A stretch of 64,000 nt of DNA from an uncultured Actinomycetes bacterium (lineage in GTDB: Bacteria; Actinomycetota; Thermoleophilia; UBA2241). The notes beneath the pieces are model-generated. The model worked only from the letters and a program-made list of their open reading frames with translations. It was not told the DNA's origin and made no database searches. The DNA lies in NCBI GenBank assembly GCA_963753695.1, contig CAVWDG010000009.1, positions 73,975 to 137,974 on the forward strand. Reading direction: 5' to 3'. Below are positions 1-64,000 of the stretch, piece by piece. How positions within the stretch are numbered: the first letter of the stretch is position 1; the number at the start of each line of letters is the position of its first letter. The translations under genes were made by a program, and so were the position numbers.

Positions 1-2130
1 GGTACCAACAGCGAGTTCGGGTTCGACTACCTGCGCGACAACATGGCGATGCGCTTAGAAGAGTGCGTGCAGCGCGGCCACTCCTACTGCATCGTCGACG
101 AAGTCGACTCCATCCTGATCGACGAAGCGCGCACGCCGCTCATCATCTCGGGCGCGCCCGAGACCGCCGCCGGCACCTACCGCGACTTCGCGCGCATTGT
201 GCCGCGCCTAAAACCGGGCGACGACTACGAGGTCGACGAAAAGCAACGGACCGTGTCGGTGACCGAGTCGGGCGTCGCCAAGGTCGAAAAGGCGCTCAAC
301 GTCGACAACCTCTACAAAGACGTCAACGGCGCCCTGGTCAACCATCTCGTGCAGGCCCTGCGCGCCCAGGCGCTGTACCACAACGACAACGAGTACGTCG
401 TCAAAGACGGCGAGGTGCTGATCGTCGACGAGTTCACCGGCCGCGTCCTCGACGGACGGCGCTACTCCGAGGGCCTCCACCAGGCGATCGAGGCCAAAGA
501 GCACGTGCCGATCCGCGAAGAAAACCAGACGCTCGCCACGATCACCCTGCAGAACTACTTCCGCCTCTACGACAAGCTGGCCGGCATGACCGGCACGGCC
601 AAGACCGAAGAAGACGAGTTCCGCACCATCTACGCGCTCGACGTCGTGCAGATCCCGACCAACGTAGAGATGGTGCGCATCGACCAGAACGACTACATCT
701 TCACGACGCGCACCGACAAATACACGGCCGTCGTCAACGACATCGTGGAGCGCCACGAAAAAGGCCAGCCGGTGCTGGTCGGCACCGTATCGGTCGAGGT
801 CAGCGAGCTGCTCGCCACCCTGCTCGAGCGCCGCGGCGTGCCGCACAACGTGCTGAACGCAAAGCAGCACGAGCGCGAGGCCGAGATCATCAAGGGCGCC
901 GGTCAGGCCCACGCCGTGACGATCGCCACCAACATGGCCGGCCGCGGCGTCGACATCAAGCTCGGCGAGGGCGTGCCCGACCTGGGCGGCCTCTACGTGC
1001 TCGGTACCGAGCGCCACGAGAGTCGACGCATCGACAACCAGCTGCGCGGCCGCTCCGGACGCCAGGGCGACGCCGGCGAGAGCCGCTTCTACCTGTCGGC
1101 CGAAGACGACCTCATCCGCCTGTTCGCCGGCGACCGCATGTACAAGGTGCTCAACCGGCTCGGCCCCGGCGAGGGCGAGGCCCTCGAGCACCGCATGCTC
1201 TCGGGCGTCGTCGAACGCGCCCAGAAGAAGGTCGAAGAGCTCAACTTCATGCGCCGCAAGAACGTGCTGCAATACGACGAGGTCATGAACGAGCAGCGCC
1301 GCGTGATCTACGAGCAGCGCGGCCGTATCCTCCAGGGCGAAGACTTCGTCGACCAGGTGCGCGAGATGATCGAGCAGGTCATCGAGAGCACCGTCACGCT
1401 CGCGCTGGCCGACGCCCAGTACGCCGAAGACTGGGACATCGACGCCCTGCTGGTCTCGCTGCGCGCCGTCTACGACCCGTCGATCACGAAGGCCGGCATC
1501 GAGGAGCTCTCGGCGGTCGACGAGGTCGTCGAGCTCGCCGTCGACGATGCCCTCAACCTGTACGACGAGCGCGAGAAGCTGATCGGCGAGGAGCAGATGC
1601 GCGCCGTCGAGCGCGCCGTCATGCTGTCGATCGTCGACGTGCGCTGGAAGGACCACCTGCTCGACATGGACTACATGCAGGAGGGCATCCACCTGCGTGC
1701 GCTTGGTCAGCGCGACCCCCTGGCCGAGTACAAGACCGAGGGCTTCAGCCTGTTCGAGGACATGCTCGGCGGCGTGCGCCAGAGCGTGGTCATGACGCTC
1801 CTCAAGAACTCGCCCGAAGACCTCTCGTACTTCGCCGCCATGACCTTCGACCAGCCCATGCTGGCCATGAACTACACGAGCGGCGACGACCTCGCCTACC
1901 AGACGTCGTTCGCCGGCGCCGCGGTGGCGGCCGGCGCCACCACCTCGACCGGTGGCGGCGACGGCTACAGCTTGCCGGCCGCCGCGCAGGGCGCGCCCGC
2001 CATGGCCGCGCAGTCCGGCGGCGAGTCCTCGGTCGCCGTGCAGCAGCGCCACGTCGAGCAGAAGGTCGGCCGCAACGACCCCTGCTGGTGCGGCAGCGGC
2101 AAGAAGTTCAAGAAGTGTCACGGGGCGTAG
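1..2130 (+). CDS. secA: Preprotein translocase ATPase SecA (5'-truncated by window)
   Basis: Frame 1 open from base 1 (GTNSEFGFDYLRDNM). Motifs IVDEVDSILIDEARTPLIISG, IATNMAGRGVDI, HESRRIDNQLRGRSGRQGD and C-terminal SEC-C motif GRNDPCWCGSGKKFKKCHG. Ends in TAG. Confidence 0.98.
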   Translation, partial: GTNSEFGFDYLRDNMAMRLEECVQRGHSYCIVDEVDSILIDEARTPLIISGAPETAAGTYRDFARIVPRLKPGDDYEVDEKQRTVSVTESGVAKVEKALNVDNLYKDVNGALVNHLVQALRAQALYHNDNEYVVKDGEVLIVDEFTGRVLDGRRYSEGLHQAIEAKEHVPIREENQTLATITLQNYFRLYDKLAGMTGTAKTEEDEFRTIYALDVVQIPTNVEMVRIDQNDYIFTTRTDKYTAVVNDIVERHEKGQPVLVGTVSVEVSELLATLLERRGVPHNVLNAKQHEREAEIIKGAGQAHAVTIATNMAGRGVDIKLGEGVPDLGGLYVLGTERHESRRIDNQLRGRSGRQGDAGESRFYLSAEDDLIRLFAGDRMYKVLNRLGPGEGEALEHRMLSGVVERAQKKVEELNFMRRKNVLQYDEVMNEQRRVIYEQRGRILQGEDFVDQVREMIEQVIESTVTLALADAQYAEDWDIDALLVSLRAVYDPSITKAGIEELSAVDEVVELAVDDALNLYDEREKLIGEEQMRAVERAVMLSIVDVRWKDHLLDMDYMQEGIHLRALGQRDPLAEYKTEGFSLFEDMLGGVRQSVVMTLLKNSPEDLSYFAAMTFDQPMLAMNYTSGDDLAYQTSFAGAAVAAGATTSTGGGDGYSLPAAAQGAPAMAAQSGGESSVAVQQRHVEQKVGRNDPCWCGSGKKFKKCHGA

Positions 2131-2160
2131 GTGCTTCGCTTGCCCCGTCAAATGCCGTCG

Positions 2161-2358
2161 CTGCCGCCTGAGGCGGCAGGTCGCTCATTCCACGGAGCTT
2201 AAGGCGGCAGGCAAGCTGCGCTTGCCTGCCGTAGCGCCGTGCAACCCCGTCGCTCTCGCCTTCGGCGAGAGGGCGCTCGTTTCGCTCCCGCTGCGGCCCT
2301 GGGATCGTCGTCGCTTGCGTTAAGAGGGCCCTCGTTTCGCTCTCCCTGCGACCCTAGG
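2161..2358. repeat. REP-like hairpin/repeat cluster downstream of secA
   Basis: Hairpins at 2161-2179, 2206-2230 and 2253-2271. Imperfect ca. 35 bp direct repeat (GAGGGC-CTCGTTTCGCTC-CTGCG-CCCT) at 2269-2303 and 2324-2358. Confidence 0.55.
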
Positions 2359-2484
2359 TTCGCCCGGGCCTGACGCCGAGCCCCTGCGCGGCGGCACCGA
2401 CCGCCGTCGCCTGTCTGCTTCGGTGCGAGCTTCCTAGTATGGCGCGCGTCCCCTCCTGCCGATACCTTCTCCTGTGGAGGTTGG

Positions 2485-3965
2485 ATGAGCGCACCTGGGC
2501 GTACCCGAGAATCGGTGAGGGGCTCGCTGCCGGCACTGGCAGCGGTAGTGGCGGTATTGGCGCTGCTCGCGGTCGCGGCCGTCGCCGTGATCGTGCTGCG
2601 GCAGACGGCGCCCGCTTCCCTCCTCGCTGGTGCGGCCGCCCCGACCAGCTCGCCCGGTCCGACCGGGTCGCCCAGATCGACCGGTCCGCTCGGCTGGAAG
2701 GCGCAGATGGGGCAGTATGGCGGGGACGACTTCGCCGCGATCGCCTTTGCCGATGGGCGGCACGGCTGGGTCGCGGGCTCGGCGGGCGCGATCTTCGCGA
2801 CAAGTGATGGCGGGTCGACCTGGAGCGAGCGGGGCTTTGACAGCGGAACGACGCAGTGGAGTTCGATCGCCTGCGCGGGTTCCCACCGTGCGTGGGTGGT
2901 GGGGAGAGCTCGAACAGCGCGGGGGCGTACCTCTGCGCCATCGCCGCCACCCACGATGGGGGGGACCACTGGCGCTCCCAAGGGCCGCCGGTTGAGGGTT
3001 CGCTGAACAGCGTGACTTTCGTCGACGCCCTGCACGGCTGGGCGGTGGGCTCTGCGTTCCTGCCGCACACGCATGCCTTGATCCTGGCCACCCGGGACGG
3101 GGGCGCGCACTGGTTGGTGGAGCAGTCCAGCGCGGGGCTGGCGCTCACTGCGGTCGACTTTGTCGACGCGAGTCACGGTTGGGCGATAGGCGACGACACG
3201 GGGCCGCCCGGCGGCGCCATTCTGGCGACCACCGATGGGGGCGCGCACTGGGCGACGCAGGCGGCGGGCGACGACTACGGCGGCGCCGGCGCCGTGACGT
3301 TCGTCGACCGCGACCACGGCTGGGTCGCCTTGGCCGATTCGATCGCGGTGACGACCGACGGCGGCCGTCACTGGCTCCGTCGCACCATCCCGGCCATGGA
3401 ATACCCCAACATCCACGGTATCGCGTTCGTCGATACCAGGCACGGCTGGGCCGTAGGCGGCGGCGGAGAGGACTCACAACGAGATGCCATTTGGGCGACG
3501 AGCGATGGCGGCGCCCACTGGAGCAGGCAGGACGAGGGCACCTTCGACGGGCTTGGCGCGGTCGCTGCCACGGACCCCCGCCACGCGTGGGCGGCGGGCA
3601 AGGGGCAGTCGATCGTCGCCACCGCCGGCGGGGGCCGGGGAACCACGCCGCCCCGCACGTTCACCTCGACGCCGCTGGCCCCGTCTCCGCCCGAGAGCTG
3701 GGTGAAAGTGGCGCAGCTGAGCGGAGTCGGGGCCGCCGGCGACATGGCTCTCGAGCTGAAGGGCTCGTTCCAGAAGATCGTCTTGGGCCGACACGACAAG
3801 TCGCTCACGATCCACCTGACGGATATTGACCACACAGGCTTCGAGATGTCCTGGTTCGAAGCCGGCAATGGGTCGACCGACACCGAGAACTGGGGCCCCG
3901 GGCGCTACACGATGAAGGTCGAGTGCGCCGGCGCCTGGACCCTCATCATGTACGACAGGCGGTAG
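2485..3965 (+). CDS. Membrane-anchored YCF48/BNR (Asp-box) beta-propeller protein; one apparent frameshift near 2900
   Basis: GGAGG SD, N-terminal TM segment, repeated F-x-D-x-x-HGW-x-VG and T-x-DGG-x-x-W blades across ORFs 2485-3006 and 2856-3965. Frames join in a G-run (GTGGGGAGAG). Confidence 0.78.
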
Positions 3966-4003
3966 CCTTGGGTGAGCTTGCTCGAGGCTGCGCGACGGTA
4001 GGG

Positions 4004-4009
4004 TATACT
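4004..4009 (+). promoter_or_regulatory. -10 box for probable leaderless prfB
   Basis: TATACT 8 nt upstream of ATG 4018; no SD between. Confidence 0.5.
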
Positions 4010-4017
4010 TTCTCACC

Positions 4018-5178
4018 ATGACGATGACCGTACCCGAAGCTCTCGAACACCTTGACTCGCTCCGCGAGCGGTTGCACGGCGCCTCAGAGCGCCTCAGCTG
4101 GCTGCGGAGCTATCTTTGACCCCCCTCGCCTGACTGCCGACATCGAGGCGCTCGAAGAGCGCATGCGGGCCTCCGACTTCTGGGACGACGCCGAGGCCGC
4201 GCAGACCACGTCGGCCACCTATAGCCGCCTCAAGCGTCGCTTCGACGACTTCGCCGCCCTCGAAGCCGGCTTCGGCGACCTCGAGACCACCGAAGAGATG
4301 ATCCGCGAGGAGCTCGCCGCCGACGAGGTCGACGAGCCGCTCTTCGCCGAGCTCGGGCAGGGCGTGGCGGCTCTCGAGCGCGAGCTCGAACACGGCGAAG
4401 AGCAGCGCTTCTTCAGCGGCCGCTACGACGAGGGCGGCGCCGTGATGACCATCCATCCGGGCGCCGGCGGCACCGAGTCGCAGGACTGGGCATCCATGCT
4501 GTTCCGCATGTACCTGCGCTGGTTCGAGAACCGCGGCTTCAAAGTCGAGGTCAACGACACCCAGGAGGGTGGCGAGGCCGGCATCACGAGCGCGACCATC
4601 TCGGTCGAGGGCGAGAACGCCTACGGCCTGCTGGCCTCGAGAAGGGCGTGCATCGCCTGGTGCGCATGAGCCCCTTCGACTCGGCCAACCGGCGGCACAC
4701 GCGCTTCGCCGCGGTCGAGGTCAGCCCGCTGGTCAGCGACGACGTCGAGATCGACATCGACGAAGACGACCTGCGCATCGACACCTACCGTTCCAGCGGC
4801 GCCGGCGGGCAGCACGTCAATAAGACCGAGCTCGGCGGTGCGCATCACGCACATCCCCACCAACATCGTGGTGCAGTGCCAGAACGAGCGCTCCCAGCTC
4901 TCGAACCGCGCGACCGCGATGCGCATGCTCAAGAGCTCGCCTGATCGAGCTCGAAGAGCGCAAGCGCGCCGAAGAGCTCGCTCGCGAACGCGGCCAGCAG
5001 CTCGACGTCGAACTTCGGCTCGCAGATCCGCAGCTACGTGCTGCACCCCTACCAGATGGTCAAAGACCTGCGCACCGACCACGAGACCGGCAACACCCAG
5101 GCCGTGCTCGACGGCGGGCTCGACGAGTTCGTGCACTCGTACCTCATGTGGCGCGCCGGCAACGACCACCGCGGATGA
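4018..5178 (+). CDS. prfB: Peptide chain release factor 2 (programmed +1 frameshift plus about 4 probable assembly indels)
   Basis: [22 protein letters not shown] (RF2 SPF motif), [11 protein letters not shown] (GGQ) and [20 protein letters not shown] are recoverable across frames. Extra indels near 4640, 4830, 4936 and 5010. Confidence 0.95.
4105..4120 (+). other. prfB programmed +1 ribosomal frameshift site
   Basis: CGGAGC TAT CTT TGA C in frame with ATG 4018. The +1 frame continues [10 protein letters not shown]. Matches the canonical RF2 autoregulatory site. Confidence 0.92.
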
Positions 5179-5194
5179 CCGCAAGCGCCAGCCC

Positions 5195-5249
5195 CCGCGA
5201 CGCGACGCGGGTGACCGCAGCGGGCAGTCTCCGCGACGCGACGCGGGTG
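5195..5249. repeat. Two copies of a 19 bp palindromic repeat
   Basis: CCGCGACGCGACGCGGGTG at 5195-5213 and 5231-5249; each can fold CCGCG/CGCGG. Confidence 0.6.
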
Positions 5250-5284
5250 GCCGGCACGACGACGCTCGAACGCTGGGTCGTGCG

Positions 5285-5794
5285 ATGAACCTGCCCGACG
5301 ACACCCCCACGCTGCGCGGCCCACGCGTCGTGCTGCGCCCCCTGACGCAAGCCGACGCCCCGACCATGCTCGCCATGCTCAGTGAGCCCGGCGTCGCCGC
5401 CTGGTGGCGGCGCTCCGAGTGGGACCAGCTGACCGAAGACGGCGCGATCGTCTTTGCCGTCGTGGTCGACGACGAGATCGCCGGCTGCATCCAGTTCTGC
5501 GAAGAGACCGACCCCGACTACCTGAGCGCCGCCATCGACATCTTCATGGGCGACGCCTGGCAGGACCGCGGCCTGGGCTCTGAGGCGATGCGCACGCTGA
5601 TCGACTACCTGATCGGGCAGCGCGGCCACCACCGCATCACGGTCGACCCGGCGGCCGGCAACGCGCGCGCCATCCGCGTCTACGAGCGCCTCGGCTTTCG
5701 CCCGGTGGGTATCATGCGCGCCTACGAGCGCGTGGCCGAGGGCACCTGGCGCGACGCCCTGCTCATGGAGCTCATCGAGCTCGACCGGGGCTGA
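5285..5794 (+). CDS. GNAT N-acetyltransferase (RimJ/AAC(6')-like fold)
   Basis: VVLRPLT start, [10 protein letters not shown] acetyl-CoA motif, [18 protein letters not shown]. Confidence 0.85.
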
Positions 5795-5799
5795 CGCGC

Positions 5800-6384
5800 T
5801 CAGGCCTCGACGGCGCCCATCACGAGCGGGGTCAGGCGAGCCTCGACGTCGTCGAGGCTCGCCGCACGATCGAACACCAGCCAGTCGAGCGCCGCGGTGG
5901 CGATCATGCCGAACAGGGTCGACGCCGTGCTCTGCACGTCTAAGTCGGCGCGGAACTCGCCGGTCGCGACGCCGCGGGCGAGCACACCGGCAAAGACCGC
6001 GACGTACTCTTCGCGCAGGGTGCGCAGGTTGTCGCGCCAGTCGCGGTCGGCGCGCCACATCTCCGACATCACGAGCTTCGAGAAGGCCTGGTAGCGCTCC
6101 ATGTAGACGAGCTGGGCATGGACGAGGGCGCGCAGGGCGGCTGCGCCGCCCTGCGCGCCCTCGATCTCGCTGCGAAACGAGGCCGCCAGCCGGCGCAGGC
6201 CGTCGTCGAGCAGGGCCGAGACCAGCTCGGACTTGCTGCGGAAGTGGTAGTACACGGTGCCCTTGGCGACGCCGGCGCGCTCCACGATGTCGTCGACCGT
6301 GGCGCCCGCGTAGCCACGCTCGCCGAGCAGCTCGATGGCCGCCGTGAACAGGCGGTCGAGGGTCCCGCTGCGGGCGTGCGGCAT
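5800..6384 (-). CDS. TetR/AcrR family regulator
   Basis: HTH AAIELLGERGYAGATVDDIVERAGVAKGTVYYHFRSK; start MPHARS at 6384. Confidence 0.92.
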   Translation of the reverse strand: MPHARSGTLDRLFTAAIELLGERGYAGATVDDIVERAGVAKGTVYYHFRSKSELVSALLDDGLRRLAASFRSEIEGAQGGAAALRALVHAQLVYMERYQAFSKLVMSEMWRADRDWRDNLRTLREEYVAVFAGVLARGVATGEFRADLDVQSTASTLFGMIATAALDWLVFDRAASLDDVEARLTPLVMGAVEA

Positions 6385-6496
6385 GGTGGTCCGTCCCTTC
6401 GCTCTATTCGCGGTGCGTTGCCCGGTCGAGGCGATCGTCACGGTGGCGTTGCGCTGCACCGTCGTGACGTCGCCGCGCCGCCGCCGCGAGGCGACG

Positions 6497-8734
6497 TCAC
6501 GACATCGTGACGATGGGCTTGAGGCGGTCCATCGTCCAGGTCCGCCGACGGTGCGCGGTCAGTATAGTCGCACACACCGCGAGCGCGGCGAAGCCGAGCA
6601 GCACGGCGGCGTCGATCGCCAGGGCGCCCAGGTCGCCGCCCGAGATCGCCTGGCGCAAGCCCGAGACCACATAGGTCATGGGCAGCCAGGGGTTGATGAT
6701 CTGGAAGAAGCGCGGCACCGTCTGCATGGGGAACGTGCCGCCCGACGAGGTCAGCTGCAACATGAGCAGCACGATGGCAGCGAACTTGCCGGCCGTGCCC
6801 AGGGCCGCCGACAGGAACTGCAGGATGGCCGTGAAGGCAAAGGCGGCGACCAGCACAAAGCCGAGCAGCGCAGGCGGCTCGACCGCGTGCAGCCCGAGCG
6901 TGAAGCGCAACACCAGGACGAGCACGATCGCCTGCACCGCCGTCAGGGCGGCGCCGGGCCACAGCCCGGCGAGGGCCACCTGGGTGTCGGGCAGGGTCGA
7001 GGCCAGGGCGCGGTTGCTCAAGGGCCGCACGATGAAGTAGGTCATGAGCGCCCCGACCCACAGTGCCAGGGGGATGAAGTAGGGCGCAAAGCCGGTGCCG
7101 TAGTTGGGCACCGGGTCGACGCGCGTGGTGTGCAGCTGCACGGGATCGCTCATGACCGCGGCGTGGCTTGTGCGTTGCGCGCCGTTGTAGGCGGTCATGG
7201 CGGCGGCCCCCTTGACGAGGCTGCGAGTCAGCGTGCTGCCGCCGGCCTGCGCCTGGGCGAGGCCGCTTGAGAGCTTGGTGCCGCCGGCCTCGAGACGGTC
7301 GAGCCCGAGGACGAGCGCGCCGCCGCCGCTCGCCGCCTGCGCGGCGCCGCCGGCCGCCTGGGCCGCGCCGCCGGCCAGCGTGCGCGCCCCGCTGGCCAGG
7401 GCGCCGGCGCCGGCGCTGGTCCGGCTCACGCCGGACTGCAGCGCGCCGGCGCCCTGAGCGAGCGCGCTCGCCCCACCGGCCACCGTCTGCGCGCCCGAGT
7501 GGGCCTTGGTGACGGCCGCCTCGTAGGTGGCAAGCGAGTCGGCAAGCTGCGAACTGCCTCCGTCGAGCTGGGCGGCGCCCGCCTCGAGTGTCTGGAGCTG
7601 GGGCATGGCGGCCGCGAGGCCGCTGTGCAGCTGCGAGAGGCCACCGGCCACCTGGCCGGCGGCGCCCGCGGCGGTCTGCAGGTCGCCGAGGTCGGTGGCG
7701 TCGGGGTGCGCGGCGATGTAGGCGGCAAGCGCCTGCTGGACCTGGCTCGCGGCGCCGGAAAGCGTGCCGGCCGAGTCCGCGGCGGTCGCCGTCTGGGCGG
7801 CCGCCGCCGTGAGTCCGGCGTGCACCTGGCTTGCTCCCGCAGCGAGGGTGGTCGCTGCGCCGTGGAGCTGCGTGGCGCCGCTCGCCAGGCCGCCGAGTCC
7901 GCTGGCGAGGGCGCCGGCGCCGCTCGCCAGGGTGTGGCTGCCGGCGCTCACGGTGCGCGCTCCGGCGGCGGCGCTGCTCAGGCCGCCCGATAGCCGGCTC
8001 GCCCCGCTTGCCAGGCGCGTCGCGCCGCTCGCCAGCGAGTGGGTGCCGCTCGTCAGGCTGGTGAACCCCGAGGAGAGCGTGCGCGAGCCCCTGGCGGCCG
8101 TTGTGATGCCGCCCGCCAGGCTCGACGAGCCCGACGTGGCGCGGCTCAGGGCGACGGTCAGGCGCCCGGCGCCGCCGGCCGCCTTCGTGGTCCCCTGCTT
8201 GACCTCGGATAGCCCGCCGAAGAGGTGCGACAGGTAGCCCTTGGCAGTGACGGCCGACAGCGAGGCCCGCAGCTCCACGAAGATGCGCCCGCCAATCTGC
8301 GTGGCGAGCAGGTTGTGGGCCTCGTTGGCCTGCACCTGCAGCGTGGCCGCCTGGGGCCTGGCGCCCGACGCCGAGGCCACGTGAGCGCTGAAGTCGGCGG
8401 GGATGGTGAGGGTCATCGCGTAGCGGCCGCTGCGCAGCCCGGTACGCGCCCGCGCGGCCGAGACCGGCAGCCACTCGAACGACTTGTCGGTGCGCAGCTG
8501 GCTCATGAGGTCGGCGCCCACGTGCACCGTGACGCCGGCGGAACGGACCGGCTGGTCTAAGTTGACGACCGCCACCGGCAGCTTGTCGAGGCGCGAGTAC
8601 GGGTCCCAGAAGGCCCACAGGTAGAGGACGGCGTAGAGCAGCGGCACGACGCAGACGACCCCGGCGGCAATGCGGAAGGCCCGGGCCGACAGGAGCCGCT
8701 TGAGCTCTGATTGAGCGAGCCTAAACGAGCGCAC
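6497..8734 (-). CDS. YhgE/Pip family membrane protein
   Basis: YLWAFWDPYSRLDKLPVAVVNLD, long heptad x-x-x-L-x-x-G repeat region, PNYGTGFAPYFIPLALWVG, SSGGTFP, TM helices at the C-terminus. Confidence 0.93.
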   Translation of the reverse strand: MRSFRLAQSELKRLLSARAFRIAAGVVCVVPLLYAVLYLWAFWDPYSRLDKLPVAVVNLDQPVRSAGVTVHVGADLMSQLRTDKSFEWLPVSAARARTGLRSGRYAMTLTIPADFSAHVASASGARPQAATLQVQANEAHNLLATQIGGRIFVELRASLSAVTAKGYLSHLFGGLSEVKQGTTKAAGGAGRLTVALSRATSGSSSLAGGITTAARGSRTLSSGFTSLTSGTHSLASGATRLASGASRLSGGLSSAAAGARTVSAGSHTLASGAGALASGLGGLASGATQLHGAATTLAAGASQVHAGLTAAAAQTATAADSAGTLSGAASQVQQALAAYIAAHPDATDLGDLQTAAGAAGQVAGGLSQLHSGLAAAMPQLQTLEAGAAQLDGGSSQLADSLATYEAAVTKAHSGAQTVAGGASALAQGAGALQSGVSRTSAGAGALASGARTLAGGAAQAAGGAAQAASGGGALVLGLDRLEAGGTKLSSGLAQAQAGGSTLTRSLVKGAAAMTAYNGAQRTSHAAVMSDPVQLHTTRVDPVPNYGTGFAPYFIPLALWVGALMTYFIVRPLSNRALASTLPDTQVALAGLWPGAALTAVQAIVLVLVLRFTLGLHAVEPPALLGFVLVAAFAFTAILQFLSAALGTAGKFAAIVLLMLQLTSSGGTFPMQTVPRFFQIINPWLPMTYVVSGLRQAISGGDLGALAIDAAVLLGFAALAVCATILTAHRRRTWTMDRLKPIVTMS

Positions 8735-9521
8735 GATCGGCCTCCTTGCGGGGCATGGGGAGTGGGGTGACGGTCGGGCGCGGGGGCGGCGGATCGGTGG
8801 CGGCTGCCGACGCGCACCCGGCGACCGAGACGGCGGCGTCCGAGACGGCTCCGATCGGGCCGTCGGCGGGACGGCCGTCGGCGTCGAGCCAGAGGACGAC
8901 GTCGGCGTGGGCGGCGAGGCTCGGGTCGAGGCTGCCGGCGACGACCGTCAGGCCGCCGGCGGCGAGCTCGCGCAGCCGCGCCATGGTCATCTCGTGGTCG
9001 GCCGGGGTGAGGTCTTCGTGAAGGTCGTCGACCACCAGGAACGGCGGCGTGCCGATCAGCGCCAGCGCGACGCCCAGCAGCAGGCGGTCGGCCGCGCGCA
9101 GGTCGCCGACCTTGACGCGCGCGTCTAGGGCCAGGCCCACGGGGTCGAGCGCCAGCGCCACGTCGGCGCGCGAGCGGCGCTTGCCGTGCAGGGCGAGCTC
9201 AGCTCTGACCTGGTCGCCGACCGTGAGGGTCGCGTCGAGCTCGTTGACACCGGAGGTCTCGCCGAGACCCACGAGCTGGCGGGCGCGCTGCGGCTGGGCG
9301 ACTGCGTCGCAGTCGCCCAGCCGCAGCGCGCCCGCCGTCGGGAGCATGCGCGCCGCCAGGGTAAGCAGTAGCGCGGTCTTGCCGCAGCCGGCCGGTCCGC
9401 TGACGAGCGCCACCGAGCCCGCGGGCACGTCGAGGTCGACATCGCGATACACCCAGCCGCTCGAAGTGAGCAGGCCGAGGCCCTTGGCGTCGATCCTTCG
9501 CTGCTCGTCTGGCGTCGTCAC
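8721..9521 (-). CDS. ABC-type ATP-binding protein (degenerate signature)
   Basis: Walker A GPAGCGKT, Walker B-like VVDD. Probable GTG at 9521 with GGAGG SD. Overlaps the yhgE start. Confidence 0.8.
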   Translation of the reverse strand: MTTPDEQRRIDAKGLGLLTSSGWVYRDVDLDVPAGSVALVSGPAGCGKTALLLTLAARMLPTAGALRLGDCDAVAQPQRARQLVGLGETSGVNELDATLTVGDQVRAELALHGKRRSRADVALALDPVGLALDARVKVGDLRAADRLLLGVALALIGTPPFLVVDDLHEDLTPADHEMTMARLRELAAGGLTVVAGSLDPSLAAHADVVLWLDADGRPADGPIGAVSDAAVSVAGCASAAATDPPPPRPTVTPLPMPRKEADRALV

Positions 9522-9549
9522 ACGGCACCTCCCGGTCCGGTCATAGTGC

Positions 9550-9563
9550 ACTGACTAGTCAGT
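9550..9563. promoter_or_regulatory. Perfect palindromic TetR-type operator
   Basis: ACTGACTAGTCAGT, about 30 bp upstream of the ABC-yhgE-tetR operon. Confidence 0.75.
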
Positions 9564-9764
9564 ATAAATGAAGGTTGGACTTTGAGCAACCGTATGGGGG
9601 AGTGGGGTTGAATGGCCGCCGTGATCGCTGTTTACCCGCGACCGCACAGCCCAGGCGGCCAGGTGCCGGTTGCCGAGACGCGCGGCAGTATCTTGGGAAT
9701 GCCAAGCGCCGCCCCAGACCCTCGCAGACCCTTCTGCTGTACAGCTGGCAGCCCGTCCGACGTC

Positions 9765-9773
9765 TGCTATAAT
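9765..9773 (+). promoter_or_regulatory. Extended -10 promoter of tRNA-Val
   Basis: TGcTATAAT 12 nt upstream of the tRNA. Confidence 0.7.
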
Positions 9774-9785
9774 CTCAACTCTCGT

Positions 9786-9862
9786 GGGCGACTAGCTCAG
9801 TTGCGTAGAGCGCCAGCTCGACAAGCTGGAGGTCGTTGGTTCAATTCCAACGTCGCCCACCA
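9786..9862 (+). tRNA. tRNA-Val(GAC)
   Basis: Acceptor GGGCGAC/GTCGCCC, D-stem GCTC/GAGC, anticodon arm CCAGC-TC GAC AA-GCTGG, T-arm GTTGG-TTCAATT-CCAAC, encoded CCA. Confidence 0.95.
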
Positions 9863-10063
9863 CCTCTTCGTCTTCCGCTCCCTTTCGCCCCGCCCTGCGG
9901 CGGCCGCGCAGGCCTCCGGATGTCAGGCAGCAACCAGGCTGATGTCCTATCGACGTGGCCGCAGATGCGTCTTTCAGGTGCAGTGCGGATCTTGCCGATA
10001 CTCACTCGAGCGTACGGGGCGCCGCAAACCAGCCCCTTGACCGGCCGGTCCACGCGGGGGGCC

Positions 10064-10804
10064 ATGGTGAAGATCACAGAGCAGAGTCAATCGAGGTTGG
10101 TCGCGCAGCGCTCGCCCTACGGCCCGATGATCATAGGAGCGCTCTTCGTCGTTTCGGGAGCGCTCTGGGCAATCAAGCTGCAGCAAGACGGCTCTTCTCT
10201 GGGACTACTCGTCTGCCTGGTCATCGCCGCCCTCGGTGTGTTCGAGATCGTCGTCACAAAGCGCGTCACCATCGTCGTCGAGAGGTCGTTGGGGACGGTA
10301 TCCATTGCCTGGCGTTCGCTGCTGGGCTCCGGCGAACAGTCGGCCAACATCGCCGACGTCGACCGCATCACCTACCGTGAGTTCACCTCGACCCGGCGCA
10401 CGAACCGCGGCCGCGAGACGAGGCGCGAGGACACCTCGATGCTCGTCCTCAAGGATGGCACGAGCGTGCTGCTCGACAAGGAGCAGACATCGGTCTACGG
10501 CTGGCTTCAGACGCTGGGCGCCTCGAAGGACCGGGCGGTCGACACGGCGCTCTCCGACTTCATCGGCGTGCCGCTGATCGCCAATGGCCTCACCCACACC
10601 CCGATCTCAGCAGTCCATGCCGGACTGCCGACGCCCGCGCCACTTGGATCGCAACAGGCGCCACCACAAGCGGCCGCGCCTGTGACCGGCGCGCCTTCAG
10701 CCGTGCCGCCGGCGGCCGCCGCTTCTGCCGCCGCGCCGCTCTCCGGGCCCGGCTCTTCTCCGTACTGGGCCCCCACGCCGCCACCGTGGGCGAGGTCGAA
10801 GTAG
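10064..10804 (+). CDS. Hypothetical membrane protein (2 TM, Pro/Ala-rich tail)
   Basis: ATG 10064 (MVKITEQ); two hydrophobic segments followed by a soluble domain. Confidence 0.65.
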   Translation: MVKITEQSQSRLVAQRSPYGPMIIGALFVVSGALWAIKLQQDGSSLGLLVCLVIAALGVFEIVVTKRVTIVVERSLGTVSIAWRSLLGSGEQSANIADVDRITYREFTSTRRTNRGRETRREDTSMLVLKDGTSVLLDKEQTSVYGWLQTLGASKDRAVDTALSDFIGVPLIANGLTHTPISAVHAGLPTPAPLGSQQAPPQAAAPVTGAPSAVPPAAAASAAAPLSGPGSSPYWAPTPPPWARSK

Positions 10805-10956
10805 CCAGCCTCAGAGACGGCACCGGCCGGCCCTGCCCCGTCTGACTTGGGCGGTCGTCCGCCCTCGTTTGCCGCGCCCCGGGCCGCGCCGGCCCAACCA
10901 CAGTTGTATGATTCTCGCTGGCAGCTGACCGTGTCGTCGAGCGCAGGAGCAGGCAA

Positions 10957-12175
10957 ATGGCGAGTGTCTTGATCGAGGCGATGGCACGCGCCATCGAAGA
11001 AGTCCGCAAGATGCCCGAGAAGGTCGTGCAGGTCTTTCATCACAACGACTCGGACGGGCTGACCTCGGGCGCCATCCTCAAGCGTGCCTTCGAGCGCGAG
11101 GGCTTCGAGGTACGCCGCTTCTGCCTCGAAAAGCCCTACCCGGCGGTGCTCGAGAAGGTCTACGAGCAAGAGGGCAAGCTGCTCGTCTTCGCCGACTTCG
11201 CCGGCCGCATCGCGCCGCTGCTCTCCGAGTTGAACCAGGGCCGCAACCTCACCCTGATCCTCGACCACCACGTCGCCGAACCCTCGACCGACCCGCGGGT
11301 CATCAATCTCGACCCCGACCTCTTCGGCCTCAAAGGCGACCGCGATATCTCCGGCTCGACGACCTGCTACCTCTTCGCTCGCACGCTCGATCCCGCCAAC
11401 CGCGACCTCGCCCACGTGGCGACCGTGGGGGCGGTGGGCGACGGCTTCTTCATCGACGGCGCGCTGGTGAGCGAGAACCGCGACGTCGCCGTCGAGGCCG
11501 AGCGCCAGGGCCTGGTCGAGATCAAGCCGCTCGACCACGGCGAGCAATACTTGCTGAACGGCCCCCACGGGCAGCTGCCCGTCATCGACTTCGGCGATTA
11601 CCTCGACGTGCTCGGCGGCGTCGGCTACTACAACAAGGGACCCGACGTCGGCATCACGGCCTGCCTCGAGGGCGTCTCGGCCGCATCCGACCGCATGGTC
11701 GACGAGCTCAAGGCGATCCGCGCCAGGCTCTTCGACGCCGAGATCGCCGCGCTCAAGGCGGGCGCCATGCACCAGGCGCCGCACATCCAGTGGTTCCACC
11801 TGCAGCGGCGCTTCTTTCCGATGGGCGTCAAGATGGTCGGCGCCTTTTGCGACGCCATCAGGTTCACCGACCTGATCGATCCCGACAAGTACCTGGCCGG
11901 CTTTCAGGTCGTGCCCGACGAGATTCCCGGGTTCGGCGCCATCGACTTCAACCAGGTGAAGGTCTCCATGCGCTGCTCGCCGGCCATGGAAGAGGAAGAT
12001 CCGCGCCAAACGGGCCATGGGACTCAACGTCCTGCTGCCCGAAGCGACACAGCGGCTCGGAGGGTTCTCCGATGCCTGCCACAGCCTGACGGCCGCCACC
12101 ACGGTGGCCATCGGTAAAGAGGAGCGCCTGATCGGCGAAATGGAATCGATCCTGGATGGGGAAGCGCATGGCTAA
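10957..12175 (+). CDS. DHH family phosphoesterase (one apparent frameshift near 11997)
   Basis: Motifs HHNDSDG, FADF, LILDHH, GAVGD. The +1 frame continues IRAKRAMGLNVLL...ACHSLTAATT...DGEAHG to TAA 12173-12175. Confidence 0.8.
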
Positions 12176-13103
12176 AGGAACTGGGTTCGGCAAGACGATC
12201 CTGATCGGCGATCAGTTCGTGCTCGACGAGGTGCCGGCGATCGTCTCGTCGATCCCCTTCGTGACCGAATCGACGGTCGAGCGGACAGACGGCGAGGGCT
12301 GGGTGCTGCAGGACGACCGCATCGAGGTCCCGGGCTACAAGGCCAAGAAGGCCGAGCAGCAGGGCCAGTCGATCGACCGCATCCTCGACGTCATGGGCAT
12401 CGACGTCAAAAAGACGCCGATCAAGATCACCGTCGGGGGCACTCTGCTGGCCGGCAGCGGCGTGGGGGCAAGCGCCGCCATCTGCGTGTCGCTGGCGCGC
12501 GCGCTGAACGCCGAGTTCGAACTGGACCTGCCCATCGAAGAGATCAACCGCGTGGCCTGGCAGGGCGAGTTTCCCTATCACGGCGTGGCGAGCGGCGTCG
12601 ACAACACGGCGTCGACCTACGGCGGCATGCTGCTCTTCTGGCTCAAGGACGCCAAGCAGAACTTCGAGCGCGTCGCGACGCCCAAGCCCTTCGAGATCGT
12701 CTTGGCCAACAGCGGCGTCACGGTCAACACGGCGGCCCTCGACGAGTTCCTCGACGCCCAGAAGGCAGGCGAACCCGAGCTCTTCGCGACCCGTCTGCAG
12801 AAGCTCGCCGGGCAGGTTTTCGAGATGAAGGACGCTCTCGAAGCCGGCGACCTGGCGGCCATGGGCCAGATCATGACCGACAACCATCACCTGCTGATCG
12901 ACATGCAGATGTCGCACCCGACGCTCGACGACATGTGCAAGACCGCCCTCGCCAACGGCGCCCTGGGCGCCAAGGTGACCGGCGGCGGGCGGGGCGGCTA
13001 CATGGTCTCGCTGACCCCCGGCAAAGAGCTGCAGGAGAAGGTCGCCGCCGACTTCGAGAAGGCCGGCCACAAGGTCATCCGCACCACCATCGGCGGCAGC
13101 TGA
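12168..13103 (+). CDS. GHMP kinase, mevalonate kinase-like
   Basis: GKTILIGDQ (motif I), LLAGSGVGASAA (ATP loop), HGVASGVDNTASTYGG (catalytic Asp), GALGAKVTGGGRGG (motif III). Start overlaps the DHH stop. Confidence 0.82.
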   Translation: MAKGTGFGKTILIGDQFVLDEVPAIVSSIPFVTESTVERTDGEGWVLQDDRIEVPGYKAKKAEQQGQSIDRILDVMGIDVKKTPIKITVGGTLLAGSGVGASAAICVSLARALNAEFELDLPIEEINRVAWQGEFPYHGVASGVDNTASTYGGMLLFWLKDAKQNFERVATPKPFEIVLANSGVTVNTAALDEFLDAQKAGEPELFATRLQKLAGQVFEMKDALEAGDLAAMGQIMTDNHHLLIDMQMSHPTLDDMCKTALANGALGAKVTGGGRGGYMVSLTPGKELQEKVAADFEKAGHKVIRTTIGGS

Positions 13104-13165
13104 CGTTCTAAGAGGGAGCGCGGCGGCCGGCGTTCTAAAGAGCGGCGGTTGATACTCCCGTGAGG

Positions 13166-13202
13166 AGCGCGCGGCCAGCGGCTTCGCCGCCGGCCGCGCG
13201 CT
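13166..13202. terminator. Hairpin between convergent genes
   Basis: AGCGCGCGGCC...GGCCGCGCGCT 11 bp stem plus inner GCGGC/GCCGC stem. Confidence 0.6.
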
Positions 13203-13871
13203 ACGAGATCTCCTGCCAGCCGTCGGCCGGTTTGTCGCGGGCAAAGACGCCGGCGACCGCGAAGATCGCGTCGGTCGCCAGGCCGGCGGCGTCGTCGACC
13301 ACCATGCCCCCGCCGTAGCGGCCGTAGTGTAGGGGCACTGACACCGTGCCCGTCGTCCCCAGAGCATCGTCGCTCGCCTTGAGCTCGGCCTGGTCGGCCT
13401 GCGAGAGAGTGACAACGTTCTGCAGGATGGGGTCGGACCAGGCGCCCGCGTCGTCTTGGACGAAGAGGGTGTAGTGGTAGGTGTAGCGCGGCCGCAAGTC
13501 GTCGTCGACGAACCGGTCGTCGACCCGGTCGAAGACGCAGAGCTGGTCGCCCGCGCGGTTATCTGGACGGCGAGCACACCGCGTGTCGGATCGCAGGATG
13601 CGCAGACGCTGCTGGTGCCCCCGTCGCCACAGCCAGGCGAAGGTCACGCGCGTGCCGTCGGTGCGGTAGGCGAGCCGCCGAGCGACGCCGGCAGGGCCGT
13701 GTCGACGTGCCTTTCATGCCGCCCCGCGTAGATCAGGAACGCGAGATACAGCAAGCCGACCAGGGCAAACGGCGCCCAGGCAAACCCGGAGCGCAGCAGG
13801 AAGGCAAAGAAGCAGGATCCGACGATGCCCCCCACGCGAGGCCCCGCGCCAATCGCATGACACCCCTCCAT
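13201..13871 (-). CDS. Hypothetical protein: TM pair plus FN3-like beta domain, probably one gene split by an indel near 13715
   Basis: ORF 13644-13871 is hydrophobic. ORF 13201-13647 has FVDDDLRPRYTYHYTLFVQDDAGAWS (FN3-like). Its frame is open upstream to about 13712. Confidence 0.45.
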
Positions 13872-14082
13872 CTCGCTGAAACTGCCCCGCGTCGCGCGGT
13901 GCCGCCATCATATGCCCGCGCACGACCGCACGCCCGGTCGCCCGCGCACGCCGGTCGCCCGATGGCCGCGCTGTGCGGTTCGGCCGCCGACCTCTGCGCG
14001 GTTCGGTACCCACGCTCCGCGGTTTGGCCGCCCCCGCCCGGGGGCATCGCCTAGACAGTCTCTCCCCAGCAAAGGAGCCGAC

Positions 14083-14373
14083 ATGAGCCGGGCGCGATTC
14101 CTCGTTATGGTGCCCCACCGCCCCGAAGAGTGCCTCGATGCGGTCGAGGCGACGATCAACCAAGGGCCGGGCTTTCAGGAGGCCTACGAGTGGGGCTGCT
14201 TCGTCGGCAACCACACGGGCTACCTGTTCGTGCGCGCCGACGGCTCGCAGGAGGCCATCGACGACTATGTGCCGACGTTCCTGCGCTCGCGGGCGACGGC
14301 CTACCGGGTCACCCAGATCAGGGCCCGCGACCTGTACGACATGCGCGACCGCGAACTCAGGCGCAGCGCCTGA
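14083..14373 (+). CDS. Small conserved-looking hypothetical protein (His/Cys motif)
   Basis: AAAGGAG SD; MSRARFLVMVPHRPEEC...WGCFVGNHTGY. Confidence 0.7.
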   Translation: MSRARFLVMVPHRPEECLDAVEATINQGPGFQEAYEWGCFVGNHTGYLFVRADGSQEAIDDYVPTFLRSRATAYRVTQIRARDLYDMRDRELRRSA

Positions 14374-14416
14374 GCGGCGCAGCGCCCGAGCGGCGCGACA
14401 GGAGCGCCGCGTGCCG

Positions 14417-14924
14417 CTACGACGTGGGCACCCAGAAGTGCAGCTCGTCGTCGTCGCGGCCGGCGTAGGCGCCGCCATTGGCCTCGATCGACCCGCCGTG
14501 AGATCGCGTTGCTCACGTCGCAGGTGATGAGCGCGGGGTCGATCCCCATCGCGCCGGCCAGCGGCAGCGCCGCGGCGAGCATGGCCGTAGCGTGGCCGGC
14601 GTGGCGCCGGCTGGGCCTGATCTCGTAGCCTATGTGGCCGCCTATGCGGCGCAGGCCGGCGTTCAGGCGGTGGCGCAGGGCGATGCGACCGATGTACCGG
14701 TCGTCCTCGACCCACCACAGGTTGGTCTGCGGCACGCGGCCCGAGCGGTCGAGCGCCAGCAGATGCTCCTCGGCGCGCAGGGCGGCCACGTAGCGCGCAA
14801 AGGTGGCGGGGTCGCGCAGCGTGGCGACCCCCAGCTCGAGGTGGCGGCGCTCGTCGTGGTATTCGGCGAGGGCCGTCAGAAACGAGAGCTGGTACTCGAT
14901 CGCTGGTGCAACGAGCTGTGGCAT
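14417..14924 (-). CDS. GNAT acetyltransferase (COG3981-like); apparent indel near 14490
   Basis: IGRIALRHRLN, GGHIGYEIRPSRR, ALITCDVSN. The corrected frame reads SRRVIEANGG...FWVPTS to TAG. Confidence 0.8.
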
Positions 14925-15038
14925 GCCCGCAACAATACGCGCGCCGAGGGCCGACGAAAACAGTAGCGCCGCATCGGGCGCCGCGGCCGGCGCGCCGCTC
15001 GGCCGTCGCGCCGCTCTCGGCCCGCGTGCCCCTTGAGC

Positions 15039-16070
15039 CTAGTCGACCACGCGAGCGGCGACATCGAGCTCGGCGAGCAGCTCGGCCTGGCGGTCGGCGG
15101 GCAGCAGCGAGCCCGCGATCGAGTGGCGGGCCAGGGCTACCAGGTCGGCGCGTTCAAGGTGGAGCGCTTCGGCTATCGCCAGGTAGTTGTCGACCAGGTA
15201 GCCGCCGAAGTAGGCGGGGTCGTCGGAGTTGACAGTGACCGGAACGCCGGCGTCGAGCAGGCGTTTGAGCGGGTGGTCGGCCAGGTCGGCGACCACTCGC
15301 AGCCGCAGGTTCGACAGGGGGCACATGGTGAGCGCGATGTGCTCGCGGGCGAGGCGCGCGACGAGCGCCGCGTCGTCGATCGCCCGCACGCCGTGGTCGA
15401 TGCGCGTCACGCGCAGCACGTCGAGGGCTTCGCTCACGTAGGCGGCCGGGCCCTCTTCGCCGGCGTGGGCGACGGCGATGAAGCCGGACGCGCGCGCGGC
15501 GGCAAAGACGTGGGCGAAGTCGCCCGGCGGGTGGCCCACCTCGGCCGAGTCGAGACCCACGCCGACGATGCGGTCGCGGTAGGCGCGCGCCTGGTCGAGC
15601 ACCTCGAGGGCGCTCGCCGGGCTTTCGTCGCGCAGGAAACACATGATCAGCCGCGACGAGATGCCGAGCTCGCGCCGGCCGTCGTCGAGCGCCGCGCAGA
15701 TGCCGTCGACGACACAGCCGAAGGCCACGCCGCGCACCAGGTGGCTCTGCGGGTCGAAGAAGATCTCGACGTGGCGCGTGCCGTCGGCCGCCGCCCGGCG
15801 CAGGTAGGCCGCCGTGAGCTCGTAGAAGTCGCGCTCGTGGAGCAGCACCGCCATGCCGCGGTAGTAGAGGTTCAGAAAGGAGCGCAGGTCGGAGAAGCGG
15901 TAGGCGGCGCGCGCCTCGCCGGCGTTGGCGTAGGGCACCTGCACGCCGTTGCGCGCGCCCAGGTCGAGCATGAGCTCGGGCTCGAGAGTGCCCTCGATGT
16001 GCAGGTGCAGCTCGGTCTTGGGCAGGCCGCGCACGAAGCGCGCGAGGTCGGCTGTGAGTGAGGCGGTCAT
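15039..16070 (-). CDS. Adenosine/adenine deaminase family
   Basis: LPKTELHLHIEG, AHAGEEG, RIDHG, TVNSDDPAYFGGY. Confidence 0.93.
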   Translation of the reverse strand: MTASLTADLARFVRGLPKTELHLHIEGTLEPELMLDLGARNGVQVPYANAGEARAAYRFSDLRSFLNLYYRGMAVLLHERDFYELTAAYLRRAAADGTRHVEIFFDPQSHLVRGVAFGCVVDGICAALDDGRRELGISSRLIMCFLRDESPASALEVLDQARAYRDRIVGVGLDSAEVGHPPGDFAHVFAAARASGFIAVAHAGEEGPAAYVSEALDVLRVTRIDHGVRAIDDAALVARLAREHIALTMCPLSNLRLRVVADLADHPLKRLLDAGVPVTVNSDDPAYFGGYLVDNYLAIAEALHLERADLVALARHSIAGSLLPADRQAELLAELDVAARVVD

Positions 16071-16072
16071 AG

Positions 16073-17234
16073 CTACTGGCTCCGGCCGCGTCCGGCCACG
16101 GCCCACAGGTCGATCAGCCGTCCGGCGCGCATGACGTGGAACTGGTCGTAGAGGTTGACGGTGGTGCAGCCGTGGCGCGGCACGAGGGCGATCTTGTCGC
16201 CCACGGCGAGGCCGCGAGCCGCGCCGCTCACGGCGAGCTCGCCGTGCTCCTCGGAGAAATCGAGCCACTGCGCGCCGTCGACCAGCACTGTGGGGTCGCC
16301 GAACTCGGGAGTGACCGCCTTGAGGCCGGCGTCGATCACCGCGCGGTCGGGACGCGGCCGGCTGATCGATCGTGGCGAGCACGGTGAGGGCGTTTTCGAA
16401 GTCGGCGCCCCCGACCGCCCGGTACTGCGCGTCCATGGTGGCATACGAGCCGCACTGCAGCTCGGTGACCCACGGCAGGCGGCCGGTGACCATGTGCGTG
16501 CCGGTGCCCCCGCCGCTGACCTCGGCGACCGCCAGGCCGCCGGCCTCGATGGCCTCTTTGGCGGCGAGCGCGGCGCGCAGGTCGTGCTCGGCGCGCGCCA
16601 CGCGGTCGGCGAGCGGTGTCACGTTCTGCAGGTGGCCCTCGTAGGTCTGCAGGCCGCCGAACACGAGGCCCGGCGCTTCGTCGACGAGCCGGGCCAGCGC
16701 CAGCGCCGCCCGGCCGTCGGCCACGCCGCAGCGCGCCATGCCTATGTCGACCTCGACGTAGCAGCGCAGGGAGACGCCGGCCGCGGTCGCGGCCGCCGAG
16801 AGCTGAGCCACGTTGCCCGGGTCGTCGACCGCCACGGTGAGCGTGCAGCGGCGCGCGAGCGCCACCAGCCGGGCGATCTTGATGGGCCCCACGATCTCGT
16901 TGGCGATGAGGATGTCGGTGATGCCGCCGTCGGCCAGGGCTTCGGCCTCGCCGACCTTGGCGCAGGTGATGCCGACCGCGCCGGCGGCGAGCTGCAGGGC
17001 CGCGATCTGCACGCACTTGTGCGTCTTGGCGTGCGGCCGCAGCTTCGCCGGGCCGCCGGCGGCAAAGGCTGCCATGCGTGCGACGTTGCGCTCGAGCTTG
17101 TCGTGGTCGAGCAGCAGAGCCGGCGTGTCGATCTCGGCGGGGCCGGCGCCCAGCGGCGCGCGGTAGGTCGTCGTCGAGGTGGCGCCGGGGACGGTGGTGG
17201 CCGGGCCGGTGGTACTGGGGTGATCGGCGGACAT
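16073..17234 (-). CDS. PLP-dependent DSD1/D-threonine aldolase-like (alanine racemase fold) enzyme; apparent indel near 16365
   Basis: IDTPALLLD, LRPHAKTHK (PLP Lys), VEVDIGMARCG, SGGGTGT, VIDAGLK, PRHGCTTVNLYD. Confidence 0.88.
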
Positions 17235-17527
17235 GCGGTGGAACCTCCGTGACTGCTGATCGCCAGCCTATCACCGCGGGCCGGTCGGGGCCTTCCGCTT
17301 GCGCACGCGGCGCCCTTCTCGGCATCTTCCCGCCGAGGGACGCCCGCCACCCCCGCAGGGTGACCGGCGCGGCAGTATCACCCCGCCGTGCGGGCCGCCC
17401 GCCCCCCGAAGTTCCCCCCGCGGTTGACCCCGAGTTCCACCGCCGGGGCGACGCCGCGCGCGCTGGCCGCCGATAGCCTTCTCTCATCAGCCCAAACGGG
17501 GTGAACAGCAGAGGAGTGGGGTGCACG

Positions 17528-19906
17528 ATGAGGCGATCGGTCGAGAGAAACGGCAGAGCTGAGAAACGCGGGGGGCGGTCGTTCACCGAACGCCTGGCGC
17601 GCACGAGCGCTACACACCCGTGGCGCACCATCACCGCCTGGCTTGCGCTGGTCGTGGTGGCGGTCGCATCGATGGGTGCCCTGCTGTCGAGCGGCATCAC
17701 GTCGAACACCGAGTTCCGCGGCACCAAGCCCGAGAGCGTGATCGGCCAGAAGCTGGTCGAAGACCGCCTCACCGGTCCGCAGCGCATGACCGACTTCGTG
17801 ATCGTCAGGTCGGCCACCCTCAAGGCCGGCGATCCCATCTTCCAGGGCTACGTCGAGAGCGTCGCCTCGCGGATCTCCGACCTGGGCCCCGCCGTCGTGC
17901 AGAACGTCTCGACGCTCTACACGACCCACGACGCGACGCTGCGCTCCCGGGACGGCCACGCGACGCTCATTCCCGTCGTCATGGCCGGTGACCAGGACAC
18001 CGCCATGAAGAACGTCGCCAAGCTGCACGCGGTGGTGCAGTCGAGCGCGGGCTACGGCTTCACGCTCGCCCAGACCGGCGACGCCAGCCTCAACCAGATG
18101 ATCACCCAGGTGGCCAAGAGCGACCTCGAGCGCGCCGAGGTCTTCGGCGTGCCGGCGGCGCTGGTCGTGCTGCTGATCGTGTTCGGCGCGCTGGTCGCGG
18201 CCGGCCTGCCGCTGCTGCTCAGCATCGTCAGCATCGTGCTGGCGCTCACCATCACCGGACTCATCGGCCAGATCTACCCCATGAACACCTTCGTGCTCAA
18301 CATCCTCACGATGATGGGCCTGGCCGTGGGCATCGACTACACGCTGTTCGTGATCAGCCGCTACCGCGAGGAACGCGCCCGCGGCCTGGCCAAGATCGAC
18401 GCCATCGCAGCCACGGGCGCCACCGCCAACCGCGCCATCTTCTTCAGCGGCATGACCGTCTTTCTCGCCATGCTCGGCATGGTCATCGTGCCGCTCGATG
18501 TCACCATCAGCATGGGCATGGGCGTCATGCTGGTCGTCTTCACGACGCTGCTCACCACGCTCATCTTGCTGCCCGCGCTGCTCGGCCTGCTCGGCGACCG
18601 CGTCAACGCTCTGCGCGTGCCGGTCTTCGGCCGCCTCGCCATGAACCGCGCCCAGGGCCGGTCGGGCCTGTTCGAGCGGCTCGCGCACAGCATCATGCGG
18701 CGCCCGGTCGTCTGGCTGACCGTCGCCGTCGTCGTGCTGCTCGCGCTGGCCGCGCCGGTGCTCGTCATGAAGACCGGCAACACCAACATGACGGCGCGCT
18801 ACCTGCCGGCCGGCCAGTACTCCAAGCAGGGCTGGGACATGCTCGGCCGCGAGTTCTCGCTGGGCAAGGCCAACCCGCTGCAGATCGTCGTCGACGGGCC
18901 CGCCGCGGCGCCCCGGGTCAAGCGCGGCGTGGCGCGCCTCGAAGCGGTCCTGCGCAGCGACGGCCGCTTCGGCCCCGCGCAGGCGACCGTCGACAAGGCG
19001 GGCGACCTGACGCTGATCACCACCAGCCTCACCGGCGACCCGGCCGGCGACGCCACGCAGGCCCTCGTGAAACACGTCCGTGCGGCCGTCGTGCCGGCCG
19101 CCTTTGGCGGCGCGCCGGCGAAGATCTACGTCTCGGGCAACACCGCCTTCGTGGTCGACTACCTGGCCTTCTTCCACCGCTGGCTGCCGATCGCCCTGAC
19201 CGTCGTGCTCTCACTGTCCTTCGTGCTGCTGCTCGTGGCCTTCCGTTCGATCGTCATCCCGGCGAAGGCGATCGCCATGAACCTGCTCTCGGTGGGCGCC
19301 TCGTACGGCCTCATGGTGCTCGTCTTCCAGAAGGGCATCGGCGCGCACCTGCTCGGGCTGACTCACGTCGATACGATCGAGGCCTGGGTGCCGCTGTTCC
19401 TCTTCAGCCTGCTGTTCGGGCTCTCGATGGACTATCAGGTCTTTCTGCTCAGCCGCATCAAGGAGCGCTTCGACCACACCGGCGACACCCGCGAAGCGGT
19501 GGCCTACGGCGTGGGCCGCACGGCCAGCATCATCACCGGCGCGGCCGCCATCATGGTCTGCGTCTTCGCCGGCATGGCCGGCGGCCAGCTCGTCATGTTC
19601 CAGCAGATGGGCTTCGGCCTGGCGGTCGCGGTGCTGATCGACGCCACCGTGGTGCGCACGATCATCGTGCCGGCCGCCATGGAGCTGCTCGGCGACTGGA
19701 ACTGGTACCTGCCGCGCTGGCTCGAGTGGCTGCCGAACGTGAGCGTCGAGGGGCACGCGGGCGAGAGCGCACCGTTTGGCGAGACCACGCCGTCCGGCCA
19801 GACCACGCCCTCCGGTCAGACCGCGCCGTCCGGCCAGCGCCGCCCCGCGCCGTACCCCGACGAGCGCCTGCTGCCCGGACGTGGCGCGGCGGCCACGGGC
19901 CGGTAG
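17528..19906 (+). CDS. MMPL/RND family transporter
   Basis: Two MMPL halves; GLAVGIDYTLF and GLSMDYQVFLLSRIKE motifs. Confidence 0.93.
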   Translation: MRRSVERNGRAEKRGGRSFTERLARTSATHPWRTITAWLALVVVAVASMGALLSSGITSNTEFRGTKPESVIGQKLVEDRLTGPQRMTDFVIVRSATLKAGDPIFQGYVESVASRISDLGPAVVQNVSTLYTTHDATLRSRDGHATLIPVVMAGDQDTAMKNVAKLHAVVQSSAGYGFTLAQTGDASLNQMITQVAKSDLERAEVFGVPAALVVLLIVFGALVAAGLPLLLSIVSIVLALTITGLIGQIYPMNTFVLNILTMMGLAVGIDYTLFVISRYREERARGLAKIDAIAATGATANRAIFFSGMTVFLAMLGMVIVPLDVTISMGMGVMLVVFTTLLTTLILLPALLGLLGDRVNALRVPVFGRLAMNRAQGRSGLFERLAHSIMRRPVVWLTVAVVVLLALAAPVLVMKTGNTNMTARYLPAGQYSKQGWDMLGREFSLGKANPLQIVVDGPAAAPRVKRGVARLEAVLRSDGRFGPAQATVDKAGDLTLITTSLTGDPAGDATQALVKHVRAAVVPAAFGGAPAKIYVSGNTAFVVDYLAFFHRWLPIALTVVLSLSFVLLLVAFRSIVIPAKAIAMNLLSVGASYGLMVLVFQKGIGAHLLGLTHVDTIEAWVPLFLFSLLFGLSMDYQVFLLSRIKERFDHTGDTREAVAYGVGRTASIITGAAAIMVCVFAGMAGGQLVMFQQMGFGLAVAVLIDATVVRTIIVPAAMELLGDWNWYLPRWLEWLPNVSVEGHAGESAPFGETTPSGQTTPSGQTAPSGQRRPAPYPDERLLPGRGAAATGR

Positions 19907-19949
19907 CGTTCCGCGCACACCTTCGAGGGGACCCCACTCCTCGAGTCCG

Positions 19950-19981
19950 GGGGGCGGCGGCGCGATAGCGCCGCCGCCCCC
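19950..19981. terminator. Strong GC hairpin after MMPL gene
   Basis: 14 bp perfect stem GGGGGCGGCGGCGC-GATA-GCGCCGCCGCCCCC. Confidence 0.65.
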
Positions 19982-20025
19982 TTCGCAACCTTGCGGTGCG
20001 CGGGCGCAGCGGGTAGAACGGGGGC

Positions 20026-20712
20026 ATGAGATTGCTCGTCGTCGAAGACGCGGAGAAACTCGCCCGCACGCTCAAGCGCGGCCTCGAAAAAGAGGGCTAC
20101 GCCGTCGACACGCTGGGCGACGGCCGGCTCGCCCAGGCGCGCCTGCGCAGCCGCGCCGACGAGTACGACCTCGTGCTGCTCGACGTCATGCTGCCCGGCG
20201 TCGACGGCTTCACCATCTGCCGCGACCTGCGCGACCGAGGCCTCACGGTGCCGGTGCTCATGCTCACCGCGCGCGACACGACCGACGACAAGGTGACCGG
20301 CCTCGACAGCGGAGCCGACGACTATCTGGTCAAACCGTTTGCCTTCGTGGAGCTGCTAGCCCGGGTGCGCACCCTGCTGCGGCGGCCACGGGCGGCACTG
20401 CCCGCGGCGCTCGTGGCCGGCGACCTCGTGCTCGACCCGGTCTCACGCTCGGCGCGCCGCGGCACGACCGACCTCGAGCTCACGGCCAAGGAGTTCGCGT
20501 TGCTCGAGTTCCTCATGCGCCACCCCGGCGAGGTGCTCAGCCGCGAGCGCATCCTCGATCACGTCTGGGACGACGAGTACGACGCCTCGAGCAACGTGAT
20601 CGACGTGCACCTCAAGAACCTGCGGCGCAAGGTCGACGGCGCCGACGGCCCGAGCCTCTTTCGCACGGTGCGCGGCGTGGGCTACTGCCTGCGGGCGCCG
20701 GACCCGGCGTGA
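20026..20712 (+). CDS. OmpR-family response regulator
   Basis: LLVVED, LLDVMLPG, GADDYLVKPF, C-terminal wHTH with TVRGVGY. Confidence 0.95.
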   Translation: MRLLVVEDAEKLARTLKRGLEKEGYAVDTLGDGRLAQARLRSRADEYDLVLLDVMLPGVDGFTICRDLRDRGLTVPVLMLTARDTTDDKVTGLDSGADDYLVKPFAFVELLARVRTLLRRPRAALPAALVAGDLVLDPVSRSARRGTTDLELTAKEFALLEFLMRHPGEVLSRERILDHVWDDEYDASSNVIDVHLKNLRRKVDGADGPSLFRTVRGVGYCLRAPDPA

Positions 20713-21728
20713 CCCCGACCGCCGCCCCCGACGTCTTCGGGCGCGCGACGACGCGCCTCGTGGCGCTCTTCACCACCATCGTCGTGCTGCTGATCGTCGC
20801 TTCGGGCGTGTTCATGTACCTGACCGTCAAGTCGAACATCTCCGACGTGGCGCAGGGGCGCGGCGGCGAGGGCGAGAACGCCCTCGAGAGCGAGCGGGCC
20901 TCGCGCTCGATCAGCCGCCTGGGCTGGCAGCTCGTGGCCCTTGACGGCGCGATCATCGTGGCGGTCGGCGCCCTGGGCTACTGGTATGCGCGCCGCACGT
21001 TGCACCCCATCCGCGAGCTCTACGGCGCGCAAAAGCGCTTCGTCGCCGACGCCTCGCACGAGCTGCGCACGCCCCTGGCCATCATGAAAGCCGACTTCGA
21101 GGTGGCGTTGCGCGGCGAGAACGCCGACACGCGCGTGGCGGAGCAGTCCGACGAGCTGCGCGAGGCGGTGACCAGCGGCCTCGAAGAGGTCGACCGCATG
21201 AGCGCCATCGTCGACGACCTGCTGACGCTGTCACGCATCGACGCCCATCAGGAGGAGCTGCGCTTCGCGACCGTCGACGTCACGCGCCTGGTGCGCGAGA
21301 CGGTCGAGGCCATGCGCACGATCGGCGAAGGCGCGCGAGTGGCGGTGGCGGTGACGGCGCCGGAAGGCGCCGTCACCGCCACCGCCGACGCCGCGCACCT
21401 CGAGCGCGCGCTGCGCAACGTGGTGCGCAACGCCATCGAGCACTCCACGCCGGGAGGCGGTGTGAGCGTGGCCCTGACCGCCACCCCCGACGAGGCCGCG
21501 GTGCGCGTGACCGACCAGGGGGCGGGCATCGCGGCGGCCGACCTCGAGCACGTCTTCGACCGCTTCTACCGGGGCGACTCGCCGCGCTCGCGCGAGGGCG
21601 GCAGCGGCCTTGGCCTGGCGATCGCCCGCTGGATCGTCGAGCGCCACGGCGGCCACATCACCGCGACCAGCACGCAGGGACAGGGCACGACGATGGCCTT
21701 GCACGTTCCGCTGGCCGGTCCGCGCTGA
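20709..21728 (+). CDS. Sensor histidine kinase
   Basis: GTGA overlap with the regulator; 2 TM; H-box DASHELRTPL; N/G boxes; GSGLGLAI. Confidence 0.93.
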   Translation: MTPTAAPDVFGRATTRLVALFTTIVVLLIVASGVFMYLTVKSNISDVAQGRGGEGENALESERASRSISRLGWQLVALDGAIIVAVGALGYWYARRTLHPIRELYGAQKRFVADASHELRTPLAIMKADFEVALRGENADTRVAEQSDELREAVTSGLEEVDRMSAIVDDLLTLSRIDAHQEELRFATVDVTRLVRETVEAMRTIGEGARVAVAVTAPEGAVTATADAAHLERALRNVVRNAIEHSTPGGGVSVALTATPDEAAVRVTDQGAGIAAADLEHVFDRFYRGDSPRSREGGSGLGLAIARWIVERHGGHITATSTQGQGTTMALHVPLAGPR

Positions 21729-21767
21729 CGCTGCGACCGCCGCGCCGCCTTTCGCGCCGCGCCGCCC

Positions 21768-22877
21768 CTAGACGATGTCGATGGTGAGCTGGCTCGCGCC
21801 GCCGCTCATGCGCACGTCGAAGCGGTCCGTCGAGGCGGCGTAGTTCGCCGACTCGATGCGGCTGCCGCGGCCCATCGAGGCCTGCGACTCGCCGTCGAAG
21901 ACGAGCTGACTGGCGCCGCCTGTGATCTGGGCGGACAGGGCGCAGCCGGCCGGCCTGTGCAGCCGCACGTCGCTGGCGCCGCCCGAGATGTGCACGGGCA
22001 CGACGCCGGTGGCGAGCGGCAACCAGATCTCGACGTCGCTGGCCCCGCCGCCCACCTCGAGCGAGCGCAGCGTGAGGCCGCGCAGGTCGCAGACGAGCTT
22101 CCACATGCCGCCCTTCATCGAGATCTCCCAGGGCACCGCGGGGTTCAGCGCGATAGTCGACTTGGCGACCCGCCAGTCGAAGGGCAGCAGGTGCCGCCTG
22201 TGGCCGATCGTCACGGTGCCACCGTCGACGTTGATGTCTGGGACGCTGCCCTTGAACTCGCCGCGGTAGAGACCGGTCAGCGAGGCGTCGACGCCGATCT
22301 TCGCTTTGGCGGCCCCCTTGATGAACTCGAGCCGGCCGCGCGACACGCCGTCGATCGGAGCCGTGAACAGCCCATTCACCGGCGGCGCGGCGGCGTTCGC
22401 CATATCAGGACCGGGTGGGGGAGAGGCGATGCCGCGCAGCAGCTCTTCGTAGAACTCGCGGATGCCGCGCAGGTAGTCGCGAATGACGGCCACGCCGGCC
22501 GGGTCGATCTGCTCGAGCTGCGCCCGGCCGGCGAGCTCGACCTCGCCGTACACCCGCGCCCCCAGCTCGCGCGTGGCGGCGGTCGAGGTGACCATCACGC
22601 GCCGCCGGTCGCCGGGGTCGGCGACGCGGTTGGCGTAGCCGTTGCGCTCCATGCGGTCGAGCACGGTGGTGATCGCGCCCGGAGTGAGGCCGCTCTCTTC
22701 GGCAAGCTCGCCGGCCGTCACGCGGCCGCGGCGGTAGAGGATTCCGATGCAGCGCAGGTCGGTGCGGTTCAGGCCGGACTGGGCGGCGACCGCCTCGTCG
22801 AGCCGGTCGGCGGTGCGACGCAGCTCGCCAAGCTCGGCGCCAACTTCGTCGATCAATTTGTCGTGGTCGTCTGCCAT
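21768..22877 (-). CDS. MarR-type wHTH fused to a repetitive beta-strand domain (LiaF/DUF2807-like)
   Basis: N-terminus LNRTDLRCIGIL...LTPGAITTVLDRME. C-terminus has repeated GGAS-x-V-x-I units. Confidence 0.8.
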   Translation of the reverse strand: MADDHDKLIDEVGAELGELRRTADRLDEAVAAQSGLNRTDLRCIGILYRRGRVTAGELAEESGLTPGAITTVLDRMERNGYANRVADPGDRRRVMVTSTAATRELGARVYGEVELAGRAQLEQIDPAGVAVIRDYLRGIREFYEELLRGIASPPPGPDMANAAAPPVNGLFTAPIDGVSRGRLEFIKGAAKAKIGVDASLTGLYRGEFKGSVPDINVDGGTVTIGHRRHLLPFDWRVAKSTIALNPAVPWEISMKGGMWKLVCDLRGLTLRSLEVGGGASDVEIWLPLATGVVPVHISGGASDVRLHRPAGCALSAQITGGASQLVFDGESQASMGRGSRIESANYAASTDRFDVRMSGGASQLTIDIV

Positions 22878-22965
22878 GTGTCGCCTCGCTGCCGGGAAGA
22901 AGATACCGCGCGTGCGGCATTCGTGATCTCGCCTTGCTGGTGGCCTGTTCGCCCTTCGACGGTTG

Positions 22966-23030
22966 TTTCCTTGGCAAGCAATATACCACAAACAAATAGT
23001 TTGACACTCAAAATATCTTGGAAGTAAACT
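22966..23030. promoter_or_regulatory. Divergent promoter/operator region
   Basis: AT-rich. TTGACA (23001-06)-N18-TAAACT (23025-30); inverted repeat CAAAC/GTTTG; two CTT-N2/3-AAG boxes. Confidence 0.55.
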
Positions 23031-23107
23031 GCTGACGTTCCGGCAATGCCTCTATGCGCGACCGCTCAAGGTCGCCGGCCACGAGGTTCGGCAGAAGTAG
23101 GAGTCAC

Positions 23108-24088
23108 ATGACTGAGATGGCGATCGAGGCGACCGGTCTCGTGAAGACCTACCCCAAGGGGGTGAAGGCGCTCGACGCGCTGAGCTTCGGCGTCGCCGCG
23201 GGCAGCGTGTTCGGCCTGGTCGGGCCCAACGGCGCCGGCAAGTCGACCACGGTGAAGATACTGACGACGCTCTCACGGCCCGACAGCGGCGCCGCTCAAG
23301 TGGCCGGCATCGACGTGCTGCGCCGGCCCGACGACGTGCGCCGGGCGATCGGCTGCGTGGCCCAGAAGTCGGGCGTCGACGTGCACGCCTCGGGGCGCGA
23401 GAACCTGCTGCTCCAGGGACGCCTGTACAGCATGGGCGGTCGCGAGCTCGACCGGCGCGTCGACACCATGCTCGAGCGGTTCGGTCTGGCCGACGCGGCG
23501 CGCCGCGTCACCAGCACCTACTCGGGCGGTATGCAGCGCAAGCTCGACGTCGCGATGGGCCTTGTCCACAGTCCCCAGGTCCTGTTCTTGGACGAGCCCA
23601 CGACCGGCCTCGATCCCGAGGCCCGCGCCGACATGTGGGGCGAGATCGAACGCCTCGCCGGCGAGGAAGGCCTCACCATCCTGCTCACGACGCACTACCT
23701 CGAAGAGGCCGACCGCCTGGCTCACCGCATGGCGATCGTCGACCGGGGCAGGATCGTGGCGCAGGGCACTCCCGAGGAGCTCAAGAGCGAGCTGCACGGC
23801 GACGCCGTGCACATCGAGCTCGATGCCGCGGAGACCAACGGGCGCGCCACGGCGGCGCTCGCCGACCTGGGCGAGGTGCGCGACGTCGTGGTCGAGCACG
23901 GCCGCCTGCTGCACGCGCGCACCGACAACGGCGCCCGCGCCGTGCCCGTCATGCTGCAGGCGCTCGAGGCGCACGGCCTGCCCGTGGTCTCGGTCACGGT
24001 CGCGCGCCCGTCGCTCGACGACGTCTATCTGAAGTACACCGGTCGGCGGTTCGAAGACGCCGACGCGGCCACGGAGGCGACCCGATGA
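23108..24088 (+). CDS. ABC-2 exporter ATP-binding subunit (DrrA-like)
   Basis: GPNGAGKST, YSGGMQRKL, FLDEPTTGLDP, TTHYLEEAD. Confidence 0.93.
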   Translation: MTEMAIEATGLVKTYPKGVKALDALSFGVAAGSVFGLVGPNGAGKSTTVKILTTLSRPDSGAAQVAGIDVLRRPDDVRRAIGCVAQKSGVDVHASGRENLLLQGRLYSMGGRELDRRVDTMLERFGLADAARRVTSTYSGGMQRKLDVAMGLVHSPQVLFLDEPTTGLDPEARADMWGEIERLAGEEGLTILLTTHYLEEADRLAHRMAIVDRGRIVAQGTPEELKSELHGDAVHIELDAAETNGRATAALADLGEVRDVVVEHGRLLHARTDNGARAVPVMLQALEAHGLPVVSVTVARPSLDDVYLKYTGRRFEDADAATEATR

Positions 24089-24858
24089 CAGCCCTGCGAC
24101 ACACCTACCATCTGACCGTCCGCCAGGTGCGCAACTTTCTGCGCCAGCCCTGGTTCGTGGCGCTCTCGCTGTTCCAGCCGATCATCTACCTGCTGCTCTT
24201 CGGCGCCCTGTTCAAGAAGGTCGTCGAGATCCCCGGGTTCAGCACGAACTCCTACGTCTCGTTCCTCACTCCCGGCATCGTCGTCATGAGCGCCATGTTC
24301 GCCGGCGGCTGGAGCGGCATGGGCCTGATCGACGACCTCGACCGCGGCGTCATGGACCGCTTTCTGGTGGCGCCCACCAGCCGCGGCGCGATCATGCTCG
24401 GCCGCGTCACGCCCCAGGTGCTCACGATCCTCATCCAGACGCTCATCATCGTGGGCCTGGCGCTGCTCGTGGGCGGACGCTTCGGCGGCGGCGTGGCCGG
24501 CGCGGTCATGCTGATCGTCGTCTCGACCCTGCTGTCGATCGGCGTCGCGTCGCTGTCGAACGGCATCGCCCTGCTGCTGCGCAAAGAGGAGTCGGTGATC
24601 GCTGCGGTCAACATGATCCTGCTGCCGCTGATCTTTCTGTCGTCGGCCTTTTTGCAGCAGAACCTGGCGCCGCAGTGGATCCAGGACATCGCCCGCTACA
24701 ACCCGGCCAACTGGGCCATCGTGGCGGGCCGCACCGCGCTCTCGAGCGACGCCACGGCGCACACGGTGCTCACGCACACGCTCTATCTGGCCGTCTTTGC
24801 GGTCGTCTGCACGTTCCTCGCCACACGGGCCTTCCGCTCCTACCAGCGCTCCGTCTGA
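24085..24858 (+). CDS. ABC-2 permease (DrrB-like)
   Basis: ATGA overlap; six TM; FLTPGIVVMS, RYNPANW. Confidence 0.9.
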   Translation: MTALRHTYHLTVRQVRNFLRQPWFVALSLFQPIIYLLLFGALFKKVVEIPGFSTNSYVSFLTPGIVVMSAMFAGGWSGMGLIDDLDRGVMDRFLVAPTSRGAIMLGRVTPQVLTILIQTLIIVGLALLVGGRFGGGVAGAVMLIVVSTLLSIGVASLSNGIALLLRKEESVIAAVNMILLPLIFLSSAFLQQNLAPQWIQDIARYNPANWAIVAGRTALSSDATAHTVLTHTLYLAVFAVVCTFLATRAFRSYQRSV

Positions 24859-24908
24859 GCAACGGCGCCCGGCGCTTGCCCCGTCGGGCGCGGGGGTATG
24901 ATGCCGGC

Positions 24909-25066
24909 GAGCGAGAGCTCGGTCGTGTGCGGGACGAAGGTCTTCGGGTCGTAAACCGCTGTGGGGAGGTGACTCCTCCAAAGAAAGCTCCACACTCGCA
25001 CGCAAGTGCGGGGGAGCTACCGCGCCGGCTTTCGCTCATTGTGCGCGGCCCCTCGGGGCCGCGTTT
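24909..25066 (+). ncRNA. Candidate structured ncRNA of unknown family
   Basis: TATGAT -10 at 24897-24902; terminal stem 24909-18/25028-37; internal hairpins 24929-59, 24965-79 and 24986-25018; terminator hairpin 25044-63 followed by TTTGTCTT; no credible ORF. Confidence 0.6.
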
Positions 25067-25089
25067 GTCTTGGGGCAGGCGCCGAAGCT

Positions 25090-26166
25090 CTAGAGCAGGC
25101 CGGTGAAGTTGCCGGTCCCCCAGGGCGAAGCCGCCACGGCATCGGCCACCGCGATGGCGCTGGTCCCCGACCGCAAGGCCGCGAGAATGCCGCCGTAGTA
25201 GCCGTTGCGCAGCGTGGCGATGGTCGCGGTGAACCCCTGCGCCCAGCTGCGGTAGGCCTTCACGCCCACCGAGTTCATGGCGGTGGCGCCGGGCTCGGGC
25301 ATGGTCGTGTCGAGGGGATTGTAGTGGGCTGAGTTGTGCCAGTGGCCGCCCTCGGCCATCTCCCAGGCGGTGATCGCCGCCGCGTTCTGCTGGGTGAGCG
25401 GCATGCCGAGCTGTTCGAGCAGCGCTTTGGCCCACGTGATGGGCGTGTAGCTGCCCGAGAGCGGCACCGACGAGACCAGGCCGCCGCTGTGCGGGTTCTG
25501 GGCGGCCAGGATGCGCTGGATCTGGCGCGTGAACGCTTCGAGGATGGCGCGCCGCTGGGCGATCTTGTCGGACATCGCCAGGCGCTGCGCGTCGACCTGG
25601 CTCTGGGCGGTCTGTGAGGCGCTGCGCTGGCCGGCGAGCGCGTCGGCGAGGCCCGTGACGTGGGCGTTCAGGCGGGCGAGGTTGGCGGTGTCGCGCTGGC
25701 CCTGCTCGGTCAGGCGCTTGAAGAAGGTGACTTCGGTCTGCGCCTGGGTGAGGGTGGCCGAGCCGGCCAGCACGTCGAGGAACGAGAACCTGCCCATCTT
25801 GTACAGGGCGGCGAGGCGCGCGCCGACCAGGGCGCTCTGCTGGGCGAGCGCGGACTGCGACTGCGAGAGCTGCAGGCGTGTCTGCGAGAGCTTCATGTTC
25901 ACGGCTGTGAGGTTGGCGACGGCGGCGTTGTACTGGGCGCCGATGACCTTCATCTGCGCCTCGAGCTGCGCCATCTGGCGGCGCTGTCCCTGGACCGCCG
26001 CTTCGAGGCCGTTGAGCGTGGTCGGCGTCTGCACGGCGATGATCGCGGTGGGCGAGGCGGCGGCCCGGCCCGGCACCAGCGCGGCGCAGCAGAGGGCGAC
26101 GGCGGCGGCCGCCAAGGCGGCCGCCGCCGTCGCCCGCACGATCCGTGTGTGCCGACGGCGATCCAT
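25090..26166 (-). CDS. Secreted PcsB/CwlO-like coiled-coil protein with C-terminal lysozyme/transglycosylase-like domain
   Basis: Signal peptide, long coiled coil with YKMG..SFLDVLAGS, C-terminal AWEMAEGG...YNPLDTT...GVKAY. Confidence 0.78.
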   Translation of the reverse strand: MDRRRHTRIVRATAAAALAAAAVALCCAALVPGRAAASPTAIIAVQTPTTLNGLEAAVQGQRRQMAQLEAQMKVIGAQYNAAVANLTAVNMKLSQTRLQLSQSQSALAQQSALVGARLAALYKMGRFSFLDVLAGSATLTQAQTEVTFFKRLTEQGQRDTANLARLNAHVTGLADALAGQRSASQTAQSQVDAQRLAMSDKIAQRRAILEAFTRQIQRILAAQNPHSGGLVSSVPLSGSYTPITWAKALLEQLGMPLTQQNAAAITAWEMAEGGHWHNSAHYNPLDTTMPEPGATAMNSVGVKAYRSWAQGFTATIATLRNGYYGGILAALRSGTSAIAVADAVAASPWGTGNFTGLL

Positions 26167-26250
26167 GCTAGGTGTATCGGTCTCTCGGCAGCGGCCTTTA
26201 CACCTGAAACGCCGGCCGTGGGTGAGCGGCCGGCGTTCGCTACTGGGCTG

Positions 26251-26454
26251 CTAGCCCAGGCGGCGGTGCGCCCTCAGGTCGCAGCGCTGCCAGGCCTTGT
26301 CGTTCTCCTCGACGTCGGCGTCGGTCATGAGACACCGCTCGCTCGTACCGGCGACTCTCTCGAGATGCACCTTCCCGTGACAGGTCGGGCACTCGGCAGT
26401 CGTCTCGGGGGGAGTCTCGAGGCATACCCCGCAGTAAGGGCAACAGACTTCCAT
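26251..26454 (-). CDS. Small zinc-ribbon protein
   Basis: MEVCCPYCG...CPTCHG (two CxxC); purine-rich SD. Confidence 0.6.
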   Translation of the reverse strand: MEVCCPYCGVCLETPPETTAECPTCHGKVHLERVAGTSERCLMTDADVEENDKAWQRCDLRAHRRLG

Positions 26455-26559
26455 GGCAACCCCCTTCATGACTCCGATCACACCTCGATGGTACTCCTTT
26501 TTTACCGGCGTGGGCAGGCGTTTCTTGACGCCGCGCTCGATCGGCGCATGCTTCGAGGG

Positions 26560-27267
26560 CTAGCGCGAGGTCGCCGGAGCGACCACCAGCCTCACGTTCA
26601 GCAGCGGCGTGCCGACGGCGCCCATGAAGCGCAGCCAGAGCGGCAGGTACATCTCCAGTCCGCGCGCGGCGGTGATGTCGCCGACGTCGACGATCCGGGT
26701 CCAGCCGAGCCAGGCATCGAGCACGTTGGCGCTCACCCAGGCCTTGGCCGCCGCGTCGTTGCCGGCGACGAACAGGTCGGTGTCTTCGCCCAGGCGTGCC
26801 GGGTCGACCATCACGGCGACGGTCACCGTGTTCAACGTCTTTACCACCCGCGCCTCTGGGTAGGCGGCCTGAATGCGTTCGCCCAGCGAGTCGTCGTTGC
26901 AGAAGGCCAAGCCGGGCGGCATGCCGTGCGAGAAGTCGAGCGGGTTGGAGAGGTCGATCAGGATCTTGCCCTCGATGTCGGCGGGGTCGGCGCTGCCCAG
27001 CGCGGCCAGCGAGGCGGTCCCCGATGTGGCGTTGATCAGCAGTTCGCCGAACGTGGCGGCCTCGGCGAAGGTGCCGGCCGCGGCCTCGCGCCCCACGTCG
27101 AAGTTCACGGTGGCCCACGCGTCGGCCGACGGAATGACGCCGCGGGCGCCCAGGTCTTTGGGCAGGTCGGGATCGCGCGCGCTGATCATGACCGCCTGAC
27201 CGACCGCCAGCAGCCGTTCGCCAAGCGTCTGGGCGACGAGCCCGGATCCTATGATGCCGATGTTCAT
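26560..27267 (-). CDS. NADPH-dependent F420 reductase-like / NADP oxidoreductase
   Basis: Rossmann IGIIGSG, LIDLSNPL, RVVKTLNT, AGNDAAAK, DVGDITAARGLE. Confidence 0.88.
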   Translation of the reverse strand: MNIGIIGSGLVAQTLGERLLAVGQAVMISARDPDLPKDLGARGVIPSADAWATVNFDVGREAAAGTFAEAATFGELLINATSGTASLAALGSADPADIEGKILIDLSNPLDFSHGMPPGLAFCNDDSLGERIQAAYPEARVVKTLNTVTVAVMVDPARLGEDTDLFVAGNDAAAKAWVSANVLDAWLGWTRIVDVGDITAARGLEMYLPLWLRFMGAVGTPLLNVRLVVAPATSR

Positions 27268-27483
27268 GGCGCCCTCCGTGACCGACAGTAGCTCTGCGGC
27301 GACCGGCGCCCGTTCAGGGCACCGGCGCCCGACCTCTCGACTGTACCCACTGGGCTCCGCGGCGCACGCCGTCGAGCGCCGCGCCGCACCGCCCCGCATG
27401 GACGGACGGGTGGGTGATATCGTGGCCGCACAGGTATCGGAGATCGCCGGGCGACGCCCGGAACGACTACGACGGGGCCCTCC

Positions 27484-28728
27484 ATGACTCAGGCAGCAGA
27501 GCAGACCCTCGCCCAAGGCATCGACGGCGCCGATTTGCGCCGCTACGCCGACCTCGTGCTGCGCTGCGGGGTGAACCTCGAGGCGGGTCAGAAGATCCTG
27601 ATCACCGGCGACGTGCAGCACGCCTACCTGATCGCCGCCCTGGCCGAGCGCGCCTACGCCAACGGGGCGAGCGCGGCCGAGACCCTCTACTTCGATGATC
27701 GCGTGCTGGCCGCCAAGGCCGGCGGCGCGCCTACCGACGCGCTCGCCGCCTCGGTGCCGGCCTGGTACGAGGCCGCCTACCAGACCGTGATCGACGAGCG
27801 CTGGGCGCGCATCCGCACCCTCGGTGACCCCCTCGACGACCCCTACGCAGGCGTGCCCGTGGCGCGCGCCACAGCGCTGCAGACGGCCGTGACCCTGCCG
27901 GCCTACCGCACGATCGACGCGCGCATCAACTGGAACCTGTGCCTTTGTCCGACCTCCGCCTGGGCACGACGCATCTACGGCGAGCCCGACGTCGCGCGGC
28001 TGTGGCGCGACCTGCGCTACGCCGTGCGCTTAGACGAAGCCGACCCGGTGGCCGCCTGGAGCGCCCGCCACGACGAACTGGCGCTGCGCGCCGCGCACCT
28101 CGACCAGGCGGGCTTTGCCGCGCTGCGCTTTCGCGGCGGCGGCACCGACCTCTTCGTGCCGCTGCACGGCGACGCCCGCTGGCAGCCGGCCTGGCTGACC
28201 ACGAGCTGGGGTCGCGAGTTCCTCTGTAATCTGCCCAGCGAGGAGATCTACGTGGCGCCCGACTTCAGGGGCGTGGAGGGCACCGCCGTGGCCACGCGAC
28301 CGGTCACCGTGAACGGCGTGCTGGTCGCAGGTCTCACGCTGCGCTTTGTCGACGGCGTCATCGTCGAGGTGACCGCCGACACCAACGCCGACGTGGTGCG
28401 CGCCAGCTTAGACGAAGACGCCGGCGCCCGGCGGCTGGGCGAGGTGGCGCTCGTCGATGCCTCGTCGCGGGTGGGCAAGCTCGGCACCGTCTTCTTCGAG
28501 ACGCTGCTCGACGAGAACGCCGCCTGCCACATCGCCTGGGGCGCCGCCATCCACGACTCGTTCCCCGAGGGCCTGCCCCAAGGCGAGGCCGCTCTGGCGG
28601 CGCGCGGGGTCAACGACTCGGCCGTCCATCAGGACGTCATGATCGGCGGACCCGAGGTGACCGTGACCGGCATCAGCGCCGCGGGCGCCGAGCTGCCGGT
28701 CCTGGTCGGCGAACGCTGGGAGATCTAG
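27484..28728 (+). CDS. Aminopeptidase, M29 (AmpS/PepS) family
   Basis: NLPSEEIY, LGEVALV, LLDENAACHIAWG, NDSAVHQDVMIG. Confidence 0.92.
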   Translation: MTQAAEQTLAQGIDGADLRRYADLVLRCGVNLEAGQKILITGDVQHAYLIAALAERAYANGASAAETLYFDDRVLAAKAGGAPTDALAASVPAWYEAAYQTVIDERWARIRTLGDPLDDPYAGVPVARATALQTAVTLPAYRTIDARINWNLCLCPTSAWARRIYGEPDVARLWRDLRYAVRLDEADPVAAWSARHDELALRAAHLDQAGFAALRFRGGGTDLFVPLHGDARWQPAWLTTSWGREFLCNLPSEEIYVAPDFRGVEGTAVATRPVTVNGVLVAGLTLRFVDGVIVEVTADTNADVVRASLDEDAGARRLGEVALVDASSRVGKLGTVFFETLLDENAACHIAWGAAIHDSFPEGLPQGEAALAARGVNDSAVHQDVMIGGPEVTVTGISAAGAELPVLVGERWEI

Positions 28729-30617
28729 CTGGCGAGCTCGGCGGCGTCGGGCGCGTCCTGTCCGCGAAACTGCGTGCGGTGCAGGTCGGCGTAGAGGCCG
28801 CCGGCGGCCAGCAGCTCGTCGTGGCGGCCGCGCTGCACTATGCGGCCGTCCTGCAGCACGAGGATCATGTCGGCGTCGCGCACCGTCGAGAGGCGGTGGG
28901 CGATGACCAGCGACGTGCGCCCGGTGAGCGCCGCCTTGAGGGCGTGTTGCACGGCGACCTCCGACTCGGAGTCGAGGTGCGCGGTGGCTTCGTCCAACAC
29001 CACGATGTCGGGCGCCTTGAGCAGCAGCCGGGCGATCGCCAGACGCTGCTTCTCACCGCCCGACAGGCGGTAGCCGCGGTCGCCCACGACGGTATCGAGA
29101 CCATCGGGCAGCGACTCGACGAGCGCCATGATCTGCGCCGCCCGCAGCACCTCGTCCACCTCGTCGGCGCTCGCGTCGGGCCGCGCGTAGAGCAGGTTGG
29201 CGCGGATCGTGTCGTGGAACAGGTGGACGTCCTGCGTGACCATGCCGATCACCTGGCGCAGCGAGTCGAAGCTCGCCTCGCGCACGTCGACCCCGTCGAT
29301 GCGCACCGCGCCCGCTCGCACGTCGTACAGGCGCGGCACGAGCTGGCTGATCGTCGTCTTGCCGGCGCCCGACGGCCCGACCAGGGCGATGAGCTGGCCC
29401 GGTTCGGCGGTGAAGCTGACGTCGTGCAGCACCTCCTGGCCGGGCGTGTCGTTCAGCACCGCCACCGACTCGAGCGAGGCCAGCGAGACTTCGCTGCTGG
29501 TCGGGTAGGCGAAGCGCACGTGGTCGAACTCGATGCGCGCGGGCCCCCGCGGCACGCTCGCGGCGCCGGCCTTCTCGACCACCATGGGCGGCAGGTCGAG
29601 GACCTCGAAGACGCGGTCGAACGAGACCAGCGCCGTCATCAGGTCGACGTTGATGTTGGAGAGCGCGGTGAGCGGACCGTAGAGCCGGTTGAGGTAGGCG
29701 GTGAGGGCCACGACCGTGCCCACATCGAGCACGCCGCGGACCGCCAGCACGCCGCCCCAGCCGTACACCAGCGCCGTCGCCAGGGCCGCGGTGAGCAGCA
29801 GGGCGATGAAGAAGAAGCGCGCGTAGATCGACTGCACGATGTCGATGTCGCGCACGCGCGCCGCCTTAGCCTTGAACTCGTCGCTCTCGGCGTCGGGGTG
29901 GCCGAAGAGCTTCACGAGCAGCGCGCCGGCCACGTTGAAGCGTTCGACCATGCCGTTGTTCATCTCGGCGGTGAGCTCGTAGCGCTCGCGCGTGATCGAC
30001 TGCAGGCGGCGCCCCAGCCAGCGGGCGGGCAGGAGAAAGGCGGGCAGCAGCGCGAGCGCTACGAGAGTGATCTGCCACGACAGGAAGAACATGATGACGA
30101 GCACGATGGCCACGCTGATCAAGTTGCCGATCACGCTCGACAGCACGTCGGTGAAGGCTTCCTGGGCGCCGGTCACGTCGTTGTTCAGGCGGCTCACCAG
30201 GGCGCCGGTCTGCGTGCGCGTGAAGAAGGCGATGGGCATGCGCTGCACGTGGTCAAAGACCTTCGTGCGCATGTCGTAGATCAGGTTCTCGCCCACCCGC
30301 GCGCTGATGAAGCGCTCGATCAGGGTGAGGCCGGCGTCGATGATCGCCAGCACGGCGACGAGCACGGCCAGCACGACGATGAGCTCGGCATCGTGGTGGT
30401 AGATGCCCTTGTTGATGATCTCGCGGTAGATCAGCGGGTTGGCGGCGCTCACCACTGCATCGATCACGACCAGCACGAGGAAGACGGCCAGCAGGGCGCG
30501 GTAGGGGCGCACGAAGGTGAGGATGCGGCGGGTCGTGCCCTTGGGCACCTTCTCGTGCTGGACCGACTGGTCGCGGCGCAGCGAACGCAGCGCCGTGAAG
30601 CCGCCCGGACCCATCAT
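28725..30617 (-). CDS. ABC exporter, fused permease/ATPase
   Basis: TM domain followed by GPSGAGKT, LSGGEKQR, LDEATAHLD. Confidence 0.93.
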   Translation of the reverse strand: MMGPGGFTALRSLRRDQSVQHEKVPKGTTRRILTFVRPYRALLAVFLVLVVIDAVVSAANPLIYREIINKGIYHHDAELIVVLAVLVAVLAIIDAGLTLIERFISARVGENLIYDMRTKVFDHVQRMPIAFFTRTQTGALVSRLNNDVTGAQEAFTDVLSSVIGNLISVAIVLVIMFFLSWQITLVALALLPAFLLPARWLGRRLQSITRERYELTAEMNNGMVERFNVAGALLVKLFGHPDAESDEFKAKAARVRDIDIVQSIYARFFFIALLLTAALATALVYGWGGVLAVRGVLDVGTVVALTAYLNRLYGPLTALSNINVDLMTALVSFDRVFEVLDLPPMVVEKAGAASVPRGPARIEFDHVRFAYPTSSEVSLASLESVAVLNDTPGQEVLHDVSFTAEPGQLIALVGPSGAGKTTISQLVPRLYDVRAGAVRIDGVDVREASFDSLRQVIGMVTQDVHLFHDTIRANLLYARPDASADEVDEVLRAAQIMALVESLPDGLDTVVGDRGYRLSGGEKQRLAIARLLLKAPDIVVLDEATAHLDSESEVAVQHALKAALTGRTSLVIAHRLSTVRDADMILVLQDGRIVQRGRHDELLAAGGLYADLHRTQFRGQDAPDAAELAS

Positions 30618-31165
30618 GAGGGCTCACCTGCGCGCGGAGAGGGCGTGTCGCGCCGGTTCAGCACGGTGAGCAGCTCGAGGAGCTGGGTGCACTGGGCGGC
30701 GTCGAGCCGCGCGAACAGCGCCTCGGCGCCCGCCCGGCGGGCGCGGCTCAGGCGCGCGAGCAGCTGGTCGCCTGCGTCGGTGAGGCAGACCAGCACGGAG
30801 CGGCGGTCGAGGGGGTCGGGGCGCCGCTCGACCAGGCCGGCCGCCTCGAGGGCGTCGACCATGGCCGTGGCCGAGCGCGGTACGACTTCGAGGCGCACGG
30901 CGAGCTCGCCCATGCGCAAGGGCGCCTCGGCGCGCGCCAGCAGGCGCAGGGCGCGCGCCTGGCCGAAGGTCAGCCCGAGGGGCTCGAGCTCGCCGCGCGC
31001 CGCGCGCCGCAGACGCCACGACGTGCAGGTCAGCAGCTCGCCGAGCTGGGCGACCAGGTCGGCGCCGGCGCCGTCGGTGGTCGCCGCGTCGGTGTCCATC
31101 GCGCGGCCGGACGCGTGGTCGGTGGTCGCCGCGTCGGTGTTGTTGCGGTCTGCGGTCGCCGTCAT
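30614..31165 (-). CDS. MarR family regulator
   Basis: LTFGQARALRLL, MGELAVRL, RRPDPLDRRSVLV. Candidate box ATAGTGAG-N5-CTCAACAT at 31226-31246. Confidence 0.88.
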   Translation of the reverse strand: MTATADRNNTDAATTDHASGRAMDTDAATTDGAGADLVAQLGELLTCTSWRLRRAARGELEPLGLTFGQARALRLLARAEAPLRMGELAVRLEVVPRSATAMVDALEAAGLVERRPDPLDRRSVLVCLTDAGDQLLARLSRARRAGAEALFARLDAAQCTQLLELLTVLNRRDTPSPRAGEPS

Positions 31166-31315
31166 GGCTGCTCCTTGGGCGTTGCCGGCTCGTTTTGGGC
31201 CGGCGCATACCATTGAGTCTACCGCATAGTGAGTGTCTCTCAACATAAGGGGCGCATGCCGGCGCGTGCGGCCGACACGGCGCCGTCAACGGGGCCGGCC
31301 GTGGCGCGCCGGCCT

Positions 31316-32746
31316 TCAGCCGTGGAGGCCCGCGGCTCCTTCGGCGACGGCGCGCCAGGTGGCGAGCCGGGTGGCGGCTTCGTCGGCTGAGACGCGCGGC
31401 TCAAAGCAGGCCGCCGGCCGCCAGTCGCCTACGGCGGCGGCCGGGTCGGCGGCCTCTCCCGCGCCCAGGCGGGCAAAGGCGGCGACACCCAGCGCGGTGG
31501 CGTGGGGCAGAGGGTAGACCTCGACCGGCGCCTGCAGCAGGTCGGCCTGCATCTGCATGAGCGTCGTCGAGCGCGCCAGCCCGCCGTCGACGCGCAGGCG
31601 CTCGAGCGGCCGCCCCAGGTCGGCGGCCGCCGCCTGGGCCAAAAAGGCGACCTGGGCGGCGATGCCCTCACAGACGGCGCGCACCAGGTGAGCGCGGTGC
31701 GTGCCCAGCGTGAGACCCACGAAGGCGCCGCGCGCCTCGGGCTTCCAGAAGGGCGCGGCGAGCCCCGCGAGGCCCGGCACGAACACGGCCCCGCCGGTGG
31801 TCGCGACGCTGCCGCCCAGCGCGTCCAGGTCGGACGGCCGCGCGATCAGCCCGATCTCCTGCAGCCAGCTCACGGCGGCGCCGGCCGCGTAGACCTGGCC
31901 GTCGAGGCAGTAGGTCGTCTCGGCGCCCAGCTTCCAGGCTACGCAGCCCACCAGGCCCGAGCCCGAGCGCGTGGCGTTGGGACCCACCGTGGTCAGCAGA
32001 AAGGCGCCCGTACCGAAGGTGCACTTGGCCTCGCCGGCGGCGTGGCAGCTCTCGGCAAACAGGGCGGCCTGTTGGTCGACGCAGGCGCCGGCGACCCGGA
32101 TCGGCGGGCCGAACAGGCGAGTCTCGCCCACCACCGACGCGCAGGGTACGACCGCGGGCAGGTCGTCGGCGGCGATGCCGAAGGCCGCGCAGGCCGCCGG
32201 CGACCAGGCCACCGAGTCGAGGTCGAGCAGCATGGTGCGCGACGCGGTCGCCGCATCGGTCACAAAAGCGCCGCAGAGCCGGTGCAGCAGCCAGACATCG
32301 GAGGTGGTCACGACGCCGGCGCGGGTGACGTGCTCGCGCAGCCAGGTCATCTTGGGCCCCGCGAAGTAGGGATCGAGCTTGAGCCCGGTGAGCGCCTCGA
32401 GCTCGTCGGCCCGCCCGGCCAGCGCGTCGGTCACCTCGACCGCGCGTCTGTCCTGCCAGACGATGGCCCGCGACAGCGGTGCGCCGCTCGCGCGGTCCCA
32501 GGCGAGCACCGTCTCGCCCTGGTTTGCGAGGCCGACGGCGCCGACCGGCTCGCCCGCCCCGGCGAGGGCGGCGCGCGCCGCCGCGACCACCGACTGCCAG
32601 AGCGCCTCGGGGTCGTGCTCGACGCCGCCGTCGGTGGTCGTGACCGGCGCCACCTGTACCTCGGCTTCGGCGAGCACCTCGCGGCCCGGGCCGAACACGA
32701 GCGCCTTGGTGCTCGAGGTGCCCTGGTCTATGGCGAGGGTGTTCAC
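31316..32746 (-). CDS. FGGY carbohydrate kinase (glycerol kinase-like)
   Basis: LAIDQGTSSTK, ANQGET, WQDRR, DQQAALF, KCTFGTG, RVDGG; GTG overlaps the upstream TAG. Confidence 0.9.
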   Translation of the reverse strand: MNTLAIDQGTSSTKALVFGPGREVLAEAEVQVAPVTTTDGGVEHDPEALWQSVVAAARAALAGAGEPVGAVGLANQGETVLAWDRASGAPLSRAIVWQDRRAVEVTDALAGRADELEALTGLKLDPYFAGPKMTWLREHVTRAGVVTTSDVWLLHRLCGAFVTDAATASRTMLLDLDSVAWSPAACAAFGIAADDLPAVVPCASVVGETRLFGPPIRVAGACVDQQAALFAESCHAAGEAKCTFGTGAFLLTTVGPNATRSGSGLVGCVAWKLGAETTYCLDGQVYAAGAAVSWLQEIGLIARPSDLDALGGSVATTGGAVFVPGLAGLAAPFWKPEARGAFVGLTLGTHRAHLVRAVCEGIAAQVAFLAQAAAADLGRPLERLRVDGGLARSTTLMQMQADLLQAPVEVYPLPHATALGVAAFARLGAGEAADPAAAVGDWRPAACFEPRVSADEAATRLATWRAVAEGAAGLHG

Positions 32747-33318
32747 TATAGATCGACGCTGTCCGGCGCCTCTCGCGGGTCGCTGAACCAGTCGCGCTTG
32801 TCGAACTCGCCGTCGGTGATGGCGTCGAGCGGCATCTTCATGTACCGGCCGCGCGCCTCGACGGCGACCGCGCCGTCGTCGAGCACGATCTCGCCGGTGC
32901 CCTCGAAGAGCCGCGAGGTGTCGCGCGTGACGCGGGCGAGGGCCCTGATGGTGCCGCCCAGCGGCACCGGCCGGCGGAAGCGCACGGTGAGCTCGGCGGT
33001 CACGCCCCAGGTGCCGGGGTGGGCGATCGTGATGGCGCGTCCGATGGTCTCGTCTAAGACCGCCGAAGAGATGCCGCCGTGCAGGCGGCCGGGGTAGCTC
33101 TGGTGCTCGTTGCGGGCGTGAAAGACGCCCAGCAGCTCGCCGTCGTCGAGCTCGTAGAAGCTGCCGTGGAGGCCGTGAGGGTTCTCGTCGCCGCACACGA
33201 GGCACATGCGACTGATGTTCTGGGCGCTGCGCACTTTGCGTTCCAACTCCGCGCTCCTCTCGCCTGCGGCGTCTGGCGTGGGGTCGCCGAACGACCGCGC
33301 CGGCGATCGGCCCATCAT
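32746..33318 (-). CDS. PaaI/hotdog-fold thioesterase
   Basis: CLVCGDENPHGL, SYPGRLHGGISSAVLDETIG, ELTVRFRRPVP. Confidence 0.88.
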   Translation of the reverse strand: MMGRSPARSFGDPTPDAAGERSAELERKVRSAQNISRMCLVCGDENPHGLHGSFYELDDGELLGVFHARNEHQSYPGRLHGGISSAVLDETIGRAITIAHPGTWGVTAELTVRFRRPVPLGGTIRALARVTRDTSRLFEGTGEIVLDDGAVAVEARGRYMKMPLDAITDGEFDKRDWFSDPREAPDSVDL

Positions 33319-33363
33319 ATGGCACGAGGCCGCCCCGCCGCTCGGGGGCGGCGGGGCGGAACG

Positions 33364-34083
33364 TCAGGGCGCGGTCGGGCCCGAGCTCAGGCCGGCGTGG
33401 CCGTCCGTGGCGTCGAACGGCGGCATGACGCCCTCGAGCATGCGGTACAGGACGCGGCAGGGGTTGGCGAGGTCGAGCGAGGGGTCGATCGCGGCCTGGA
33501 TGGCGAGACCGTCGATCACCGCCGACAGCAGCTGCGTGAGGCCCAGAAGGTCCGGGTCGTCGAGCGTTCCCGAGGGGGTGGCGACGCCCAGCCACTCGAG
33601 CTTGAGGCCCCAGTACCAGCGGTACAGCAGGGCGATCCGCCGCCGCAGCCCTTCGTCGCGCAGCACGTGGGGCAGCATCTCGAAGAACACGCGGAACTCC
33701 TCGGCGGCGCCCGCCATGCGGCGTACCTCTTCGGCGAGCTGCTGCGCGCGGCGTGTGGGGCTCACGTCTTTCATGCGGTTCTGAGAGGCGATGTACTCGT
33801 CGTGGATCACCGAGTCGAGCACGGCCGCGACGAGTCCGGCCTTATTGCCGAAGTAGTAGGAGATCATCGCCTTGTTCTCGCCCGACGAGGCGGAGACGGC
33901 GTTCAACGTGAGCGCGTCGAAGCCGTGGGTGGCGATGAGGCGCTTGGCGGCCAGCAGCAGCTTCCGGGCGGTCTCGGGCAGTGCCGGCAGAGGGTCTTTG
34001 AACACTACCTGTGGCCGGCGCACCACGTCGGGCGCCTGGGCTCCCGCGAGAGGCGGCTTGCCCCTGGCCCTTTCGGTCTTCAC
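33364..34083 (-). CDS. TetR family regulator
   Basis: LTLNAVSASSGENKAMISYYFGNKAGL HTH; divergent from the FAD oxidoreductase gene. Confidence 0.9.
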   Translation of the reverse strand: MKTERARGKPPLAGAQAPDVVRRPQVVFKDPLPALPETARKLLLAAKRLIATHGFDALTLNAVSASSGENKAMISYYFGNKAGLVAAVLDSVIHDEYIASQNRMKDVSPTRRAQQLAEEVRRMAGAAEEFRVFFEMLPHVLRDEGLRRRIALLYRWYWGLKLEWLGVATPSGTLDDPDLLGLTQLLSAVIDGLAIQAAIDPSLDLANPCRVLYRMLEGVMPPFDATDGHAGLSSGPTAP

Positions 34084-34104
34084 GATGCCCCCCTACGTCG
34101 AGCG

Positions 34105-34128
34105 CCACTGACTGACCGGTCGATTAGC
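34105..34128. promoter_or_regulatory. Shared operator, copy 1
   Basis: CCACTGACTGACCGGTCGATTAGC; 21 of 24 positions match the copy at 51142. Confidence 0.72.
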
Positions 34129-34280
34129 TCGCCGGGAATCTTACCAGACCAGTCAACGGGCGCGGCCGGTATGGCTCCAGGCGGTGGCGATGCGTCGCCG
34201 GGCCGGCTCCGCGGCGGCGACGCGCCGCCGGCGGCCGACCCGCTGCGCTATGCTTGGCCGTGAACGCCAGCGGAGGCCGC

Positions 34281-35639
34281 GTGAGAACCATCGAAGAAGG
34301 GCCCAGGACGACCCCCGTCCTGTGCGAGACCGACGTGCTCGTCGTGGGCGGTGGCCCCGGCGGCCTGGCGGCGGCCGTGAGCGCGGCGCGCGAGGGCGCG
34401 CACACGACGCTCCTCGACCGCTACGGCTGCTTCGGCGGCGTCATCACCCAGGTCGGCATAGAGAGCGTGGCCTGGTATCGGCACGAGGGCACGACCGACC
34501 TCGAGGGCATCGGCATCGAGTTCGAGCAGCGCGCCAAGGCCTTCGGCGGCACGCAGGCCGAGTGTCAGTCGATAAGCGAGGCCCTCGACCCCGAGCTCTT
34601 CAAGTGCGTCGCCGACGAGCTGGTGCGCGAAGCCGGCGTGCAACCGCTGCTGCACTGCCTCGCGGTCGCGCCCATCGTCGCAGACGGAGCGGTCGGCGGG
34701 GTCGTGGTCGAGAGCAAGTCGGGGCGCCAGGCCGTTCTCGCGCGCCGCGTGATCGACGCCACCGGCGACGCCGACCTCGCCTACCGCGCCGGGGCGCCCT
34801 GCCGCACGACGCCGGTGGCCGAGATGATGGGCGTGAGCGTCGTCTTTTCGTGCTCCGGCGTCGATCGCGAGCGCTTCTTCGACTACGTGAGCGAGTGCGC
34901 GCCCACCTACAAGGACTGGACCGCCGGCTGGCGCATGGAGACGAGCGGCAAAGAAGACGATCTCTTCAGCCCCTTCCTGCAGGAGCCGTTCGACCTGGCG
35001 CGCGCCGCCGGCATCATCCCGGAGAGCATCACCAGCATCGGCGGCACCTGGAGCCGGATCTCCGACTCCGGCGAGGCCACCGGCCTCAACCTGGTCTACC
35101 TGTCGGGCTACGACTGCACCGACGTGACCGATCTCACGCGCGCCGAGATCGAGGGCCGCCGGCAGGTGCTGCTCGCCATCGAGGCCCTGCGGCGTTTTGC
35201 GCCGGGCTTTGCCGGCGCCCGCCTGCGCAACTTCGGCATGACCCTCGGCACGCGCGACTCACGCAAGATCCGCGGCCGCTACGAGCTCACCGCGCACGAC
35301 GTGCGCGGTGAGGCGCGCTTTGCCGACTCGGTCGGCATCTTCCCTGAGTTCATCGACGGCTACGGCGCCCTGGTGCTGCCCACCACGGGGCGCTACTTTC
35401 AGGTGCCCTACGGCGTGCTGGTGCCGCAGGGGGTCGAGAACCTGCTGGTCGCCGGGCGCTGCGTGGCGGGCGACCGGGTGGCGCACGCGGCCACGCGCAG
35501 CCAGATGTGCTGCGCCGTGACCGGCCAGGCGGCCGGCGCCGCCGCCGCCGTCTCGCTGCGCGACGGCACGACCACCTCGGGGGTCGCCGTGAGGCGAGTG
35601 CAGGCCGCTCTCGAACGCCAGGGCGTGCGGCTCTTCTGA
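34281..35639 (+). CDS. FAD-dependent oxidoreductase (FAD_oxidored-like family)
   Basis: DVLVVGGGPGG, VIDATGDADL, YFQVPYGVLVP..VENLLVAGRC. GTG 34281 with GGAGG SD. Confidence 0.88.
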   Translation: MRTIEEGPRTTPVLCETDVLVVGGGPGGLAAAVSAAREGAHTTLLDRYGCFGGVITQVGIESVAWYRHEGTTDLEGIGIEFEQRAKAFGGTQAECQSISEALDPELFKCVADELVREAGVQPLLHCLAVAPIVADGAVGGVVVESKSGRQAVLARRVIDATGDADLAYRAGAPCRTTPVAEMMGVSVVFSCSGVDRERFFDYVSECAPTYKDWTAGWRMETSGKEDDLFSPFLQEPFDLARAAGIIPESITSIGGTWSRISDSGEATGLNLVYLSGYDCTDVTDLTRAEIEGRRQVLLAIEALRRFAPGFAGARLRNFGMTLGTRDSRKIRGRYELTAHDVRGEARFADSVGIFPEFIDGYGALVLPTTGRYFQVPYGVLVPQGVENLLVAGRCVAGDRVAHAATRSQMCCAVTGQAAGAAAAVSLRDGTTTSGVAVRRVQAALERQGVRLF

Positions 35640-35783
35640 GCGGCGTCCACCGGCTACGCGACGACGGACGCCGCCACGGTCCGCCGTGGGGCGCATTTGT
35701 GTCAGGTTGACCGATTCTCGCCAGCAGTTCATGCTGACAGAGTGCCGTGTTTCAGAATAAACCAGCTCTGGCAAGGGGTTCTT

Positions 35784-35837
35784 CTACTAATTAACCGGTC
35801 AATCTCTCTTGCCATACCGCGAAACAGCTTGTATGGT
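35784..35837 (+). promoter_or_regulatory. Shared operator, copy 2, plus sigma70-type promoter
   Basis: CTACTAATTAACCGGTCAAT (35784-35803) just upstream of TTGCCA (35809-14)-N17-TATGGT (35832-37). Confidence 0.72.
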
Positions 35838-35929
35838 GCGACAAATGTGGTTAGGGCCGGAGAAGTCGTGCCGGCGCCGCGCCCAGTCCGGTCCGCGTCG
35901 CGGGTCTGAGCTCAGGGGGAGTATCGAAC

Positions 35930-37615
35930 ATGGACGACCAAGAGTACCGTAGGGAATATGGCCAGCACCTTGTAGAGCAGGTCATCAACGGCCAGATGAC
36001 CAGGCGCCAGCTGCTCGTGCGCGCTTCGGTCTTTGGCCTCTCCGCCACCGTCGTCGGCTCGCTCCTCGCAGCGTGCGGCAGCTCCGGCGGCTCGTCCGCG
36101 ACGTCGCCCTCGGCGGCCGCCAGCGGTAGCGCCCTTCCGCCCGTCGTCACCGGCGGCACGCTGAAGGCAGTCATTCCGCCGCCGCTCAAGACGCTCGACC
36201 CGGTCACGATCTACGACCAGGGCGGCATCGTCATGGTCTACCAGATCGCCGAGTACCTGATCGACCTCTCCAACACCAACGCCCTCAAGCCCAAGCTCGC
36301 TCTCAGCTGGACTCCCAACCAGAAGGGCGACGTCTGGACCTTCAATCTGCGCCAGGGCGTCACGTTCAACGACGGCACTCCCTTCGAGGCCGCCGACGTG
36401 GTCGCCAGCATCGAGCGCGTGATCAACCCCAAGAGCGGTTCGGGCGCCCTCGCCGCCCTCGCCGGCATCCTCTCGCCGGGCGGCACCAAGGCCACCGACA
36501 CGCACACCGTGACCTTCAACCTCGACAAGCCCTTCGCCGACTTCCCGTACCTGGTGAGCTCGTCGTCGTACAACACGGCCATCCTGCCGCGTAACTACGC
36601 CGGCGACTTCCAGAAGAAGCCGATCGGCACCGGCCCCTGGATGGTCAAGACCTACGTCCCCAACCAGCACGCCGATCTCGTCAAGAACCCGACCTACTGG
36701 GGCAAAGACGCTCAGGGTCGCCAGCTGCCGTACCTCGACGGGCTCAACTTCGCGTTCGTCACCGACACCTCGGCCGCCAACCTGCAGCTCCAGTCGGGCG
36801 CCGTCGACGTGCAGCCGCAGACCGTGTTCCAGGGCGGCGCGTCGGTGCTCAGCGATTCCGCTCTGCGCGTCGACGTCTACCCGTCCAGCGGTATCCGCGA
36901 GGTCGCCTTCAACGTCACCAAGGCGCCGTGGACCGACAAGCGCGTCCGCCAGGCCGTGGCGTACAGCCTCGACCGCAAGGCCATCAACCAGGCCCTCTAC
37001 GGCGGCCGCAGCAACCTCGGCTACGACACCTTCTGGGAGCCGGCTGTCTTCCCGGGCAGCCCGCCCTCGACCGTGCGCACCCAGGACTACGCCAAGGCCA
37101 AGTCGCTGCTCTCTGCAGCCGGCCACACGAGCCTCGACGTCACGCTGACCGTGGCCAACTACCTCGAGAACCCGGCCTACGCGCAGCTCATCCAGGCGCA
37201 GTGCAAGCCGGCCGGCATCAACGTCAAGATCAACGAGATCAGCTACAACGCGATCTACGCCGGCACCAACGCCACCACGCCGTGGCTGAACGCGCCGATG
37301 GTCATCGTCGAGTGGGGCAGCCGGCCTACGCCGGGCGTCTACGCTCAGGCCATGCTGCTGCCGACCAGCGCCTGGAGCTCCTCGCACTGGAACAACCCGG
37401 CCTTCGTGAAGGCCTTCAACGCGTACGAGTCGACCACCGACGAAGCGAGCCGCACCACGCTGGCCACGCAGCTCTCCTCGATCCAGCAGGACGACACGCC
37501 GATCCTCGTGGCGTTCTACATCTCGCAGCTGCGCACCCAGAAGAAGAACGTCTACAACATCCAGGGTCCGGGCTCGTTCTACTTCGACGCCAGCCAGGCC
37601 TACATCACCAAGTGA
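35930..37615 (+). CDS. ABC substrate-binding lipoprotein (family 5, Dpp/Opp-like), Tat-type signal
   Basis: TRRQLL twin-Arg, LAAC lipobox, WTFNLRQGVTFNDG, PIGTGPW. Confidence 0.92.
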   Translation: MDDQEYRREYGQHLVEQVINGQMTRRQLLVRASVFGLSATVVGSLLAACGSSGGSSATSPSAAASGSALPPVVTGGTLKAVIPPPLKTLDPVTIYDQGGIVMVYQIAEYLIDLSNTNALKPKLALSWTPNQKGDVWTFNLRQGVTFNDGTPFEAADVVASIERVINPKSGSGALAALAGILSPGGTKATDTHTVTFNLDKPFADFPYLVSSSSYNTAILPRNYAGDFQKKPIGTGPWMVKTYVPNQHADLVKNPTYWGKDAQGRQLPYLDGLNFAFVTDTSAANLQLQSGAVDVQPQTVFQGGASVLSDSALRVDVYPSSGIREVAFNVTKAPWTDKRVRQAVAYSLDRKAINQALYGGRSNLGYDTFWEPAVFPGSPPSTVRTQDYAKAKSLLSAAGHTSLDVTLTVANYLENPAYAQLIQAQCKPAGINVKINEISYNAIYAGTNATTPWLNAPMVIVEWGSRPTPGVYAQAMLLPTSAWSSSHWNNPAFVKAFNAYESTTDEASRTTLATQLSSIQQDDTPILVAFYISQLRTQKKNVYNIQGPGSFYFDASQAYITK

Positions 37616-37650
37616 CGACCGTAGCAAGAAACTGACGTAAGGGGACCGGG

Positions 37651-38598
37651 ATGGGGCGCCTCATCGGGCGGCGACTGCTGCTCATGGTACCGACGCTTAT
37701 TCTGGTGTCGATCCTCGTGTTTGCCTTGGCAGAGGTCCTGCCGGGCAACGTGGGGCGCTTCATCCTCGGTCCCTACGCCACGCAGTCGGCCGTCGACCAG
37801 CTCAACCGCAACCTGGGCATGGACAAGCCCATCTACGTGCGGTACGTCGAGTGGGCCGGCCACTTCGTCACCGGCCACTGGGGCACGTCGCTCCAGTACA
37901 GCACACCGGTGTCTTCCATCGTGTGGCACGCCTTGGGCAACTCGTTGCTCCTGGCCGGTTTCGCCCTGGTGATCATCGTGCCGACGTCGATCCTCGTCGG
38001 CGTCTATGCCGGCCTGCGACGCGACAGCTTCATCGATCGGGCTATCACCATCTCGTCGCTCTCGATGACCGTCATTCCCGAGTTCGTGAGCGGCGTCATC
38101 CTCATCGTGGTGTTCGCCGTCACCCTGCACTGGCTGCCGGCGGCCGCCATGCCGCCGCAGGGTTCGCCCTTCATCGACCGCTTCTACTACCTCATCCTGC
38201 CGGCCATCCCGCTCATGCTGATCGAGCTCGGCTACATCGCGCGCATGGCTCGCGTGGGCACTGTGCAGGTGCTCAACATGCCCTACATACGCACGGCCGT
38301 GCTCAAGGGCCTGCCAAAGCGCCGCGTCGTCTTCGGCCATGTGCTGCGCAACGCCCTGGTACCGACCGTCACCGTGATCGGCAGTCAGGTCGGCTGGCTG
38401 ATCGGCGGTCTCGTGGTCATCGAGTTCCTGTTCGTCTACCCGGGCATCGGCAACTACATGGTCAATGCGGCCCTCAACCACGACCTGCCGTTGCTCGAGG
38501 CCTGTGTGCTGGTCATCGCGCTGATCTACCTGTTCTCCAACTTGATCGCCGACATCGTGGTCGCGCTGCTCAACCCGCGCATCCGCATGGGGGGCTGA
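37651..38598 (+). CDS. ABC permease (DppB-like)
   Basis: EAA-like loop YIRTAVLKGL; VLRNALVP. Confidence 0.92.
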   Translation: MGRLIGRRLLLMVPTLILVSILVFALAEVLPGNVGRFILGPYATQSAVDQLNRNLGMDKPIYVRYVEWAGHFVTGHWGTSLQYSTPVSSIVWHALGNSLLLAGFALVIIVPTSILVGVYAGLRRDSFIDRAITISSLSMTVIPEFVSGVILIVVFAVTLHWLPAAAMPPQGSPFIDRFYYLILPAIPLMLIELGYIARMARVGTVQVLNMPYIRTAVLKGLPKRRVVFGHVLRNALVPTVTVIGSQVGWLIGGLVVIEFLFVYPGIGNYMVNAALNHDLPLLEACVLVIALIYLFSNLIADIVVALLNPRIRMGG

Positions 38599-38599
38599 G

Positions 38600-39493
38600 G
38601 TGGCGGCCACCAGCCCCGACCGCCAGATGGACGAGCTGCAAGCCGACGCCGCGGCGTCGGCCGAATCGCGCCGCCAGCGCCGCTACCTCGTCAAAACGCT
38701 GCTGCGCAGTCCCACGTTCGTCACCGGCTGCCTCATCGTGCTCTTCTGGATCGTCATGGGCGTCTTTTCGACCCTGTTCACGCAAGCTCCAGCCTTGCCC
38801 CACCCGTTCGCCATTCTGCAGTCGCCCAGCGGCTCGCACTGGTTCGGTACCGACGACCTCGGGCGCGACGTGTTCGCGCGCACCATGGCCGGCGCCCGCA
38901 CGGTGCTCATCATCGCGCCGCCCGCCACCATCCTCGCGCTCCTGTGGGGCGGCATGGTCGGCCTCATCGCCGGCTTTCATCGGGGCCTGCTCGACGACGT
39001 CATGATGCGCATCGTCGACGCCTTCCTGGCGCTGCCGATCATCATCACCTCGATCCTCGTCATCACGCTGCTCGGCAGGTCGTACGCCGTCCTCATCGTC
39101 GTCATCGGGGCGCTGTTCACGCCGGTGGTCTCGCGTACCATCCGCTCGGCGGTCATCGGCGAGCGCGAGCGCGAGTACGTCATGGCGGCGCGTCTGCGCG
39201 GCGAGCGCTCGGCGTTCATCATGGCGCGCGAGATCCTGCCCAACATCACGCAGCCGATCATCGTCGAGGGCACGGTGCGCCTGGGCTACGCCGTGTTCAC
39301 CGTCGCCACGCTGTCGTTCCTCGGCTTCGGGCTCGAGCCGCCTTCGCCCGACTGGGGCCTCACCGTCGCGGTCGAGCGGGCCAACCTGCAAGCTGCGCCG
39401 TGGACGGTGCTGTTCCCCGCCTTGGCCCTTGCGTCGCTGGTGGTGGGCGTCAACCTCGTGGCCGACGGCCTGAGCTCGGTGTTCTCCAAATGA
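38600..39493 (+). CDS. ABC permease (DppC-like)
   Basis: HWFGTDDLGRD, EYVMAARLRG, LSFLGFG..PPSPDWG. Confidence 0.92.
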   Translation: MAATSPDRQMDELQADAAASAESRRQRRYLVKTLLRSPTFVTGCLIVLFWIVMGVFSTLFTQAPALPHPFAILQSPSGSHWFGTDDLGRDVFARTMAGARTVLIIAPPATILALLWGGMVGLIAGFHRGLLDDVMMRIVDAFLALPIIITSILVITLLGRSYAVLIVVIGALFTPVVSRTIRSAVIGEREREYVMAARLRGERSAFIMAREILPNITQPIIVEGTVRLGYAVFTVATLSFLGFGLEPPSPDWGLTVAVERANLQAAPWTVLFPALALASLVVGVNLVADGLSSVFSK

Positions 39494-41682
39494 GCGTCGT
39501 GGACCGGCCCGTCGTCCCCGAGGGACCGACGCCGCCGGCGCTCGACGTCCACGACCTCGAGGTCACGTTCCATCGGCGCGGCCGCGACCTGCCGGTGCTG
39601 CGCGGCGTCACGCTGCACATCAAGCCGGGCGAGGCCTACGGTCTGGTCGGCGAGTCGGGCTGCGGCAAGACCACGCTGGCCATGGCGGCCCTGCGCTACC
39701 TGGCCGCCAACGGCACCGTCGACGCCGGCAAGGTGTCGGTCGAGGGCCGCGACGTGAGCACGCTCTCAGACGAGGCGCTGCGCAAATGGCGCGGCGAGGC
39801 CGTCTCCATGGTCTATCAAGACCCGGCCACGGCGCTCAGCCCCGCCATGCGCGTCGGCGACCAGGTCGCCGAGGTCTTCCGCTACCACGAGGGCCTGCCC
39901 AAAAAAGAAGCGTTGATCCGCGCCCGGGAGAGCCTGCGCAAAGTCGCGCTGCCCGACCCCGACGCCACCATGCGGCGCTACCCGTTCGAGCTCTCGGGCG
40001 GCCAGCAGCAGCGTGTCGTGATCGCCATGGCGCTGGCCGTGAACCCCCACCTGCTGGTGCTCGACGAGCCCACCACCGGGCTCGACGCCACGGTCGAGGC
40101 CGAGATCCTCGACCTGATCGAAGAGCTGCGCGGCCGTATTCACGCCGCCATCCTGCTGATCACCCACAACCTGGGCCTGGTGGCGCGCCTTTGCGAGCGC
40201 GTCGGCGTGCTCTACGCCGGGCGCCTGGTCGAAGAAGGGCCGGCGCACCAGATCTTCACCGACCCGCGCCACCCCTACACCATGGGGTTGCTGCGCTGCG
40301 TGCCGAAGTTCGGCATGAACAAGACCGACGCCGCGTTGCAGACCATCCCCGGCACGCTGCCGGCGCTGGGCGAGCCGCTCGACGGCTGCGTGTACTCGGC
40401 GCGCTGCCCGGTGGCCAAGCCGGTCTGCACCAGGCGCGAGCCTGACCTCTTCGCCTGGCCCAGCGATGCGCCGGCCGAGGGGCGCGCGTGGGCCGAGGCG
40501 CAGCCGCCCGACCCCGCCATGTTCTCGCCGCATCACTCCAACCCCGTGGGCGATGCCGCCCGCCATTCGCGCTGCTATTTCGCCGCTGATGTCCCCGACA
40601 TGCCGCACGGCACGCCCGTGCTGGCCACGAGCCTCGAAGTCCGGGTAGGCACGGTCGGCGACGTGCTCGACATCGAATCGATGCGGCGCAGCTTCAGAGA
40701 CGGCAGCAAGAGGCTGACGGCCGTGAGCGACGTCTCGCTTAGCCTGCGCCGCGGCGAGACCTTCGGCCTGGTCGGCGAGTCGGGCAGCGGCAAGACCACG
40801 CTGGCCAAGTGCATCACAGGCCTGATCGCCGCCGACTCCGGCACGGTCACCTTCGAGGGTAAGCAGCTGCGCTCCACCGCGGGCCGCCGCTCGCAAGAGG
40901 CGCTGCGCGCCATCCAGATGGTCTTCCAGAACCCCGACTCCACGCTCAACCCCGCCTGGAGCACGCGCGCCATCCTCACGCGCGCGGTGCGCAAGCTGGG
41001 CAGCGGCGGCGGGGTGCGCGCCAAGGTCGACAAGCTCTCCGCCGACGTGCGGGTCGAGCCGCGCTTTTTGGCGCAGAAGCCCACCGACCTGTCGGGCGGC
41101 CAGAAGCAGCGCATCGCCATCGCGCGCGCCTTCGCCGGCGACCCCACCCTCGTGGTGTGCGACGAGCCCGCGTCGGCGCTCGACGTCTCGGTGCAGGCGA
41201 GCATCCTCAACCTGCTCGTCGAGCTGCAGACCAAAGAGCAGGTCTCGTATGTCTTCATCTCGCACGACCTGGCGGTCGTGCGCTACATCTCCGACCGCAT
41301 CGGCGTTATGTACCTGGCCGAGCTGATCGAGGTGGGCTCGGCCGACGAGGTCTTCAACGCGCCGCACCACCCCTACACCGAGGCGCTGCTGTCGTCCATT
41401 CCCAAGCTCGAGTTCGGCGTGGAGCAGCAGCGCATACCGCTGCGCGGCTCCATGCCCAGCCTGAGCGAGCCGCCGACCGGCTGCCGCTTTCACACCCGCT
41501 GCCACAGGTTCCTCGGCGACATCTGCGTGCAACAGGAGCCGCCGCTGCAGGAGCCGGCCAGCGGCCACACCTACAAGTGCCACATCCCGCCCGACGAGCT
41601 CCTGGCCGCCCAGCTGATCACCGCGGGCGCTTCGGCGACGCCCGATCCTGCGGGCGAGCCCGGCGGGCCCAGCGACTCCTAG
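39490..41682 (+). CDS. Fused DppD/DppF ABC ATPase
   Basis: Two NBDs (GESGCGKT and GESGSGKT; LSGGQ twice) with C-terminal Cys motifs; ATGA overlap. Confidence 0.92.
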   Translation: MSVVDRPVVPEGPTPPALDVHDLEVTFHRRGRDLPVLRGVTLHIKPGEAYGLVGESGCGKTTLAMAALRYLAANGTVDAGKVSVEGRDVSTLSDEALRKWRGEAVSMVYQDPATALSPAMRVGDQVAEVFRYHEGLPKKEALIRARESLRKVALPDPDATMRRYPFELSGGQQQRVVIAMALAVNPHLLVLDEPTTGLDATVEAEILDLIEELRGRIHAAILLITHNLGLVARLCERVGVLYAGRLVEEGPAHQIFTDPRHPYTMGLLRCVPKFGMNKTDAALQTIPGTLPALGEPLDGCVYSARCPVAKPVCTRREPDLFAWPSDAPAEGRAWAEAQPPDPAMFSPHHSNPVGDAARHSRCYFAADVPDMPHGTPVLATSLEVRVGTVGDVLDIESMRRSFRDGSKRLTAVSDVSLSLRRGETFGLVGESGSGKTTLAKCITGLIAADSGTVTFEGKQLRSTAGRRSQEALRAIQMVFQNPDSTLNPAWSTRAILTRAVRKLGSGGGVRAKVDKLSADVRVEPRFLAQKPTDLSGGQKQRIAIARAFAGDPTLVVCDEPASALDVSVQASILNLLVELQTKEQVSYVFISHDLAVVRYISDRIGVMYLAELIEVGSADEVFNAPHHPYTEALLSSIPKLEFGVEQQRIPLRGSMPSLSEPPTGCRFHTRCHRFLGDICVQQEPPLQEPASGHTYKCHIPPDELLAAQLITAGASATPDPAGEPGGPSDS

Positions 41683-41785
41683 CGACTCCTGGCGCGCAGG
41701 CCGCCCAGCCAAGGGGCAACGGACTCAGGCGGCTCATCGCGCGCACGCTGTCCGGCTACGGGCGACGGACCCCAGCGAATGCCGG

Positions 41786-42832
41786 CTAGTCTCTCTCGAC
41801 TTCGCCGTGCGCGTCGACCAGCGCCGCCAGTTCCTCGATCACAGCAACGCCGTCGTCGACGACCACGGCGTCGGCATTGCGCGTGATCGTGGCGTGATCG
41901 TCTGAGTTGATCGCGGCGATGAAGGCGGCGCGCTCTATGCCCCAGTGCAGCGCCGGCGCGCCTGACGCCCCGACCACCAGGCAGACCGCCGGGGCGGTGC
42001 GCGTGCCAGAGACCCCGATGAGCCGCTCCATGGGCGCCCAGGCGTTCATGACAACCGGCCGGCTGACGCCGAAGTCGGCTCCCATGCGCTGCGCGGCGCG
42101 CGCGATGCGCCCAATGCCCTCAGGACCGGCGGCCCCGTAGCCCGCGACCACCACGAAGCGGCTGTCGGCCAGGCCGCCGGTCGGCGGCCTGGCCACGAGC
42201 TCGACATCGCTCCACGGCTCGGGTCCGGCGTCGCCGGGCGCGCCGGGCGCCGCGCTGTCGGACAGCAGTTCGTGGGCGATCGGGGCGACGGGGCGGGCGT
42301 CGTTCCACGAGGCGTCGATGACGGCGCACCACGGCCGGCGCGAGAGCTCGAAGCGGCCCACCATGTGGTTGGAGTAGACGTTGGCGCGCGCCTGCAGGCG
42401 CGGGCTTGCCGGCTGCGCGTCGTGCGCGCCGGCGAGCTCGGGATCGTGCGCCCCGGCAAGCTCGGCGTCGAGCACGCCGGTGAGCACGGCGCCGTCGCTG
42501 CGGCAGGCCAGGCGTGTGAACAGCTCGGCGCCCCAAGGTCCGGCGGGCGCCAGAAACAGGTCGACCTCGCCGCCGCGGGCCTCTGCCAGAAGGCTCTCGG
42601 CCATGAGGTCGGGGCGCCGCGGCGCCGCTCGCACGAGCCGCACGTCGCGCGTGGGCGCGAGGGCCACCAGCCCCTGCGCCTCGCGGTCGTCGGCCACGAA
42701 GATGACGGTCTCGCCGGTGAGGTCGTCCGTCGGGATGTCGGCCGTGAGACCGTCGGCCAGGAACGCGGCCAGCGCGCGCGCCTGGCGCGGCGCCGTGGCC
42801 GACGTGCCGTCGATGAGAGCGGCGAACCTCAC
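41786..42832 (-). CDS. etfA: ETF alpha subunit (FixB/YgcQ-like, divergent)
   Basis: VVVAGYG, GVSRPVVMNAW, IGVSG..TAP, IAAINSD. Confidence 0.8.
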   Translation of the reverse strand: MRFAALIDGTSATAPRQARALAAFLADGLTADIPTDDLTGETVIFVADDREAQGLVALAPTRDVRLVRAAPRRPDLMAESLLAEARGGEVDLFLAPAGPWGAELFTRLACRSDGAVLTGVLDAELAGAHDPELAGAHDAQPASPRLQARANVYSNHMVGRFELSRRPWCAVIDASWNDARPVAPIAHELLSDSAAPGAPGDAGPEPWSDVELVARPPTGGLADSRFVVVAGYGAAGPEGIGRIARAAQRMGADFGVSRPVVMNAWAPMERLIGVSGTRTAPAVCLVVGASGAPALHWGIERAAFIAAINSDDHATITRNADAVVVDDGVAVIEELAALVDAHGEVERD

Positions 42833-43749
42833 CGCGCCTCAAGCAGCGCGCGCAGGTGAGCGTCGTAGAGGAGTCGCGCCTTGTCGCGCGGCGTGGCGCC
42901 GTCGACGACGAGCCCGGGCCGGGCGCGATCGACCACTTCGAGACCCCGCAGAGTCGTCGGCTCGCGCTCGAGCGCGGCGGCCACGTCGACCCCCAGCTCG
43001 CCCGCGGCGACGATCGCCACCGGCTTGTCGCGTTGTGCGAGGCGGTCGCGCAGGGTCGGCACGCGCAGGTGCGACACCACCGCGTTGCCGACGGCCAGCA
43101 CGACGGGGCCACGCACAGTGAGGCGTACGAGCCCCTCGTCGGTCGTGCAGGCCACCCGCAGGCCGCCACCGGCCAGCGGCTCGACCTCGGTGACCTGGCT
43201 CAGACAGGGCCAGCCGAGCGCTTCGGCCACCCGGAACGGCACCGTGCCGCCGTCGCCCGGCCCGCTGCGGCAGCCGAGCAGCAGAAGGTCGCAGGGCTCG
43301 CGCCGCGCGACGTAGCGCGCGATGAGCGGCGCCACCACGGACGGGGCGAAGTCGAGGTCGGACTCGACGTCGAGCCGGGCCGCGCGTTCGTAGCCCAGCG
43401 CGAGCAGCGTGGTGAGGTGGGGGTCGCACTCGCGGCCGCCGATCGACAGCGCCGCCAGGCTTGCGCCGCCGCCGCGCTGCGCGACCGAGTCGGACAGGCG
43501 CAGCGCCAGCTCGAGGGCGCTCTCGTCGAAGCAGTTGAGCACGCGGCGCACGTAACGCGTCGCTACGCGCGGCGCGATGGCCGCGGCCCCGGCGCCGGCG
43601 GCCGCAACGCCCGGCCCCACGGCCTGCGCGGCCCCGGCGGCCCAGTCGGCCGCGCGCAGCGCCTCGAAGTCGGGGGTCACCTTGAACGACACGAGCACGC
43701 GCAAGGGGCTCGGTGAGCCCGGAGCGCGCGTGTCGCCCGTGCCGCTCAC
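42829..43749 (-). CDS. etfB: ETF beta subunit (FixA/YgcR-like)
   Basis: VSFKVTPD, LNCFDESALELALRL, LLGCRSGPGDGGTVP..AEALGW; GTG overlaps the upstream TGA. Confidence 0.82.
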   Translation of the reverse strand: MSGTGDTRAPGSPSPLRVLVSFKVTPDFEALRAADWAAGAAQAVGPGVAAAGAGAAAIAPRVATRYVRRVLNCFDESALELALRLSDSVAQRGGGASLAALSIGGRECDPHLTTLLALGYERAARLDVESDLDFAPSVVAPLIARYVARREPCDLLLLGCRSGPGDGGTVPFRVAEALGWPCLSQVTEVEPLAGGGLRVACTTDEGLVRLTVRGPVVLAVGNAVVSHLRVPTLRDRLAQRDKPVAIVAAGELGVDVAAALEREPTTLRGLEVVDRARPGLVVDGATPRDKARLLYDAHLRALLEAR

Positions 43750-45188
43750 AGCGGAAAGATCGTCCCCACGTTCATGATGCCGGCGGGGTCGAAGGCCGTC
43801 TTGAGCGTCTCGAGGATGTAGTAGGAGGAGCCGTACTCCTGCTTCACCCACGGCGCCCGCGCCTTGCCCATGCCGTGGTGGTGCACGATCGAGCCGCCGC
43901 GCTTGAGGGTCTCCTCGCAGATGATGGCGATGATGGGCAGGTAGTACTTGTCGGTCTCGTGCTCGGGGCCCACGCCGACCACGTTGAAGAAGTAGTTGAA
44001 GTACATGTTGGTGCCGTTGATGTAGCTGTGCGACGAGTGACCGCCCATCATGGTGATGTCGGGGATCTCGGCGATGATGCGCGCCCGCGCCGCCTGGTAG
44101 ATGTCGTTGATCGAGCCCCAGTCGGCGGAGATCTCGGTGGTGCGGTTCACGTTGTGGGTCTGGCGGATGCGGTCGTCTTCGGCGGTGATCTTGCTCGCAT
44201 CCCAGCAGAGGTCGTTGAACCAGGTCTCGATGTAGGCGCTGTCGACCGGCGTGCACTCCGGGTGGCGTGCGACGATCTCGGCGATGCCCTCGGCCGTCGC
44301 CTCGGCGATCCCGGCGGGGCCCTCGGCCATGAAGAGCAGCACGCAGTCGTCGGGGGCGGCGAAGTGCGAGAAGTGGATGCCGGCGTCGCCCGGGTCGTAG
44401 ACCCGCGCCACCGACGGTTTGTAGCCGTTCACCATGACGTCGCGTAGCGCCTCGAAGCCGACCTTCATGTCCTTGAGCGTCCAGCCGAGGAACGTGTTGT
44501 TGGCGGGGAAGTACGGGAAGAGCTTCACCGTGACCTCGGTGATGAAGCACAGGGCGCCCTCGTTGCCGATGACGACGTGGCGGATGTCGGGCCCAGCGGC
44601 GCGGCGCGGCACGTTCTTGATGCGCGTCACGGCGCCGTTGGGGAAGACCGCCTCGAGGCCGACGACCATGTCTTCGATGCCGCCGTACAGCGTGGAGAAC
44701 TGCCCGATGCTGCGTGTCGCCACGAGCCCGCCCATGTGGGCCACCGGCTTTGACTGCGGGGAGTGGCCCGTGGTGAGCCCCAGCTCGCGCGCGCGGTCTT
44801 CGAGCGCCTGCAGCGGCACGCCGCACTGACAGGTGGCCTGCATGTTGTAGGCGTCGATACTGACGATCTCGTTCATGGCGGAGCCGTCGATGATGATCGA
44901 GTCGGGTACGGCGCTCTCGAGGCCGCCCTCGGTAGCCGTGCCGCCGGTGCGCGGTATGACGTTGATGCCGTGCTCGCCGGCAAAGCGCAGGACCGCGGCG
45001 ACCTGTTCGGCGCTGCGCACCATGGCGATCGCGGCCGGCACCGGCATCGTGTGCACGTCGAAGATGTTCTGCAGCTTGCGGAAGTTGTCGACGCTGCTCT
45101 GCACGAGGATCTTCTCGTCGGTCACGACGTCGGCGGGCGCGACGACGCGCCGCAGGCCCTCGGCGATGCCCTCTCTGCTCAGGTCCAT
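43746..45188 (-). CDS. FAD-linked oxidase/alkyl-DHAP-synthase-like (YgcU-like)
   Basis: PRTGGTATEGGLE, GHSPQSKP, TRSIGQFSTLYG, HSSHSY, HHHGMGK. Resembles E. coli YgcU (recalled, not searched). Confidence 0.88.
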   Translation of the reverse strand: MDLSREGIAEGLRRVVAPADVVTDEKILVQSSVDNFRKLQNIFDVHTMPVPAAIAMVRSAEQVAAVLRFAGEHGINVIPRTGGTATEGGLESAVPDSIIIDGSAMNEIVSIDAYNMQATCQCGVPLQALEDRARELGLTTGHSPQSKPVAHMGGLVATRSIGQFSTLYGGIEDMVVGLEAVFPNGAVTRIKNVPRRAAGPDIRHVVIGNEGALCFITEVTVKLFPYFPANNTFLGWTLKDMKVGFEALRDVMVNGYKPSVARVYDPGDAGIHFSHFAAPDDCVLLFMAEGPAGIAEATAEGIAEIVARHPECTPVDSAYIETWFNDLCWDASKITAEDDRIRQTHNVNRTTEISADWGSINDIYQAARARIIAEIPDITMMGGHSSHSYINGTNMYFNYFFNVVGVGPEHETDKYYLPIIAIICEETLKRGGSIVHHHGMGKARAPWVKQEYGSSYYILETLKTAFDPAGIMNVGTIFPL

Positions 45189-45257
45189 GGTGGCGATCCT
45201 TTTTCTACTCGCTTGGTGTGTCGGACTGTACGGCCGGGCCGGTCTCTGATGCCCTGG

Positions 45258-46694
45258 TCAGTGGAAGATCGGGTAGGAACGCTCGAGGATGCCGTCGGTG
45301 GCCGTGCCGATGCTCTGGTAGACGGTGCGGTTCATCTGGTGGTAGACGTCGGCGTTGGCCGGGTGCGACGCGAACGACTCGCGCGCTTTGGTCATGCGGG
45401 CCACGGCCGTGTCGAAGTCGGGGTAGACGCCCGTGGCGACCGCCGCGCAGATGGCGGCGCCCAGGCTCGCCCCGCCGCTTGCCACACAGCGCGACGAGGG
45501 GATGCCGAAGACGTCGGCGAAGATGCTCATGAACAGGTCGCTGGCGGCGCCGCCGCCCGAGACGGCGATCGCCTCGAGCGTGATGCCGAGCTCGTCGCAC
45601 ATGGCGTCGACCTTGTTCTTCATGGTGAGGGCGATGGCTTCGAGGATCGAGCGGTAGACGTGCGCCCTGGTGTGGCGCGCGTCGAAGCCGATCATGACGC
45701 CCTTGCGGAAGGGCTTGTCGTCGGGCGCCAGCCAGTCGAGCACGGTCATGAGGCCGTCGCTGCCCGGCGCCACAAGCTGCGCCTCGCGTTCGAGGTAGAG
45801 CTCGCGCGAGATGCCGGAGGTGGCGGCGGCCTGGGCGAACTCCTCACCCAAAAGGTCGAGGAACCAGGTGATCGTCCACATGCCGCGGCGTATGCCGTGG
45901 CTTTCGTAGAGGTACTTGTGCGGCGCGCAGGCGAAGTTCGTCCAGAACTCGGTGGGCGTCTTTCTGTTCTCGTGGCCGTGCACCATGGAGGCGATGTAGG
46001 TGCCCAGCGAGACCAGCGCGGTCTTCTCGTCGATCGCGCCCGAGCCCAGCGCCTCGGTCGCCTTGTCGTTGGCCGTGGTGACCACCGGGAGTCCGACGGG
46101 GATGTCGGTCACCGCCGCGGCGGCGGCGGTGACGTAGCCGGCGACATCGCCCGGCATCTGCAGTTCGAACAGCATCTCGCGAGGTATGCTCCAGCGCTCG
46201 AAGGCCGCCTGGTCGTCGCTCCACTGCCACGTGTCGGTGTCGATCGGCCACTGACCCTCGATGTTGTTGGCCGCGCTGTCGTTGAAGCGCCCCGTGAAGC
46301 GGTGCGTGATGTAGCCCGACGAGGTGGTCACGTAGGCGGTCTCGGGGTTGTCGTGCGAGTAGGGGCGGTAGGCGCGCGTGTCCATCCAGCTCATCACGGG
46401 CGACGACAGCGTGCCGTCGCGCTTGAGGAAGGCGCGTTCGCAGCGGATGGTGCACAGGCCGAGCCCGATGATGTCGGCGGGGTCGCCGGTGAAGGCCGCC
46501 ATGGCGTGCCGGCTGGCCGCGGTGATCGTGTCCCAGAGGTCGTCGTCGGGGTGCTCCACGACGCCGTTACGCGGGCGGCTCATGGCTCGCAGGACCTGCC
46601 GGCCCTGACAGACGACGTTGCCCTCGAGGTCGAAGACGACCACCTTGGCGCTCTGCGAGCCGGCGTCGATTCCGATGATGTACTTGCCCGACAT
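45258..46694 (-). CDS. FGGY sugar kinase (YgcE-like)
   Basis: YIIGIDAGSQS, EHPDDDLW, SLGTYIA, YGIRRGMWT-like segment, GLMTVLDWL. Confidence 0.88.
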   Translation of the reverse strand: MSGKYIIGIDAGSQSAKVVVFDLEGNVVCQGRQVLRAMSRPRNGVVEHPDDDLWDTITAASRHAMAAFTGDPADIIGLGLCTIRCERAFLKRDGTLSSPVMSWMDTRAYRPYSHDNPETAYVTTSSGYITHRFTGRFNDSAANNIEGQWPIDTDTWQWSDDQAAFERWSIPREMLFELQMPGDVAGYVTAAAAAVTDIPVGLPVVTTANDKATEALGSGAIDEKTALVSLGTYIASMVHGHENRKTPTEFWTNFACAPHKYLYESHGIRRGMWTITWFLDLLGEEFAQAAATSGISRELYLEREAQLVAPGSDGLMTVLDWLAPDDKPFRKGVMIGFDARHTRAHVYRSILEAIALTMKNKVDAMCDELGITLEAIAVSGGGAASDLFMSIFADVFGIPSSRCVASGGASLGAAICAAVATGVYPDFDTAVARMTKARESFASHPANADVYHQMNRTVYQSIGTATDGILERSYPIFH

Positions 46695-46774
46695 CGTTGA
46701 TCTCTGCTCCCTGGTCATGAGTTGCTTGCGAGCCGGCCGACGGGCCTTGAGCGCGAGTCTGGCGCCGCGTCAGA

Positions 46775-47551
46775 CTAGCGGACCAGATAGCCACCATCCA
46801 CCAGCACGACGTGGCCGTTGACGTAGTCGGAGGCCCTGCTGGCGAGAAAGACGACGGCGCCCATGAGGTCGGCCGGGTCGCCCCAGCGGCCGGTGGGAAT
46901 GTGGTCGAGCACACGCTTGTTGGTCCCGGGGTTGCTGCGCGTCTGCGTGGTGATCTCGGTGGCGTAGTAGCCCGGCGCGATGCCGTTGACCTGGATGTTG
47001 TGCTGGGCGAGTTCGTCGCAGTAGGCCTTGGTGAGCCCGGCGATGCCGTGCTTGCTGGCGGCGTAGGCCGACGACCACTGTCCGCCCAGGTAGGTGAAGA
47101 CGGAGCAGATGTTGATGATCTTGCCGCTGCGCTGCGGGACCATGAGCTTGGCGGCCTCGTGGCTCATCTCGAAGGCGGCCGTCAGGTTGACCGCGATGGT
47201 GGCGTCCCACTGCGGCCGCCCGAAGTCGAAGACGTCGGCGAGCGGGCACACGCCCGCGCTGTTCACGAGGATGTCGAGCGAGCCGAAGCGCTCGACGCAG
47301 GCCGCGACGATCTGCTTGGGCACGCCGGGCGCCGTGATGTCGGCCTTCATGAACTCGTAGCGGCCGCCCGCGGCCGCGATCAGCGGACCGGTCGTGCCGT
47401 CGTCGTCGACGATGCTCGGCACGAGCACGTTGGCGCCGCCCTTGGCGAGCGCCAGGGCGAAGGCTTGGCCGAGACCGGTGTTGCCGCCGGTCACGACGGC
47501 GTTCTTGCCGTTCAGCGAGAAGAACTCCATCGTGAAATCGCTGATCTCCAT
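46775..47551 (-). CDS. SDR oxidoreductase (YgcW/KduD-like)
   Basis: TGGNTGLG, NSAG, YAASK catalytic motif, VDGGYLVR. Confidence 0.92.
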   Translation of the reverse strand: MEISDFTMEFFSLNGKNAVVTGGNTGLGQAFALALAKGGANVLVPSIVDDDGTTGPLIAAAGGRYEFMKADITAPGVPKQIVAACVERFGSLDILVNSAGVCPLADVFDFGRPQWDATIAVNLTAAFEMSHEAAKLMVPQRSGKIINICSVFTYLGGQWSSAYAASKHGIAGLTKAYCDELAQHNIQVNGIAPGYYATEITTQTRSNPGTNKRVLDHIPTGRWGDPADLMGAVVFLASRASDYVNGHVVLVDGGYLVR

Positions 47552-47774
47552 GGCGGCTGTCTCCTTTACCGGCGCTAGCGGTGTCGGGCTTGTCTGCTGG
47601 GGCGTTCATGCGCTCGCGGCCGCGTGCCGCGAGAACCTGAGTATTCGGCGGAAAGTTCGTCGAGTCAAGCCGTCAAAAGAACCTTCTGCCGTTGTGGATG
47701 GCGACGACGGCATTGTGCGCGTACCGACCGTCGTGCGGCAGCGGCGCGCCGCTGCTTTCGGGGGGCTTCGGCTC

Positions 47775-47805
47775 GAGCGCTTGCTCGGCTCCCGCTCAAG
47801 CGCTC
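47775..47805 (-). terminator. Hairpin at 3' end of the dehydrogenase gene
   Basis: GAGCGCTTG...CAAGCGCTC 9 bp stem. Confidence 0.45.
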
Positions 47806-48718
47806 ACTCGGGCTCCAGCTCGGCCGGGAACCCGGGCGCGCGCAGGTCGGTGCCCACGGCGTCCTCGAGCATCTTGACGACCATGGGCGACTGCGCGTCG
47901 CCGCCGTACAGGGCGCGGGCCCGGGCGAAGATCTGCTCGGTGAGGCCGGCGAGCTCGAGCGGCACGCCGAACTCGCGCCCCATCTGGTGAGCGAAGTAGA
48001 GGTCCTTGCGCGCCAGGTCCATGGTGAAGTTGATGTTGTAGCTGCCGTTCAGGATGAGCTGGCCCTCGGTCTCGTGCACGAAGCTGTTGCCCGAGCTCGC
48101 CTTGATCACGTCCCACGCCGTCTTTAGGTCGACACCGCTGCGCTTGGCCAGCATGAGCGCCTCGCCGTCGGCCACGAGGTGGATGAAGGCGAGCATGTTG
48201 GTGATCACCTTGATGGCCGACGCGCGGCCCAGCTCGCCGATGTAGAAGACGCGGTCGCCCATCGCCTGCAGGACCGGCAGGTGGCGCTCGTAGACGGCTT
48301 GCTCGCCGCCGACCAGCACGGTGATCATGCCGGCCGCGGCGCGGTGCACGCCGCCGGTCACCGGCGACTCGAGCACAGAGACGCCCTGCTCGGCCGCCAG
48401 GGCCGCGAGGCGCTGCAGCTCGTGGGGGTCGTTGGTGCTCATGTCGACCCAACTGCCGCCCGAGGCCAGGCCTTCGAGGATGCCCCGCGGGCCGGCCGTC
48501 ACCGCGGTCACGGCTTCGGGCGAGGGCAGGCAGGTGATGACCGTGTCGGAGAGGCGCGCCACGGCGGCCGGCGAGTCGGCCCAGGCGGCGCCCGCCTCGA
48601 GCAGCTCGTGCGCGGCCTTGGGGTCGATGTCGTGGACGGTCACCGTAAAGCCGGCGCGCAGCAGGCTGCCGGCCAGGTGGCGGCCCAGACTGCCCAGACC
48701 GATGTAGCCGATCTTCAT
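47804..48718 (-). CDS. NAD(P)-dependent dehydrogenase, 3-hydroxyisobutyrate DH family
   Basis: IGYIGLGSLG, ESPVTGG, catalytic Lys in AIKVITN. Confidence 0.9.
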   Translation of the reverse strand: MKIGYIGLGSLGRHLAGSLLRAGFTVTVHDIDPKAAHELLEAGAAWADSPAAVARLSDTVITCLPSPEAVTAVTAGPRGILEGLASGGSWVDMSTNDPHELQRLAALAAEQGVSVLESPVTGGVHRAAAGMITVLVGGEQAVYERHLPVLQAMGDRVFYIGELGRASAIKVITNMLAFIHLVADGEALMLAKRSGVDLKTAWDVIKASSGNSFVHETEGQLILNGSYNINFTMDLARKDLYFAHQMGREFGVPLELAGLTEQIFARARALYGGDAQSPMVVKMLEDAVGTDLRAPGFPAELEPE

Positions 48719-48802
48719 GTACGTCGCCTCCGTTGCTCGTGGGTGAAAGGTCGCGGCGCGCTCGCCGCTCTGCTCGTGGCGCTCGCTCGCCGCTCTATCG
48801 CT

Positions 48803-50263
48803 CTACTGGTGTCGCGCGCGACGGATGTCGTCGGGGCCTGCCTGGCAGATGGCGGCCAGGCCGTCGATCTGCTCGTCGCTCAGGCAGGGCTCCTTGGCGG
48901 CATGCGCGGCCAGCAGGCGCTCGACCGTGTCGCAGGCCACGTCGTTCTCGGTGCGGCCCTCTTCGAGCCACTTGTCGTAGGAGAGGCGGTTCGACACGCC
49001 CGGTTGCAGGTGCTCGCCCGCGCGCACGCGGCGCGCCGTGTCTTTCTCGCCGAGAAAGCCGCCCCCCGGACCCACCCGGGCGATGGACTCGGCGGCCAGC
49101 GTGGCGTCGGAGACCTCGACGTCGCCGTAGAGGCGGCGCACCATGGCGGCGATCTCGTCGTCGACGACCGACTGCGGGAGGTACATGGTGTTGTGCGAGT
49201 CGATCAGGCCCCAGCCCGTGACGATGTCGGGGTTGGCGCTGCACACGCCGGCTGCCTTGAGGGCCTTCTCGTAGCCGGTCTGCAGCCCCGCATGCTTGCT
49301 GTCGGTCGACAGCCCGGGACTCAGCGTGGGCACGCCCACGTAGTGGCCGACCTCGGTGGCCATGGCGGCCATGAGGGCGCTCTCGACACAGCCCAGCGAG
49401 AAGGTCGTGCGCAGCATGTCGAGCACGCCGGAGCCAAAGCAGAAGATGAGCCGCGCCCCGGGCGCGGCGACCTGCAGCGCGGTGGCGACGCCCAGGAACT
49501 CGGCGAGCCCCTGCACGACCGAGCCGGCCAGCGTGACCGGCGAGGTGGCCCCGGCGATCGTCATGGAGTAGACCTCGATGGGTATGCCCAGGGCGGCCAG
49601 CGCGACGTGCACGTCGAGCACCGGCCCTTCGACCTGGAGCGGCGAGGCGGCCGTGCAGACCGTCGAGAAGCGCGGCCGCTCGCGGAACGCGTCGAGGCTG
49701 CCCGAGAGCACCTCGCAGATGCGCACGACCGCGTCGACCTCGTTGGGGCAGTCGACGAAGGTCACGTGCTGCGCGGTCTCGGTGAGCATGGTGAAGTACT
49801 CGATGAGCTCGCGGCGCTCGAGCGCGACGTCGGTGGCGCTGACCTGGGTCCACATGAGATCGAGCTGCGGGAGCTCGTCCATGAGCGCCGTGCACTCGCG
49901 CAGGTCCTGCAGCGTGCTGGGGCGGCGCGCGCCCGTGCGAAAGTCGAGCGTCTTGGCGACGCAGCCGCTGGGCGCAAAGCGGAACTGCTGGTCGGCGCCG
50001 ATCAGGGCGTCGTCGGCCGGCGTGGCGCCGGCCATCGTGAAGGAGCGTGGACACTGGGCGATGGCCCACTCGACCAGCTCGCGGGGCAGGCGGACGATGC
50101 CGGTGGCCTCGTCGACCTGGGCGCCGCGCGCGGCCAGCAGGGGCAGCACGCGAGAACCGGCCAGGCGCATGCCCACCGTCGCCAGCAGGTCGATGGCCTG
50201 GTCTGCGATGCGGCTCTTCTCGTGCTCTGAGAGCCACGCGGTCCGTGCCTTCACAAGCCTCAC
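48803..50263 (-). CDS. Non-pyrrolysine MttB-superfamily methyltransferase
   Basis: GATSPVTLAG, PGLSTDSK (Ser at the Pyl-equivalent position), QTGYEK; no internal stop; GTG 50263. Confidence 0.88.
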   Translation of the reverse strand: MRLVKARTAWLSEHEKSRIADQAIDLLATVGMRLAGSRVLPLLAARGAQVDEATGIVRLPRELVEWAIAQCPRSFTMAGATPADDALIGADQQFRFAPSGCVAKTLDFRTGARRPSTLQDLRECTALMDELPQLDLMWTQVSATDVALERRELIEYFTMLTETAQHVTFVDCPNEVDAVVRICEVLSGSLDAFRERPRFSTVCTAASPLQVEGPVLDVHVALAALGIPIEVYSMTIAGATSPVTLAGSVVQGLAEFLGVATALQVAAPGARLIFCFGSGVLDMLRTTFSLGCVESALMAAMATEVGHYVGVPTLSPGLSTDSKHAGLQTGYEKALKAAGVCSANPDIVTGWGLIDSHNTMYLPQSVVDDEIAAMVRRLYGDVEVSDATLAAESIARVGPGGGFLGEKDTARRVRAGEHLQPGVSNRLSYDKWLEEGRTENDVACDTVERLLAAHAAKEPCLSDEQIDGLAAICQAGPDDIRRARHQ

Positions 50264-50382
50264 ACACCTTCCCTCGGGCCGCAGTCCGCGCGCCGGTGCG
50301 CGGGCTTGGCGGCGGCCCGCGCGGCGCGTCCGCAGGGACCGTTCGCAGGGCACGATGTCACCAGCCTCAGGCGGTGTCAACC

Positions 50383-50472
50383 CGAAACGTTTCGTTCCAA
50401 CGACAATCTACAGAAATGCTTGTCTTTGCAATGCAGATACTTGAACTGGCGGTGTGAAAGCGCAAGTATTGT
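50383..50472. promoter_or_regulatory. Divergent control region with palindromes
   Basis: Perfect CGAAACGTTTCG (50383-94); inverted ATACTTG/CAAGTAT pair in an AT-rich stretch. Confidence 0.5.
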
Positions 50473-50509
50473 GCATTCGCGCTGAGTATCGGCAGGGAGG
50501 AGCGTCGTC

Positions 50510-51082
50510 ATGATCAGAGTGGGGCAGGCCCCCTTCGGCACGGTCGCCATGGACGAGCTCGACCGCGGCATCATGCAGCTGCTGCGTCCCAACGCGCGGC
50601 GCTCCTATGCCAGCGTCGCGCGCGCCCTCGGCGTCTCCGAGCCCACGGTGCGCAACCGCGTCGACCGCCTCATCGCCAAGGGCGCCATCTTTCAGCGGGC
50701 GAGCGTCAACCCCGCGGCCATCGGCCTCCCCGTCGATGCCATGGTCGGCATCCGCGTGAACCGCGGGTACTCCAAGGGGGTGGGCGCGCGCCTCGCCGCC
50801 ATGGAGAACGTAGCCTACGTGGGCTACACCACAGGCTCGTTCGACATCCTGATCGAGGCGCACCTGCCCGACAACGAGGGCCTCTACAAGTTCTTGAACG
50901 AGGACCTCGAAGAGATCGAGGGCGTGGCCTACACCGAGACCTGGCACATCCTGCGCACCGACAAGACCAACATCGAGTGGGAGGGCGAGATGGTCGGGCA
51001 CGCCCCCATCGAGGTCGTCGACGACCTCGAAGCGGGCACCGCCGACGCGACGGCCGACGATCTCGAACCGGCCGGCGCCTGA
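50510..51082 (+). CDS. Lrp/AsnC family regulator
   Basis: MDELDRGIMQLLRPNARRSYASVARALGVSEPTVRNRV; TTGSFDILIE. Confidence 0.92.
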   Translation: MIRVGQAPFGTVAMDELDRGIMQLLRPNARRSYASVARALGVSEPTVRNRVDRLIAKGAIFQRASVNPAAIGLPVDAMVGIRVNRGYSKGVGARLAAMENVAYVGYTTGSFDILIEAHLPDNEGLYKFLNEDLEEIEGVAYTETWHILRTDKTNIEWEGEMVGHAPIEVVDDLEAGTADATADDLEPAGA

Positions 51083-51141
51083 CGGCGCCGGCCCTGCGAT
51101 CGGCGGCGCTTGACAAGCCTCGCCGGGCAGTGTCTGATGGG

Positions 51142-51165
51142 CTACTAATTGACCGGTCGATTAGC
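51142..51165. promoter_or_regulatory. Shared operator, copy 3
   Basis: CTAATTGACCGGTCGATTAG, near-perfect 20 bp palindrome (51145-64), 35 bp upstream of mtbB. Confidence 0.78.
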
Positions 51166-51199
51166 ACGACCGCCATGGCGTGATCTGGGAGGGGTAAGC

Positions 51200-52618
51200 G
51201 TGACGATCGAAGGACGGGTGCCGACCCGCATGGGCGACGGCACCTTCGTACGCCTGACGCGCAGCGAGATCAAAGCCGATCTCGTGGCCGGGTCAGAGGC
51301 GGCGGCCAAGCGGGCCAAGGTGCCCCCGCTGCACGGACGACGAGCTGGACCACCTGCTCGACATCTACGCCTCGTCGGCGCGCTTCACCGGCGTCGACAT
51401 AGGCGACGAGATCGTGCTCAGCTGCGACGGCACCGGCATGAAGACACACGCCACCCGCATCCAGGACCTGCAGACCTACGAGCAGTGGATGGGCGCCGAC
51501 CTGCTCGAGCTGTGCGTGGGCGACTACTCGCTCAAGGTCGTGCGCACCAACCTCGCCTACGAGGCGCAGTACATGCACGACGCCCAGCTCTGCACGGTGG
51601 CGCCGCTGCAGTACGGCGTGATGCCCAACCTGGGCCTCTACTCCAAGCCCGACGGACCCGTGCGACAACTGGAACGAGCTGCTGCCGCTGGGCCGCATCG
51701 ACGAGGCCCGCGCGTCGCGAAGAAGAGGCCGTCGAGATGGCCGTCGTCGACATGGTCGACCTGGCCGACACGCAGTGACGAGGCCGGCGCCGACGCCATC
51801 GACTGGGACACCACCGGCGCCTCGGGCGACCCCGAGTTCCTGGCCGCGCCTCAAGGCCGACCGCCATCATCCGCGAGAAGTACCCTGACCTTGGCATCCA
51901 GCTCGGCATGGCCGGCGAGTTCGTGCTCGGCATGCACGGCCAGCTCGAGTACGAGGGCGTGCGCCTGGCCGGCCTGTGGCCCAAAGACCAGCTGCTGCTC
52001 GCCCAGAAGGCCGGCGCCACCATGTTCGGACCGGTCGTCAACGTCAACACCGGCAAGACCTGCGCCTGGAACATCGCCCGGGCGATCGCGCTCGTCAAGC
52101 CGTGCATGGACGTGGCCGACGATCCCGGTGCACATGAACGCCGGCATGGGCGTCGGCGGCGTGCCGATGTTCGTGCACCCGCCGGCCGACGCCGTCTGCC
52201 GGGCGGCCAAGTCGTGCGTCGACATCCTGCACGCTCGACGGCTTCTAGGTAGGCTCGGGCGATCCGCACGGCATGCACAGTGCGCACGCGCAGGCGGCGG
52301 GCATGGGCGGAATGCGAGCAGCCGGAGATCTGGTGGCTCGCATGCAGATGACCCGCGGAATGCGTTTGAAAGAGGCCAAAGAGTACGTCGCCGGCAAGCT
52401 CGGCGTGACGCCGTTCGACCTGTCCGACCCCGTCGCCATGACCGACGTGCGCAACGAGTTCGGCTTTGGCCGCATCCACAGCTACGCGATCCGCCAGCCG
52501 CGCGCAGGCCAATCAGATCGAGGCCAAGTTCAACATCGCGCGCGTGCTCGACATGCCCATCAACTGCGTCGAGCGCTTCAAGGAACGTACGACGCCGGTC
52601 GCCGGCGGCGTGCGCTAG
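51200..52618 (+). CDS. mtbB: Dimethylamine:corrinoid methyltransferase MtbB with in-frame amber (putative Pyl); many apparent indels
   Basis: GGGAGGGG SD plus GTG; TRMGDG, PNLGLY..PDGP, LGMAGEFVLGMHG, PVVNVNT, HMNAGMGVGGVPM, LDGF-TAG-VGSGDP..MRAAGDLVARMQ..EAKEYVAGKLG. Confidence 0.88.
52312..52343 (+). promoter_or_regulatory. Candidate PYLIS-like stem-loop 3' of the mtbB amber codon
   Basis: ATGCGAGC-A-GCCGG-AGAT-CTGGT-G-GCTCGCAT, 13 bp including 2 G-U pairs; 63 nt after TAG. Confidence 0.5.
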
Positions 52619-52644
52619 CGAAGGGCACCGATGGGAGGGCGGCG

Positions 52645-54139
52645 ATGATTCGCAATCCACGCGCCGGCGCGCGCAAGAGCGGCGGCTTTCGGCTCGAGGT
52701 GTTCACCGACGACGAGCTGCGCGAGATCCACCTCGCGACGCTCGAGGTGCTCGGCCGCACCGGCGTGTTCGTCGAAGACGACGAGGCGCTCGAGATCTTC
52801 GCCCAGGCGGGCGCCGACATCGACCGCGAGCGTCGCGTCGTCTGCCTGCCGGCCCACCTGGTCGAAGACGCGGTCGACGCCGCGCCCTCCACGGTCGTGC
52901 TCTGCGGGCGCGACCCGGCCAACGATGTGGTCCTAGAAGACGGCCGCGTCGGCTTTACCAACTTCGGCGAGGGCATCCAGGTCGTCGATCCCTACACAGG
53001 CGAGCTGCGCGAGTCGCGCAAGGCCGACGTGGCCGACTGCACGCGCCTGATCGACGCCCTGCCCGAGATCGACGTGGTCGAGCGTCCCCTCGGGGCGCAC
53101 GACGTGCCGCCCGGACACGGCGGCCCTGCACAATGCCGAGGCGATCTTCTCGAACACCACCAAGCACGCCACCATCGGCCCGCTGTCGGGCTTCTGCGCG
53201 GTCAAGATGATCGACATGGCGGCCGCCATCGCGGGGGGCCGCGACAGCTTGCGCAAGCGCCCCATCCTGTCGTTCCTCACCTGTCCGGTGAGCCCCCTCA
53301 AGCTCGTCGCCGACGCCTGTCGCATCATCATCGAAGGGGCCCGGGCCGGAGTGCCGGTCAACGTGCTGTCGATGGCCATGGCCGGCGGCTCGTCGCCGAT
53401 CAACCTGGCCGGCACGCTGGTCACCCACAACGCCGAGGTGCTCGCCGGCATCACGCTGGCCCAGCTCACCGTGCGCGGCGCGCCCGTGATCTACGGCTCG
53501 TCGACCACCGCCATGGACCTGCGCTACGCGAGCGCGTCGGTGGGCAGCCCCGAGTGCGGCATGATCGGCGCCGGAGTCGCCTGCCTGGCGCGCTTCTATC
53601 TGCTGCCCAGCTGGGTCGCCGGTGCGTAGGGCGATGCCAAAGTGGCGGACGCTCAATCCGGTCACGAGAAGACACTCACCAGCCTGCTACCGGCGTTGGC
53701 AGGGGCCAATCTGATCTATGGGCTGGGGATGTTGGAATCGGGCGTCACCATCGACTACGCGCAACTCGTCATGGACGCCGAGTTCGCGCGCATGATCAAA
53801 TTCTGCGTGCCGGGCATCGCGGTCAACGACGCGACCCTGTCGGTCGACGTCATCGCCGAGATCGGCCCGTTCAGCGACTTTCTCTCGCACGACGACACCT
53901 ACCGCGGCATGCGCGGCCAGTCGCGCTCCAAGCTCATCGACCGGCGGGTCCGCGAGGAGTGGGTCGCCGCCGGCTCGACGACGATCTACGAGCGCTCGCG
54001 TGCCGAAGCCTGCCGCCTGCTCGAGACCCACCAGCCGCAGCCCCTGCCCACCGAGGTGGCCGCCGAGCTTGCCGCCATCATCGCGGCGGCCGAACGGGAG
54101 CTCGGGGTGGGGCAGGGCGCAGAAGACCGCGTAGGGTAA
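52645..54139 (+). CDS. mttB: Trimethylamine:corrinoid methyltransferase MttB with in-frame amber (putative Pyl); one apparent indel near 53110
   Basis: [89 protein letters not shown]. Same frame on both sides of TAG; ends at TAA; about 497 codons. Confidence 0.93.
53683..53703 (+). promoter_or_regulatory. Candidate PYLIS-like stem-loop 3' of the mttB amber codon
   Basis: CCTGCTA-CCGGCGT-TGGCAGG, 7 bp stem; starts 54 nt 3' of TAG. Confidence 0.42.
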
Positions 54140-54740
54140 GGCTGAGGGCGATCACGAACAGCGCCACAGACAGGCCGCGCACGAGGTAGGCGATGGTGTC
54201 GGTCGAGCCCAGCAAGCCGAGCTCGCCGAGGATGTTGTGCCAGTCGTGCCCCGCGCCGGAGCCGTCGTCGTTGAACAGCGGCAGGACCATGCGCGTGGCG
54301 TCGTAGACGTACACCGAGACGTTGTTCAGCGACTCGGCCACCCAGGCGAGGGCGACGATCGCGGCAAACGAGTCGCGGCGGTGCGCGAAGTAGGCGCACA
54401 CCGCGAGCGGCAGGGCGACCTGCACGAACGAACCGGCGAACTGCTCCACGATCGTCGGCGCCCAGACGAACACGAGGTGGCCGAACTCGTGCACGCCCAG
54501 GTCGGCCCCCGAGAGAATGGGGATCCAGCCGTTGCGCGTGAAGGTCAGCGCGGCGAGGGCGCAGACCGCCGCCGCGGCGACCAGCCACTGCAGCGTGGCG
54601 CTCCACAGACCGTCGGGTCGAGGCGCGCGCATGCGGTCCGCCAGCGTCCGGTGCGACTCGGCCGCGCGCAGCGCGTCGGCCCAGGCGTCGAGGTCGGGCC
54701 GCGTGGGGGCTTTGCTGCCGCTCTCGCCGATGGTGTCCAT
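54078..54740 (-). CDS. Hypothetical membrane protein with HExxH motif
   Basis: GVHEFGHLVF, several TM segments, GAGHDWHNIL; 3' end overlaps mttB. Confidence 0.72.
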   Translation of the reverse strand: MDTIGESGSKAPTRPDLDAWADALRAAESHRTLADRMRAPRPDGLWSATLQWLVAAAAVCALAALTFTRNGWIPILSGADLGVHEFGHLVFVWAPTIVEQFAGSFVQVALPLAVCAYFAHRRDSFAAIVALAWVAESLNNVSVYVYDATRMVLPLFNDDGSGAGHDWHNILGELGLLGSTDTIAYLVRGLSVALFVIALSLTLRGLLRPAPPRAPVRPPR

Positions 54741-54781
54741 GCGGGGTTCATCGGCGTGCCCCGCCCCAGACCTTTAGGTCG

Positions 54782-55654
54782 TCAGGCCAGGTCGAGCGAA
54801 GGGTCGCTCGCCGGAAAGCCGAGCGTGGCGCGCACCGTGCCGTCGCCCTCGACGATCAGCGCGCTGTAGCCGCGCAGTCCGGCCACGCGCGCCAGGGCCT
54901 TGCCGCCCGACGCCAGCAGGCCGGTGGCCAGGGCGTCGACGAAGGCCAGGTCGGGCCCCACGACGGTGGCGGCGAGGAGCTCCTGGACGGGCTCACCCGA
55001 GGTGGGGTCGAACACGTGCAAGCCGCGTTCGTAGGTGCCCGAGGTGGCCACCGCGCGGTCGTGGCCGCCCAGCGTGACCACGGTGAGCAGGCGGTCGGCG
55101 GCCAGGGGGTGACGTATGCCCACGCGCCACGGCTGGTCATCTTCGGGCTCGCCGAACACGGCTACGTCGCCGCCGGCGTTGATCATGGCGCCCGCGGCGC
55201 CGCAGGCGCGCACCTCGGCCAGGGCGAGCTCGGCGGCCCAGCCCTTCACCAGGCCGGTGGGGTCGACGCCGCCCGGCATGGCCCAGGGGTCGAACCAGCC
55301 GCCCGACGCCTCGCGCGCCCGCCGGCAGAGCTCGAGCACCTGGGCGACCTCGGGCGGCGCGTCTTCGAGTGAGATCTCACCGCGCCGCAGGCGGCTCACG
55401 GGGCTGTCGGGCTGCCAGGTGCTGAACACCTGGTCGACGTGGTGCAGCACGGCGATGGCCCGCTGCGCGGCGGCGGCCGTCGCGGAAGTCGTCGCCGCGT
55501 CGGCGGTCTCAGAGGTCGTCGGCGACTGTCCGGCGGGTCCCGTGGTCGCCCCCTCGCCGGTCGTCTCAGAAGTCGCTGCCGCCGTTGTCGTCGCCCCCGC
55601 CGGCCGGATTGCCAACGACACCACCGTTCCCATTACCGCTTCCGAGAGCTGCAT
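54782..55654 (-). CDS. apbE: FAD:protein FMN transferase (ApbE family)
   Basis: MGTVVS, DQVFSTW..DSPVSRL, DPTGLVKGWA, INAGGDV, VATSGTYERG. Confidence 0.9.
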   Translation of the reverse strand: MQLSEAVMGTVVSLAIRPAGATTTAAATSETTGEGATTGPAGQSPTTSETADAATTSATAAAAQRAIAVLHHVDQVFSTWQPDSPVSRLRRGEISLEDAPPEVAQVLELCRRAREASGGWFDPWAMPGGVDPTGLVKGWAAELALAEVRACGAAGAMINAGGDVAVFGEPEDDQPWRVGIRHPLAADRLLTVVTLGGHDRAVATSGTYERGLHVFDPTSGEPVQELLAATVVGPDLAFVDALATGLLASGGKALARVAGLRGYSALIVEGDGTVRATLGFPASDPSLDLA

Positions 55655-56093
55655 TGGTCCCTCCGGTCTTGGCGATCTTGTCGAGTGCCGATTGCAACGA
55701 CGCGGCGTACGCCTGGCTTGTGTAGGTGGCGCCCGAGACGGCTTGGATGGGCCCGCCGTTGGTGGCCAGGGTCTCCTGGATGAGCTGCGGCACGATCTGC
55801 CCGGTGATCTGGGCAGACTGGGGTCCGTTGATGTTGAGCTTGGCCAGGCCGACGCTTGAGATCTTGCCGTTCCTGGCGCTCACGCGCACCTGGATGTCGC
55901 CCAGGCCGCCCGAGATCGACTGGTCGCTGCCGACCGCGCTCGCCCCGGCGCCCACGCCGGCGGTGGCGCCGACCTTCACGGTCTTCGGCAGCGCCGCGGT
56001 GCCGCCCGAGCCGGGTCGGTAGCCGACCACCACGCCGACCCCGACGGCCGTGGCGACCAGGATGGCCGCCGGCACTACCGTCGCGCGCTTCAT
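55566..56093 (-). CDS. Extracytosolic FMN-binding (flavinylated) protein
   Basis: Signal/TM segment; GDIQVRV; AVSGATYTS contains the SGAT flavinylation motif. Confidence 0.85.
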   Translation of the reverse strand: MKRATVVPAAILVATAVGVGVVVGYRPGSGGTAALPKTVKVGATAGVGAGASAVGSDQSISGGLGDIQVRVSARNGKISSVGLAKLNINGPQSAQITGQIVPQLIQETLATNGGPIQAVSGATYTSQAYAASLQSALDKIAKTGGTNAALGSGNGNGGVVGNPAGGGDDNGGSDF

Positions 56094-56141
56094 GGGCGTG
56101 GTGAGGTTGCCTTGGGCATGGTGACGCTCCTTGCGCTTGTA

Positions 56142-57647
56142 CTAGAACTCGAAGTCTTCGTGATGGACGCGCTCGCTGCGCACGCCGGCCAGCCGGGCCT
56201 GGGCGATGAGCTGCTTCATGAAGCCGCTGGGGCCGCAGACATACAGGTCGCGGCTGGCGATGTCGGGCACGAGGCGCTGCAGGTGGCCGGCATCGAGAGG
56301 CTGTGCGGCGCGCGAGCCGACGATCTCGTGCAGGCGACCGCCGCGCACTCCGACCAGCTGCGTGATCTCGTCGCGCAGCACGAGGTCGCGGGCCGACGAG
56401 CCGCGCAGCAGCACGACCACATCGACGTGGCGCGGCAGGTCTTCGAGCATCGCTCGCACCGGCGTCGCGCCGACGCCGGCGGCCACCAGCAGCACCCGGT
56501 CGGTGTCGCGGGCGTAGCGTGTGAAGACTCCGTAGGGACCCTCGATCGCCACCGCTGTGCCGGGCGTGAGCTGAGCCAGCGCCGAGCTGTGCTCGCCCGC
56601 GGCCTTGACGGTGATGCGCATCTCGTTGCCGCCGGGCAGGGCCGAGACCGAGTAGGGGTGAGCTCGCCACCACAGGCCGCGCGTGAGAAAGCGGAAGTTC
56701 ATGAACTGCCCGCCGGCGATCGGCAGCCGCTCCAGGTGATGGCCGCGCACCACCAGGCTGATCACGCCGGGCGACTCCTGTTCGACGCGCGCCACCCTGA
56801 GCCGGTGGCTCAGGCTGCGTACGATCGGCAGGCCGAAGCGGTAGCAGAGCACGACGCCCGCGGTCAGCAACCAGAGGCTGATCCAGTAGGCCCGCGCCAG
56901 CGGATGACCGAGGAACGGCGTGCCTGTGGCGAGCTGGTGGCTGAAGGCGATGGCCGCGGCCAGGTAGGTGTACAGATGGACCGTCCACCAGGTCTCGTAG
57001 CGCATGCGCTTGCGCACGTTGCGATACGAGGTCACGCCGGCCACGACGATCAGCCCCAGGCCGACGACCGCGCCGAGCATGCCGGGGAAGTGCGTGACGA
57101 GCGTGGAGAGCTCGTGCACCATGCCCGTCTTCACGCCCTGCGCGTAGCCCAGGGTGATGAACAGGGCGTGAGCGATCAGCAGGATGATGACCCAGGGGCC
57201 GAGACGCCGGTGCCAGCGCACGAGCGTGTCCTGGCCGAGGGCCCGTTCGACCGACGGTATGCGTCCGACGAGCAGCACGGTGACCAGCAGCAGGTAGGTG
57301 CCCAGCATGCCGGTGAGGCGGCCGATGGCCGTAGCCAGACCGCCGGGGGCCACCAGGTCGTGCGGCGACAGGGTCGGCAGCACGAGCCCCATGGTGATGA
57401 TCGCACCGAGCAGTGTGAGGGTGCGGAAGATGCGCCCCCACATCAGGTGTGGCCTCGCCTGGGCGCGGGACCGCGCGCCGCTGCGCTCGCCGGCACGTCG
57501 CCTGCCGAGCCCATCGGCGAGAGCGCCGGTGTCCCACTCATCACTCACGGTCCTGCTGACCTCCCTTGCGCTGAGCCTCGACTCGCGCGACTTGCCGTAT
57601 CGGTCACTGACTTCCTGGTAGATGACCGGTGAACATGAAGAGGTCAT
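56142..57647 (-). CDS. Ferric-reductase-like TM domain plus FAD/NAD-binding domain (start uncertain)
   Basis: Heme His motifs RWHRRLG..IAHA and TVHLYTY..FSHQ; AHPYSVS; EGPYG; AAGVGATP; YVCGP. Confidence 0.88.
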   Translation of the reverse strand: MTSSCSPVIYQEVSDRYGKSRESRLSAREVSRTVSDEWDTGALADGLGRRRAGERSGARSRAQARPHLMWGRIFRTLTLLGAIITMGLVLPTLSPHDLVAPGGLATAIGRLTGMLGTYLLLVTVLLVGRIPSVERALGQDTLVRWHRRLGPWVIILLIAHALFITLGYAQGVKTGMVHELSTLVTHFPGMLGAVVGLGLIVVAGVTSYRNVRKRMRYETWWTVHLYTYLAAAIAFSHQLATGTPFLGHPLARAYWISLWLLTAGVVLCYRFGLPIVRSLSHRLRVARVEQESPGVISLVVRGHHLERLPIAGGQFMNFRFLTRGLWWRAHPYSVSALPGGNEMRITVKAAGEHSSALAQLTPGTAVAIEGPYGVFTRYARDTDRVLLVAAGVGATPVRAMLEDLPRHVDVVVLLRGSSARDLVLRDEITQLVGVRGGRLHEIVGSRAAQPLDAGHLQRLVPDIASRDLYVCGPSGFMKQLIAQARLAGVRSERVHHEDFEF

Positions 57648-57787
57648 GAAGAAACGCTGTGGGATGCCTGAGAATCGCGAGCGCCCCCGCCGCCGGGGCG
57701 CCGCGTGGGCGGCGACCCCGGAGTGGGCCGGATGGCGGCGCCCTGGATGGCGGGGCCCCGGAGGGCGGTGCTCGTCAGGGCGCTACT

Positions 57788-58063
57788 TCAGAGGGCGATG
57801 AGGATGACCTCGTTGCCCAGCATCGAGACGCGCACCTTGTCTTGCACGCTCATCGTGCGGATGGCTTTTCTTAAGGCGGAACGCACCGTTTCGGGCTTGC
57901 GCCCGATCTTGGCGACGTCTACGTCCATGGCCGGCTCGCCGGCGGCGATGAAGGCGGTGATCAGGTCGGGGTAGAACGTCGATGCCGTGCGACCGCGGCG
58001 CCGCACTAGAGTCGCCGGGTCTCGGGGCTTCAAATAGTCACCGGGATTCGTCTTCTTTGCCAT
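57788..58063 (-). CDS. Small basic hypothetical protein
   Basis: GGAGGGG SD; 91 aa; KPETVRSALRKAI helix. Confidence 0.62.
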   Translation of the reverse strand: MAKKTNPGDYLKPRDPATLVRRRGRTASTFYPDLITAFIAAGEPAMDVDVAKIGRKPETVRSALRKAIRTMSVQDKVRVSMLGNEVILIAL

Positions 58064-58266
58064 GCGACCCCTCCGCGATCAGGAAACGACGATGGCTATT
58101 AGTACCACAGCTCCGTCTATCGTGAACCACCGTCAATAACCGGGCGTGATCGCGTCCACGGCACAGTCACTCGCTTACTAGGACCATGAAGGCCGCGTCA
58201 TGGCTGTGCACTCGGCCCGTCTGTTGTCGGGCCGTGCCGTTTCGCACAGCCGTCGGACGAGATAGC

Positions 58267-58785
58267 ATGCTCACCGTGACTCCGACGATCCGCCCTTGCT
58301 CAGACGCCGACTTCGACGCCCTCCTCGAGGTGGTCAACGCGGCCGCGACCGCCTACGCGGGAGTCATTCCGCCCGACCGCTACGGCGAGCCGTACATGCC
58401 TGCCGATGAGTTGCGCGGCGAGCTCGCCGCCGGCGTGCGGTTCTGGGGGACGGTCGATGACGGCCGGCTGATCGCTGTGATGGGCATTCAAGACGTCGAC
58501 GACGTGACCCTGATCAGACACGCCTACGTGCTGCCCGGGCGGCAGCGCCGCGGCGTCGGGGGCGAGCTTCTGTCGCACCTGCGGGGCCTGGCGGTCCGCC
58601 CGCTGCTCGTGGGCACCTGGGCCGACGCCTCGTGGGCGATCCGGTTCTATCAGCGCCACGGGTTTGGACTCGTCGACCCCACCGAGAAGGATCGCCTTCT
58701 GCGCCGCTACTGGAACATCCCGGAACGTCAGGTCGAGACGTCGGTGGTGCTGCGCGCGATCGACCGTCCCGCGCCCGACCGCTAA
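58267..58785 (+). CDS. GNAT acetyltransferase
   Basis: HAYVLPGRQRRGVGGELL, WAIRFYQRHGF. Confidence 0.85.
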   Translation: MLTVTPTIRPCSDADFDALLEVVNAAATAYAGVIPPDRYGEPYMPADELRGELAAGVRFWGTVDDGRLIAVMGIQDVDDVTLIRHAYVLPGRQRRGVGGELLSHLRGLAVRPLLVGTWADASWAIRFYQRHGFGLVDPTEKDRLLRRYWNIPERQVETSVVLRAIDRPAPDR

Positions 58786-59916
58786 ACGGCGAAGCGCACC
58801 GCGACGTCGACGGCGTCGGGTGAGGCGAAGCGCGCGAGGCGCTCGCCCGCACGGGCGAGCGCCTCGCGCGCTTCGCCCGGCAACTCGACCAGCGGCCTCA
58901 CGACCACGGTCGCCGCCCCCGGCTCGCGCTCGAGCGCCCAGGTGGCCGCCGCGAACCCGTCGAGCAGCACCGCCGGGCCTATGAGTCGCCGGTTCTCGTA
59001 GACCGCCTGGTGAATCCGCGCCGGCACGACTCGTTCGGCGTCGACGTAGGCGAGCAGGGTGTTGTCCCAGGCGGCCAGGAACGTGGGCGGGGCTGGGCTT
59101 GTGGGGCGGGGCAGGGCGCCTTGGGACAGCGCCGTCCGTTCCAGGTCGAGCAGCTCGCGGCCGCGTTCGTCGCGTAGGCGGCGCAGGCGGGGACCGAGCT
59201 GCTGCGCTGCAGCACTCAGACGGGTCACGCCCGCCCAGCGCTGCGCGTCGGCCAGCCGGGCCGGGCCGAAGGCCGCCAGGTAGCGCGTGAGGAGCGCGCC
59301 CAAGTCGGGGGTCGGCGGGATGTCGTGGCCCAGCCACACGGCGGCGTCGATCGACGTCGGATTGCCGGGCACTCCCCAGGCGCGCCGGCCAGCGGCACCT
59401 GCAGCAGCGGCAGGTGCGCCCGCGCGGCGATCGACAGGGCCTCGGCGTCGGCCGCGGGGTAGAGCTCGTGCATACGGTCGCGCAGCTCGCGCGCCGAGTG
59501 GGCTCGGCGAGCCAGGGCCGCACGGCGGCGGTCACCTCGGCCAGCGTCACCCCCGGCGCGTTGCGGCGCACAAAGGCCTCGGCCCAGGCGGTGAGGGTGG
59601 GCTGCAGCGCCGGTCGCAGGACGAGGTAGTCGGCGGCGCTCACCAGGTGCTGGGTGGCGCGCATGAGGGTGCCTTTGACCAGCACGCGCCGCAGCAGGAG
59701 GTCGGCGAGCTGCTCGCGGCGCAGGCCGGGCAGGCGCGTCCATAGCCCGATCGCGGCGGCCCGCGAGTCTTGCGACTGCAGGCCGGCGATGCGCTCGACG
59801 GCGCGCACGACGGTCGCCTCGCGCGGCGCCCGCGGCCGGGCCGTGCTCGGCAGCAGGAGCTGCCGCGCCAGGGTCGCCCGATTGAGGGCTTGCGTCGTGA
59901 GGGTGTGGCCGGTCAT
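58782..59916 (-). CDS. Winged-helix AlkZ/YcaQ-like DNA glycosylase family; apparent indels near 59520 and 59385
   Basis: LNRATLARQLLL, GLQSQ, LMRATQHLV, YLAAFGPA..D..RW, FLAAWDNTLL. Confidence 0.82.
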
Positions 59917-60030
59917 GATCGAGCCCGGTTCCTACCCACTGCGGGCTGTTGTCGCGCGTCGCGCACGTTGCCCACAGACGACGTGTCGTTGGTCAGAGGG
60001 CATACTCCCTTGTCATATACTGGAGACAGC

Positions 60031-60816
60031 GTGCTGCACCACTCCGACATCGGCGTCTCGACCGGCGCGTTCTCCGAGCTCTCGCTCGCCGACGCCCTGC
60101 TGCGCATCGCCGCGCTGGCGCCCGCCGCCGAGGTCTTCTCGTATGGCCGGCACTCGCTGCTCGATCGGGGCAACGCACTCGCCGTCGCGGCCGTCGGGCT
60201 GCCCTTCAGCGTCCACGGGCCGTTCACCCACGCCGAGTTCGCCACGACCTCCGGCGCCAAGCACCGCGCGGCCCTCGACCTGCATCGCCGTCACATGGCG
60301 GTCGCAGCCGAGCTCGGCGCTTTTCTCTACATCGTGCACCCCGACCTGCACCACCGGCCGCGGCCCTGGAACCCGAAGGTGGTGGCCGCCCTGGAGCGTT
60401 CGTTCGACGAGCTGCGCGGCTTGCAGGATCTCTACGGCCTTGAGGTGGCGGTCGAGAACATGCCGATCGCGCGCCACTCGCACTTCACCAGGCCCGGCGA
60501 CCTCGATCTGCGCGGGCTGGGGCTCGTGCTCGACACCGGCCATGCCGCGCTGACCGGCACGCTGGCCGAGTGGCTCTCGGAGCCGCAGGCCAGCCTGCGC
60601 CACGTGCACCTCCACGACAACGGTGGCCGCGGCCACGGCGACCACCACCAGCCGCTGGGCAGCGGCGTGGTCGACGTCGGTCCGGTGCTGGCCGCGGCGC
60701 GTGCCGCCGGCGCGACGATCGCCCTTGAGCTCACCAACGAGGCCGACGTGGTGGCGAGCCTCGCCTACCTGCGCTCCCACGACCATCTACTGCCGTTCGC
60801 GAACACGATAGACTGA
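60031..60816 (+). CDS. Sugar phosphate isomerase/epimerase (xylose isomerase-like TIM barrel)
   Basis: SVHGP, VENM, LDTGHA, HVHLHDN, LEL metal ligands; GGAG SD plus GTG. Confidence 0.85.
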   Translation: MLHHSDIGVSTGAFSELSLADALLRIAALAPAAEVFSYGRHSLLDRGNALAVAAVGLPFSVHGPFTHAEFATTSGAKHRAALDLHRRHMAVAAELGAFLYIVHPDLHHRPRPWNPKVVAALERSFDELRGLQDLYGLEVAVENMPIARHSHFTRPGDLDLRGLGLVLDTGHAALTGTLAEWLSEPQASLRHVHLHDNGGRGHGDHHQPLGSGVVDVGPVLAAARAAGATIALELTNEADVVASLAYLRSHDHLLPFANTID

Positions 60817-60821
60817 CCGGC

Positions 60822-62675
60822 ATGGACCCACGAGACACTCTCAGCGCCACGGCGACCGCCGACGCCGAACGGCTCAGGCAGCGCACGCGGTTCCTCGAAG
60901 ACATCGAGCCGTTCAACGGTCTGAGCAAGCTCGAACTCGAGCGGGTGGCGCGCTCGGTCGTCGAGCGCGTCGCCGAGCCCGGCGAGGCGGTGCTCGTCGA
61001 AAGCGGCGTGCCCGGCACCGAGCTCTACGTGGTGTACGAAGGCACGCTTGAGCTGGTCCACAAAGAGGCCGTCGTCGCCCTCATCACGCGGGGCGAGGTC
61101 TTTGGCCACCCCAGCCTGCTCACCGGCCTGCCGCCCGAATTCACGACGCGCGCCAACAGCAGGGCGGTGCTCTACTGCATCCCCAAAGACGCGGCCTTCG
61201 ACCTGCTCAGCCACCCCGAAGGACTCATGTGGCTGGCCGGCAACCAGCGCGAGCGCCTCATTCAGGCGACGCGCGCCATGCGCGCCCTGCCCGACGTGCG
61301 CAACCGCCCCGTGACCTCGCTGGTGCGCAGCGCACCCTTGTTCTGCGAGCCCGACACGCCCATCCGCGAGGCCGCCCGCATGCTCTCCGAAGCCAAACGC
61401 AGCGCCATGCTGGTACGCCTGCGTGACGGCCTGGGCATAGTCACCGACGTCGACTTTCGCGACAAGGTCGTGCTCCTGGGCGTGTCGCGTGACGAGCCGG
61501 TCACCAAGATCATGACCTCTCCAGTGCACACCATCGGCGCCGAGGTGCTGGCGCCCGAGGCGAGCATCGCGATGATGGCCTCGGGGGTCAACCACCTGCC
61601 GGTGCTCGATGCCGAGGGCGACGTCGTCGGCATCCTGTCGGCCAGCAACCTGATGACGCTCGACTCGCGCAGCCCGTTCGCGCTGCGCCGCTCGCTGCAG
61701 ACGTCGGCCACGCAGGAAGACCTGGTGAAGGCCGCCGCCGACGTGCCCCACCTGTTCGTCGACCTGCTCGAAGCACACCTCGACGCGCCCGCCGTCATGC
61801 GCGTGCTCACAGTGCTCTCCGACGCCATGACCGCGCGCCTGATCGAGCTCTCGGTCGCCGCGCACGGCCGCCCGCCGGTGCCCTTTGCCTGGCTTGCCTT
61901 CGGCAGCTGCGCGCGCAGCGAGCTCACGCTGGCCTCAGACCAGGACAACGGCTTGGCCTACGCCGACACCGACGACCCGGCTGTCGACGAGTACTACCGG
62001 GTGATGGCCGAAGAGGTCAACGAAGGCCTCTCGCGCTGCGGCTTTGCCCTCGACCCGCACGGCGTGCTGGCGCGCTATCGCCAGTGGCGCATGACGCTGA
62101 CGCAGTGGCAGCGCGTGTTCGCCGACTGCCTCGAGGGCGGCGACATCGAGCGCCTGGCGCGCGCCAGCGTGGCCTTCGACTTTCGCCAGGTGGCCGGCGA
62201 GCTCTACGTCGACCTGGTGCTCACCGAGACCATGCGCGAGGCGACCGAGCACAAGGGATTCATGCGCGGCCTGGCTCAGCTGGGCACGCGCACCCGCCTG
62301 CCGCTGGGGTTCCGGCAGCGCATCGAAGGCAGCTTCGACATCAAAAAGCACGGGCTCGTGCCCATCCAGAACCTGGCGCGCTACTACGCCTTCGGGCGGG
62401 GCATCAGCGCCCACTCCACGATAGAGCGACTGATCGCGGTACGCGAGTCCGACGGCGAGGAGACGGTGGCCGAACGCTCGCTGCGCGAGGCCTACACGAG
62501 CATGGCGCACCTGCAGCTGCGCCACCACGCCCACGCCATCCGCAACGGCCTGCCGCTCAACAACGTCATCGACGTCAGCACCCTGCGTCCGCTCACCAAG
62601 GTCACCCTGCAAGAGGCCATGCGCGAGGTGGCCGCCGTGCAGAGCCGCTTCCCGCGCCTCGCCGCCCTGCGCTGA
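60822..62675 (+). CDS. cNMP-CBS-CBS-nucleotidyltransferase-DUF294 protein
   Basis: cNMP domain (GEVFG), two CBS domains, NTase FGSCARSELTLASDQDN, FDIKKHGLVPI. Confidence 0.9.
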   Translation: MDPRDTLSATATADAERLRQRTRFLEDIEPFNGLSKLELERVARSVVERVAEPGEAVLVESGVPGTELYVVYEGTLELVHKEAVVALITRGEVFGHPSLLTGLPPEFTTRANSRAVLYCIPKDAAFDLLSHPEGLMWLAGNQRERLIQATRAMRALPDVRNRPVTSLVRSAPLFCEPDTPIREAARMLSEAKRSAMLVRLRDGLGIVTDVDFRDKVVLLGVSRDEPVTKIMTSPVHTIGAEVLAPEASIAMMASGVNHLPVLDAEGDVVGILSASNLMTLDSRSPFALRRSLQTSATQEDLVKAAADVPHLFVDLLEAHLDAPAVMRVLTVLSDAMTARLIELSVAAHGRPPVPFAWLAFGSCARSELTLASDQDNGLAYADTDDPAVDEYYRVMAEEVNEGLSRCGFALDPHGVLARYRQWRMTLTQWQRVFADCLEGGDIERLARASVAFDFRQVAGELYVDLVLTETMREATEHKGFMRGLAQLGTRTRLPLGFRQRIEGSFDIKKHGLVPIQNLARYYAFGRGISAHSTIERLIAVRESDGEETVAERSLREAYTSMAHLQLRHHAHAIRNGLPLNNVIDVSTLRPLTKVTLQEAMREVAAVQSRFPRLAALR

Positions 62676-62707
62676 CGGGCCCCGACGACGACACGCCGCC
62701 GCCGGGC

Positions 62708-64000
62708 GTGGCGCCGGGCGACGACGACTTCGGCGCCTTCGACGAAGCCGGGCGCCTGGCGCCGACTCCACCCATAGCTCCGCGCGAGTCCAACCGCTCG
62801 TCGCGGCTCCTGCGTCACGTGGTGGTCGACGTCGGGCCGCTTCGTCGGCACCGCGACTTTCGCCTGCTGTGGTTCGGGCGCGCGGTCTCGCTGCTGGGCT
62901 CGATGGTCACCTACGTGGCGATCCCCTATCAGACCTACCAGATCAGCCACTCCTCGCTGATCGTGGGGCTGGTCAGCGCCGCCGCGCTGGTGCCTCTGCT
63001 GACCATGGCCCTGGTCGGCGGAGCCTTTGCCGACGCTCTCGACCGGCGCCGGCTGGTGTTGATCACCGAGGTGGCTTTCGCCGGCGCCTCGGCCCTGCTG
63101 GTCGCCAACGCCACGCTGTGGCGCCCGCAGCTGTGGGTCCTGTTCGTGGTGGCCGCGCTCATGGCGGCGCTCGACGGCCTGCAGCGGCCGCCGCTCGACG
63201 CTCTGCTGCCGCGCCTGGTCGAGCGCGACGAGCTCGCCGCCGCCGGCGCCCTGTCGGCGCTGCGCGGCACCGTCGGCAGCATAGCCGGGCCGGCGCTCGG
63301 CGGCCTGTTGATCGCCGCCGCCGGCGTGGGCGCCGCCTACGCCTTCGATGTGGTCACGTTCGTCGTCTCGGTCGTGGTGCTCACGCTCATGCACGCCGTG
63401 CCGCCGCCCGCCGACGCCGAGTCGCCCAGCCTGCGCGGCATCCTCGCCGGCCTGCGCTACGCGGCCAGCCGCCAGGAGTTGATCGGCACCTACAGCGTCG
63501 ACATCGTCGCCATGTTCTTCGGCATGCCCGAAGCGCTGTTCCCGGCGCTCTCCCAGCACCTCGGCGGCGCGTCCGCCCTGGGACTGCTCTTCGCGGCGCC
63601 CGAGGTGGGCTCGTTCCTGGCCACCGTGACGAGCGGCTGGACGGCCCGCGTGCATCGCCACGGCGTCGCGGTCTGCCTGGCGGCGGCGGGCTGGGGGCTG
63701 GGCATCACGCTGCTGGGCTTCGCGCCCGGTCTGGCCCTGGCCGTGGCCGCGCTCGTGATCGCCGGCTTCTTCGACATGATCAGCGGCATCTTCCGCATGG
63801 TCATCTGGAACCAGACGATCCCCGACCGGCTGCGGGGCCGCCTTGCCGGCATCGAGCAGATCTCCTATTCGACCGGGCCGTTGCTGGGCGACGTCGAGTC
63901 GGGCGTCGTGGCCTCGCTGGCCGGGGTGCGCGCCTCGATCGCCTCGGGCGGCATCCTGTGCGTCGCCGGCGTCGCCGTGGCGGCGACCGTGCTGCGCGGC
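62708..64000 (+). CDS. MFS transporter (EntS/H+ antiporter-like), 3'-truncated
   Basis: Open frame LRRHRDFRLLWFG..SLLGSMVT..GGAFADALDRRRL, no stop within the window; start approximate. Confidence 0.85.
   Translation, partial: MAPGDDDFGAFDEAGRLAPTPPIAPRESNRSSRLLRHVVVDVGPLRRHRDFRLLWFGRAVSLLGSMVTYVAIPYQTYQISHSSLIVGLVSAAALVPLLTMALVGGAFADALDRRRLVLITEVAFAGASALLVANATLWRPQLWVLFVVAALMAALDGLQRPPLDALLPRLVERDELAAAGALSALRGTVGSIAGPALGGLLIAAAGVGAAYAFDVVTFVVSVVVLTLMHAVPPPADAESPSLRGILAGLRYAASRQELIGTYSVDIVAMFFGMPEALFPALSQHLGGASALGLLFAAPEVGSFLATVTSGWTARVHRHGVAVCLAAAGWGLGITLLGFAPGLALAVAALVIAGFFDMISGIFRMVIWNQTIPDRLRGRLAGIEQISYSTGPLLGDVESGVVASLAGVRASIASGGILCVAGVAVAATVLRG

Follow-up and report, generated by a model that had tools for sequence, protein, structure and literature searches.

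Helices 16, 17 and 18 (h16, h17 and h18) of 16S rRNA form the region of the five-way junction where ribosomal protein uS4 binds, nucleating assembly of the 30S subunit. Short cis-acting leaders of ribosomal-protein mRNAs are known to mimic rRNA, usually by a few nucleotides and through convergence. Stand-alone small RNAs (sRNAs) that sequester proteins are also known, including 6S RNA for RNA polymerase and CsrB/RsmZ for CsrA.

What S4 requires of its rRNA site has been established with a 200-nt RNA comprising the five-way junction (h3, h4, h16, h17 and h18), which binds S4 at ~1 nM (PMC2665224). In vitro, S4 tolerates truncation of h17 (446-487) or removal of the 530 loop (516-535); truncation of h16 causes a >380-fold loss of S4 binding, and deletion of h3 or h4 from the minimal RNA costs at least 3.5 kcal/mol of binding (PMC2665224). 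Single substitutions at 404, 405, 406 or 437 abolish S4 binding, as does the A509C/A510C double mutation, and the protein contacts G410, A411, A412, 425-430 and 508-512 (PMC2665224). The extra-ribosomal roles of uS4 include repression of the alpha operon and rrn antitermination (PMC10931766). In one proven S4 target, the rpsD (S4) leader of Firmicutes, the likeness to h16 is confined to its GUAA (PMC7247131).

Here we describe an element in a 64,000-nt stretch of DNA (hereafter called the window) from an uncultured Actinomycetes bacterium (GCA_963753695.1 CAVWDG010000009.1:73975-137974). It is close to certain that this element is a selected, structured RNA derived from 16S rRNA, and we judge the chances to be about even that it is a domesticated rRNA fragment that would mimic the uS4 binding site in trans. 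The element has in common with the S4 leaders of Firmicutes (rpsD) and Fusobacteriales an extra-ribosomal likeness to the uS4 site, the feature in common being the h16 GUAA (PMC7247131). Those leaders act in cis from the 5' UTR of rpsD or the alpha operon and carry few rRNA-like nucleotides (PMC7247131), whereas the element carries a complete h16 and ~150 nt of 16S homology and adjoins no ribosomal-protein gene. The logic proposed for it resembles that of 6S RNA and CsrB/RsmZ, in that a stand-alone RNA mimics a target and titrates an abundant protein. However, it has no sequence or structural kinship with these RNAs, its partner is putative, and it is a mimic by descent rather than by convergence. 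Full-text literature and database searches revealed no free-standing rRNA-derived mimic of a ribosomal-protein site, and the nearest described things appear to be the cis-acting ribosomal-protein leaders and engineered minimal rRNAs.

Architecture of the element

The element resides in a 230-nt spacer between a gene for an ABC-2 permease (+ strand, stop at 24858) and a 358-amino acid open reading frame (- strand, stop at 25090), these flanking genes being convergent. The parts of the element and its surroundings, with positions counted from the first letter of the window, are as follows.

24861-24863, + strand: conserved AAC, usually inside CAACGGC
24865-24891, + strand: upstream hairpin P0, 10 bp with the 7-nt loop CTTGCCC
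24894-24902, + strand: GGG followed by TATGAT (24897-24902), a probable -10 element; GGGTA is invariant in all homologs
24909-24927, + strand: 5' strand of P1, GAGCGAGAGC-u-CGG-u-CGUG (RNAalifold, pair counts)
24928, + strand: junction U corresponding to 16S U405 (colinear alignment with four real 16S genes)
24929-24959, + strand: P2, a full-length copy of 16S helix 16, with identical letters in genuine 16S of other phyla
24960, + strand: U corresponding to 16S U437, a uS4 contact in the ribosome; CCGCUG is invariant in all copies
24962-24980, + strand: P3, the base of 16S helix 17, UGGGGAGG-uga-CUCCUCCA, with a short loop (alignment, RNAalifold)
24981-24986, + strand: junction AAGAAA, which together with the GC that opens P4 corresponds to the 16S h17/h18 linker (AGGAAGC / AGAAAGC)
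24987-25017, + strand: P4, the base of 16S helix 18 (GCUCC/GGAGC), in which a GCAA-capped hairpin replaces the 530 loop (type A)
25021-25037, + strand: 3' strand of P1, CGCG-CCG-GCUUUCGCUC (RNAalifold, pair counts, alignment)
25043-25072, + strand: intrinsic-terminator-like hairpin, 9 bp (8 G-C), then UUUGUCUU (terminator search)

The consensus fold obtained with RNAalifold consists of a closing stem and three hairpins that meet in a four-way junction. Within the closing stem, 24909-24918 pairs with 25028-25037, and pairing continues inward with 24920-24922/25025-25027 and 24924-24927/25021-25024. In the colinear alignment, the CGUG at the end of its 5' strand falls on 16S nucleotides 401-404, and CGCGCCGG in its 3' strand falls on the corresponding strand of 16S helix 3, the 3' one (AGCGUUGUCCGG). 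P2 has GCGG/CCGC as its lower stem and GGYC/GGUC as its upper stem, with the internal loop GAYGAA/GUAAA between the two and UUCG as the terminal loop. Downstream of P1, the terminator-like hairpin proper spans 25043-25064 and is followed by TTTGTCTT. An earlier reading of the window from its sequence only had proposed a TATGAT -10 box, a closing stem, three hairpins (one with a GCAA loop), and an intrinsic terminator between convergent genes, and every one of these parts was recovered where it had been placed.

The + strand of the region folds with -90.8 kcal/mol (z = -4.1), and none of 200 dinucleotide shuffles folded as well. The G-U pairs that recur among the homologs identify the + strand as the RNA strand. 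A minus-strand reading was rejected, since its fold is weaker (z = -3.3 versus -4.1) and the conserved G-U pairs would turn into A-C mismatches.

Origin in 16S rRNA

The whole unit is colinear with 16S rRNA from about nucleotide 401 to 556, a region that includes h16, h17 and h18. A covariance model (R1) was built from nine homologs and used, along with BLAST, to search relatives of the host. Among these relatives, R1 scores true homologs at 93-171 bits and also matches the 16S genes of ~45 genomes (25-31 bits, E 1e-5 to 7e-4, model positions 34-135). These 16S matches include the host's own gene (C6:38231-38379), which lies inside the real 16S at G000:C6:37828-39374. In the resulting alignment P2 falls on h16, P3 on the base of h17 with an additional 41 nt in the rRNA, and P4 on the base of h18 with an additional 31 nt in the rRNA. 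An alignment made by MAFFT with four real 16S genes is likewise colinear, from the CGUGU before h16 to the CCGG after h18. The conserved AAC upstream also resembles CAACGCCGCG, which precedes h16 in real 16S, a stretch too short to weigh.

In the opposite search direction, the 16S rRNA family of Rfam (RF00177) matches the copy in genome G021 with 65.6 bits (gathering score 50, E = 3.8e-17) over model positions 401-535. This is the sole Rfam match in the element family. Significant colinear likeness to h16-h18 was thus found in both search directions. With ~130 nt that correspond to model positions 401-535 only, the element is not a 16S gene, whose full length is ~1,500 nt.

An exact scan of 185,579 species genomes with a 33-nt h16 pattern (GCGGGAYGAARGYCTNNNGGTCGTAAACCGCTG) yielded 44 loci, comprising nine copies of the element and 35 partial matches of the 16S type (37-46 bits with the element model). 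All 12 non-element loci that were tested are bona fide 16S genes, and these came from Planctomycetota, Omnitrophota, Gemmatimonadales, Armatimonadota, CPR bacteria, Deinococcales and Nitrospinae. Overall, the element model matches 16S genes with E values of 1e-5 to 1e-11. The resemblance of one hairpin to h16 that the sequence-only reading had pointed out is therefore real and beyond chance. Its proposal of 16S mimicry holds with respect to the likeness to the uS4 region; it was too narrow in naming h16 alone, because the whole unit is a miniature of h16-h17-h18.

The match to the host's own 16S, for which the same reading had named BLASTN as a check, is weaker (18/20, E = 0.017; ~30/38 by eye). 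The host h16 reads GAGC-GAAGAA-GGCC-UUCG-GGUU-GUAAA-GCUC and that of the element GCGG-GAYGAA-GGYC-UUCG-GGUC-GUAAA-CCGC. From host to element, the lower stem has thus undergone two compensatory pair changes, from A-U to C-G and from C-G to G-C. These changes indicate that the element is not homogenised with the rRNA gene and that the helix is under selection. The element may derive from an ancestral 16S of the lineage or from a foreign 16S. The closing stem of h18 in the host 16S is itself unusual (GGUCC...GGACC); most bacteria and the type C elements described below have GCCCC...GGGGC.

Conservation and covariation

BLAST and R1 located the element in 10 of the 89 genomes of the host's family within the Thermoleophilia, and the order-level search covered these same 89 genomes. 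The carriers are eight of the 12 genomes of the host genus and one genome in each of two other genera (G021 and G081). Two wider samples, one of 301 genomes from the class and one of 401 from the phylum (~700 other Actinomycetota together), did not contain the element. A scan of metagenomes added seven further contigs, giving 15 distinct sequences in total. The distribution is therefore narrow, being confined to one family of uncultured Thermoleophilia of soil and peat.

Across the 15 distinct sequences, the consensus fold has 40 pairs, and 95.9% of cells are paired. Changes on both sides occur at 11 pairs, compared with 3.9 +/- 1.4 in shuffled alignments, and none of 500 shuffles reaches 11. 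Slid controls are paired at ~45% of cells, with no more than three pairs that change on both sides. P1 (helix 1 of the consensus) accounts for 17 pairs, with 94.5% of cells paired and both-side changes at three pairs, and in P4 (helix 5 of the consensus) four of the five pairs change on both sides. In P3 (helix 4 of the consensus), from which distal h17 is deleted, compensatory changes are found in G081 and G021. The lower stem and internal loop of P2 are invariant in all 15 sequences, save for the Y at position 412. These data bear out the earlier claim of an unannotated structured RNA unit, with a structure conserved among 15 distinct sequences and 11 covarying pairs against 3.9 in shuffles.

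A 65-nt core of the element is 89-98% identical between genomes in which the adjacent protein gene has a DNA identity of only 72-92%. Because the core changes more slowly than its neighbouring protein gene, it is under purifying selection. There is one copy per genome, and the possibility of a repeat or mobile element was rejected for this reason.

The element is dispensable, given that four of the 12 genomes of the host genus lack it. In one of these (G007), the shared upstream flank extends up to ...GCAGCCACG and is followed by CCGGCTTCCGCTC, which corresponds to the 3' strand of P1 (G007:C43, L126:2600-2900, -). Read by eye, this junction looks like a clean deletion scar. Two other genomes, G001 and G005, lack the element and carry a hemerythrin gene at its site.

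These losses, together with the Rfam match by which the G021 copy would be labelled a partial 16S gene, might be expected if the element were a neutral, functionless remnant of a 16S gene that had decayed or been transferred. Several observations make such a relic very improbable. The element evolves more slowly than the neighbouring protein gene, it has compensatory changes in three helices and a purpose-built closing stem, its h17 is neatly capped by a tetraloop, and it has been kept across three genera in changing gene contexts. The G021 copy scores like a partial 16S gene or pseudogene (RF00177), but the element differs from such sequences in representing ~10% of 16S with internal deletions, in its covarying closing stem, in its conservation across genera and in its location outside any rRNA operon. 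Annotation pipelines could label units of this kind 'partial 16S rRNA', and tools that assess amplicon or metagenome-assembled genome (MAG) quality could misread them as rRNA fragments.

The window's copy matches no known family in Rfam 15. At the gathering score, a search of the whole window returned no family for it, and at E <= 10 a search of 24700-25250 returned nothing relevant, the two matches obtained being noise. A divergent 6S-like RNA, which would sequester RNA polymerase, had also been suggested. The two have in common only that they are structured RNAs of suitable size that stand alone, and the likelihood of this alternative is next to negligible. There is no 6S match at E <= 10, the unit is homologous to 16S, and its fold has a four-way junction rather than an interrupted rod with a central bubble.

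Promoter, transcript ends and gene context

The GGGTA that precedes P1 is invariant in all copies. The -10-like box of which it is part reads TATGAT, TATGCT, TAGGAT or TACCAT in six of the 10 genome copies and TATCAA, TATCAC or TACGAG in the other four, in which the last base is not T. The conserved AAC lies 36 nt upstream of the TA of this box in seven of the 10. A two-hexamer sigma-70 scan of the element region returned no full promoter. In the same genome, tRNA genes are preceded by similar (G)GTAnnnT boxes (GTATGATGCCG for tRNA-Leu, GGGTATGCG for tRNA-Trp and GGGTACAAA for tRNA-Ala). Given the conservation of GGGTA and the similar boxes of the tRNA genes, it is reasonable to read this motif as a -10 element, which would put the 5' end of the RNA just before P1. 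At the 3' end, a canonical terminator is found in G000, G002 and G004, and other homologs have a U-rich run directly after P1. Judging from these signals, the element most likely has its own promoter and would yield an RNA of ~130-170 nt.

P0 lies between AAC and GGGTA and overlaps the expected -35 position. Its sequence is variable, its length and position are conserved, and it is predicted in nearly all 15 homologs (weakly in G081). Its closing pairs change on both sides (CGGCG/CGCCG, CGGCAG/CTGCCG and CGACA/TGTCG). P0 could be an I-shaped terminator of the ABC-2 gene, overlapping the promoter, or it could extend the RNA at its 5' end. Pairing of GGGUA or AACGGC with downstream segments was also considered and dropped, since the complementarity, examined by eye, is inconsistent across homologs.

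In the host genus the element is always flanked by genes for an ABC ATPase and the ABC-2 permease upstream and by the gene for the 358-amino acid secreted coiled-coil protein downstream. In G021 the flanking genes encode a phosphoesterase (upstream) and a hemerythrin (downstream), and in G081 there is a divergent methyltransferase gene upstream and a convergent HAD hydrolase gene downstream. The element is thus independent of its neighbours, and the orientation of the flanking genes in G081 indicates that this copy needs a promoter of its own. The AT-rich divergent intergenic region between the SAM-methyltransferase gene and the element in G081 (L067:4913-5000) contains a palindrome, TTGATGTCACTATACATCAA, which from its sequence is likely an operator site.

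This gene context also bears on whether the element acts in cis, either as a 3' UTR or terminator that stabilizes the ABC-transporter mRNA or as a uS4-responsive leader or attenuator of a downstream gene. The element begins 50 nt after the ABC-2 stop codon in the window's genus, with only P0 between them, and the covariation of P0 would fit a longer transcript. Furthermore, a co-directional hemerythrin gene lies ~190 nt downstream in G021. However, the gene upstream in G081 is on the opposite strand and the one downstream is convergent, the downstream gene is convergent in most genomes, G005 and G001 carry the hemerythrin gene without the element, and an invariant -10-like box immediately precedes the closing stem. 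We therefore regard a cis-acting role as quite improbable.

Membership among ribosomal-protein leaders was rejected as well, since rpsD resides on another contig in a normal operon: on contig C10 it belongs to an ordinary rpsM-rpsK-rpsD-rpoA cluster, whereas the contig of the element is C9. The element has the mimicry of an rRNA site (h16 GUAA) that is typical of S4 leaders, but it has neither their position nor a match to an S4 leader in Rfam. The host's rpsD and rpoA look split or truncated (G000:C10, L071:1486-2231 and 2571-3101), with an S4 that ends at 178 amino acids and has a second overlapping frame, and with rpoA recovered only in pieces. Indel errors in a long-read MAG are a more probable cause than real pseudogenes.

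The gene for the 358-amino acid protein (25090-26166, - strand) stays within 2.3 kb of the element in all genomes. The gene is also present where the element is missing, namely in G001, G005 and G007 and in other genera. A functional pairing of the two was rejected on these grounds, and their proximity is read as inherited synteny. The protein combines a signal peptide with a long coiled coil rich in Q and A, and its C-terminal domain (...WEMAEGGHWHNSAHYNPLDT...) is conserved. It has one to four matches per genome across the family, and it matches nothing in Pfam. From these sequence features, it looks like a secreted cell-wall protein in the style of PcsB/CwlO with an undescribed catalytic domain.

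Grades of reduction among the copies

The copies of the element represent different grades of reduction of the ancestral rRNA. Type C copies (G021 and G081, from the two other genera) have a full-length h18 with GCCCCGGCUAACUACGUG verbatim. They keep the GCC of the 530-loop pseudoknot and the segment GGCUAAC, with changes at those decoding bases of the loop that are universally conserved. Type B copies (G006, G009 and one metagenome contig) are intermediate. Type A copies (that of the window and most of its genus) have the 5-bp base of h18 only, with a short hairpin cap. In all types, distal h17 is swapped for a 3-4-nt loop on the base GGGGAGG/CCUCC (a compensated variant of this base in G081), and h3 and h4 of 16S are replaced by one new stem, P1.

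uS4 as a candidate partner

The rRNA parts that are kept can be set against the known determinants of S4 binding. All copies have U437, and h16 is retained in full, including G410, A411 and 425-430. The GUG at 404-406, which uS4 touches in the ribosome, occurs in 14 of the 15 distinct copies; the nucleotide equivalent to U405 is likewise U in 14 and G in G081. Discarded are distal h17 (~446-487) and, in the window's genus, the 530 loop. Because the retained parts match the requirements of S4, we infer that the element may bind uS4. Two features need to be weighed against this. First, h3 and h4 are present as a single closing stem rather than as separate helices, which counts against a native-like uS4 complex. 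Second, type A copies are without nucleotides 505-511 (GGCUAAC), including A509 and A510, which are found in type C only (G021 and G081). These two differences suggest that binding may be weaker or differently organised, or that the element has another partner.

A close parallel is the engineered minimal five-way-junction RNA (Bellur & Woodson 2009, PMC2665224), which covers the same 16S region (h16, h17, h18 and the junction). In that construct as in the element, distal h17 is capped by a tetraloop, the 530 loop is removed, and 404-406, 437 and all of h16 are kept. The construct is ~200 nt and the element ~130 nt. The former keeps h3 and h4 as separate helices, both of them essential, whereas the element fuses their 3' strands and has a four-way junction. 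Moreover, the former is a construct, whereas the element is a genomic unit under selection, copies of which in the window's genus are without nucleotides 505-511. The trimming seen in nature is nearly that by which biochemists defined the minimal S4 site. Distal h17 and the 530 loop were dropped and h3 and h4 merged, and what has been retained is h16, the bases of h17 and h18, U437 and the GUG at 404-406.

An alternative is that the same domesticated 16S fragment serves another partner, one that recognizes h16-h18 in nascent 16S rRNA. This could be an assembly chaperone, uS12, bS16 or a pseudouridine synthase of the RsuA type that modifies h18, or else a nuclease or toxin that the RNA would divert as a decoy. 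The missing separate h3 and h4 and the loss of nucleotides 508-512 in the main genus speak against a native uS4 complex, and the retention in type C of h18 up to G517 and of the pseudoknot GCC suits enzymes directed at h18. However, most copies have lost both the 530 loop and the U516 region while h16 is invariant, and among the binders covered in PMC2665224 it is S4 that specifically requires h16. In addition, no candidate gene is consistently adjacent to the element. On balance, we consider a partner other than uS4 unlikely.

With uS4 as the favoured partner, we propose the following mechanism. A fragment of 16S rRNA from about nucleotide 401 to 556 has been domesticated, with h16 left complete, h17 cut to its base and h18 cut to a variable extent. 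A new 17-bp stem closes the fragment, taking the place of h3 and h4. Transcription from the element's own promoter, with GGGTATGAT as the -10 box, would start just before the closing stem and would terminate either in the U-rich run behind that stem or in the terminator hairpin. The four-way junction of the resulting RNA may present the uS4-binding surface of the 30S 5' domain, such that free uS4 could be bound in trans and the RNA would act as a sponge or buffer. The availability of uS4 for 30S assembly, for repression of rpsM-rpsK-rpsD-rpoA and for rRNA antitermination might be altered as a result, and the extra-ribosomal roles would offer such a sponge evident leverage over regulation. Three further observations speak against this mechanism: the element is dispensable within the genus, its -10-like box does not end in T in four of the 10 genome copies, and P0 and the conserved AAC have no place in it. 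The full proposal, in which the uS4 nucleation site has been turned into a separate sRNA gene whose product is a trans-acting sponge or buffer coupling 30S assembly, alpha-operon translation and rRNA antitermination, is tentative, and we give it somewhat less than even weight.

The element is a free-standing mimic that descended from 16S rRNA itself and was trimmed by evolution. It allows a direct test of what uS4 requires of the five-way junction in vivo, and of whether bacteria regulate a primary assembly protein by a decoy in trans. If the proposal is true, a stand-alone RNA that derives from rRNA and regulates a ribosomal protein would here be described for the first time, as far as our literature searches show, and the element would constitute a natural experiment on the minimal uS4 site without separate helices 3 and 4.

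Other RNA features of the window and the host genome

Two further RNA features in the window scored above the Rfam gathering score, PYLIS_2 (mtbB, 65.7 bits) at 52246-52345 and PYLIS_3 (mttB, 72 bits) at 53627-53726, both on the + strand. According to ARAGORN, the host genome encodes tRNA-Pyl (C11, near 39920) and tRNA-SeC (C11, near 348142).

Follow-up and report, generated by a model that had tools for sequence, protein, structure and literature searches.

Positions 33,364 to 54,139 of the window, by which we mean the whole 64,000-nucleotide stretch of DNA that was analysed, hold two regulator genes, an ABC importer, a minus-strand operon headed by an MttB-like gene and a tandem pair of methylamine methyltransferase genes, together with three copies of one palindrome. 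The gene content that the earlier note had read from this DNA was recovered by Pfam and NCBIfam profile matches, and the features are as follows:

33364-34083, minus strand: TetR-family regulator with BetI-type C-terminal domain (Pfam TetR_N 43.3 bits, TetR_C_6 33.4 bits)
34108-34127: operator O1, CTGACTGACCGGTCGATTAG, in the divergent promoter region between the TetR gene and the FAD oxidoreductase gene
34254-35639, plus strand: FAD-dependent oxidoreductase (PF12831; Pfam FAD_oxidored 309 bits)
35787-35806: operator O2, CTAATTAACCGGTCAATCTC, about 125 nt upstream of the solute-binding-protein gene
35930-41682, plus strand: Dpp/Opp-type ABC importer as a whole (Pfam)
35930-37615, plus strand: SBP_bac_5 binding protein of the importer (Pfam)
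37651-38598 and 38600-39493, plus strand: the two importer permeases (Pfam)
39490-41682, plus strand: fused double ATPase of the importer (Pfam)
41786-42832, minus strand: ETF alpha (Pfam ETF_alpha)
42829-43716, minus strand: ETF beta (Pfam ETF)
43746-45188, minus strand: FAD-linked (GlcD-like) oxidase (Pfam)
45258-46718, minus strand: FGGY kinase (Pfam)
46775-47551, minus strand: KduD-like SDR (Pfam)
47804-48718, minus strand: HIBADH/tartronate-semialdehyde-reductase-like dehydrogenase (Pfam)
48803-50380, minus strand: non-Pyl MttB-superfamily methyltransferase (PF06253, 237.9 bits)
50510-51082, plus strand: Lrp/AsnC-family regulator (Pfam HTH_AsnC-type, AsnC_trans_reg)
51145-51164: operator O3, CTAATTGACCGGTCGATTAG, a near-perfect palindrome; the GTG start of mtbB follows 36 nt downstream
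about 51200-52619, plus strand: mtbB, predicted Pyl-type dimethylamine:corrinoid methyltransferase (PF09505; TAG at 52246-52248)
52645-54139, plus strand: mttB, predicted Pyl-type trimethylamine:corrinoid methyltransferase (PF06253; TAG at 53627-53629)

For the FAD oxidoreductase (34254-35639) the NCBIfam search gave no match, and the NCBIfam matches of the four minus-strand genes from the GlcD-like oxidase to the HIBADH-like dehydrogenase (43746-48718) all stay under the equivalog cut-offs. The top NCBIfam matches of the binding protein (35930-37615) are NikA, opine and peptide binders, all far under their cut-offs. An importer with a binding protein of this peptide/opine/nickel type is an odd one for trimethylamine (TMA) or dimethylamine (DMA).

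The non-Pyl MttB gene is full-length, has no in-frame TAG and heads the minus-strand operon. Its product was rejected as a TMA equivalog (TIGR02369, 323.7 bits versus a cut-off of 525), and its relatives in the PDB are the glycine betaine methyltransferases 2QNE and 9YCE. In about 20 related loci it adjoins the Lrp gene, which is divergent from this operon and lies directly upstream of mtbB. An independent Logan contig codes for an identical Lrp/AsnC protein.

The 20-bp palindrome CTAATTGACCGGTCGATTAG has three sites, all of them at promoters (TetR/FAD oxidoreductase, Dpp-type importer and mtbB-mttB). Sequence shuffles gave an expectation of zero sites, and no further strong site was detected in the whole 2.13-Mb assembly. 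O1 and O2 are kept in a congeneric MAG, G002 (L022, positions 1030 and 2639), and about 25 related loci/MAGs of Thermoleophilia likewise have the O3 palindrome upstream of mtbB. With three matches, none in shuffles, and conservation in relatives, the proposal that one operator is common to three promoters holds. The broader claim of a co-regulated island stands for these three promoters but not for the non-Pyl MttB/ETF operon, which has no operator site. The TetR protein is the presumed repressor that binds the palindrome: judged by its BetI-type domain and the position of the sites, it would occupy the divergent promoter of its own gene and the FAD oxidoreductase as well as the promoters of the importer and of mtbB-mttB, and would free all three once a methylated-amine ligand is present. 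Lrp may control the divergent non-Pyl MttB operon.

Both methyltransferase genes carry a TAG codon at the Pyl position, as had been read from the DNA before. In mttB this TAG aligns with K334, the position of Pyl334, of M. barkeri MttB (PDB 7XCM) and sits in the motif LPS-[WY]-VAG-x-O-[GS]-DAKV. In mtbB it precedes VGSGDP and falls in the invariant DG-[LF]-TAG-VG-x-GDP column of the orthologue alignment; no solved MtbB structure was found for comparing its position. The codon is kept in all six of six orthologues of each gene. In addition, the codons behind it are constrained, with N/S ratios of 0.48 for mtbB and 0.89 for mttB, where we estimate the neutral ratio at about 2.5-3. The C-terminal 341-residue piece of mttB alone scores 520.8 bits with TIGR02369 (cut-off 525), and the N-terminal piece gives a further PF06253 match of 67.5 bits. 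The mtbB pieces in the window cover positions 4-462 of PF09505 in six segments, and the MtbB orthologue of G002, which is 94% identical, reaches 414.8 bits with TIGR02368 (cut-off 369.1). By these profiles mttB is predicted to encode a Pyl-type TMA methyltransferase (TIGR02369/PF06253) and mtbB a Pyl-type DMA methyltransferase (TIGR02368/PF09505).

The earlier note had placed the pyl genes, a corrinoid protein, an activator and a methyl-THF transferase elsewhere in the genome, and had made its reading depend on the presence of pyl machinery and corrinoid proteins. All were found in the assembly, the last as pterin-binding candidates. The genes pylB, pylC, pylD, pylT and pylSn form one cluster on another contig (tRNA-Pyl(CUA) at C11 c[39920-39992], detected by ARAGORN), and pylSc lies about 4 kb off. 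With the profiles TIGR03912, TIGR03909 and TIGR03910, PylSn scores 124.8 bits (cut-off 51), PylC 331 (248) and PylB 423 (348), and PylSc reaches 277 (178, TIGR02367) and PylD 170.9 (150, TIGR03911). The set for pyrrolysine biosynthesis and decoding is complete in the assembly, with six of six components. Two corrinoid protein genes directly follow a second mtbB-mttB pair on contig C2 and one lies near pylSc; TIGR02370 scores of 213.7 and 214.4 bits are just under the cut-off of 215.3. A RamA-like activator is encoded at C4:6770-7495 (RACo_C_ter, 256.9 bits), and Pterin_bind candidates with 73 and 71 bits were found at C5:18770-19402 (by a RamA-like gene) and C11:115770-116387, with RamA-like/MttB genes adjacent. 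At the level of domains, a corrinoid methyl-transfer pathway of corrinoid protein, activator and pterin-binding methyltransferase thus appears to be encoded. The genome has about 24 non-Pyl MttB paralogues, and no MtmB was found in the assembly.

As members of their families, MttB and MtbB would move a methyl group from TMA and DMA, respectively, to a Co(I) corrinoid protein, each probably using a pyrrolysine inserted at the in-frame TAG. The pterin-binding candidates would pass the methyl group to tetrahydrofolate. The divergent operon (non-Pyl MttB, dehydrogenases, FGGY kinase, GlcD-like oxidase and ETF) may process another amine, probably a quaternary one, along with its carbon skeleton.

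In the same assembly TAG is the stop codon of about 36% of the 807 confidently called ORFs, and therefore pyrrolysine decoding must be conditional or context-dependent. So common a stop also speaks for reading the two TAGs as ordinary stops, which would make the genes truncated relics or split genes without any inserted pyrrolysine. We regard this as very improbable, as pylT and the genes for PylSn, PylSc, PylB, PylC and PylD are all present, each of these proteins exceeds its equivalog cut-off, and the mttB TAG stands exactly at the pyrrolysine of the solved MttB. Moreover, more than 100 mtbB copies of the family have exactly one TAG each, in the same column, the sequence behind the codon is conserved as well as constrained, and published metatranscriptomes contain Actinobacteriota that express Pyl-type mttB and mtbB (PMC10805028).

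One correction concerns mtbB and mttB, whose breaks the earlier note does not mention: even with the UAG read through, neither is an uninterrupted open frame in the window. The mtbB frame is broken by eight insertion events (51332, 51656, 51717, 51777, 51856-57, 52118, 52233 and 52501) and spread over at least six frame segments, and a single extra G at 53113 divides mttB. The insertions were located by alignment with five close orthologues (L016-L020), none of which carries them; all nine events are insertions unique to the window, and there are no deletions. When the inserted bases are removed, no extra stops appear, and mtbB is full length with its single TAG. In about 20 related loci the two halves of mttB join without a change of frame, and its lineage-specific codon changes (28 synonymous, 7 non-synonymous) indicate purifying selection. 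About 20 other genes of the window are intact, and the frameshift density of mtbB is far above that of its neighbours, the latter a point against assembly errors.

A Logan contig from run ERR11718638 (L110, ERR11718638_2699016) is identical to the window along 1,480 nt of flanking sequence and lacks all five insertion events that it spans (51332 to 51856-57), the first 242 mtbB codons being open. It differs from the window by 24 substitutions, at 4 of which the window base matches the orthologues and the Logan base does not, and may therefore stem from a co-occurring strain and not from the same molecule. A second Logan contig (L111) covers 53545-54986 without indels and retains the mttB TAG. 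In the assembly itself, groEL has a one-base insertion and glmM at least three frame switches. Because L110 is free of the five insertion events in its range and groEL and glmM are frameshifted as well, the breaks in mtbB and mttB most likely arose as local errors in the consensus of the MAG assembly and are not biology; for the mttB break at 53113 an assembly error is probable.

The frameshifts could instead be real, in a species or strain that is losing its DMA and TMA methyltransferases, so that mtbB and mttB of the window would be recent pseudogenes in a genome that keeps its Pyl machinery and other Pyl genes. Both mtbB copies of the genome are indeed broken. The copy on C2 has 21 indels, of which 12 are insertions and 9 deletions, and its 137 unique substitutions fall evenly on the codon positions. 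Among its unique codons 76 are non-synonymous and 42 synonymous, which is close to neutral, and the copy has the look of real decay or of a mosaic. The N:S of the window mtbB is also raised (16:22, versus 6:17 and 4:20 in the two closest orthologues), only two mtbB copies were found where most genomes of the family have several times as many matches, splits also affect several MttB-family paralogues and a RamA-like gene, and about 20 genes around mtbB and mttB are clean. However, the window has insertions without a single deletion, and neutral decay would leave far fewer indels relative to excess substitutions than the ratio of about 8 to 15 seen here. The constraint on mttB is unrelaxed, the broken groEL and glmM are essential genes, and the ERR11718638 contig combines an identical flank with an open mtbB. 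At most a strain polymorphism would be involved, with orthologues intact in at least nine congeneric species. We therefore consider real frameshifts unlikely and keep to consensus errors as the explanation of the breaks.

The host MAG belongs to the class Thermoleophilia (Actinomycetota), has a size of 2.13 Mb and is 62% complete. Records of relatives are labelled Thermoleophilia or Actinomycetes bacterium, in agreement with the actinobacterial host suggested before. A host outside the Actinomycetota and a contig chimeric across the island had both been named as fatal to the earlier reading; neither was found. The contig is 169 kb long, the window is collinear from 14 kb to 64 kb with a contig of G002, and the GC content of about 70% is uniform across the window. 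The limited completeness of the MAG and an Alphaproteobacteria label on one related record are what might suggest an island foreign to the host, which contamination in binning or a chimeric contig would have brought in from a methylotroph of the Desulfobacterota, the Firmicutes or the archaea. Besides the uniform GC and the 50 kb of collinearity, the same gene pair in the same context in at least 10 species of the genus argues against this, as does the window MtbB, which groups within a clade of 37 members, all from Thermoleophilia (local support 100%), and to which MtbB of other phyla are at most 56% identical. A foreign origin is thus extremely unlikely.

The comparison of synteny in related MAGs, proposed in the earlier note, showed that layout and operator are kept: about 20 species have the arrangement non-Pyl MttB / Lrp, mtbB, mttB. 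Among 56 species sampled from the family, 52 have PylSc. An mtbB with exactly one TAG occurs in 24 of the 25 family genomes scanned, and most of the 25 have 6-12 mtbB matches. The relatives of the window were sampled from Danish soils, Siberian permafrost, Swedish lakes, Lac Pavin sediment and digesters. Taken together, we think it likely that the locus is a conserved methylated-amine island of anaerobic soil and peat Thermoleophilia which decode UAG as pyrrolysine in selected genes, that it works by the mechanism proposed above, and that the breaks in the two genes are consensus errors.

The trait had been called little described for this lineage. This is right in so far as prior reports are brief, but PylRS in Actinobacteria and the expression of Pyl-type mttB and mtbB were already published: Guo et al. 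(2022) list PylRS in two Actinobacteria (PMC9630628), and Ellenbogen et al. (2023) describe Actinobacteriota MAGs from the peat of Stordalen Mire that express Pyl-encoding mttB and mtbB (PMC10805028). Both papers give the trait one or two sentences, and the island, the operator, the pyl locus, the paralogue expansion and the family-wide distribution are absent from them. New here are the operator regulon and the scale (PylSc in 52/56 species, 6-12 mtbB matches per genome in most). With the Stordalen Mire MAGs and the two PylRS-bearing Actinobacteria the island shares the phylum, the two Pyl families and peat/wetland habitats.

Like MttB and MtbB of M. barkeri (7XCL, 7XCM, 7XCN), the two enzymes belong to PF06253/TIGR02369 and PF09505/TIGR02368, have the in-frame TAG at the catalytic Pyl position, with exact alignment to residue 334 of 7XCM, and would depend on cognate corrinoid proteins and a RamA-type activator. 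In difference to M. barkeri, the host is bacterial, tetrahydrofolate, reached via a pterin-binding methyltransferase, is the presumed methyl acceptor in place of coenzyme M, the assembly showed no MtmB, the locus itself contains no corrinoid gene, TAG is a frequent stop (36%), and PylS is split into PylSn and PylSc.

The split pylSn/pylSc with pylBCD and pylT is shared with Desulfitobacterium hafniense, Acetohalobium arabaticum and Bilophila wadsworthia, as are the restriction of Pyl to a few methylamine methyltransferase genes, with TAG still a stop elsewhere, and the abundance of non-Pyl MttB paralogues (about 24 here). Unlike in these bacteria, the phylum is Actinomycetota, the main Pyl family is mtbB, and the TetR operator joins mtbB-mttB to a Dpp/Opp-type ABC importer and not, as is presumably the case there, to a BCCT-type permease. 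The gene at 48803-50380 resembles MtgB, MtcB, MtpB and MtyB in being a full-length MttB-superfamily member without TAG and differs from them in its operon partners, which here are the HIBADH-like dehydrogenase, SDR, FGGY kinase, GlcD-like oxidase and ETF.

The GC content is ~70% across the whole window, and real genes were therefore chosen by third-position GC and named with Pfam and NCBIfam. For the island (33364-54139) this naming confirmed the gene inventory of the earlier note, which is as follows:

33364-34083, minus strand: TetR regulator with a BetI-type C-terminal domain
34254-35639, plus strand: FAD-dependent oxidoreductase, divergent from the TetR gene
35930-41682, plus strand: Dpp/Opp-type ABC importer (SBP_bac_5, two permeases, fused double ATPase)
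50380 down to 41786, minus strand: operon of non-Pyl MttB (48803-50380), HIBADH-like dehydrogenase, KduD-like SDR, FGGY kinase, GlcD-like FAD oxidase, ETF beta and ETF alpha
50510-51082, plus strand: Lrp/AsnC regulator
about 51200-52619, plus strand: mtbB
52645-54139, plus strand: mttB

The in-frame TAG codons of mtbB and mttB, the dimethylamine and trimethylamine:corrinoid methyltransferase genes, are indeed located at the pyrrolysine (Pyl, O) positions. The TAG of mttB (53627-53629) corresponds in an exact alignment to the pyrrolysine at residue 334 of M. barkeri MttB (structure 7XCM), whose motif LPSYVAGS-O-SDAKV aligns with the motif in the window, and the C-terminal piece of mttB by itself scores 520.8 bits with the TMA-methyltransferase equivalog model (cut-off 525). 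No solved MtbB structure exists for checking the Pyl column of mtbB. Its TAG (52246-52248) falls in the column DG-[LF]-TAG-VG-x-GDP, which is invariant across an alignment of eight family members and is TAG in 6/6 orthologues. In five intact orthologues the codons behind the TAG are under constraint, with N/S ratios of 0.48 for mtbB and 0.89 for mttB. These values are far below the neutral ratio, which we estimate at ~2.5-3, and suggest at the level of sequence that the TAG is read through and that translation would go on beyond it in this lineage. A look-up of post-TAG mttB products begun at internal start codons gave no record.

The terminator of mtbB in the window (52617-52619) is itself a TAG, and the orthologue in the congeneric MAG G002 ends with TGA. 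If this UAG were read as Pyl, the MtbB product would be longer by 9 codons, up to the next TGA. At 25090-28029 on the minus strand, three successive ORFs of the same frame (490, 103 and 387 aa) are split solely by TAG codons (26560-26562 and 26251-26253). An extra Pyl gene at 25090-26559 (minus strand) was considered for these ORFs and rejected, as Pfam gave no hit for the read-through and nothing indicates that its TAGs are decoded.

While gene content, TAG positions and operator were described correctly in the earlier note, its reading of the island passed over the frameshifts. In the window the reading frames of both mtbB and mttB are interrupted: the PF09505 match to mtbB falls apart into six pieces in differing frames, and mttB breaks at about 53113. 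When five orthologues of other congeneric species (84-93% identical) were aligned with the window, nine events proved unique to it, all of them insertions and none a deletion:

mtbB, insertions at 51332, 51656, 51717, 51777, 51856-57, 52118, 52233 and 52501
mttB, insertion at 53113

When the ten inserted bases are taken out, both genes are full length with one TAG each and no other stop.

These breaks are very probably errors of the consensus sequence. The other explanation, that mtbB and mttB are real or strain-level pseudogenes, was first prompted by a GC3 frame plot and stop-to-stop ORFs. Real decay is favoured by the confinement of the errors to these two genes, with ~20 further window genes unbroken relative to their G002 orthologues, and by a second mtbB on contig C2 of the same MAG that looks neutrally decayed: it has 12 insertions, 9 deletions and 137 unique substitutions, the latter evenly distributed among the codon positions. 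In addition, non-synonymous changes are somewhat raised in the lineage of the window mtbB (16:22 synonymous, versus 6:17 and 4:20 in the two closest orthologues). However, decay would have to account for events that are insertions only, and indels are too numerous relative to the excess substitutions to be plausible under neutral decay. Moreover, mttB shows no relaxed constraint (7 non-synonymous : 28 synonymous), and the essential genes groEL and glmM are frameshifted in this assembly as well. In groEL (C11:120509-122081), which was located by a profile search after an earlier regex for GroEL motifs had given no match, one T is inserted (ATGGAAG[T]CGGTCC), and glmM (C11:146927-148241) has at least three frame switches within about 250 nt. 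As the 4.3 kb rpoC is intact in the same assembly, the indel errors must be patchy. Scanning the whole genome for frameshift patches by GC3 phase did not flag even the known ones.

The strongest argument against decay is an independent Logan contig (L110, run ERR11718638) that reads mtbB open. It encodes an Lrp protein identical to that of the window, and over window positions 49754-51233 there are zero differences. Within mtbB it differs from the window by 24 substitutions and 8 gap positions, lacks every window-only insertion in its span and keeps the first 242 MtbB codons open. At 10 of the substitutions L110 has the base of the orthologues and at 4 the window has it, so that L110 may be derived from a co-occurring strain. 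It is plausible that two haplotypes were collapsed into a noisy consensus. Together with the frameshifts in groEL and glmM, the open mtbB of L110 largely overturned the pseudogene reading, which we now regard as quite unlikely.

A further independent contig of the same run (L111, ERR11718638_4571096) agrees with window positions 53545-54986, including the TAG of mttB, with three substitutions and no indels. At the equivalent of 53804-53806 L111 has a TGA in mttB, whereas Cys (TGC or TGT) is encoded there in the window and in every orthologue. Since the genome has a tRNA-Sec (ARAGORN), this could conceivably be a Cys/Sec variant, but it is more likely to reflect a read error or a nonsense variant. 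In G002 (contig C34), two one-base deletions seem to affect the SBP_bac_5 gene at the equivalents of 35884 and 36811, while the window copy of this gene is intact. Frameshift noise is therefore not unique to this assembly among such long-contig MAGs. For annotation this means that dense local frameshift patches in long-read MAGs may mimic pseudogenisation, and that Pyl genes in such MAGs are readily mis-called as truncated.

The second mtbB-mttB pair is located at C2:33636-37855 (8636-12855 of the locus extract L002), behind genes for Dpp-SBP, Lrp, non-Pyl MttB and TetR and ahead of two for corrinoid proteins. The mttB of this pair is unbroken and has one TAG. The mtbB could have truly decayed, be a mosaic or lie in a very noisy patch; in a paralogue-mixture test the bases unique to it agree with paralogue states at 0.44-0.71, which resembles the behaviour of an ordinary divergent orthologue.

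The components that the earlier note expected outside the window are present in the MAG (GCA_963753695.1; 2.13 Mb, 16 contigs, 62% complete), where the window is part of contig C9. The tRNA-Pyl (CUA) was detected on C11 with ARAGORN and is surrounded by pylB, pylC, pylD, pylT and pylSn on the minus strand, with pylSc ~4 kb off; all Pyl proteins score above their NCBIfam equivalog cut-offs. Corrinoid proteins are encoded next to pylSc and directly after the C2 mtbB-mttB pair, a RamA-like activator at C4:6770-7495, and two pterin-binding proteins adjoin RamA-like and MttB genes. A second RamA-like (RACo_C_ter) gene at C5:17037-17818 is broken into four frame segments, has TGA and TAG codons inside, and adjoins a candidate pterin-binding methyltransferase (C5:18770-19402). 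The genome has ~24 paralogues of the MttB superfamily, only two of which contain a TAG, and a search of the genome did not find MtmB. Among 807 confidently called ORFs, ~36% end with TAG, 53% with TGA and 11% with TAA, thus UAG is not globally reassigned. As TAG is a common stop despite a complete Pyl system, Pyl decoding must be conditional or context-dependent. The lineage thereby illustrates how UAG decoding may be conditional in a high-GC bacterium of Gram-positive type, with TAG still a very common stop.

The palindrome CTAATTGACCGGTCGATTAG is located at 51145-51164, 36 nt ahead of the mtbB start. Variants occur at 34108-34127 in the divergent region between the TetR and FAD oxidoreductase genes, and at 35787-35806 upstream of the binding-protein gene. 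No such matches are expected in shuffled sequence, and the three sites are the only strong ones in the whole assembly. G002 keeps all three, and the mtbB site is kept at the same distance in ~25 related Thermoleophilia loci. The adjacent TetR protein is the obvious candidate for binding this operator. The sharing of the operator by three promoters was described correctly, but the non-Pyl MttB/ETF operon has no site, and one operator for the island thus covers just three of its promoters. The conserved operator offers a concrete handle on how the mtbB/mttB genes are switched on.

The actinobacterial host is supported by related records, which are titled Thermoleophilia bacterium or uncultured Actinomycetes bacterium and originate from Danish soils, Siberian permafrost, Swedish lakes, Lac Pavin sediment and anaerobic digesters. 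Collinearity with a congeneric contig across 50 kb shows that the window is not chimeric, and ~20 species share the layout HIBADH, non-Pyl MttB / Lrp, operator, mtbB, mttB. When 41 relatives were scanned, mtbB was found in 24/25 genomes of the family and was absent from other families of the class, bar one genome. mtbB is strongly expanded in the family: most genomes have 6-12 matches, partly arranged as tandem arrays of 3-4, and almost every full-length copy contains exactly one TAG; Methanosarcina has about three mtbB copies. Of the 56 species sampled in the family, 52 have PylSc; it also occurs in 9 species of another family, and the rest of the 301 species sampled in the class lack it. In a FastTree phylogeny of 92 MtbB sequences the window copy belongs to a 37-member clade consisting only of Thermoleophilia, and the C2-type copies form a second lineage-specific clade. 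MtbB proteins from other phyla are at most 56% identical. One locus titled 'uncultured Alphaproteobacteria bacterium' (CAVZVP010000018.1) has MtbB and operator within the Thermoleophilia clade and is probably from a mislabelled or mis-binned MAG.

In wetlands and peat, methylated amines serve methanogenesis as non-competitive substrates. If a widespread actinobacterial lineage demethylates amines via Pyl enzymes, carbon would be diverted from methane. The mtbB matches of the family fall into at least two lineage-specific clades, although TAG still terminates about a third of the genes. A possible but rather doubtful extension is that Pyl is a core trait of this soil, peat and sediment family and that its Pyl-MtbB/MttB paralogues have diversified for new, larger secondary and tertiary amines, which ABC importers of the peptide/opine type would take up under the control of a dedicated TetR operator. 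The family would then be an unrecognised sink of methylated amines rivalling wetland methylotrophic methanogens.

PylRS genes have been reported from two Actinobacteria (Guo et al., 2022, PMC9630628), and Actinobacteriota MAGs from Stordalen Mire have been reported to express Pyl-encoding mttB and mtbB (Ellenbogen et al., 2023, PMC10805028). The island therefore adds to a known kind of system, and the novelty claimed in the earlier note, which was right about host and machinery, was overstated. Our literature search found no paper linking pyrrolysine and Thermoleophilia in substance. New relative to the literature are the architecture of the island, the conserved TetR operator by which mtbB-mttB is linked to an importer of the peptide/opine type, the fixation of Pyl throughout the family and the expansion of mtbB. 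The two TAG-containing genes of the island encode enzymes that belong to the Pyl-type MttB and MtbB families, and the MAG has a decoding system of the bacterial split-PylS type.

What the first reader, a model, noticed from the sequence alone, without database searches (positions are those of the whole stretch)
34105..51165. Three-site regulon defined by a shared palindrome CTAATTGACCGGTCRATTAG
Near-identical motifs occur at 34105-34128 (tetR/FAD oxidoreductase intergenic), 35784-35803 (just upstream of a TTGCCA-N17-TATGGT promoter of the ABC importer) and 51142-51165 (upstream of mtbB-mttB). This links genes 17 kb apart. Inference: the TetR at 33364-34083 binds these sites, and the orphan oxidoreductase and importer serve the same pathway as the Pyl methyltransferases.
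Basis: partly seen in the sequence, partly recalled or inferred. Interest (0 to 1): 0.72.

Follow-up and report, generated by a model that had tools for sequence, protein, structure and literature searches.

The report
TetR operator regulon for methylamine genes
A 20-base DNA palindrome found three times in this uncultured soil/peat actinobacterium is very probably the docking site of the neighbouring TetR-type repressor, putting the repressor gene, an ABC importer and the pyrrolysine-dependent dimethylamine/trimethylamine methyltransferase genes under one conventional switch.

Summary

It is not a common motif. A weight-matrix scan of the 2.13-Mb, 70% GC assembly scores these three sites 30-36 bits. 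The next hit scores 20 bits, and shuffled genomes reach at most 18.7.

Conservation is strong:
- 44 of 51 Thermoleophilia species genomes carry the site just upstream of the TetR orthologue.
- At least 10 of 15 close relatives carry it beside the promoter of the SBP_bac_5 ABC importer.
- 14 of 15 carry it 6 nt after the -10 of the mtbB-mttB promoter.
- It is absent beside 15 TetR paralogues and from same-genus genomes that lack the orthologue.

The adjacent Lrp gene does not co-occur with the motif.

In relatives the FAD oxidoreductase has its own promoter with a GntR/HutC-type operator, so regulon membership is not shown.

The mechanism is ordinary TetR repression with autoregulation. The inducer is unknown, probably a methylated amine. 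The regulon is undescribed in the literature I could search, though sister findings of this scan report the same wiring.

The parts
34108..34127 (.). Operator S1 (CTGACTGACCGGTCGATTAG), 25 nt upstream of the tetR start codon
   Evidence: 32.0 bits. The same site lies upstream of the TetR orthologue in 13 of 15 relatives and 44 of 51 species genomes.
35787..35806 (.). Operator S2 (CTAATTAACCGGTCAATCTC), ending 2 nt before the -35 of the ABC importer promoter
   Evidence: 30.4 bits. Conserved with the same spacing to TTGCCA-N17-TATGGT in 10 genomes.
51145..51164 (.). Operator S3 (CTAATTGACCGGTCGATTAG), starting 6 nt after the -10 of the mtbB promoter
   Evidence: 36.5 bits. Conserved between Lrp or the non-Pyl mttB and mtbB in 11 genomes. 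A diverged form lies 66 nt upstream of mtbB in three genus-g6 genomes.
33364..34083 (-). tetR: TetR-family regulator with a BetI-type C-terminal domain; presumed binder
   Evidence: PF00440 43.3 bits and PF13977 33.4 bits, both above cut-off. Orthologues of 57-88% identity always sit next to the palindrome.
34138..34146 (-). Putative extended -10 of the tetR promoter (TGGTAAGAT on the minus strand); the operator starts 10 nt downstream
   Evidence: The block ATCCTATCA (reverse complement TGATAGGAT) is conserved right of S1 in 13 genomes. Its promoter role is inferred.
35809..35837 (+). ABC importer promoter, TTGCCA-17-TATGGT
   Evidence: conserved in 10 genomes.
35930..41682 (+). Opp/Dpp-type ABC importer operon: SBP_bac_5 35930-37615, permeases 37651-38598 and 38600-39493, fused double ATPase 39490-41682
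   Evidence: Pfam; synteny with S2.
51110..51138 (+). mtbB promoter, TTGACA-17-TCTGAT
   Evidence: TTGACA-N17-TNTRRT is conserved in 11 genomes at fixed spacing to S3. It falls below the threshold of the consensus scan.
51200..52618 (+). mtbB: Pyl-type dimethylamine methyltransferase, TAG at 52246-52248; broken here by about 8 +1 frameshifts
   Evidence: Orthologues are intact with one TAG, for example G002:C34:133208-134563.
52645..54139 (+). mttB: Pyl-type trimethylamine methyltransferase, TAG at 53627-53629, one frameshift near 53110

Best explanation
The palindrome is the operator of the TetR-family repressor encoded at 33364-34083. The TetR presumably acts as a dimer, one 10-bp half-site (CTAATTGACC) per monomer, and without its ligand occupies three promoters.

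(1) Its own promoter. The operator lies about +5 to +24 downstream of an extended -10, giving autorepression. In this genome the 4HBT thioesterase and FGGY kinase genes downstream of tetR are probably co-transcribed.

(2) The promoter of an SBP_bac_5-type ABC importer. The operator abuts the -35 hexamer. It may also act as a roadblock for a weaker upstream promoter.

(3) The promoter of mtbB-mttB, the pyrrolysine-dependent dimethylamine and trimethylamine methyltransferases. The operator starts 6 nt after the -10 and so covers the transcription start.

Binding of an inducer to the BetI-type C-terminal domain would release the repressor and switch on uptake and demethylation together. The inducer is unknown. 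I infer a methylated amine, or the precursor the importer brings in.

Shown: the sites, their rarity, their conservation, their co-occurrence with the TetR orthologue, and their fixed spacing to conserved promoter hexamers. Inferred: binding, the direction of regulation, and the ligand.
For: Rarity.

The site lies beside the TetR orthologue in 13 of 15 relatives and beside none of 15 paralogue loci. It lies beside the TetR gene in 44 of 51 GTDB species genomes.

The pattern AYYRACCGGTCRRT gives 38 distinct sites in the 15 orthologue-bearing genomes. The other 46 genomes have 23, mostly GC-rich variants. The same-genus genomes without the orthologue (G005, G008, G009) have none, and the reversed-pattern control gives about zero.

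S2 and S3 keep both their gene context and their spacing to the promoter hexamers across genera g1, g6 and g10.

Paralogous TetRs of the same subfamily sit next to other mtbB copies at least 20 times. Each has its own related palindrome, for example CTAATCAATCGAYTGATTAG, CTAACCAAATGGTTAG and TTATCC..GGATAG. The recognition-helix residues differ between these operator classes.

S2 lies upstream of its promoter, so it cannot be an element of the RNA made from that promoter.
Against: S2 sits at about -57 to -38, which is less typical for a repressor, so activation there cannot be excluded.

Two orthologue-bearing genomes lack a clear S1: G010 has a degenerate one and G033 has none.

The mtbB copy in this assembly is frameshifted, so the target may not be functional here if the shifts are real.

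A paralogous TetR with a similar operator sits next to an APC permease site in G035 (L046), so cross-talk is possible.
Confidence: 0.85

Rival explanations
1. The Lrp/AsnC regulator encoded at 50510-51082, immediately upstream of S3, is the protein that binds the palindrome.
For: It is adjacent to S3 in most genomes, and Lrp-type proteins bind AT-rich palindromes (established knowledge).
Against: S1 and S2 are not near the Lrp gene. G001 has only a 26-aa remnant and G007 has no orthologue, yet both keep the sites. G008 and G015 have the Lrp orthologue but no site and no TetR orthologue. The G+C centre (CCGG) is unlike the A/T-rich centres recalled for Lrp boxes.
Confidence: 0.03
2. The sites are bound by another, unlinked regulator, for example a paralogous TetR of the same subfamily. 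The adjacent TetR would only be one of its targets.
For: The genomes hold many paralogous TetRs with related CTAAT..ATTAG-type operators. In G035 a 43%-identical paralogue sits beside a similar site.
Against: The motif tracks the presence of this orthologue, not of the paralogues, which occur in nearly all family genomes, including the motif-free G005, G008 and G009. Each paralogue examined has a different palindrome beside it.
Confidence: 0.07
3. The palindrome acts as RNA: a 5' hairpin of 8 bp with a CCGG loop that stabilises or attenuates the transcripts. It would not be a protein operator.
For: S1 and S3 are predicted to lie at the very 5' end of their transcripts, and the sequence could fold.
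Against: S2 lies upstream of the conserved -35/-10 and is not in that mRNA. Arm differences between sites are not compensatory: S1 has C5 opposite A16, and the outer arm of S2 is unpaired. The site co-occurs with a DNA-binding protein gene.
Confidence: 0.03
4. Same binder, but at S2 the TetR activates rather than represses the importer promoter.
For: The operator centre is about -47, upstream of the -35, which is the position of class I/II activators.
Against: TetR-family activators are rare (established knowledge). The promoter already has good hexamers, 9 of 12. The operator ends 2 nt from the -35, so a bound dimer should clash with sigma region 4. S1 and S3 are in classic repressor positions.
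Confidence: 0.08

Closest known systems
BetI of Escherichia coli (choline-responsive TetR-family repressor of betT and betIBA)
   Same: TetR_N HTH plus the Pfam 'BetI-type' C-terminal domain PF13977. It is the best NCBIfam hit. It is encoded beside its operator and controls a transporter plus enzymes for a methylated amine. The E. coli betI-betT intergenic region holds ATTGGACGTTCAAT, which has the same ATTG..CAAT outer arms and 14-bp core length. That this is the BetI box is from memory.
   Different: Only 28% identity over 65 residues. It scores 35.7 bits against a cut-off of 201.3 for TIGR03384. The operator centre is CCGG rather than ACGT. The targets are Pyl-dependent corrinoid methyltransferases and an Opp-type ABC importer, not choline oxidation genes. 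One operator is 17 kb from the regulator.
TetR/tetO and the general TetR-family repressor design (QacR, AcrR, EthR)
   Same: A homodimeric HTH repressor and a 15-28 bp palindromic operator overlapping the promoter or transcription start, with autoregulation and presumed ligand-induced release.
   Different: Three dispersed operators form a small regulon rather than one divergent pair, and the ligand and function are unrelated to drug efflux.
Sister TetR-operator regulons of mtbB operons noted by this scan in related Thermoleophilia (e1-4520576, e1-1476127, e1-1241812, e1-4920832)
   Same: The same logic: a TetR of this subfamily, a 16-20 bp palindrome on the promoters of mtbB, an SBP_bac_5 importer and an AOR operon. 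e1-4520576 appears to be the orthologous system.
   Different: The other notes concern paralogous modules with different palindromes (TTAGTTA-N6-TAACTAA, CCACC-N2-GGTGG). They are AI notes, not published or independent evidence.

Membership tests
TetR family of transcriptional regulators (the protein) | N-terminal TetR-type HTH domain (PF00440) above the gathering score | tested here: met
   43.3 bits against a cut-off of 24, residues 42-88. PDB relatives are all TetR-family proteins.
TetR family of transcriptional regulators (the protein) | All-helical C-terminal ligand-binding and dimerisation domain | tested here: met
   PF13977 TetR_C_6 scores 33.4 bits against a cut-off of 27. No structure was predicted.
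TetR-type operator (the DNA sites) | Palindromic site of about 15-28 bp beside or near the regulator gene, conserved with it | tested here: met
   A 20-bp palindrome lies upstream of the gene in 44 of 51 species genomes and is absent beside paralogues.
TetR-type operator (the DNA sites) | Overlap with promoter elements or the transcription start of the target genes | tested here: inconclusive
TetR-type operator (the DNA sites) | Specific binding by the cognate TetR and release by a ligand | not testable with these tools
   Needs EMSA or footprinting and a ligand screen.
BetI (choline-binding repressor, TIGR03384 / PRK00767) | Score above the curated equivalog cut-off | tested here: not met
   35.7 bits against 201.3, and 33.5 against 118. 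BLASTP gives 28% identity in the HTH only.
BetI (choline-binding repressor, TIGR03384 / PRK00767) | Control of betT and betIBA-type choline oxidation genes | tested here: not met
   The targets are an ABC importer, mtbB-mttB and, in relatives, AOR-ADH and an APC permease.
Lrp/AsnC box | Co-occurrence of the site with the Lrp gene | tested here: not met
   Motif without Lrp in G001 and G007; Lrp without motif in G008 and G015.

The most novel reading that the evidence does not exclude
This TetR may be a direct sensor of a methylated amine: TMA, DMA or a quaternary or tertiary precursor taken up by the SBP_bac_5 importer. It would be one member of a co-expanded array of TetR-mtbB modules. Genomes of this family hold up to about 15 mtbB paralogues, many with their own TetR and a distinct operator. 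If so, these soil and peat Thermoleophilia run a bank of separately switched pyrrolysine-dependent demethylases, possibly with different substrates. This would be the first transcriptional switch defined for bacterial Pyl-dependent methylamine catabolism.
Probability: 0.35. Interest if true: 0.7.

Novelty: new member of a known kind. Interest (0 to 1): 0.45.

Why it matters
I found no described regulator or operator for bacterial pyrrolysine-dependent methylamine methyltransferase genes in the searchable literature.

The operator ties mtbB-mttB to an importer annotated only as 'peptide/nickel-type'. In relatives it also ties them to a tungsten-type aldehyde oxidoreductase, an alcohol dehydrogenase and an APC permease. 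This gives a testable guess at a pathway: uptake of a methylated amine whose carbon skeleton ends as an aldehyde.

It also supplies a clean 20-bp operator and repressor pair that could serve as a ligand sensor once the inducer is known.

Ecologically, the carriers are abundant uncultured Thermoleophilia of bogs, palsas, lake sediments and Danish soils, where methylamine turnover feeds methane and nitrogen cycling.

Tried and rejected
(1) Fourth site at C11:363500 (20.3 bits). It overlaps the -35 of a conserved promoter before a PcsB-like secreted protein. The palindromic part exists only in G000, G002 and G004, and partly in G007. I judged it a chance match.

(2) FAD oxidoreductase as a regulon member. 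Rejected as unproven. It has its own GntR-type operators in relatives, and these are lost here together with the GntR gene.

(3) pyl and corrinoid operons in the regulon. No site was found in G000 (62% complete) or in the near-complete G011 and G029 with the patterns used.

(4) Lrp as the binder.

(5) BetI equivalence.

(6) Other pattern hits inside ORFs or without the CTAAT arms (G010:C5, G029:C9, G001:C301) look like chance.

(7) Literature. There were no relevant hits for TetR with mttB or trimethylamine methyltransferase; the 'TetR' hits were 'tetrahydrofolate'.

(8) Rfam gave no family for the conserved leader at C11.

Full report
OBSERVATION

The palindrome is present three times.
- S1 is at 34108-34127 (CTGACTGACCGGTCGATTAG).
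- S2 is at 35787-35806 (CTAATTAACCGGTCAATCTC).

S1 and S3 were found with up to 3 mismatches, where 100 dinucleotide-preserving shuffles gave none. S2 lies 3 nt from the stated coordinates. It has four mismatches, three of them in the outer arm that runs into the promoter.

The window is C9:73975-137974 of a 2.13-Mb, 16-contig, 70% GC assembly that is 62% complete. Across the whole assembly, the 20-mer with up to 5 mismatches occurs only at these three places and once at C11:363500.

I built a weight matrix from 34 orthologous sites (29 bits of information). It scores the three window sites 36.5, 32.0 and 30.4 bits. The next hits score 20.3 and 16.3 bits, and five shuffled genomes peaked at 9.6-18.7 bits. 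The motif is therefore rare and specific, not a common repeat.

GENE CONTEXT (Pfam)

- tetR, 33364-34083 (-): TetR_N plus the BetI-type C-terminal domain. It is followed on the same strand by a 4HBT thioesterase and an FGGY kinase.
- S1.
- FAD_oxidored gene. The likely start is the GTG at 34293, behind a GGAGG; the gene ends at 35639.
- S2.
- Opp/Dpp-type ABC importer, 35930-41682: SBP_bac_5, two permeases, fused double ATPase.
- A minus-strand block: ETF alpha and beta, FAD-linked oxidase, FGGY kinase, SDR, HIBADH-like dehydrogenase, and a non-Pyl MttB homologue (48803-50380).
- Lrp/AsnC gene, 50510-51082 (+).
- S3.
- mtbB, 51200-52618, TAG at 52246.
- mttB, 52645-54139, TAG at 53627.

In this assembly mtbB is split by about eight +1 frameshifts and mttB by one. 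The orthologues in relatives are intact with a single TAG, for example G002:C34:133208-134563. An earlier follow-up of this scan judged the shifts to be assembly errors, and I did not re-examine that.

WHO BINDS: COMPARATIVE EVIDENCE

Among 60 relatives, 14 carry a TetR orthologue (57-88% identity), in three genera of one family. With this genome that makes 15. All other hits are paralogues of at most 51% identity.

The palindrome lies directly upstream of the orthologue in 13 of these 15 genomes. It lies beside none of 15 paralogue loci.

The strict pattern AYYRACCGGTCRRT gives 38 distinct sites in the 15 orthologue-bearing genomes. The other 46 genomes have 23, mostly GC-rich variants such as ACCGACCGGTCGGT. 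The three same-genus genomes without the orthologue (G005, G008, G009) have none, and the reversed-pattern control gives about zero.

A scan of GTDB species genomes returned 51 TetR relatives, all from uncultured Thermoleophilia or Actinomycetota MAGs of bog, palsa, lake sediment and soil. Of these, 44 have a site scoring at least 23 bits 40-320 nt upstream of the gene. One further locus has no upstream sequence.

WHAT THE SITE CONTROLS

S2-type sites precede the SBP_bac_5 gene by about 125-140 nt in 10 genomes. They are always followed within about 2-3 nt by TTGCCA-N17-TATGGT. An eleventh candidate, G004:C73, was seen but its context was not checked.

S3-type sites lie between Lrp (or the non-Pyl mttB) and mtbB in 11 genomes. 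They are always preceded by TTGACA-N17-TNTRRT, with the operator starting about 6-7 nt after that hexamer.

The three genus-g6 genomes carry a diverged form, TAACTGACCGGATAGATA, 66 nt upstream of an mtbB copy. That makes 14 of 15 for S3.

In most relatives S1 is also preceded by a rightward TTGACA-17-TNNAAT promoter. It drives an aldehyde:ferredoxin oxidoreductase and a Zn-dependent alcohol dehydrogenase. That promoter and those genes are missing in G000, G002 and G004.

Three relatives (G030, G035, G036) have a further site in front of an APC-family permease.

RIVAL BINDER: Lrp

G001 has only a 26-residue remnant of the Lrp gene and G007 has no orthologue, yet both keep the sites. G008 and G015 have the Lrp orthologue but have no sites and no TetR orthologue. 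The Lrp more plausibly serves the divergent non-Pyl mttB block.

SUPPORT FROM PARALOGUES

TetRs of the same subfamily sit within about 0.2-2 kb of other mtbB copies at least 20 times in the lists. Examples are G004:C7, G002:C16, G007:C63, G010:C3, G011:C18 and G029:C7.

This genome has a second cluster on contig C2: non-Pyl mttB, TetR (45% identity), mtbB and mttB.

The paralogues examined each have their own palindrome next to the gene.
- CTAATCAATCGACTGATTAG in L028, and the similar CTACTCAATCGATTGATTAG at G000 C1:455.
- TAATCACTTGATTGATTA in L030.
- GCTAACCAAATGGTTAGC in L023, and TTAACCGAATGGTTAA in L018.
- TTATCCGATTGGATAG in L016, and TTATCCACCTGGGTGGGATAG on G000 C2.

The recognition helix differs between the groups: GENKAM[IV][AS]YYF in the orthologues, GENSAMVQYYF, GENKAMT[KR]YYF and so on in the others. 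This pattern is expected if each TetR reads the palindrome beside it.

MECHANISM (inferred from spacing)

At mtbB, the promoter is TTGACA (51110-51115), a 17-nt spacer, then TCTGAT (51133-51138). The operator begins at 51145, about +1, so a bound dimer would block initiation.

At tetR, the block ATCCTATCA right of S1 is conserved. Its reverse complement is TGATAGGAT (here TGGTAAGAT, 34146 to 34138), which reads as an extended -10 pointing at tetR. The operator lies 10 nt downstream, which gives autorepression.

At the importer, the operator ends 2 nt before the -35, with its centre at about -47. The most likely effect is occlusion of the -35 and UP region. A weaker conserved upstream promoter (CTGACA-16-AAYAAT) may also be roadblocked. 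Activation cannot be excluded.

An RNA-hairpin role is unlikely. S2 lies outside its transcript, and arm differences between sites are not compensated.

The FAD oxidoreductase is not shown to belong to the regulon. In G003, G006, G029, G030, G034 and G035 it has its own -10 (TATGCT) preceded by two tandem TGGTATGTACCA boxes, a GntR/HutC-type motif. A GntR-UTRA gene lies between it and S2.

G000 has lost that regulator gene and has no such box anywhere in the assembly. Its close relatives G002 and G004 also lack the boxes upstream of the gene, or appear to. The TATGCT -10 remains, about 120 nt downstream of S1.

The oxidoreductase stays a conserved neighbour of the importer, so a functional link is still plausible.

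No site was found at pyl or corrinoid genes in G000, nor in the near-complete G011 and G029.

The C11:363500 hit overlaps the -35 of a promoter before a PcsB-like gene and is not conserved as a palindrome.

COMPARISON WITH KNOWN SYSTEMS

The protein is a bona fide TetR-family member. Its best named relative is BetI, but at 35.7 bits against a cut-off of 201 and 28% identity in the HTH only. It is BetI-like in fold, not a BetI.

The E. coli betI-betT spacer contains ATTGGACGTTCAAT. This shares the ATTG..CAAT arms, a resemblance only.

I found no paper describing a TetR or an operator for mttB or mtbB.

Other agents of this scan have reported the same kind of regulon in related genomes, including what looks like the orthologous system with AOR. 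These notes agree with my results but are not independent evidence.

VERDICT

This is a real, strongly conserved and conventional TetR operator regulon. Its content is new: Pyl-dependent methylamine methyltransferases plus an Opp-type importer. I rate the confidence that the palindrome is this TetR's operator at 0.85. The ligand and the sign of regulation at S2 remain open.

Noticed in passing
window 51200-54139: mtbB is broken by about eight frameshifts, all in the +1 direction, and mttB by one near 53110. The paralogous mtbB on contig C2 (about 33600-34900) is also shifted. Neighbouring genes are intact, and orthologues in relatives are intact with one TAG. The cause may be consensus errors among many paralogues.
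   Followed up: partly
L049:2952-3839 (G029) and upstream of the FAD oxidoreductase gene in L034, L036, L045, L049, L053, L055: Relatives carry a GntR-UTRA (PhnR/HutC-like) regulator gene between the FAD oxidoreductase and S2. They also carry two tandem TGGTATGTACCA boxes before the oxidoreductase -10 (TATGCT). G000 has lost the gene and has no such box anywhere in the assembly; G002 and G004 also lack the boxes upstream of the oxidoreductase, or appear to.
   Followed up: partly
window 35720-35738: A second conserved inverted repeat, GCCAGCAGTTCATGCTGAC (GTCAGCAnTTCATGCTGAC in relatives), lies about 50 nt upstream of S2 and overlaps a possible upstream -35. It is near-unique in the genome: one 3-mismatch match lies elsewhere (C10:211199). 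The binder or role is unknown.
   Followed up: partly
relatives G001-G036: This Thermoleophilia family carries up to about 15 mtbB hits per genome, each listed hit with a single TAG. At least 20 of them lie within about 2 kb of a TetR paralogue of the same subfamily.
   Followed up: partly
G000 contig C2:28120-36492 (outside the window): A paralogous cluster: Lrp, non-Pyl mttB (53%), TetR (45%), mtbB, mttB (70-74%). A different palindrome, TTATCCACCTGGGTGGGATAG, lies between the TetR and mtbB.
   Followed up: partly
window 34147-34156: A weak extra half-site, GACCAGTCAA, lies 34 nt (centre to centre) from S1. It is conserved as GACnnGTCAAC in most but not all relatives. It could be an auxiliary operator or an upstream promoter element of tetR.
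   Followed up: no
L059:342-3341 (G029); L060; L010, L011, L013: In relatives S1 carries a rightward promoter driving an aldehyde:ferredoxin oxidoreductase and a Zn-ADH. A glycerol-3-phosphate-dehydrogenase-like DAO gene and a class-V aminotransferase lie nearby. All of these are absent between tetR and the FAD oxidoreductase in G000, G002 and G004.
   Followed up: partly
L105:1183-1202 and 1338-1357: One species genome has two perfect copies of the operator (CTAATCGACCGGTCAATTAG) 155 nt apart upstream of tetR.
   Followed up: no
L109, L110, L113 at about 2173-2234: Three more distant TetR relatives have a palindrome of another class, CTAATTGATCGATTGATTAG, immediately downstream of the TetR gene, and only weak sites upstream.
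   Followed up: no
G000 C11:363520-363680 (L061:2020-2180): A conserved GC-rich leader lies between a promoter and a PcsB-like secreted protein gene. It looks structured, but Rfam gave no match at gathering thresholds.
   Followed up: partly

Follow-up and report, generated by a model that had tools for sequence, protein, structure and literature searches.

The reference point for the gene described here is the dimethylamine:corrinoid methyltransferase MtbB of Methanosarcina (TIGR02368 / PF09505 'Dimeth_PyL'). The gene that we analysed resembles it in its full-length family match, its single in-frame UAG and its RF02509 RNA element. By contrast, the host here is a bacterium (Thermoleophilia, 70% G+C) whose methyl acceptor would have to be linked to tetrahydrofolate rather than to coenzyme M, and the motif reads LDGF-O-VGSGDP where the archaeal consensus in the Rfam model is UAG-AUA-GGU-GUC-GGC-GAC-CC, or O-I-G-V-G-D-P. 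A split PylSn and PylSc is known from bacterial pyrrolysine (Pyl) systems such as those of Desulfitobacterium hafniense and Acetohalobium arabaticum.

The canonical mtbB structure has already been described (Have et al. 2013, PMC3639795). The two Rfam elements of that work, RF02509 and RF02510, both match at this locus at full length, each from its own TAG; the outer stem found here extends further than RF02509, and a recoding function is putative for both elements. Two Actinobacteria were among the 81 PylRS-encoding bacterial genomes of Guo et al. (2022, PMC9630628). In the part of their paper that we drew on, Ellenbogen et al. (2023, PMC10805028) listed the genus Bog-752 with the bacterial methylotrophs most active at Stordalen Mire and reported that some Actinobacteriota metagenome-assembled genomes (MAGs) express Pyl-encoding mttB and mtbB, the Pyl genes being recognised by their truncation at the amber codon; the same part makes no mention of a pyl operon, of PYLIS elements or of how many paralogues there are. 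Compared with the Bog-752 MAGs as presented there, the genome studied here comes from the same lineage but represents another MAG or species, with an mtbB copy that is frameshifted in the assembly.

Results

The mtbB and mttB genes

We analysed a window of 64,000 nt, the whole stretch C9:73975-137974, from an assembly of 2.13 Mb (16 contigs, 70% G+C) with a CheckM-type completeness of 61.7%. Judged by its sequence, the segment 51200-54139 of this window is a genuine Pyl-type mtbB followed by a Pyl-type mttB, in a MAG predicted to decode pyrrolysine (Table 1). The mtbB gene starts at the GTG at 51200, with a GGGAGGGG ribosome-binding site ahead of it, and stops at the TAG at 52616-52618. All matches of the upstream Lrp/AsnC-family regulator to the AsnC/Lrp/LysM models of NCBIfam lay under the equivalog cut-offs. 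The divergent MttB-superfamily open reading frame on the opposite strand is intact and encodes 525 aa. About 20 more MttB-superfamily paralogues without a Pyl TAG were seen on contigs C2, C4, C6, C11, C12, C14, C15 and C16, some of them also split across frames.

Table 1. Coordinates of the features at the mtbB-mttB locus (window positions) and of the clusters of frameshift-like junctions named in the text (contig positions)
Feature	Position	Strand	Basis or content
MttB-superfamily methyltransferase, divergent, no TAG (non-Pyl type)	48803..50380	-	TIGR02369, 323.7 bits (cut-off 525)
Lrp/AsnC-family transcription regulator, directly upstream of mtbB	50510..51082	+	NCBIfam AsnC/Lrp/LysM models
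mtbB, dimethylamine:corrinoid methyltransferase gene	51200..52618	+	Three-frame reading and DNA alignment to G002/G004
mtbB pyrrolysine codon, in-frame TAG	52246..52248	+	Orthologue column; start of RF02509
PYLIS_2 (RF02509), RNA element after the mtbB pyrrolysine UAG	52246..52345	+	65.7 bits (gathering score 36)
Stem-loop within the mtbB coding sequence	52289..52364	+	Folding energy, covariation
mttB, Pyl-type trimethylamine:corrinoid methyltransferase gene	52646..54139	+	TIGR02369, 727.7 bits (cut-off 525)
mttB pyrrolysine codon, in-frame TAG	53627..53629	+	Alignment to 7XCL
PYLIS_3 (RF02510) match in mttB	53627-53726	+	72 bits (gathering score 38)
Junction cluster, gyrB	C14:16217-17420		10 junctions
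Junction cluster, relA-hisS stretch	C13:98187-99832		10 junctions; hisS split over four frames
Junction cluster, rpsD-rpoA	C10:54173-55956		7 junctions
Junction cluster, ahcY	C9:68300-69473		9 junctions

An earlier, sequence-only reading of this DNA had called the gene mtbB, had placed a TAG in its frame and had equated that TAG with the pyrrolysine codon, and our data bear out all three points. The frame reads LDGF*VGSGDPHGMHSAHAQAAGMGGMRAAGDLVARM across the TAG (asterisk), with RAAGDLVARM downstream. With the nine inserted bases described below omitted and K placed at the TAG, the frame-restored protein scored 423 bits on the MtbB equivalog model TIGR02368 (cut-off 369.1), in a full-length alignment that extends across the TAG; the pieces of the frame as assembled reached at most 106 bits, below that cut-off. 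Among 14 control genomes, TIGR02368 found a match in Methanosarcina acetivorans only. RF02509 ('pyrrolysine insertion sequence mtbB') matched over model positions 1-100 of 100 (E = 7e-15), position 1 being the T of the TAG, and 88 distinct related genes have a TAG in the same column; because of this match and these 88 codons, the TAG is no chance stop. All eight translated orthologues (8/8) read LDGL*VGSGDPHGMH. MtbB homologues were present in 25 of 41 related genomes, and virtually all full-length matches had exactly one internal TAG. Among the 120 matches listed by a homologous-protein search there were only 346-aa fragments, whose end at the TAG column is in keeping with a Pyl codon, and no archaeal MtbB by name. 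A PDB sequence search with MtbB gave no match; as the PDB holds no MtbB structure, the assignment of the Pyl site in mtbB rests on RF02509 together with conservation in the family.

The sequence-only reading had left out the Pyl TAG of the adjacent mttB, as well as the pyl genes that the genome carries elsewhere. The mttB product matches the MttB of PDB entries 7XCL/7XCM at 2e-122, and its SWVAGA[TAG]GDAKV aligns with SYVAGS[X]SDAKV of 7XCL, where X, the modified residue, is the pyrrolysine. The RF02510 (PYLIS_3) match is full length and begins at this TAG. Compared with both congeneric genomes G002 and G004, mttB has one inserted base, at 53114.

Pyrrolysine machinery and corrinoid proteins

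The genome holds what is, by its matches to curated models, a complete gene set for pyrrolysine decoding and biosynthesis. Aragorn placed a tRNA-Pyl (CUA) at C11 c[39920-39992]. The bit scores were 272.7 for PylSc (TIGR02367; cut-off 178), 125.7 for PylSn (TIGR03912; 51.15), 423.5 for PylB (TIGR03910; 348), 331 for PylC (TIGR03909; 248) and 172 for PylD (TIGR03911; 150). The genes on C11 run in the order pylB-pylC-pylD-pylT-pylSn on one strand. Like the bacterial split systems of D. hafniense and A. arabaticum, the genome has separate pylSn and pylSc genes together with pylB, pylC, pylD and pylT. It differs from them in that pylSc lies ~4 kb away on the opposite strand, with a corrinoid-protein gene between it and the pylBCD-pylT-pylSn cluster, and in that TAG makes up ~35% of stops. 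Indeed, TAG is not avoided: over the whole genome, confident coding segments at least 450 nt long ended in TGA 522 times, in TAG 346 times and in TAA 110 times. Aragorn also placed a tRNA-Sec (UCA) at C11 c[348142-348239], and the 21st amino acid may thus be decoded here as well as the 22nd.

The corrinoid protein at C11:36586-37430 scored 214.2 bits on TIGR02370 (cut-off 215.3) and 211.6 bits on the MtbC model NF041607 (cut-off 350). Further corrinoid-protein genes are found on C2, C3, C9 and C11, none of them adjoining the window mtbB. Two pairs of these genes are near-identical, gene-length duplicates at loci far apart: C2:37216-37854 and C11:36586-37224 are 99.7% identical, and C11:12681-13342 and C11:385749-386409 are 99.2% identical; one duplicate is the gene between pylSc and the pylBCD-pylT-pylSn cluster. 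Just outside the window, at C9:138241-142285 (window-equivalent 64267-68311), we noted a corrinoid protein paired with a ~420-440-aa protein, the pair occurring twice in tandem; the larger partner is, from its translation only, a putative uroporphyrinogen-decarboxylase-like (MtaA/MT2-type) methyltransferase. With the upstream EtfAB and FAD-linked oxidase genes (window 41794-45198), these pairs may form a methylotrophy island.

Inserted bases in mtbB

As assembled, the mtbB frame is interrupted not only by the UAG but also by nine single-base insertions, at 51332, ~51656-60, 51717, 51777, ~51849-54, 51859, 52118, 52233 and 52501. This count, from alignment to G002 and G004, falls within the 8-10 indels proposed earlier, and the extra base suspected near 52233 is a G at 52233 that is missing from both closest orthologues. 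Relative to G002 and G004, every one of the nine events adds a single base (+1); there are no deletions, and none of the nine lies in a homopolymer run. The congeneric orthologues in G002 and G004 share 93-94% amino-acid identity with the window mtbB and are single open frames with one TAG each; the window is colinear with G002 over 45 kb and with G004 over ~14 kb. The nine insertions fall within 1.2 kb, and elsewhere in the 45 kb aligned to G002 there are ~0.2 isolated indels per kb. At the insertion sites we found no consistent methylation-type motif, several of them lying beside GAC or ACG. Programmed frameshifting in mtbB was rejected, because the nine +1 events are missing from all orthologues.

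The sequence-only reading had called for a dN/dS comparison. With the insertions left out, dN/dS of the window mtbB against its orthologues was 0.14-0.16, within the 0.08-0.16 obtained pairwise among intact orthologues. Its own branch carries 17 synonymous and 14 non-synonymous changes, a ratio of 0.82, and the sister branches have ratios of 0.1-0.5.

Frameshifts across the assembly and the second mtbB copy

A codon-position HMM, calibrated on relatives, counted as a junction each pair of adjacent same-strand coding segments without an intervening stop. It found ~596 frameshift-like junctions in the assembly, or 0.34 per kb coding, compared with 0.08-0.15 per kb when the same scoring was applied to the DNA of relatives. 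The junctions form 63 clusters, the densest of which are the four in Table 1. The genes gyrB, hisS and rpoA each have one locus in the assembly and are each split over several frames.

Compared with three intact relatives, the second mtbB copy (C2:33564-35000) has ~28 indels, a mixture of insertions and deletions; these indels end at the gene borders, and the neighbouring genes are clean. It is followed by an intact Pyl-type mttB (C2:35029-36492, TAG at 36010) and then by two corrinoid-protein genes. The C2 branch carries 20 synonymous and 41 non-synonymous changes, a ratio of 2.05 and near neutral, in a test that is only indicative: the flanks of its best DNA matches, L107 and L108, are not syntenic with C2, so that orthology is uncertain. 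Among the changes specific to the lineage of the C2 copy, many are conservative replacements that look natural.

An RNA stem-loop after the mtbB UAG

A stem-loop downstream of the mtbB UAG (-44.8 kcal/mol, z = -5.2) was found before Rfam was run. The RAAGDLVAR codons are covered by its inner 11-bp hairpin (52315-52340), which corresponds to the 3' hairpin of PYLIS_2, and its outer stem (52289-52309 / 52343-52364) exceeds the 100-nt PYLIS_2 model and has compensatory changes. Across 88 sequences, which are related paralogues and orthologues under coding constraint and ten of which supplied the structure, 90.4% of cells were paired compared with 84.1% in shuffles, 141 cells were changed on both sides compared with 46.8, and the covariation score was 0.183 compared with 0.04-0.065 for slid controls; the relatedness of the sequences and the coding constraint limit what this covariation can tell. 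The signal was clearest at third codon positions, where the covarying pairs were 78-93, 81-90, 75-96, 58-111 and 60-108. Pair 81-90 was paired in 88/88 with four pair types, pair 78-93 had five types, pair 58-111 was GC in 51, AU in 23, UG in 8 and GU in 5, and pair 60-108 was CG in 64 and GC in 13. The hairpin 62-84 nt after the mttB UAG was invariant in 37 relatives and is therefore uninformative on covariation.

Distribution in the family

The closest relatives are MAGs of uncultured Thermoleophilia/Actinomycetes bacteria sampled in soils, in peat and in lake sediments, 'bog_752' and 'palsa_645' among them. The MAG 'bog_752' (PLTW01; G003) belongs to the same genus as the window genome, and its mtbB orthologue is 89% identical. 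In this family, 24 of 25 genomes have a PylSc that scores above the cut-off, as does one genome from a different family of the class. Nearly all genomes of the family have several TAG-bearing mtbB copies, with up to 16 matches per genome. The earlier statement that Pyl dimethylamine methyltransferases are uncommon in bacteria thus overstates their rarity: a Pyl-type mtbB is the rule, not an oddity, in this lineage, and the trait has already been published for Actinobacteriota.

Discussion

Probable assembly error and its alternatives

The sequence-only reading had left open whether mtbB is mis-assembled or decaying. On comparative and statistical grounds, we favour assembly or consensus error over decay, with a probability of roughly 85% that includes a chimeric consensus as a sub-type. 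Four lines of evidence point this way: the orthologues are intact, dN/dS is ~0.15, the events are insertions only, and the essential genes gyrB, hisS and rpoA show the same kind of damage. Since no cell survives ten frameshifts in gyrB, clustered frameshifts are here a property of the assembly, with which the completeness of 61.7% is consistent.

Some doubt comes from the fact that both mtbB copies are local indel hot-spots, which hints at a cause linked to the gene family, for example collapsed paralogues, as the relatives hold several mtbB copies each and the assembly only two; true decay would be another such cause. In such a chimeric consensus, reads of mtbB paralogues or of co-occurring strains would have been collapsed or cross-polished at one locus, creating indels and some false substitutions. 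Some of the relatives' copies are 85-89% identical in DNA, the window and C2 copies are both rich in indels relative to their surroundings, and the natural look of many C2 changes would fit as well. However, the window mtbB lies in a 45-kb stretch that is colinear and syntenic with G002, the nearest paralogues of this copy share only ~63-65% protein identity and are too distant for cross-mapping, and clusters in the single-copy gyrB make paralogy unnecessary. We regard this sub-type as a rather unlikely form of the error, its share being counted within the probability given above.

A second alternative, which we consider improbable, is that mtbB is a recently inactivated pseudogene, dimethylamine use having been lost while mttB and the pyl genes were retained. 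The concentration of indels in the window mtbB and the C2 copy, next to genes that are nearly clean, would suit such a loss, as would the ratio of non-synonymous to synonymous changes, which is slightly high on the window branch (0.82) and near neutral on the C2 branch (2.05). Bacterial pseudogenes typically lose DNA, whereas 9/9 events here are insertions. Nine indels against only ~31 substitutions on the branch (17 + 14) is also a large excess of indels over natural decay, which is disfavoured for this reason. Furthermore, the overall dN/dS is 0.14-0.16, no premature stop was made by substitution, similar clusters lie in the essential single-copy genes gyrB, hisS and rpoA, and the orthologue is intact in all congeners.

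Scarcely credible is the alternative that TAG 52246-52248 is a true stop, which would leave a truncated protein of 348 residues, with the downstream part either not translated or made separately. In its favour, many genes of this genome end in TAG (~35% of confident gene ends) and gene callers record the homologues as 346-aa proteins (fragments ending at the TAG column, in the public calls among the matches listed). Against it, coding signal, amino-acid conservation and purifying selection persist in frame for 123 codons beyond the TAG, the MtbB model aligns in full across it, a PYLIS_2 match follows it, and the predicted pyl machinery of the genome is complete.

Clustered frameshifts in this assembly are no evidence of pseudogenes, as gyrB, hisS and rpoA are likewise broken. 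Inferences on gene content or 'decay' from this MAG, and its completeness value of 61.7%, call for caution.

Predicted function of the locus

We propose that the Lrp-type regulator, mtbB and mttB form a functional methylamine-demethylation operon in an uncultured Thermoleophilia bacterium that would read UAG as pyrrolysine. In the cell, mtbB would be a single unbroken frame of ~467 codons whose only UAG is codon 349 (the GTG at 51200 being codon 1). The nine +1 insertions would be absent from the organism itself, having arisen as consensus errors in a metagenome assembly that is patchy and rich in errors. The UAG would be read by tRNA-Pyl(CUA) charged by the split PylSn and PylSc, with pyrrolysine supplied by PylB, PylC and PylD; the genes for all of these lie on C11. 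If the enzymes work like their archaeal counterparts, the Pyl residue would bind and activate dimethylamine (trimethylamine in MttB), and the methyl group would then pass to the Co(I) of the cognate corrinoid protein. The conserved stem-loop after the UAG (Rfam PYLIS_2) may aid read-through.

A further reading, doubtful though conceivable, is that this stem-loop, 41-116 nt after the UAG, is a context signal that separates Pyl-UAG from stop-UAG, and that mtbB paralogues have diversified to other methylated amines. As an equally tentative part of the same reading, UAG-containing mtbB would have multiplied in the family, giving several paralogues in each genome, while TAG still served as about one-third of ordinary stops. 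We speculate that a context signal would be useful to the organism because TAG ends ~35% of confident coding segments.

The window genome adds one member to the small set of Actinomycetota with a predicted complete pyrrolysine system and Pyl-type mtbB and mttB. In a Thermoleophilia lineage that is common in peat, soil and lake sediment, the trait is found throughout the family, and there it matters for what becomes of the methylamines on which methanogens would otherwise feed.
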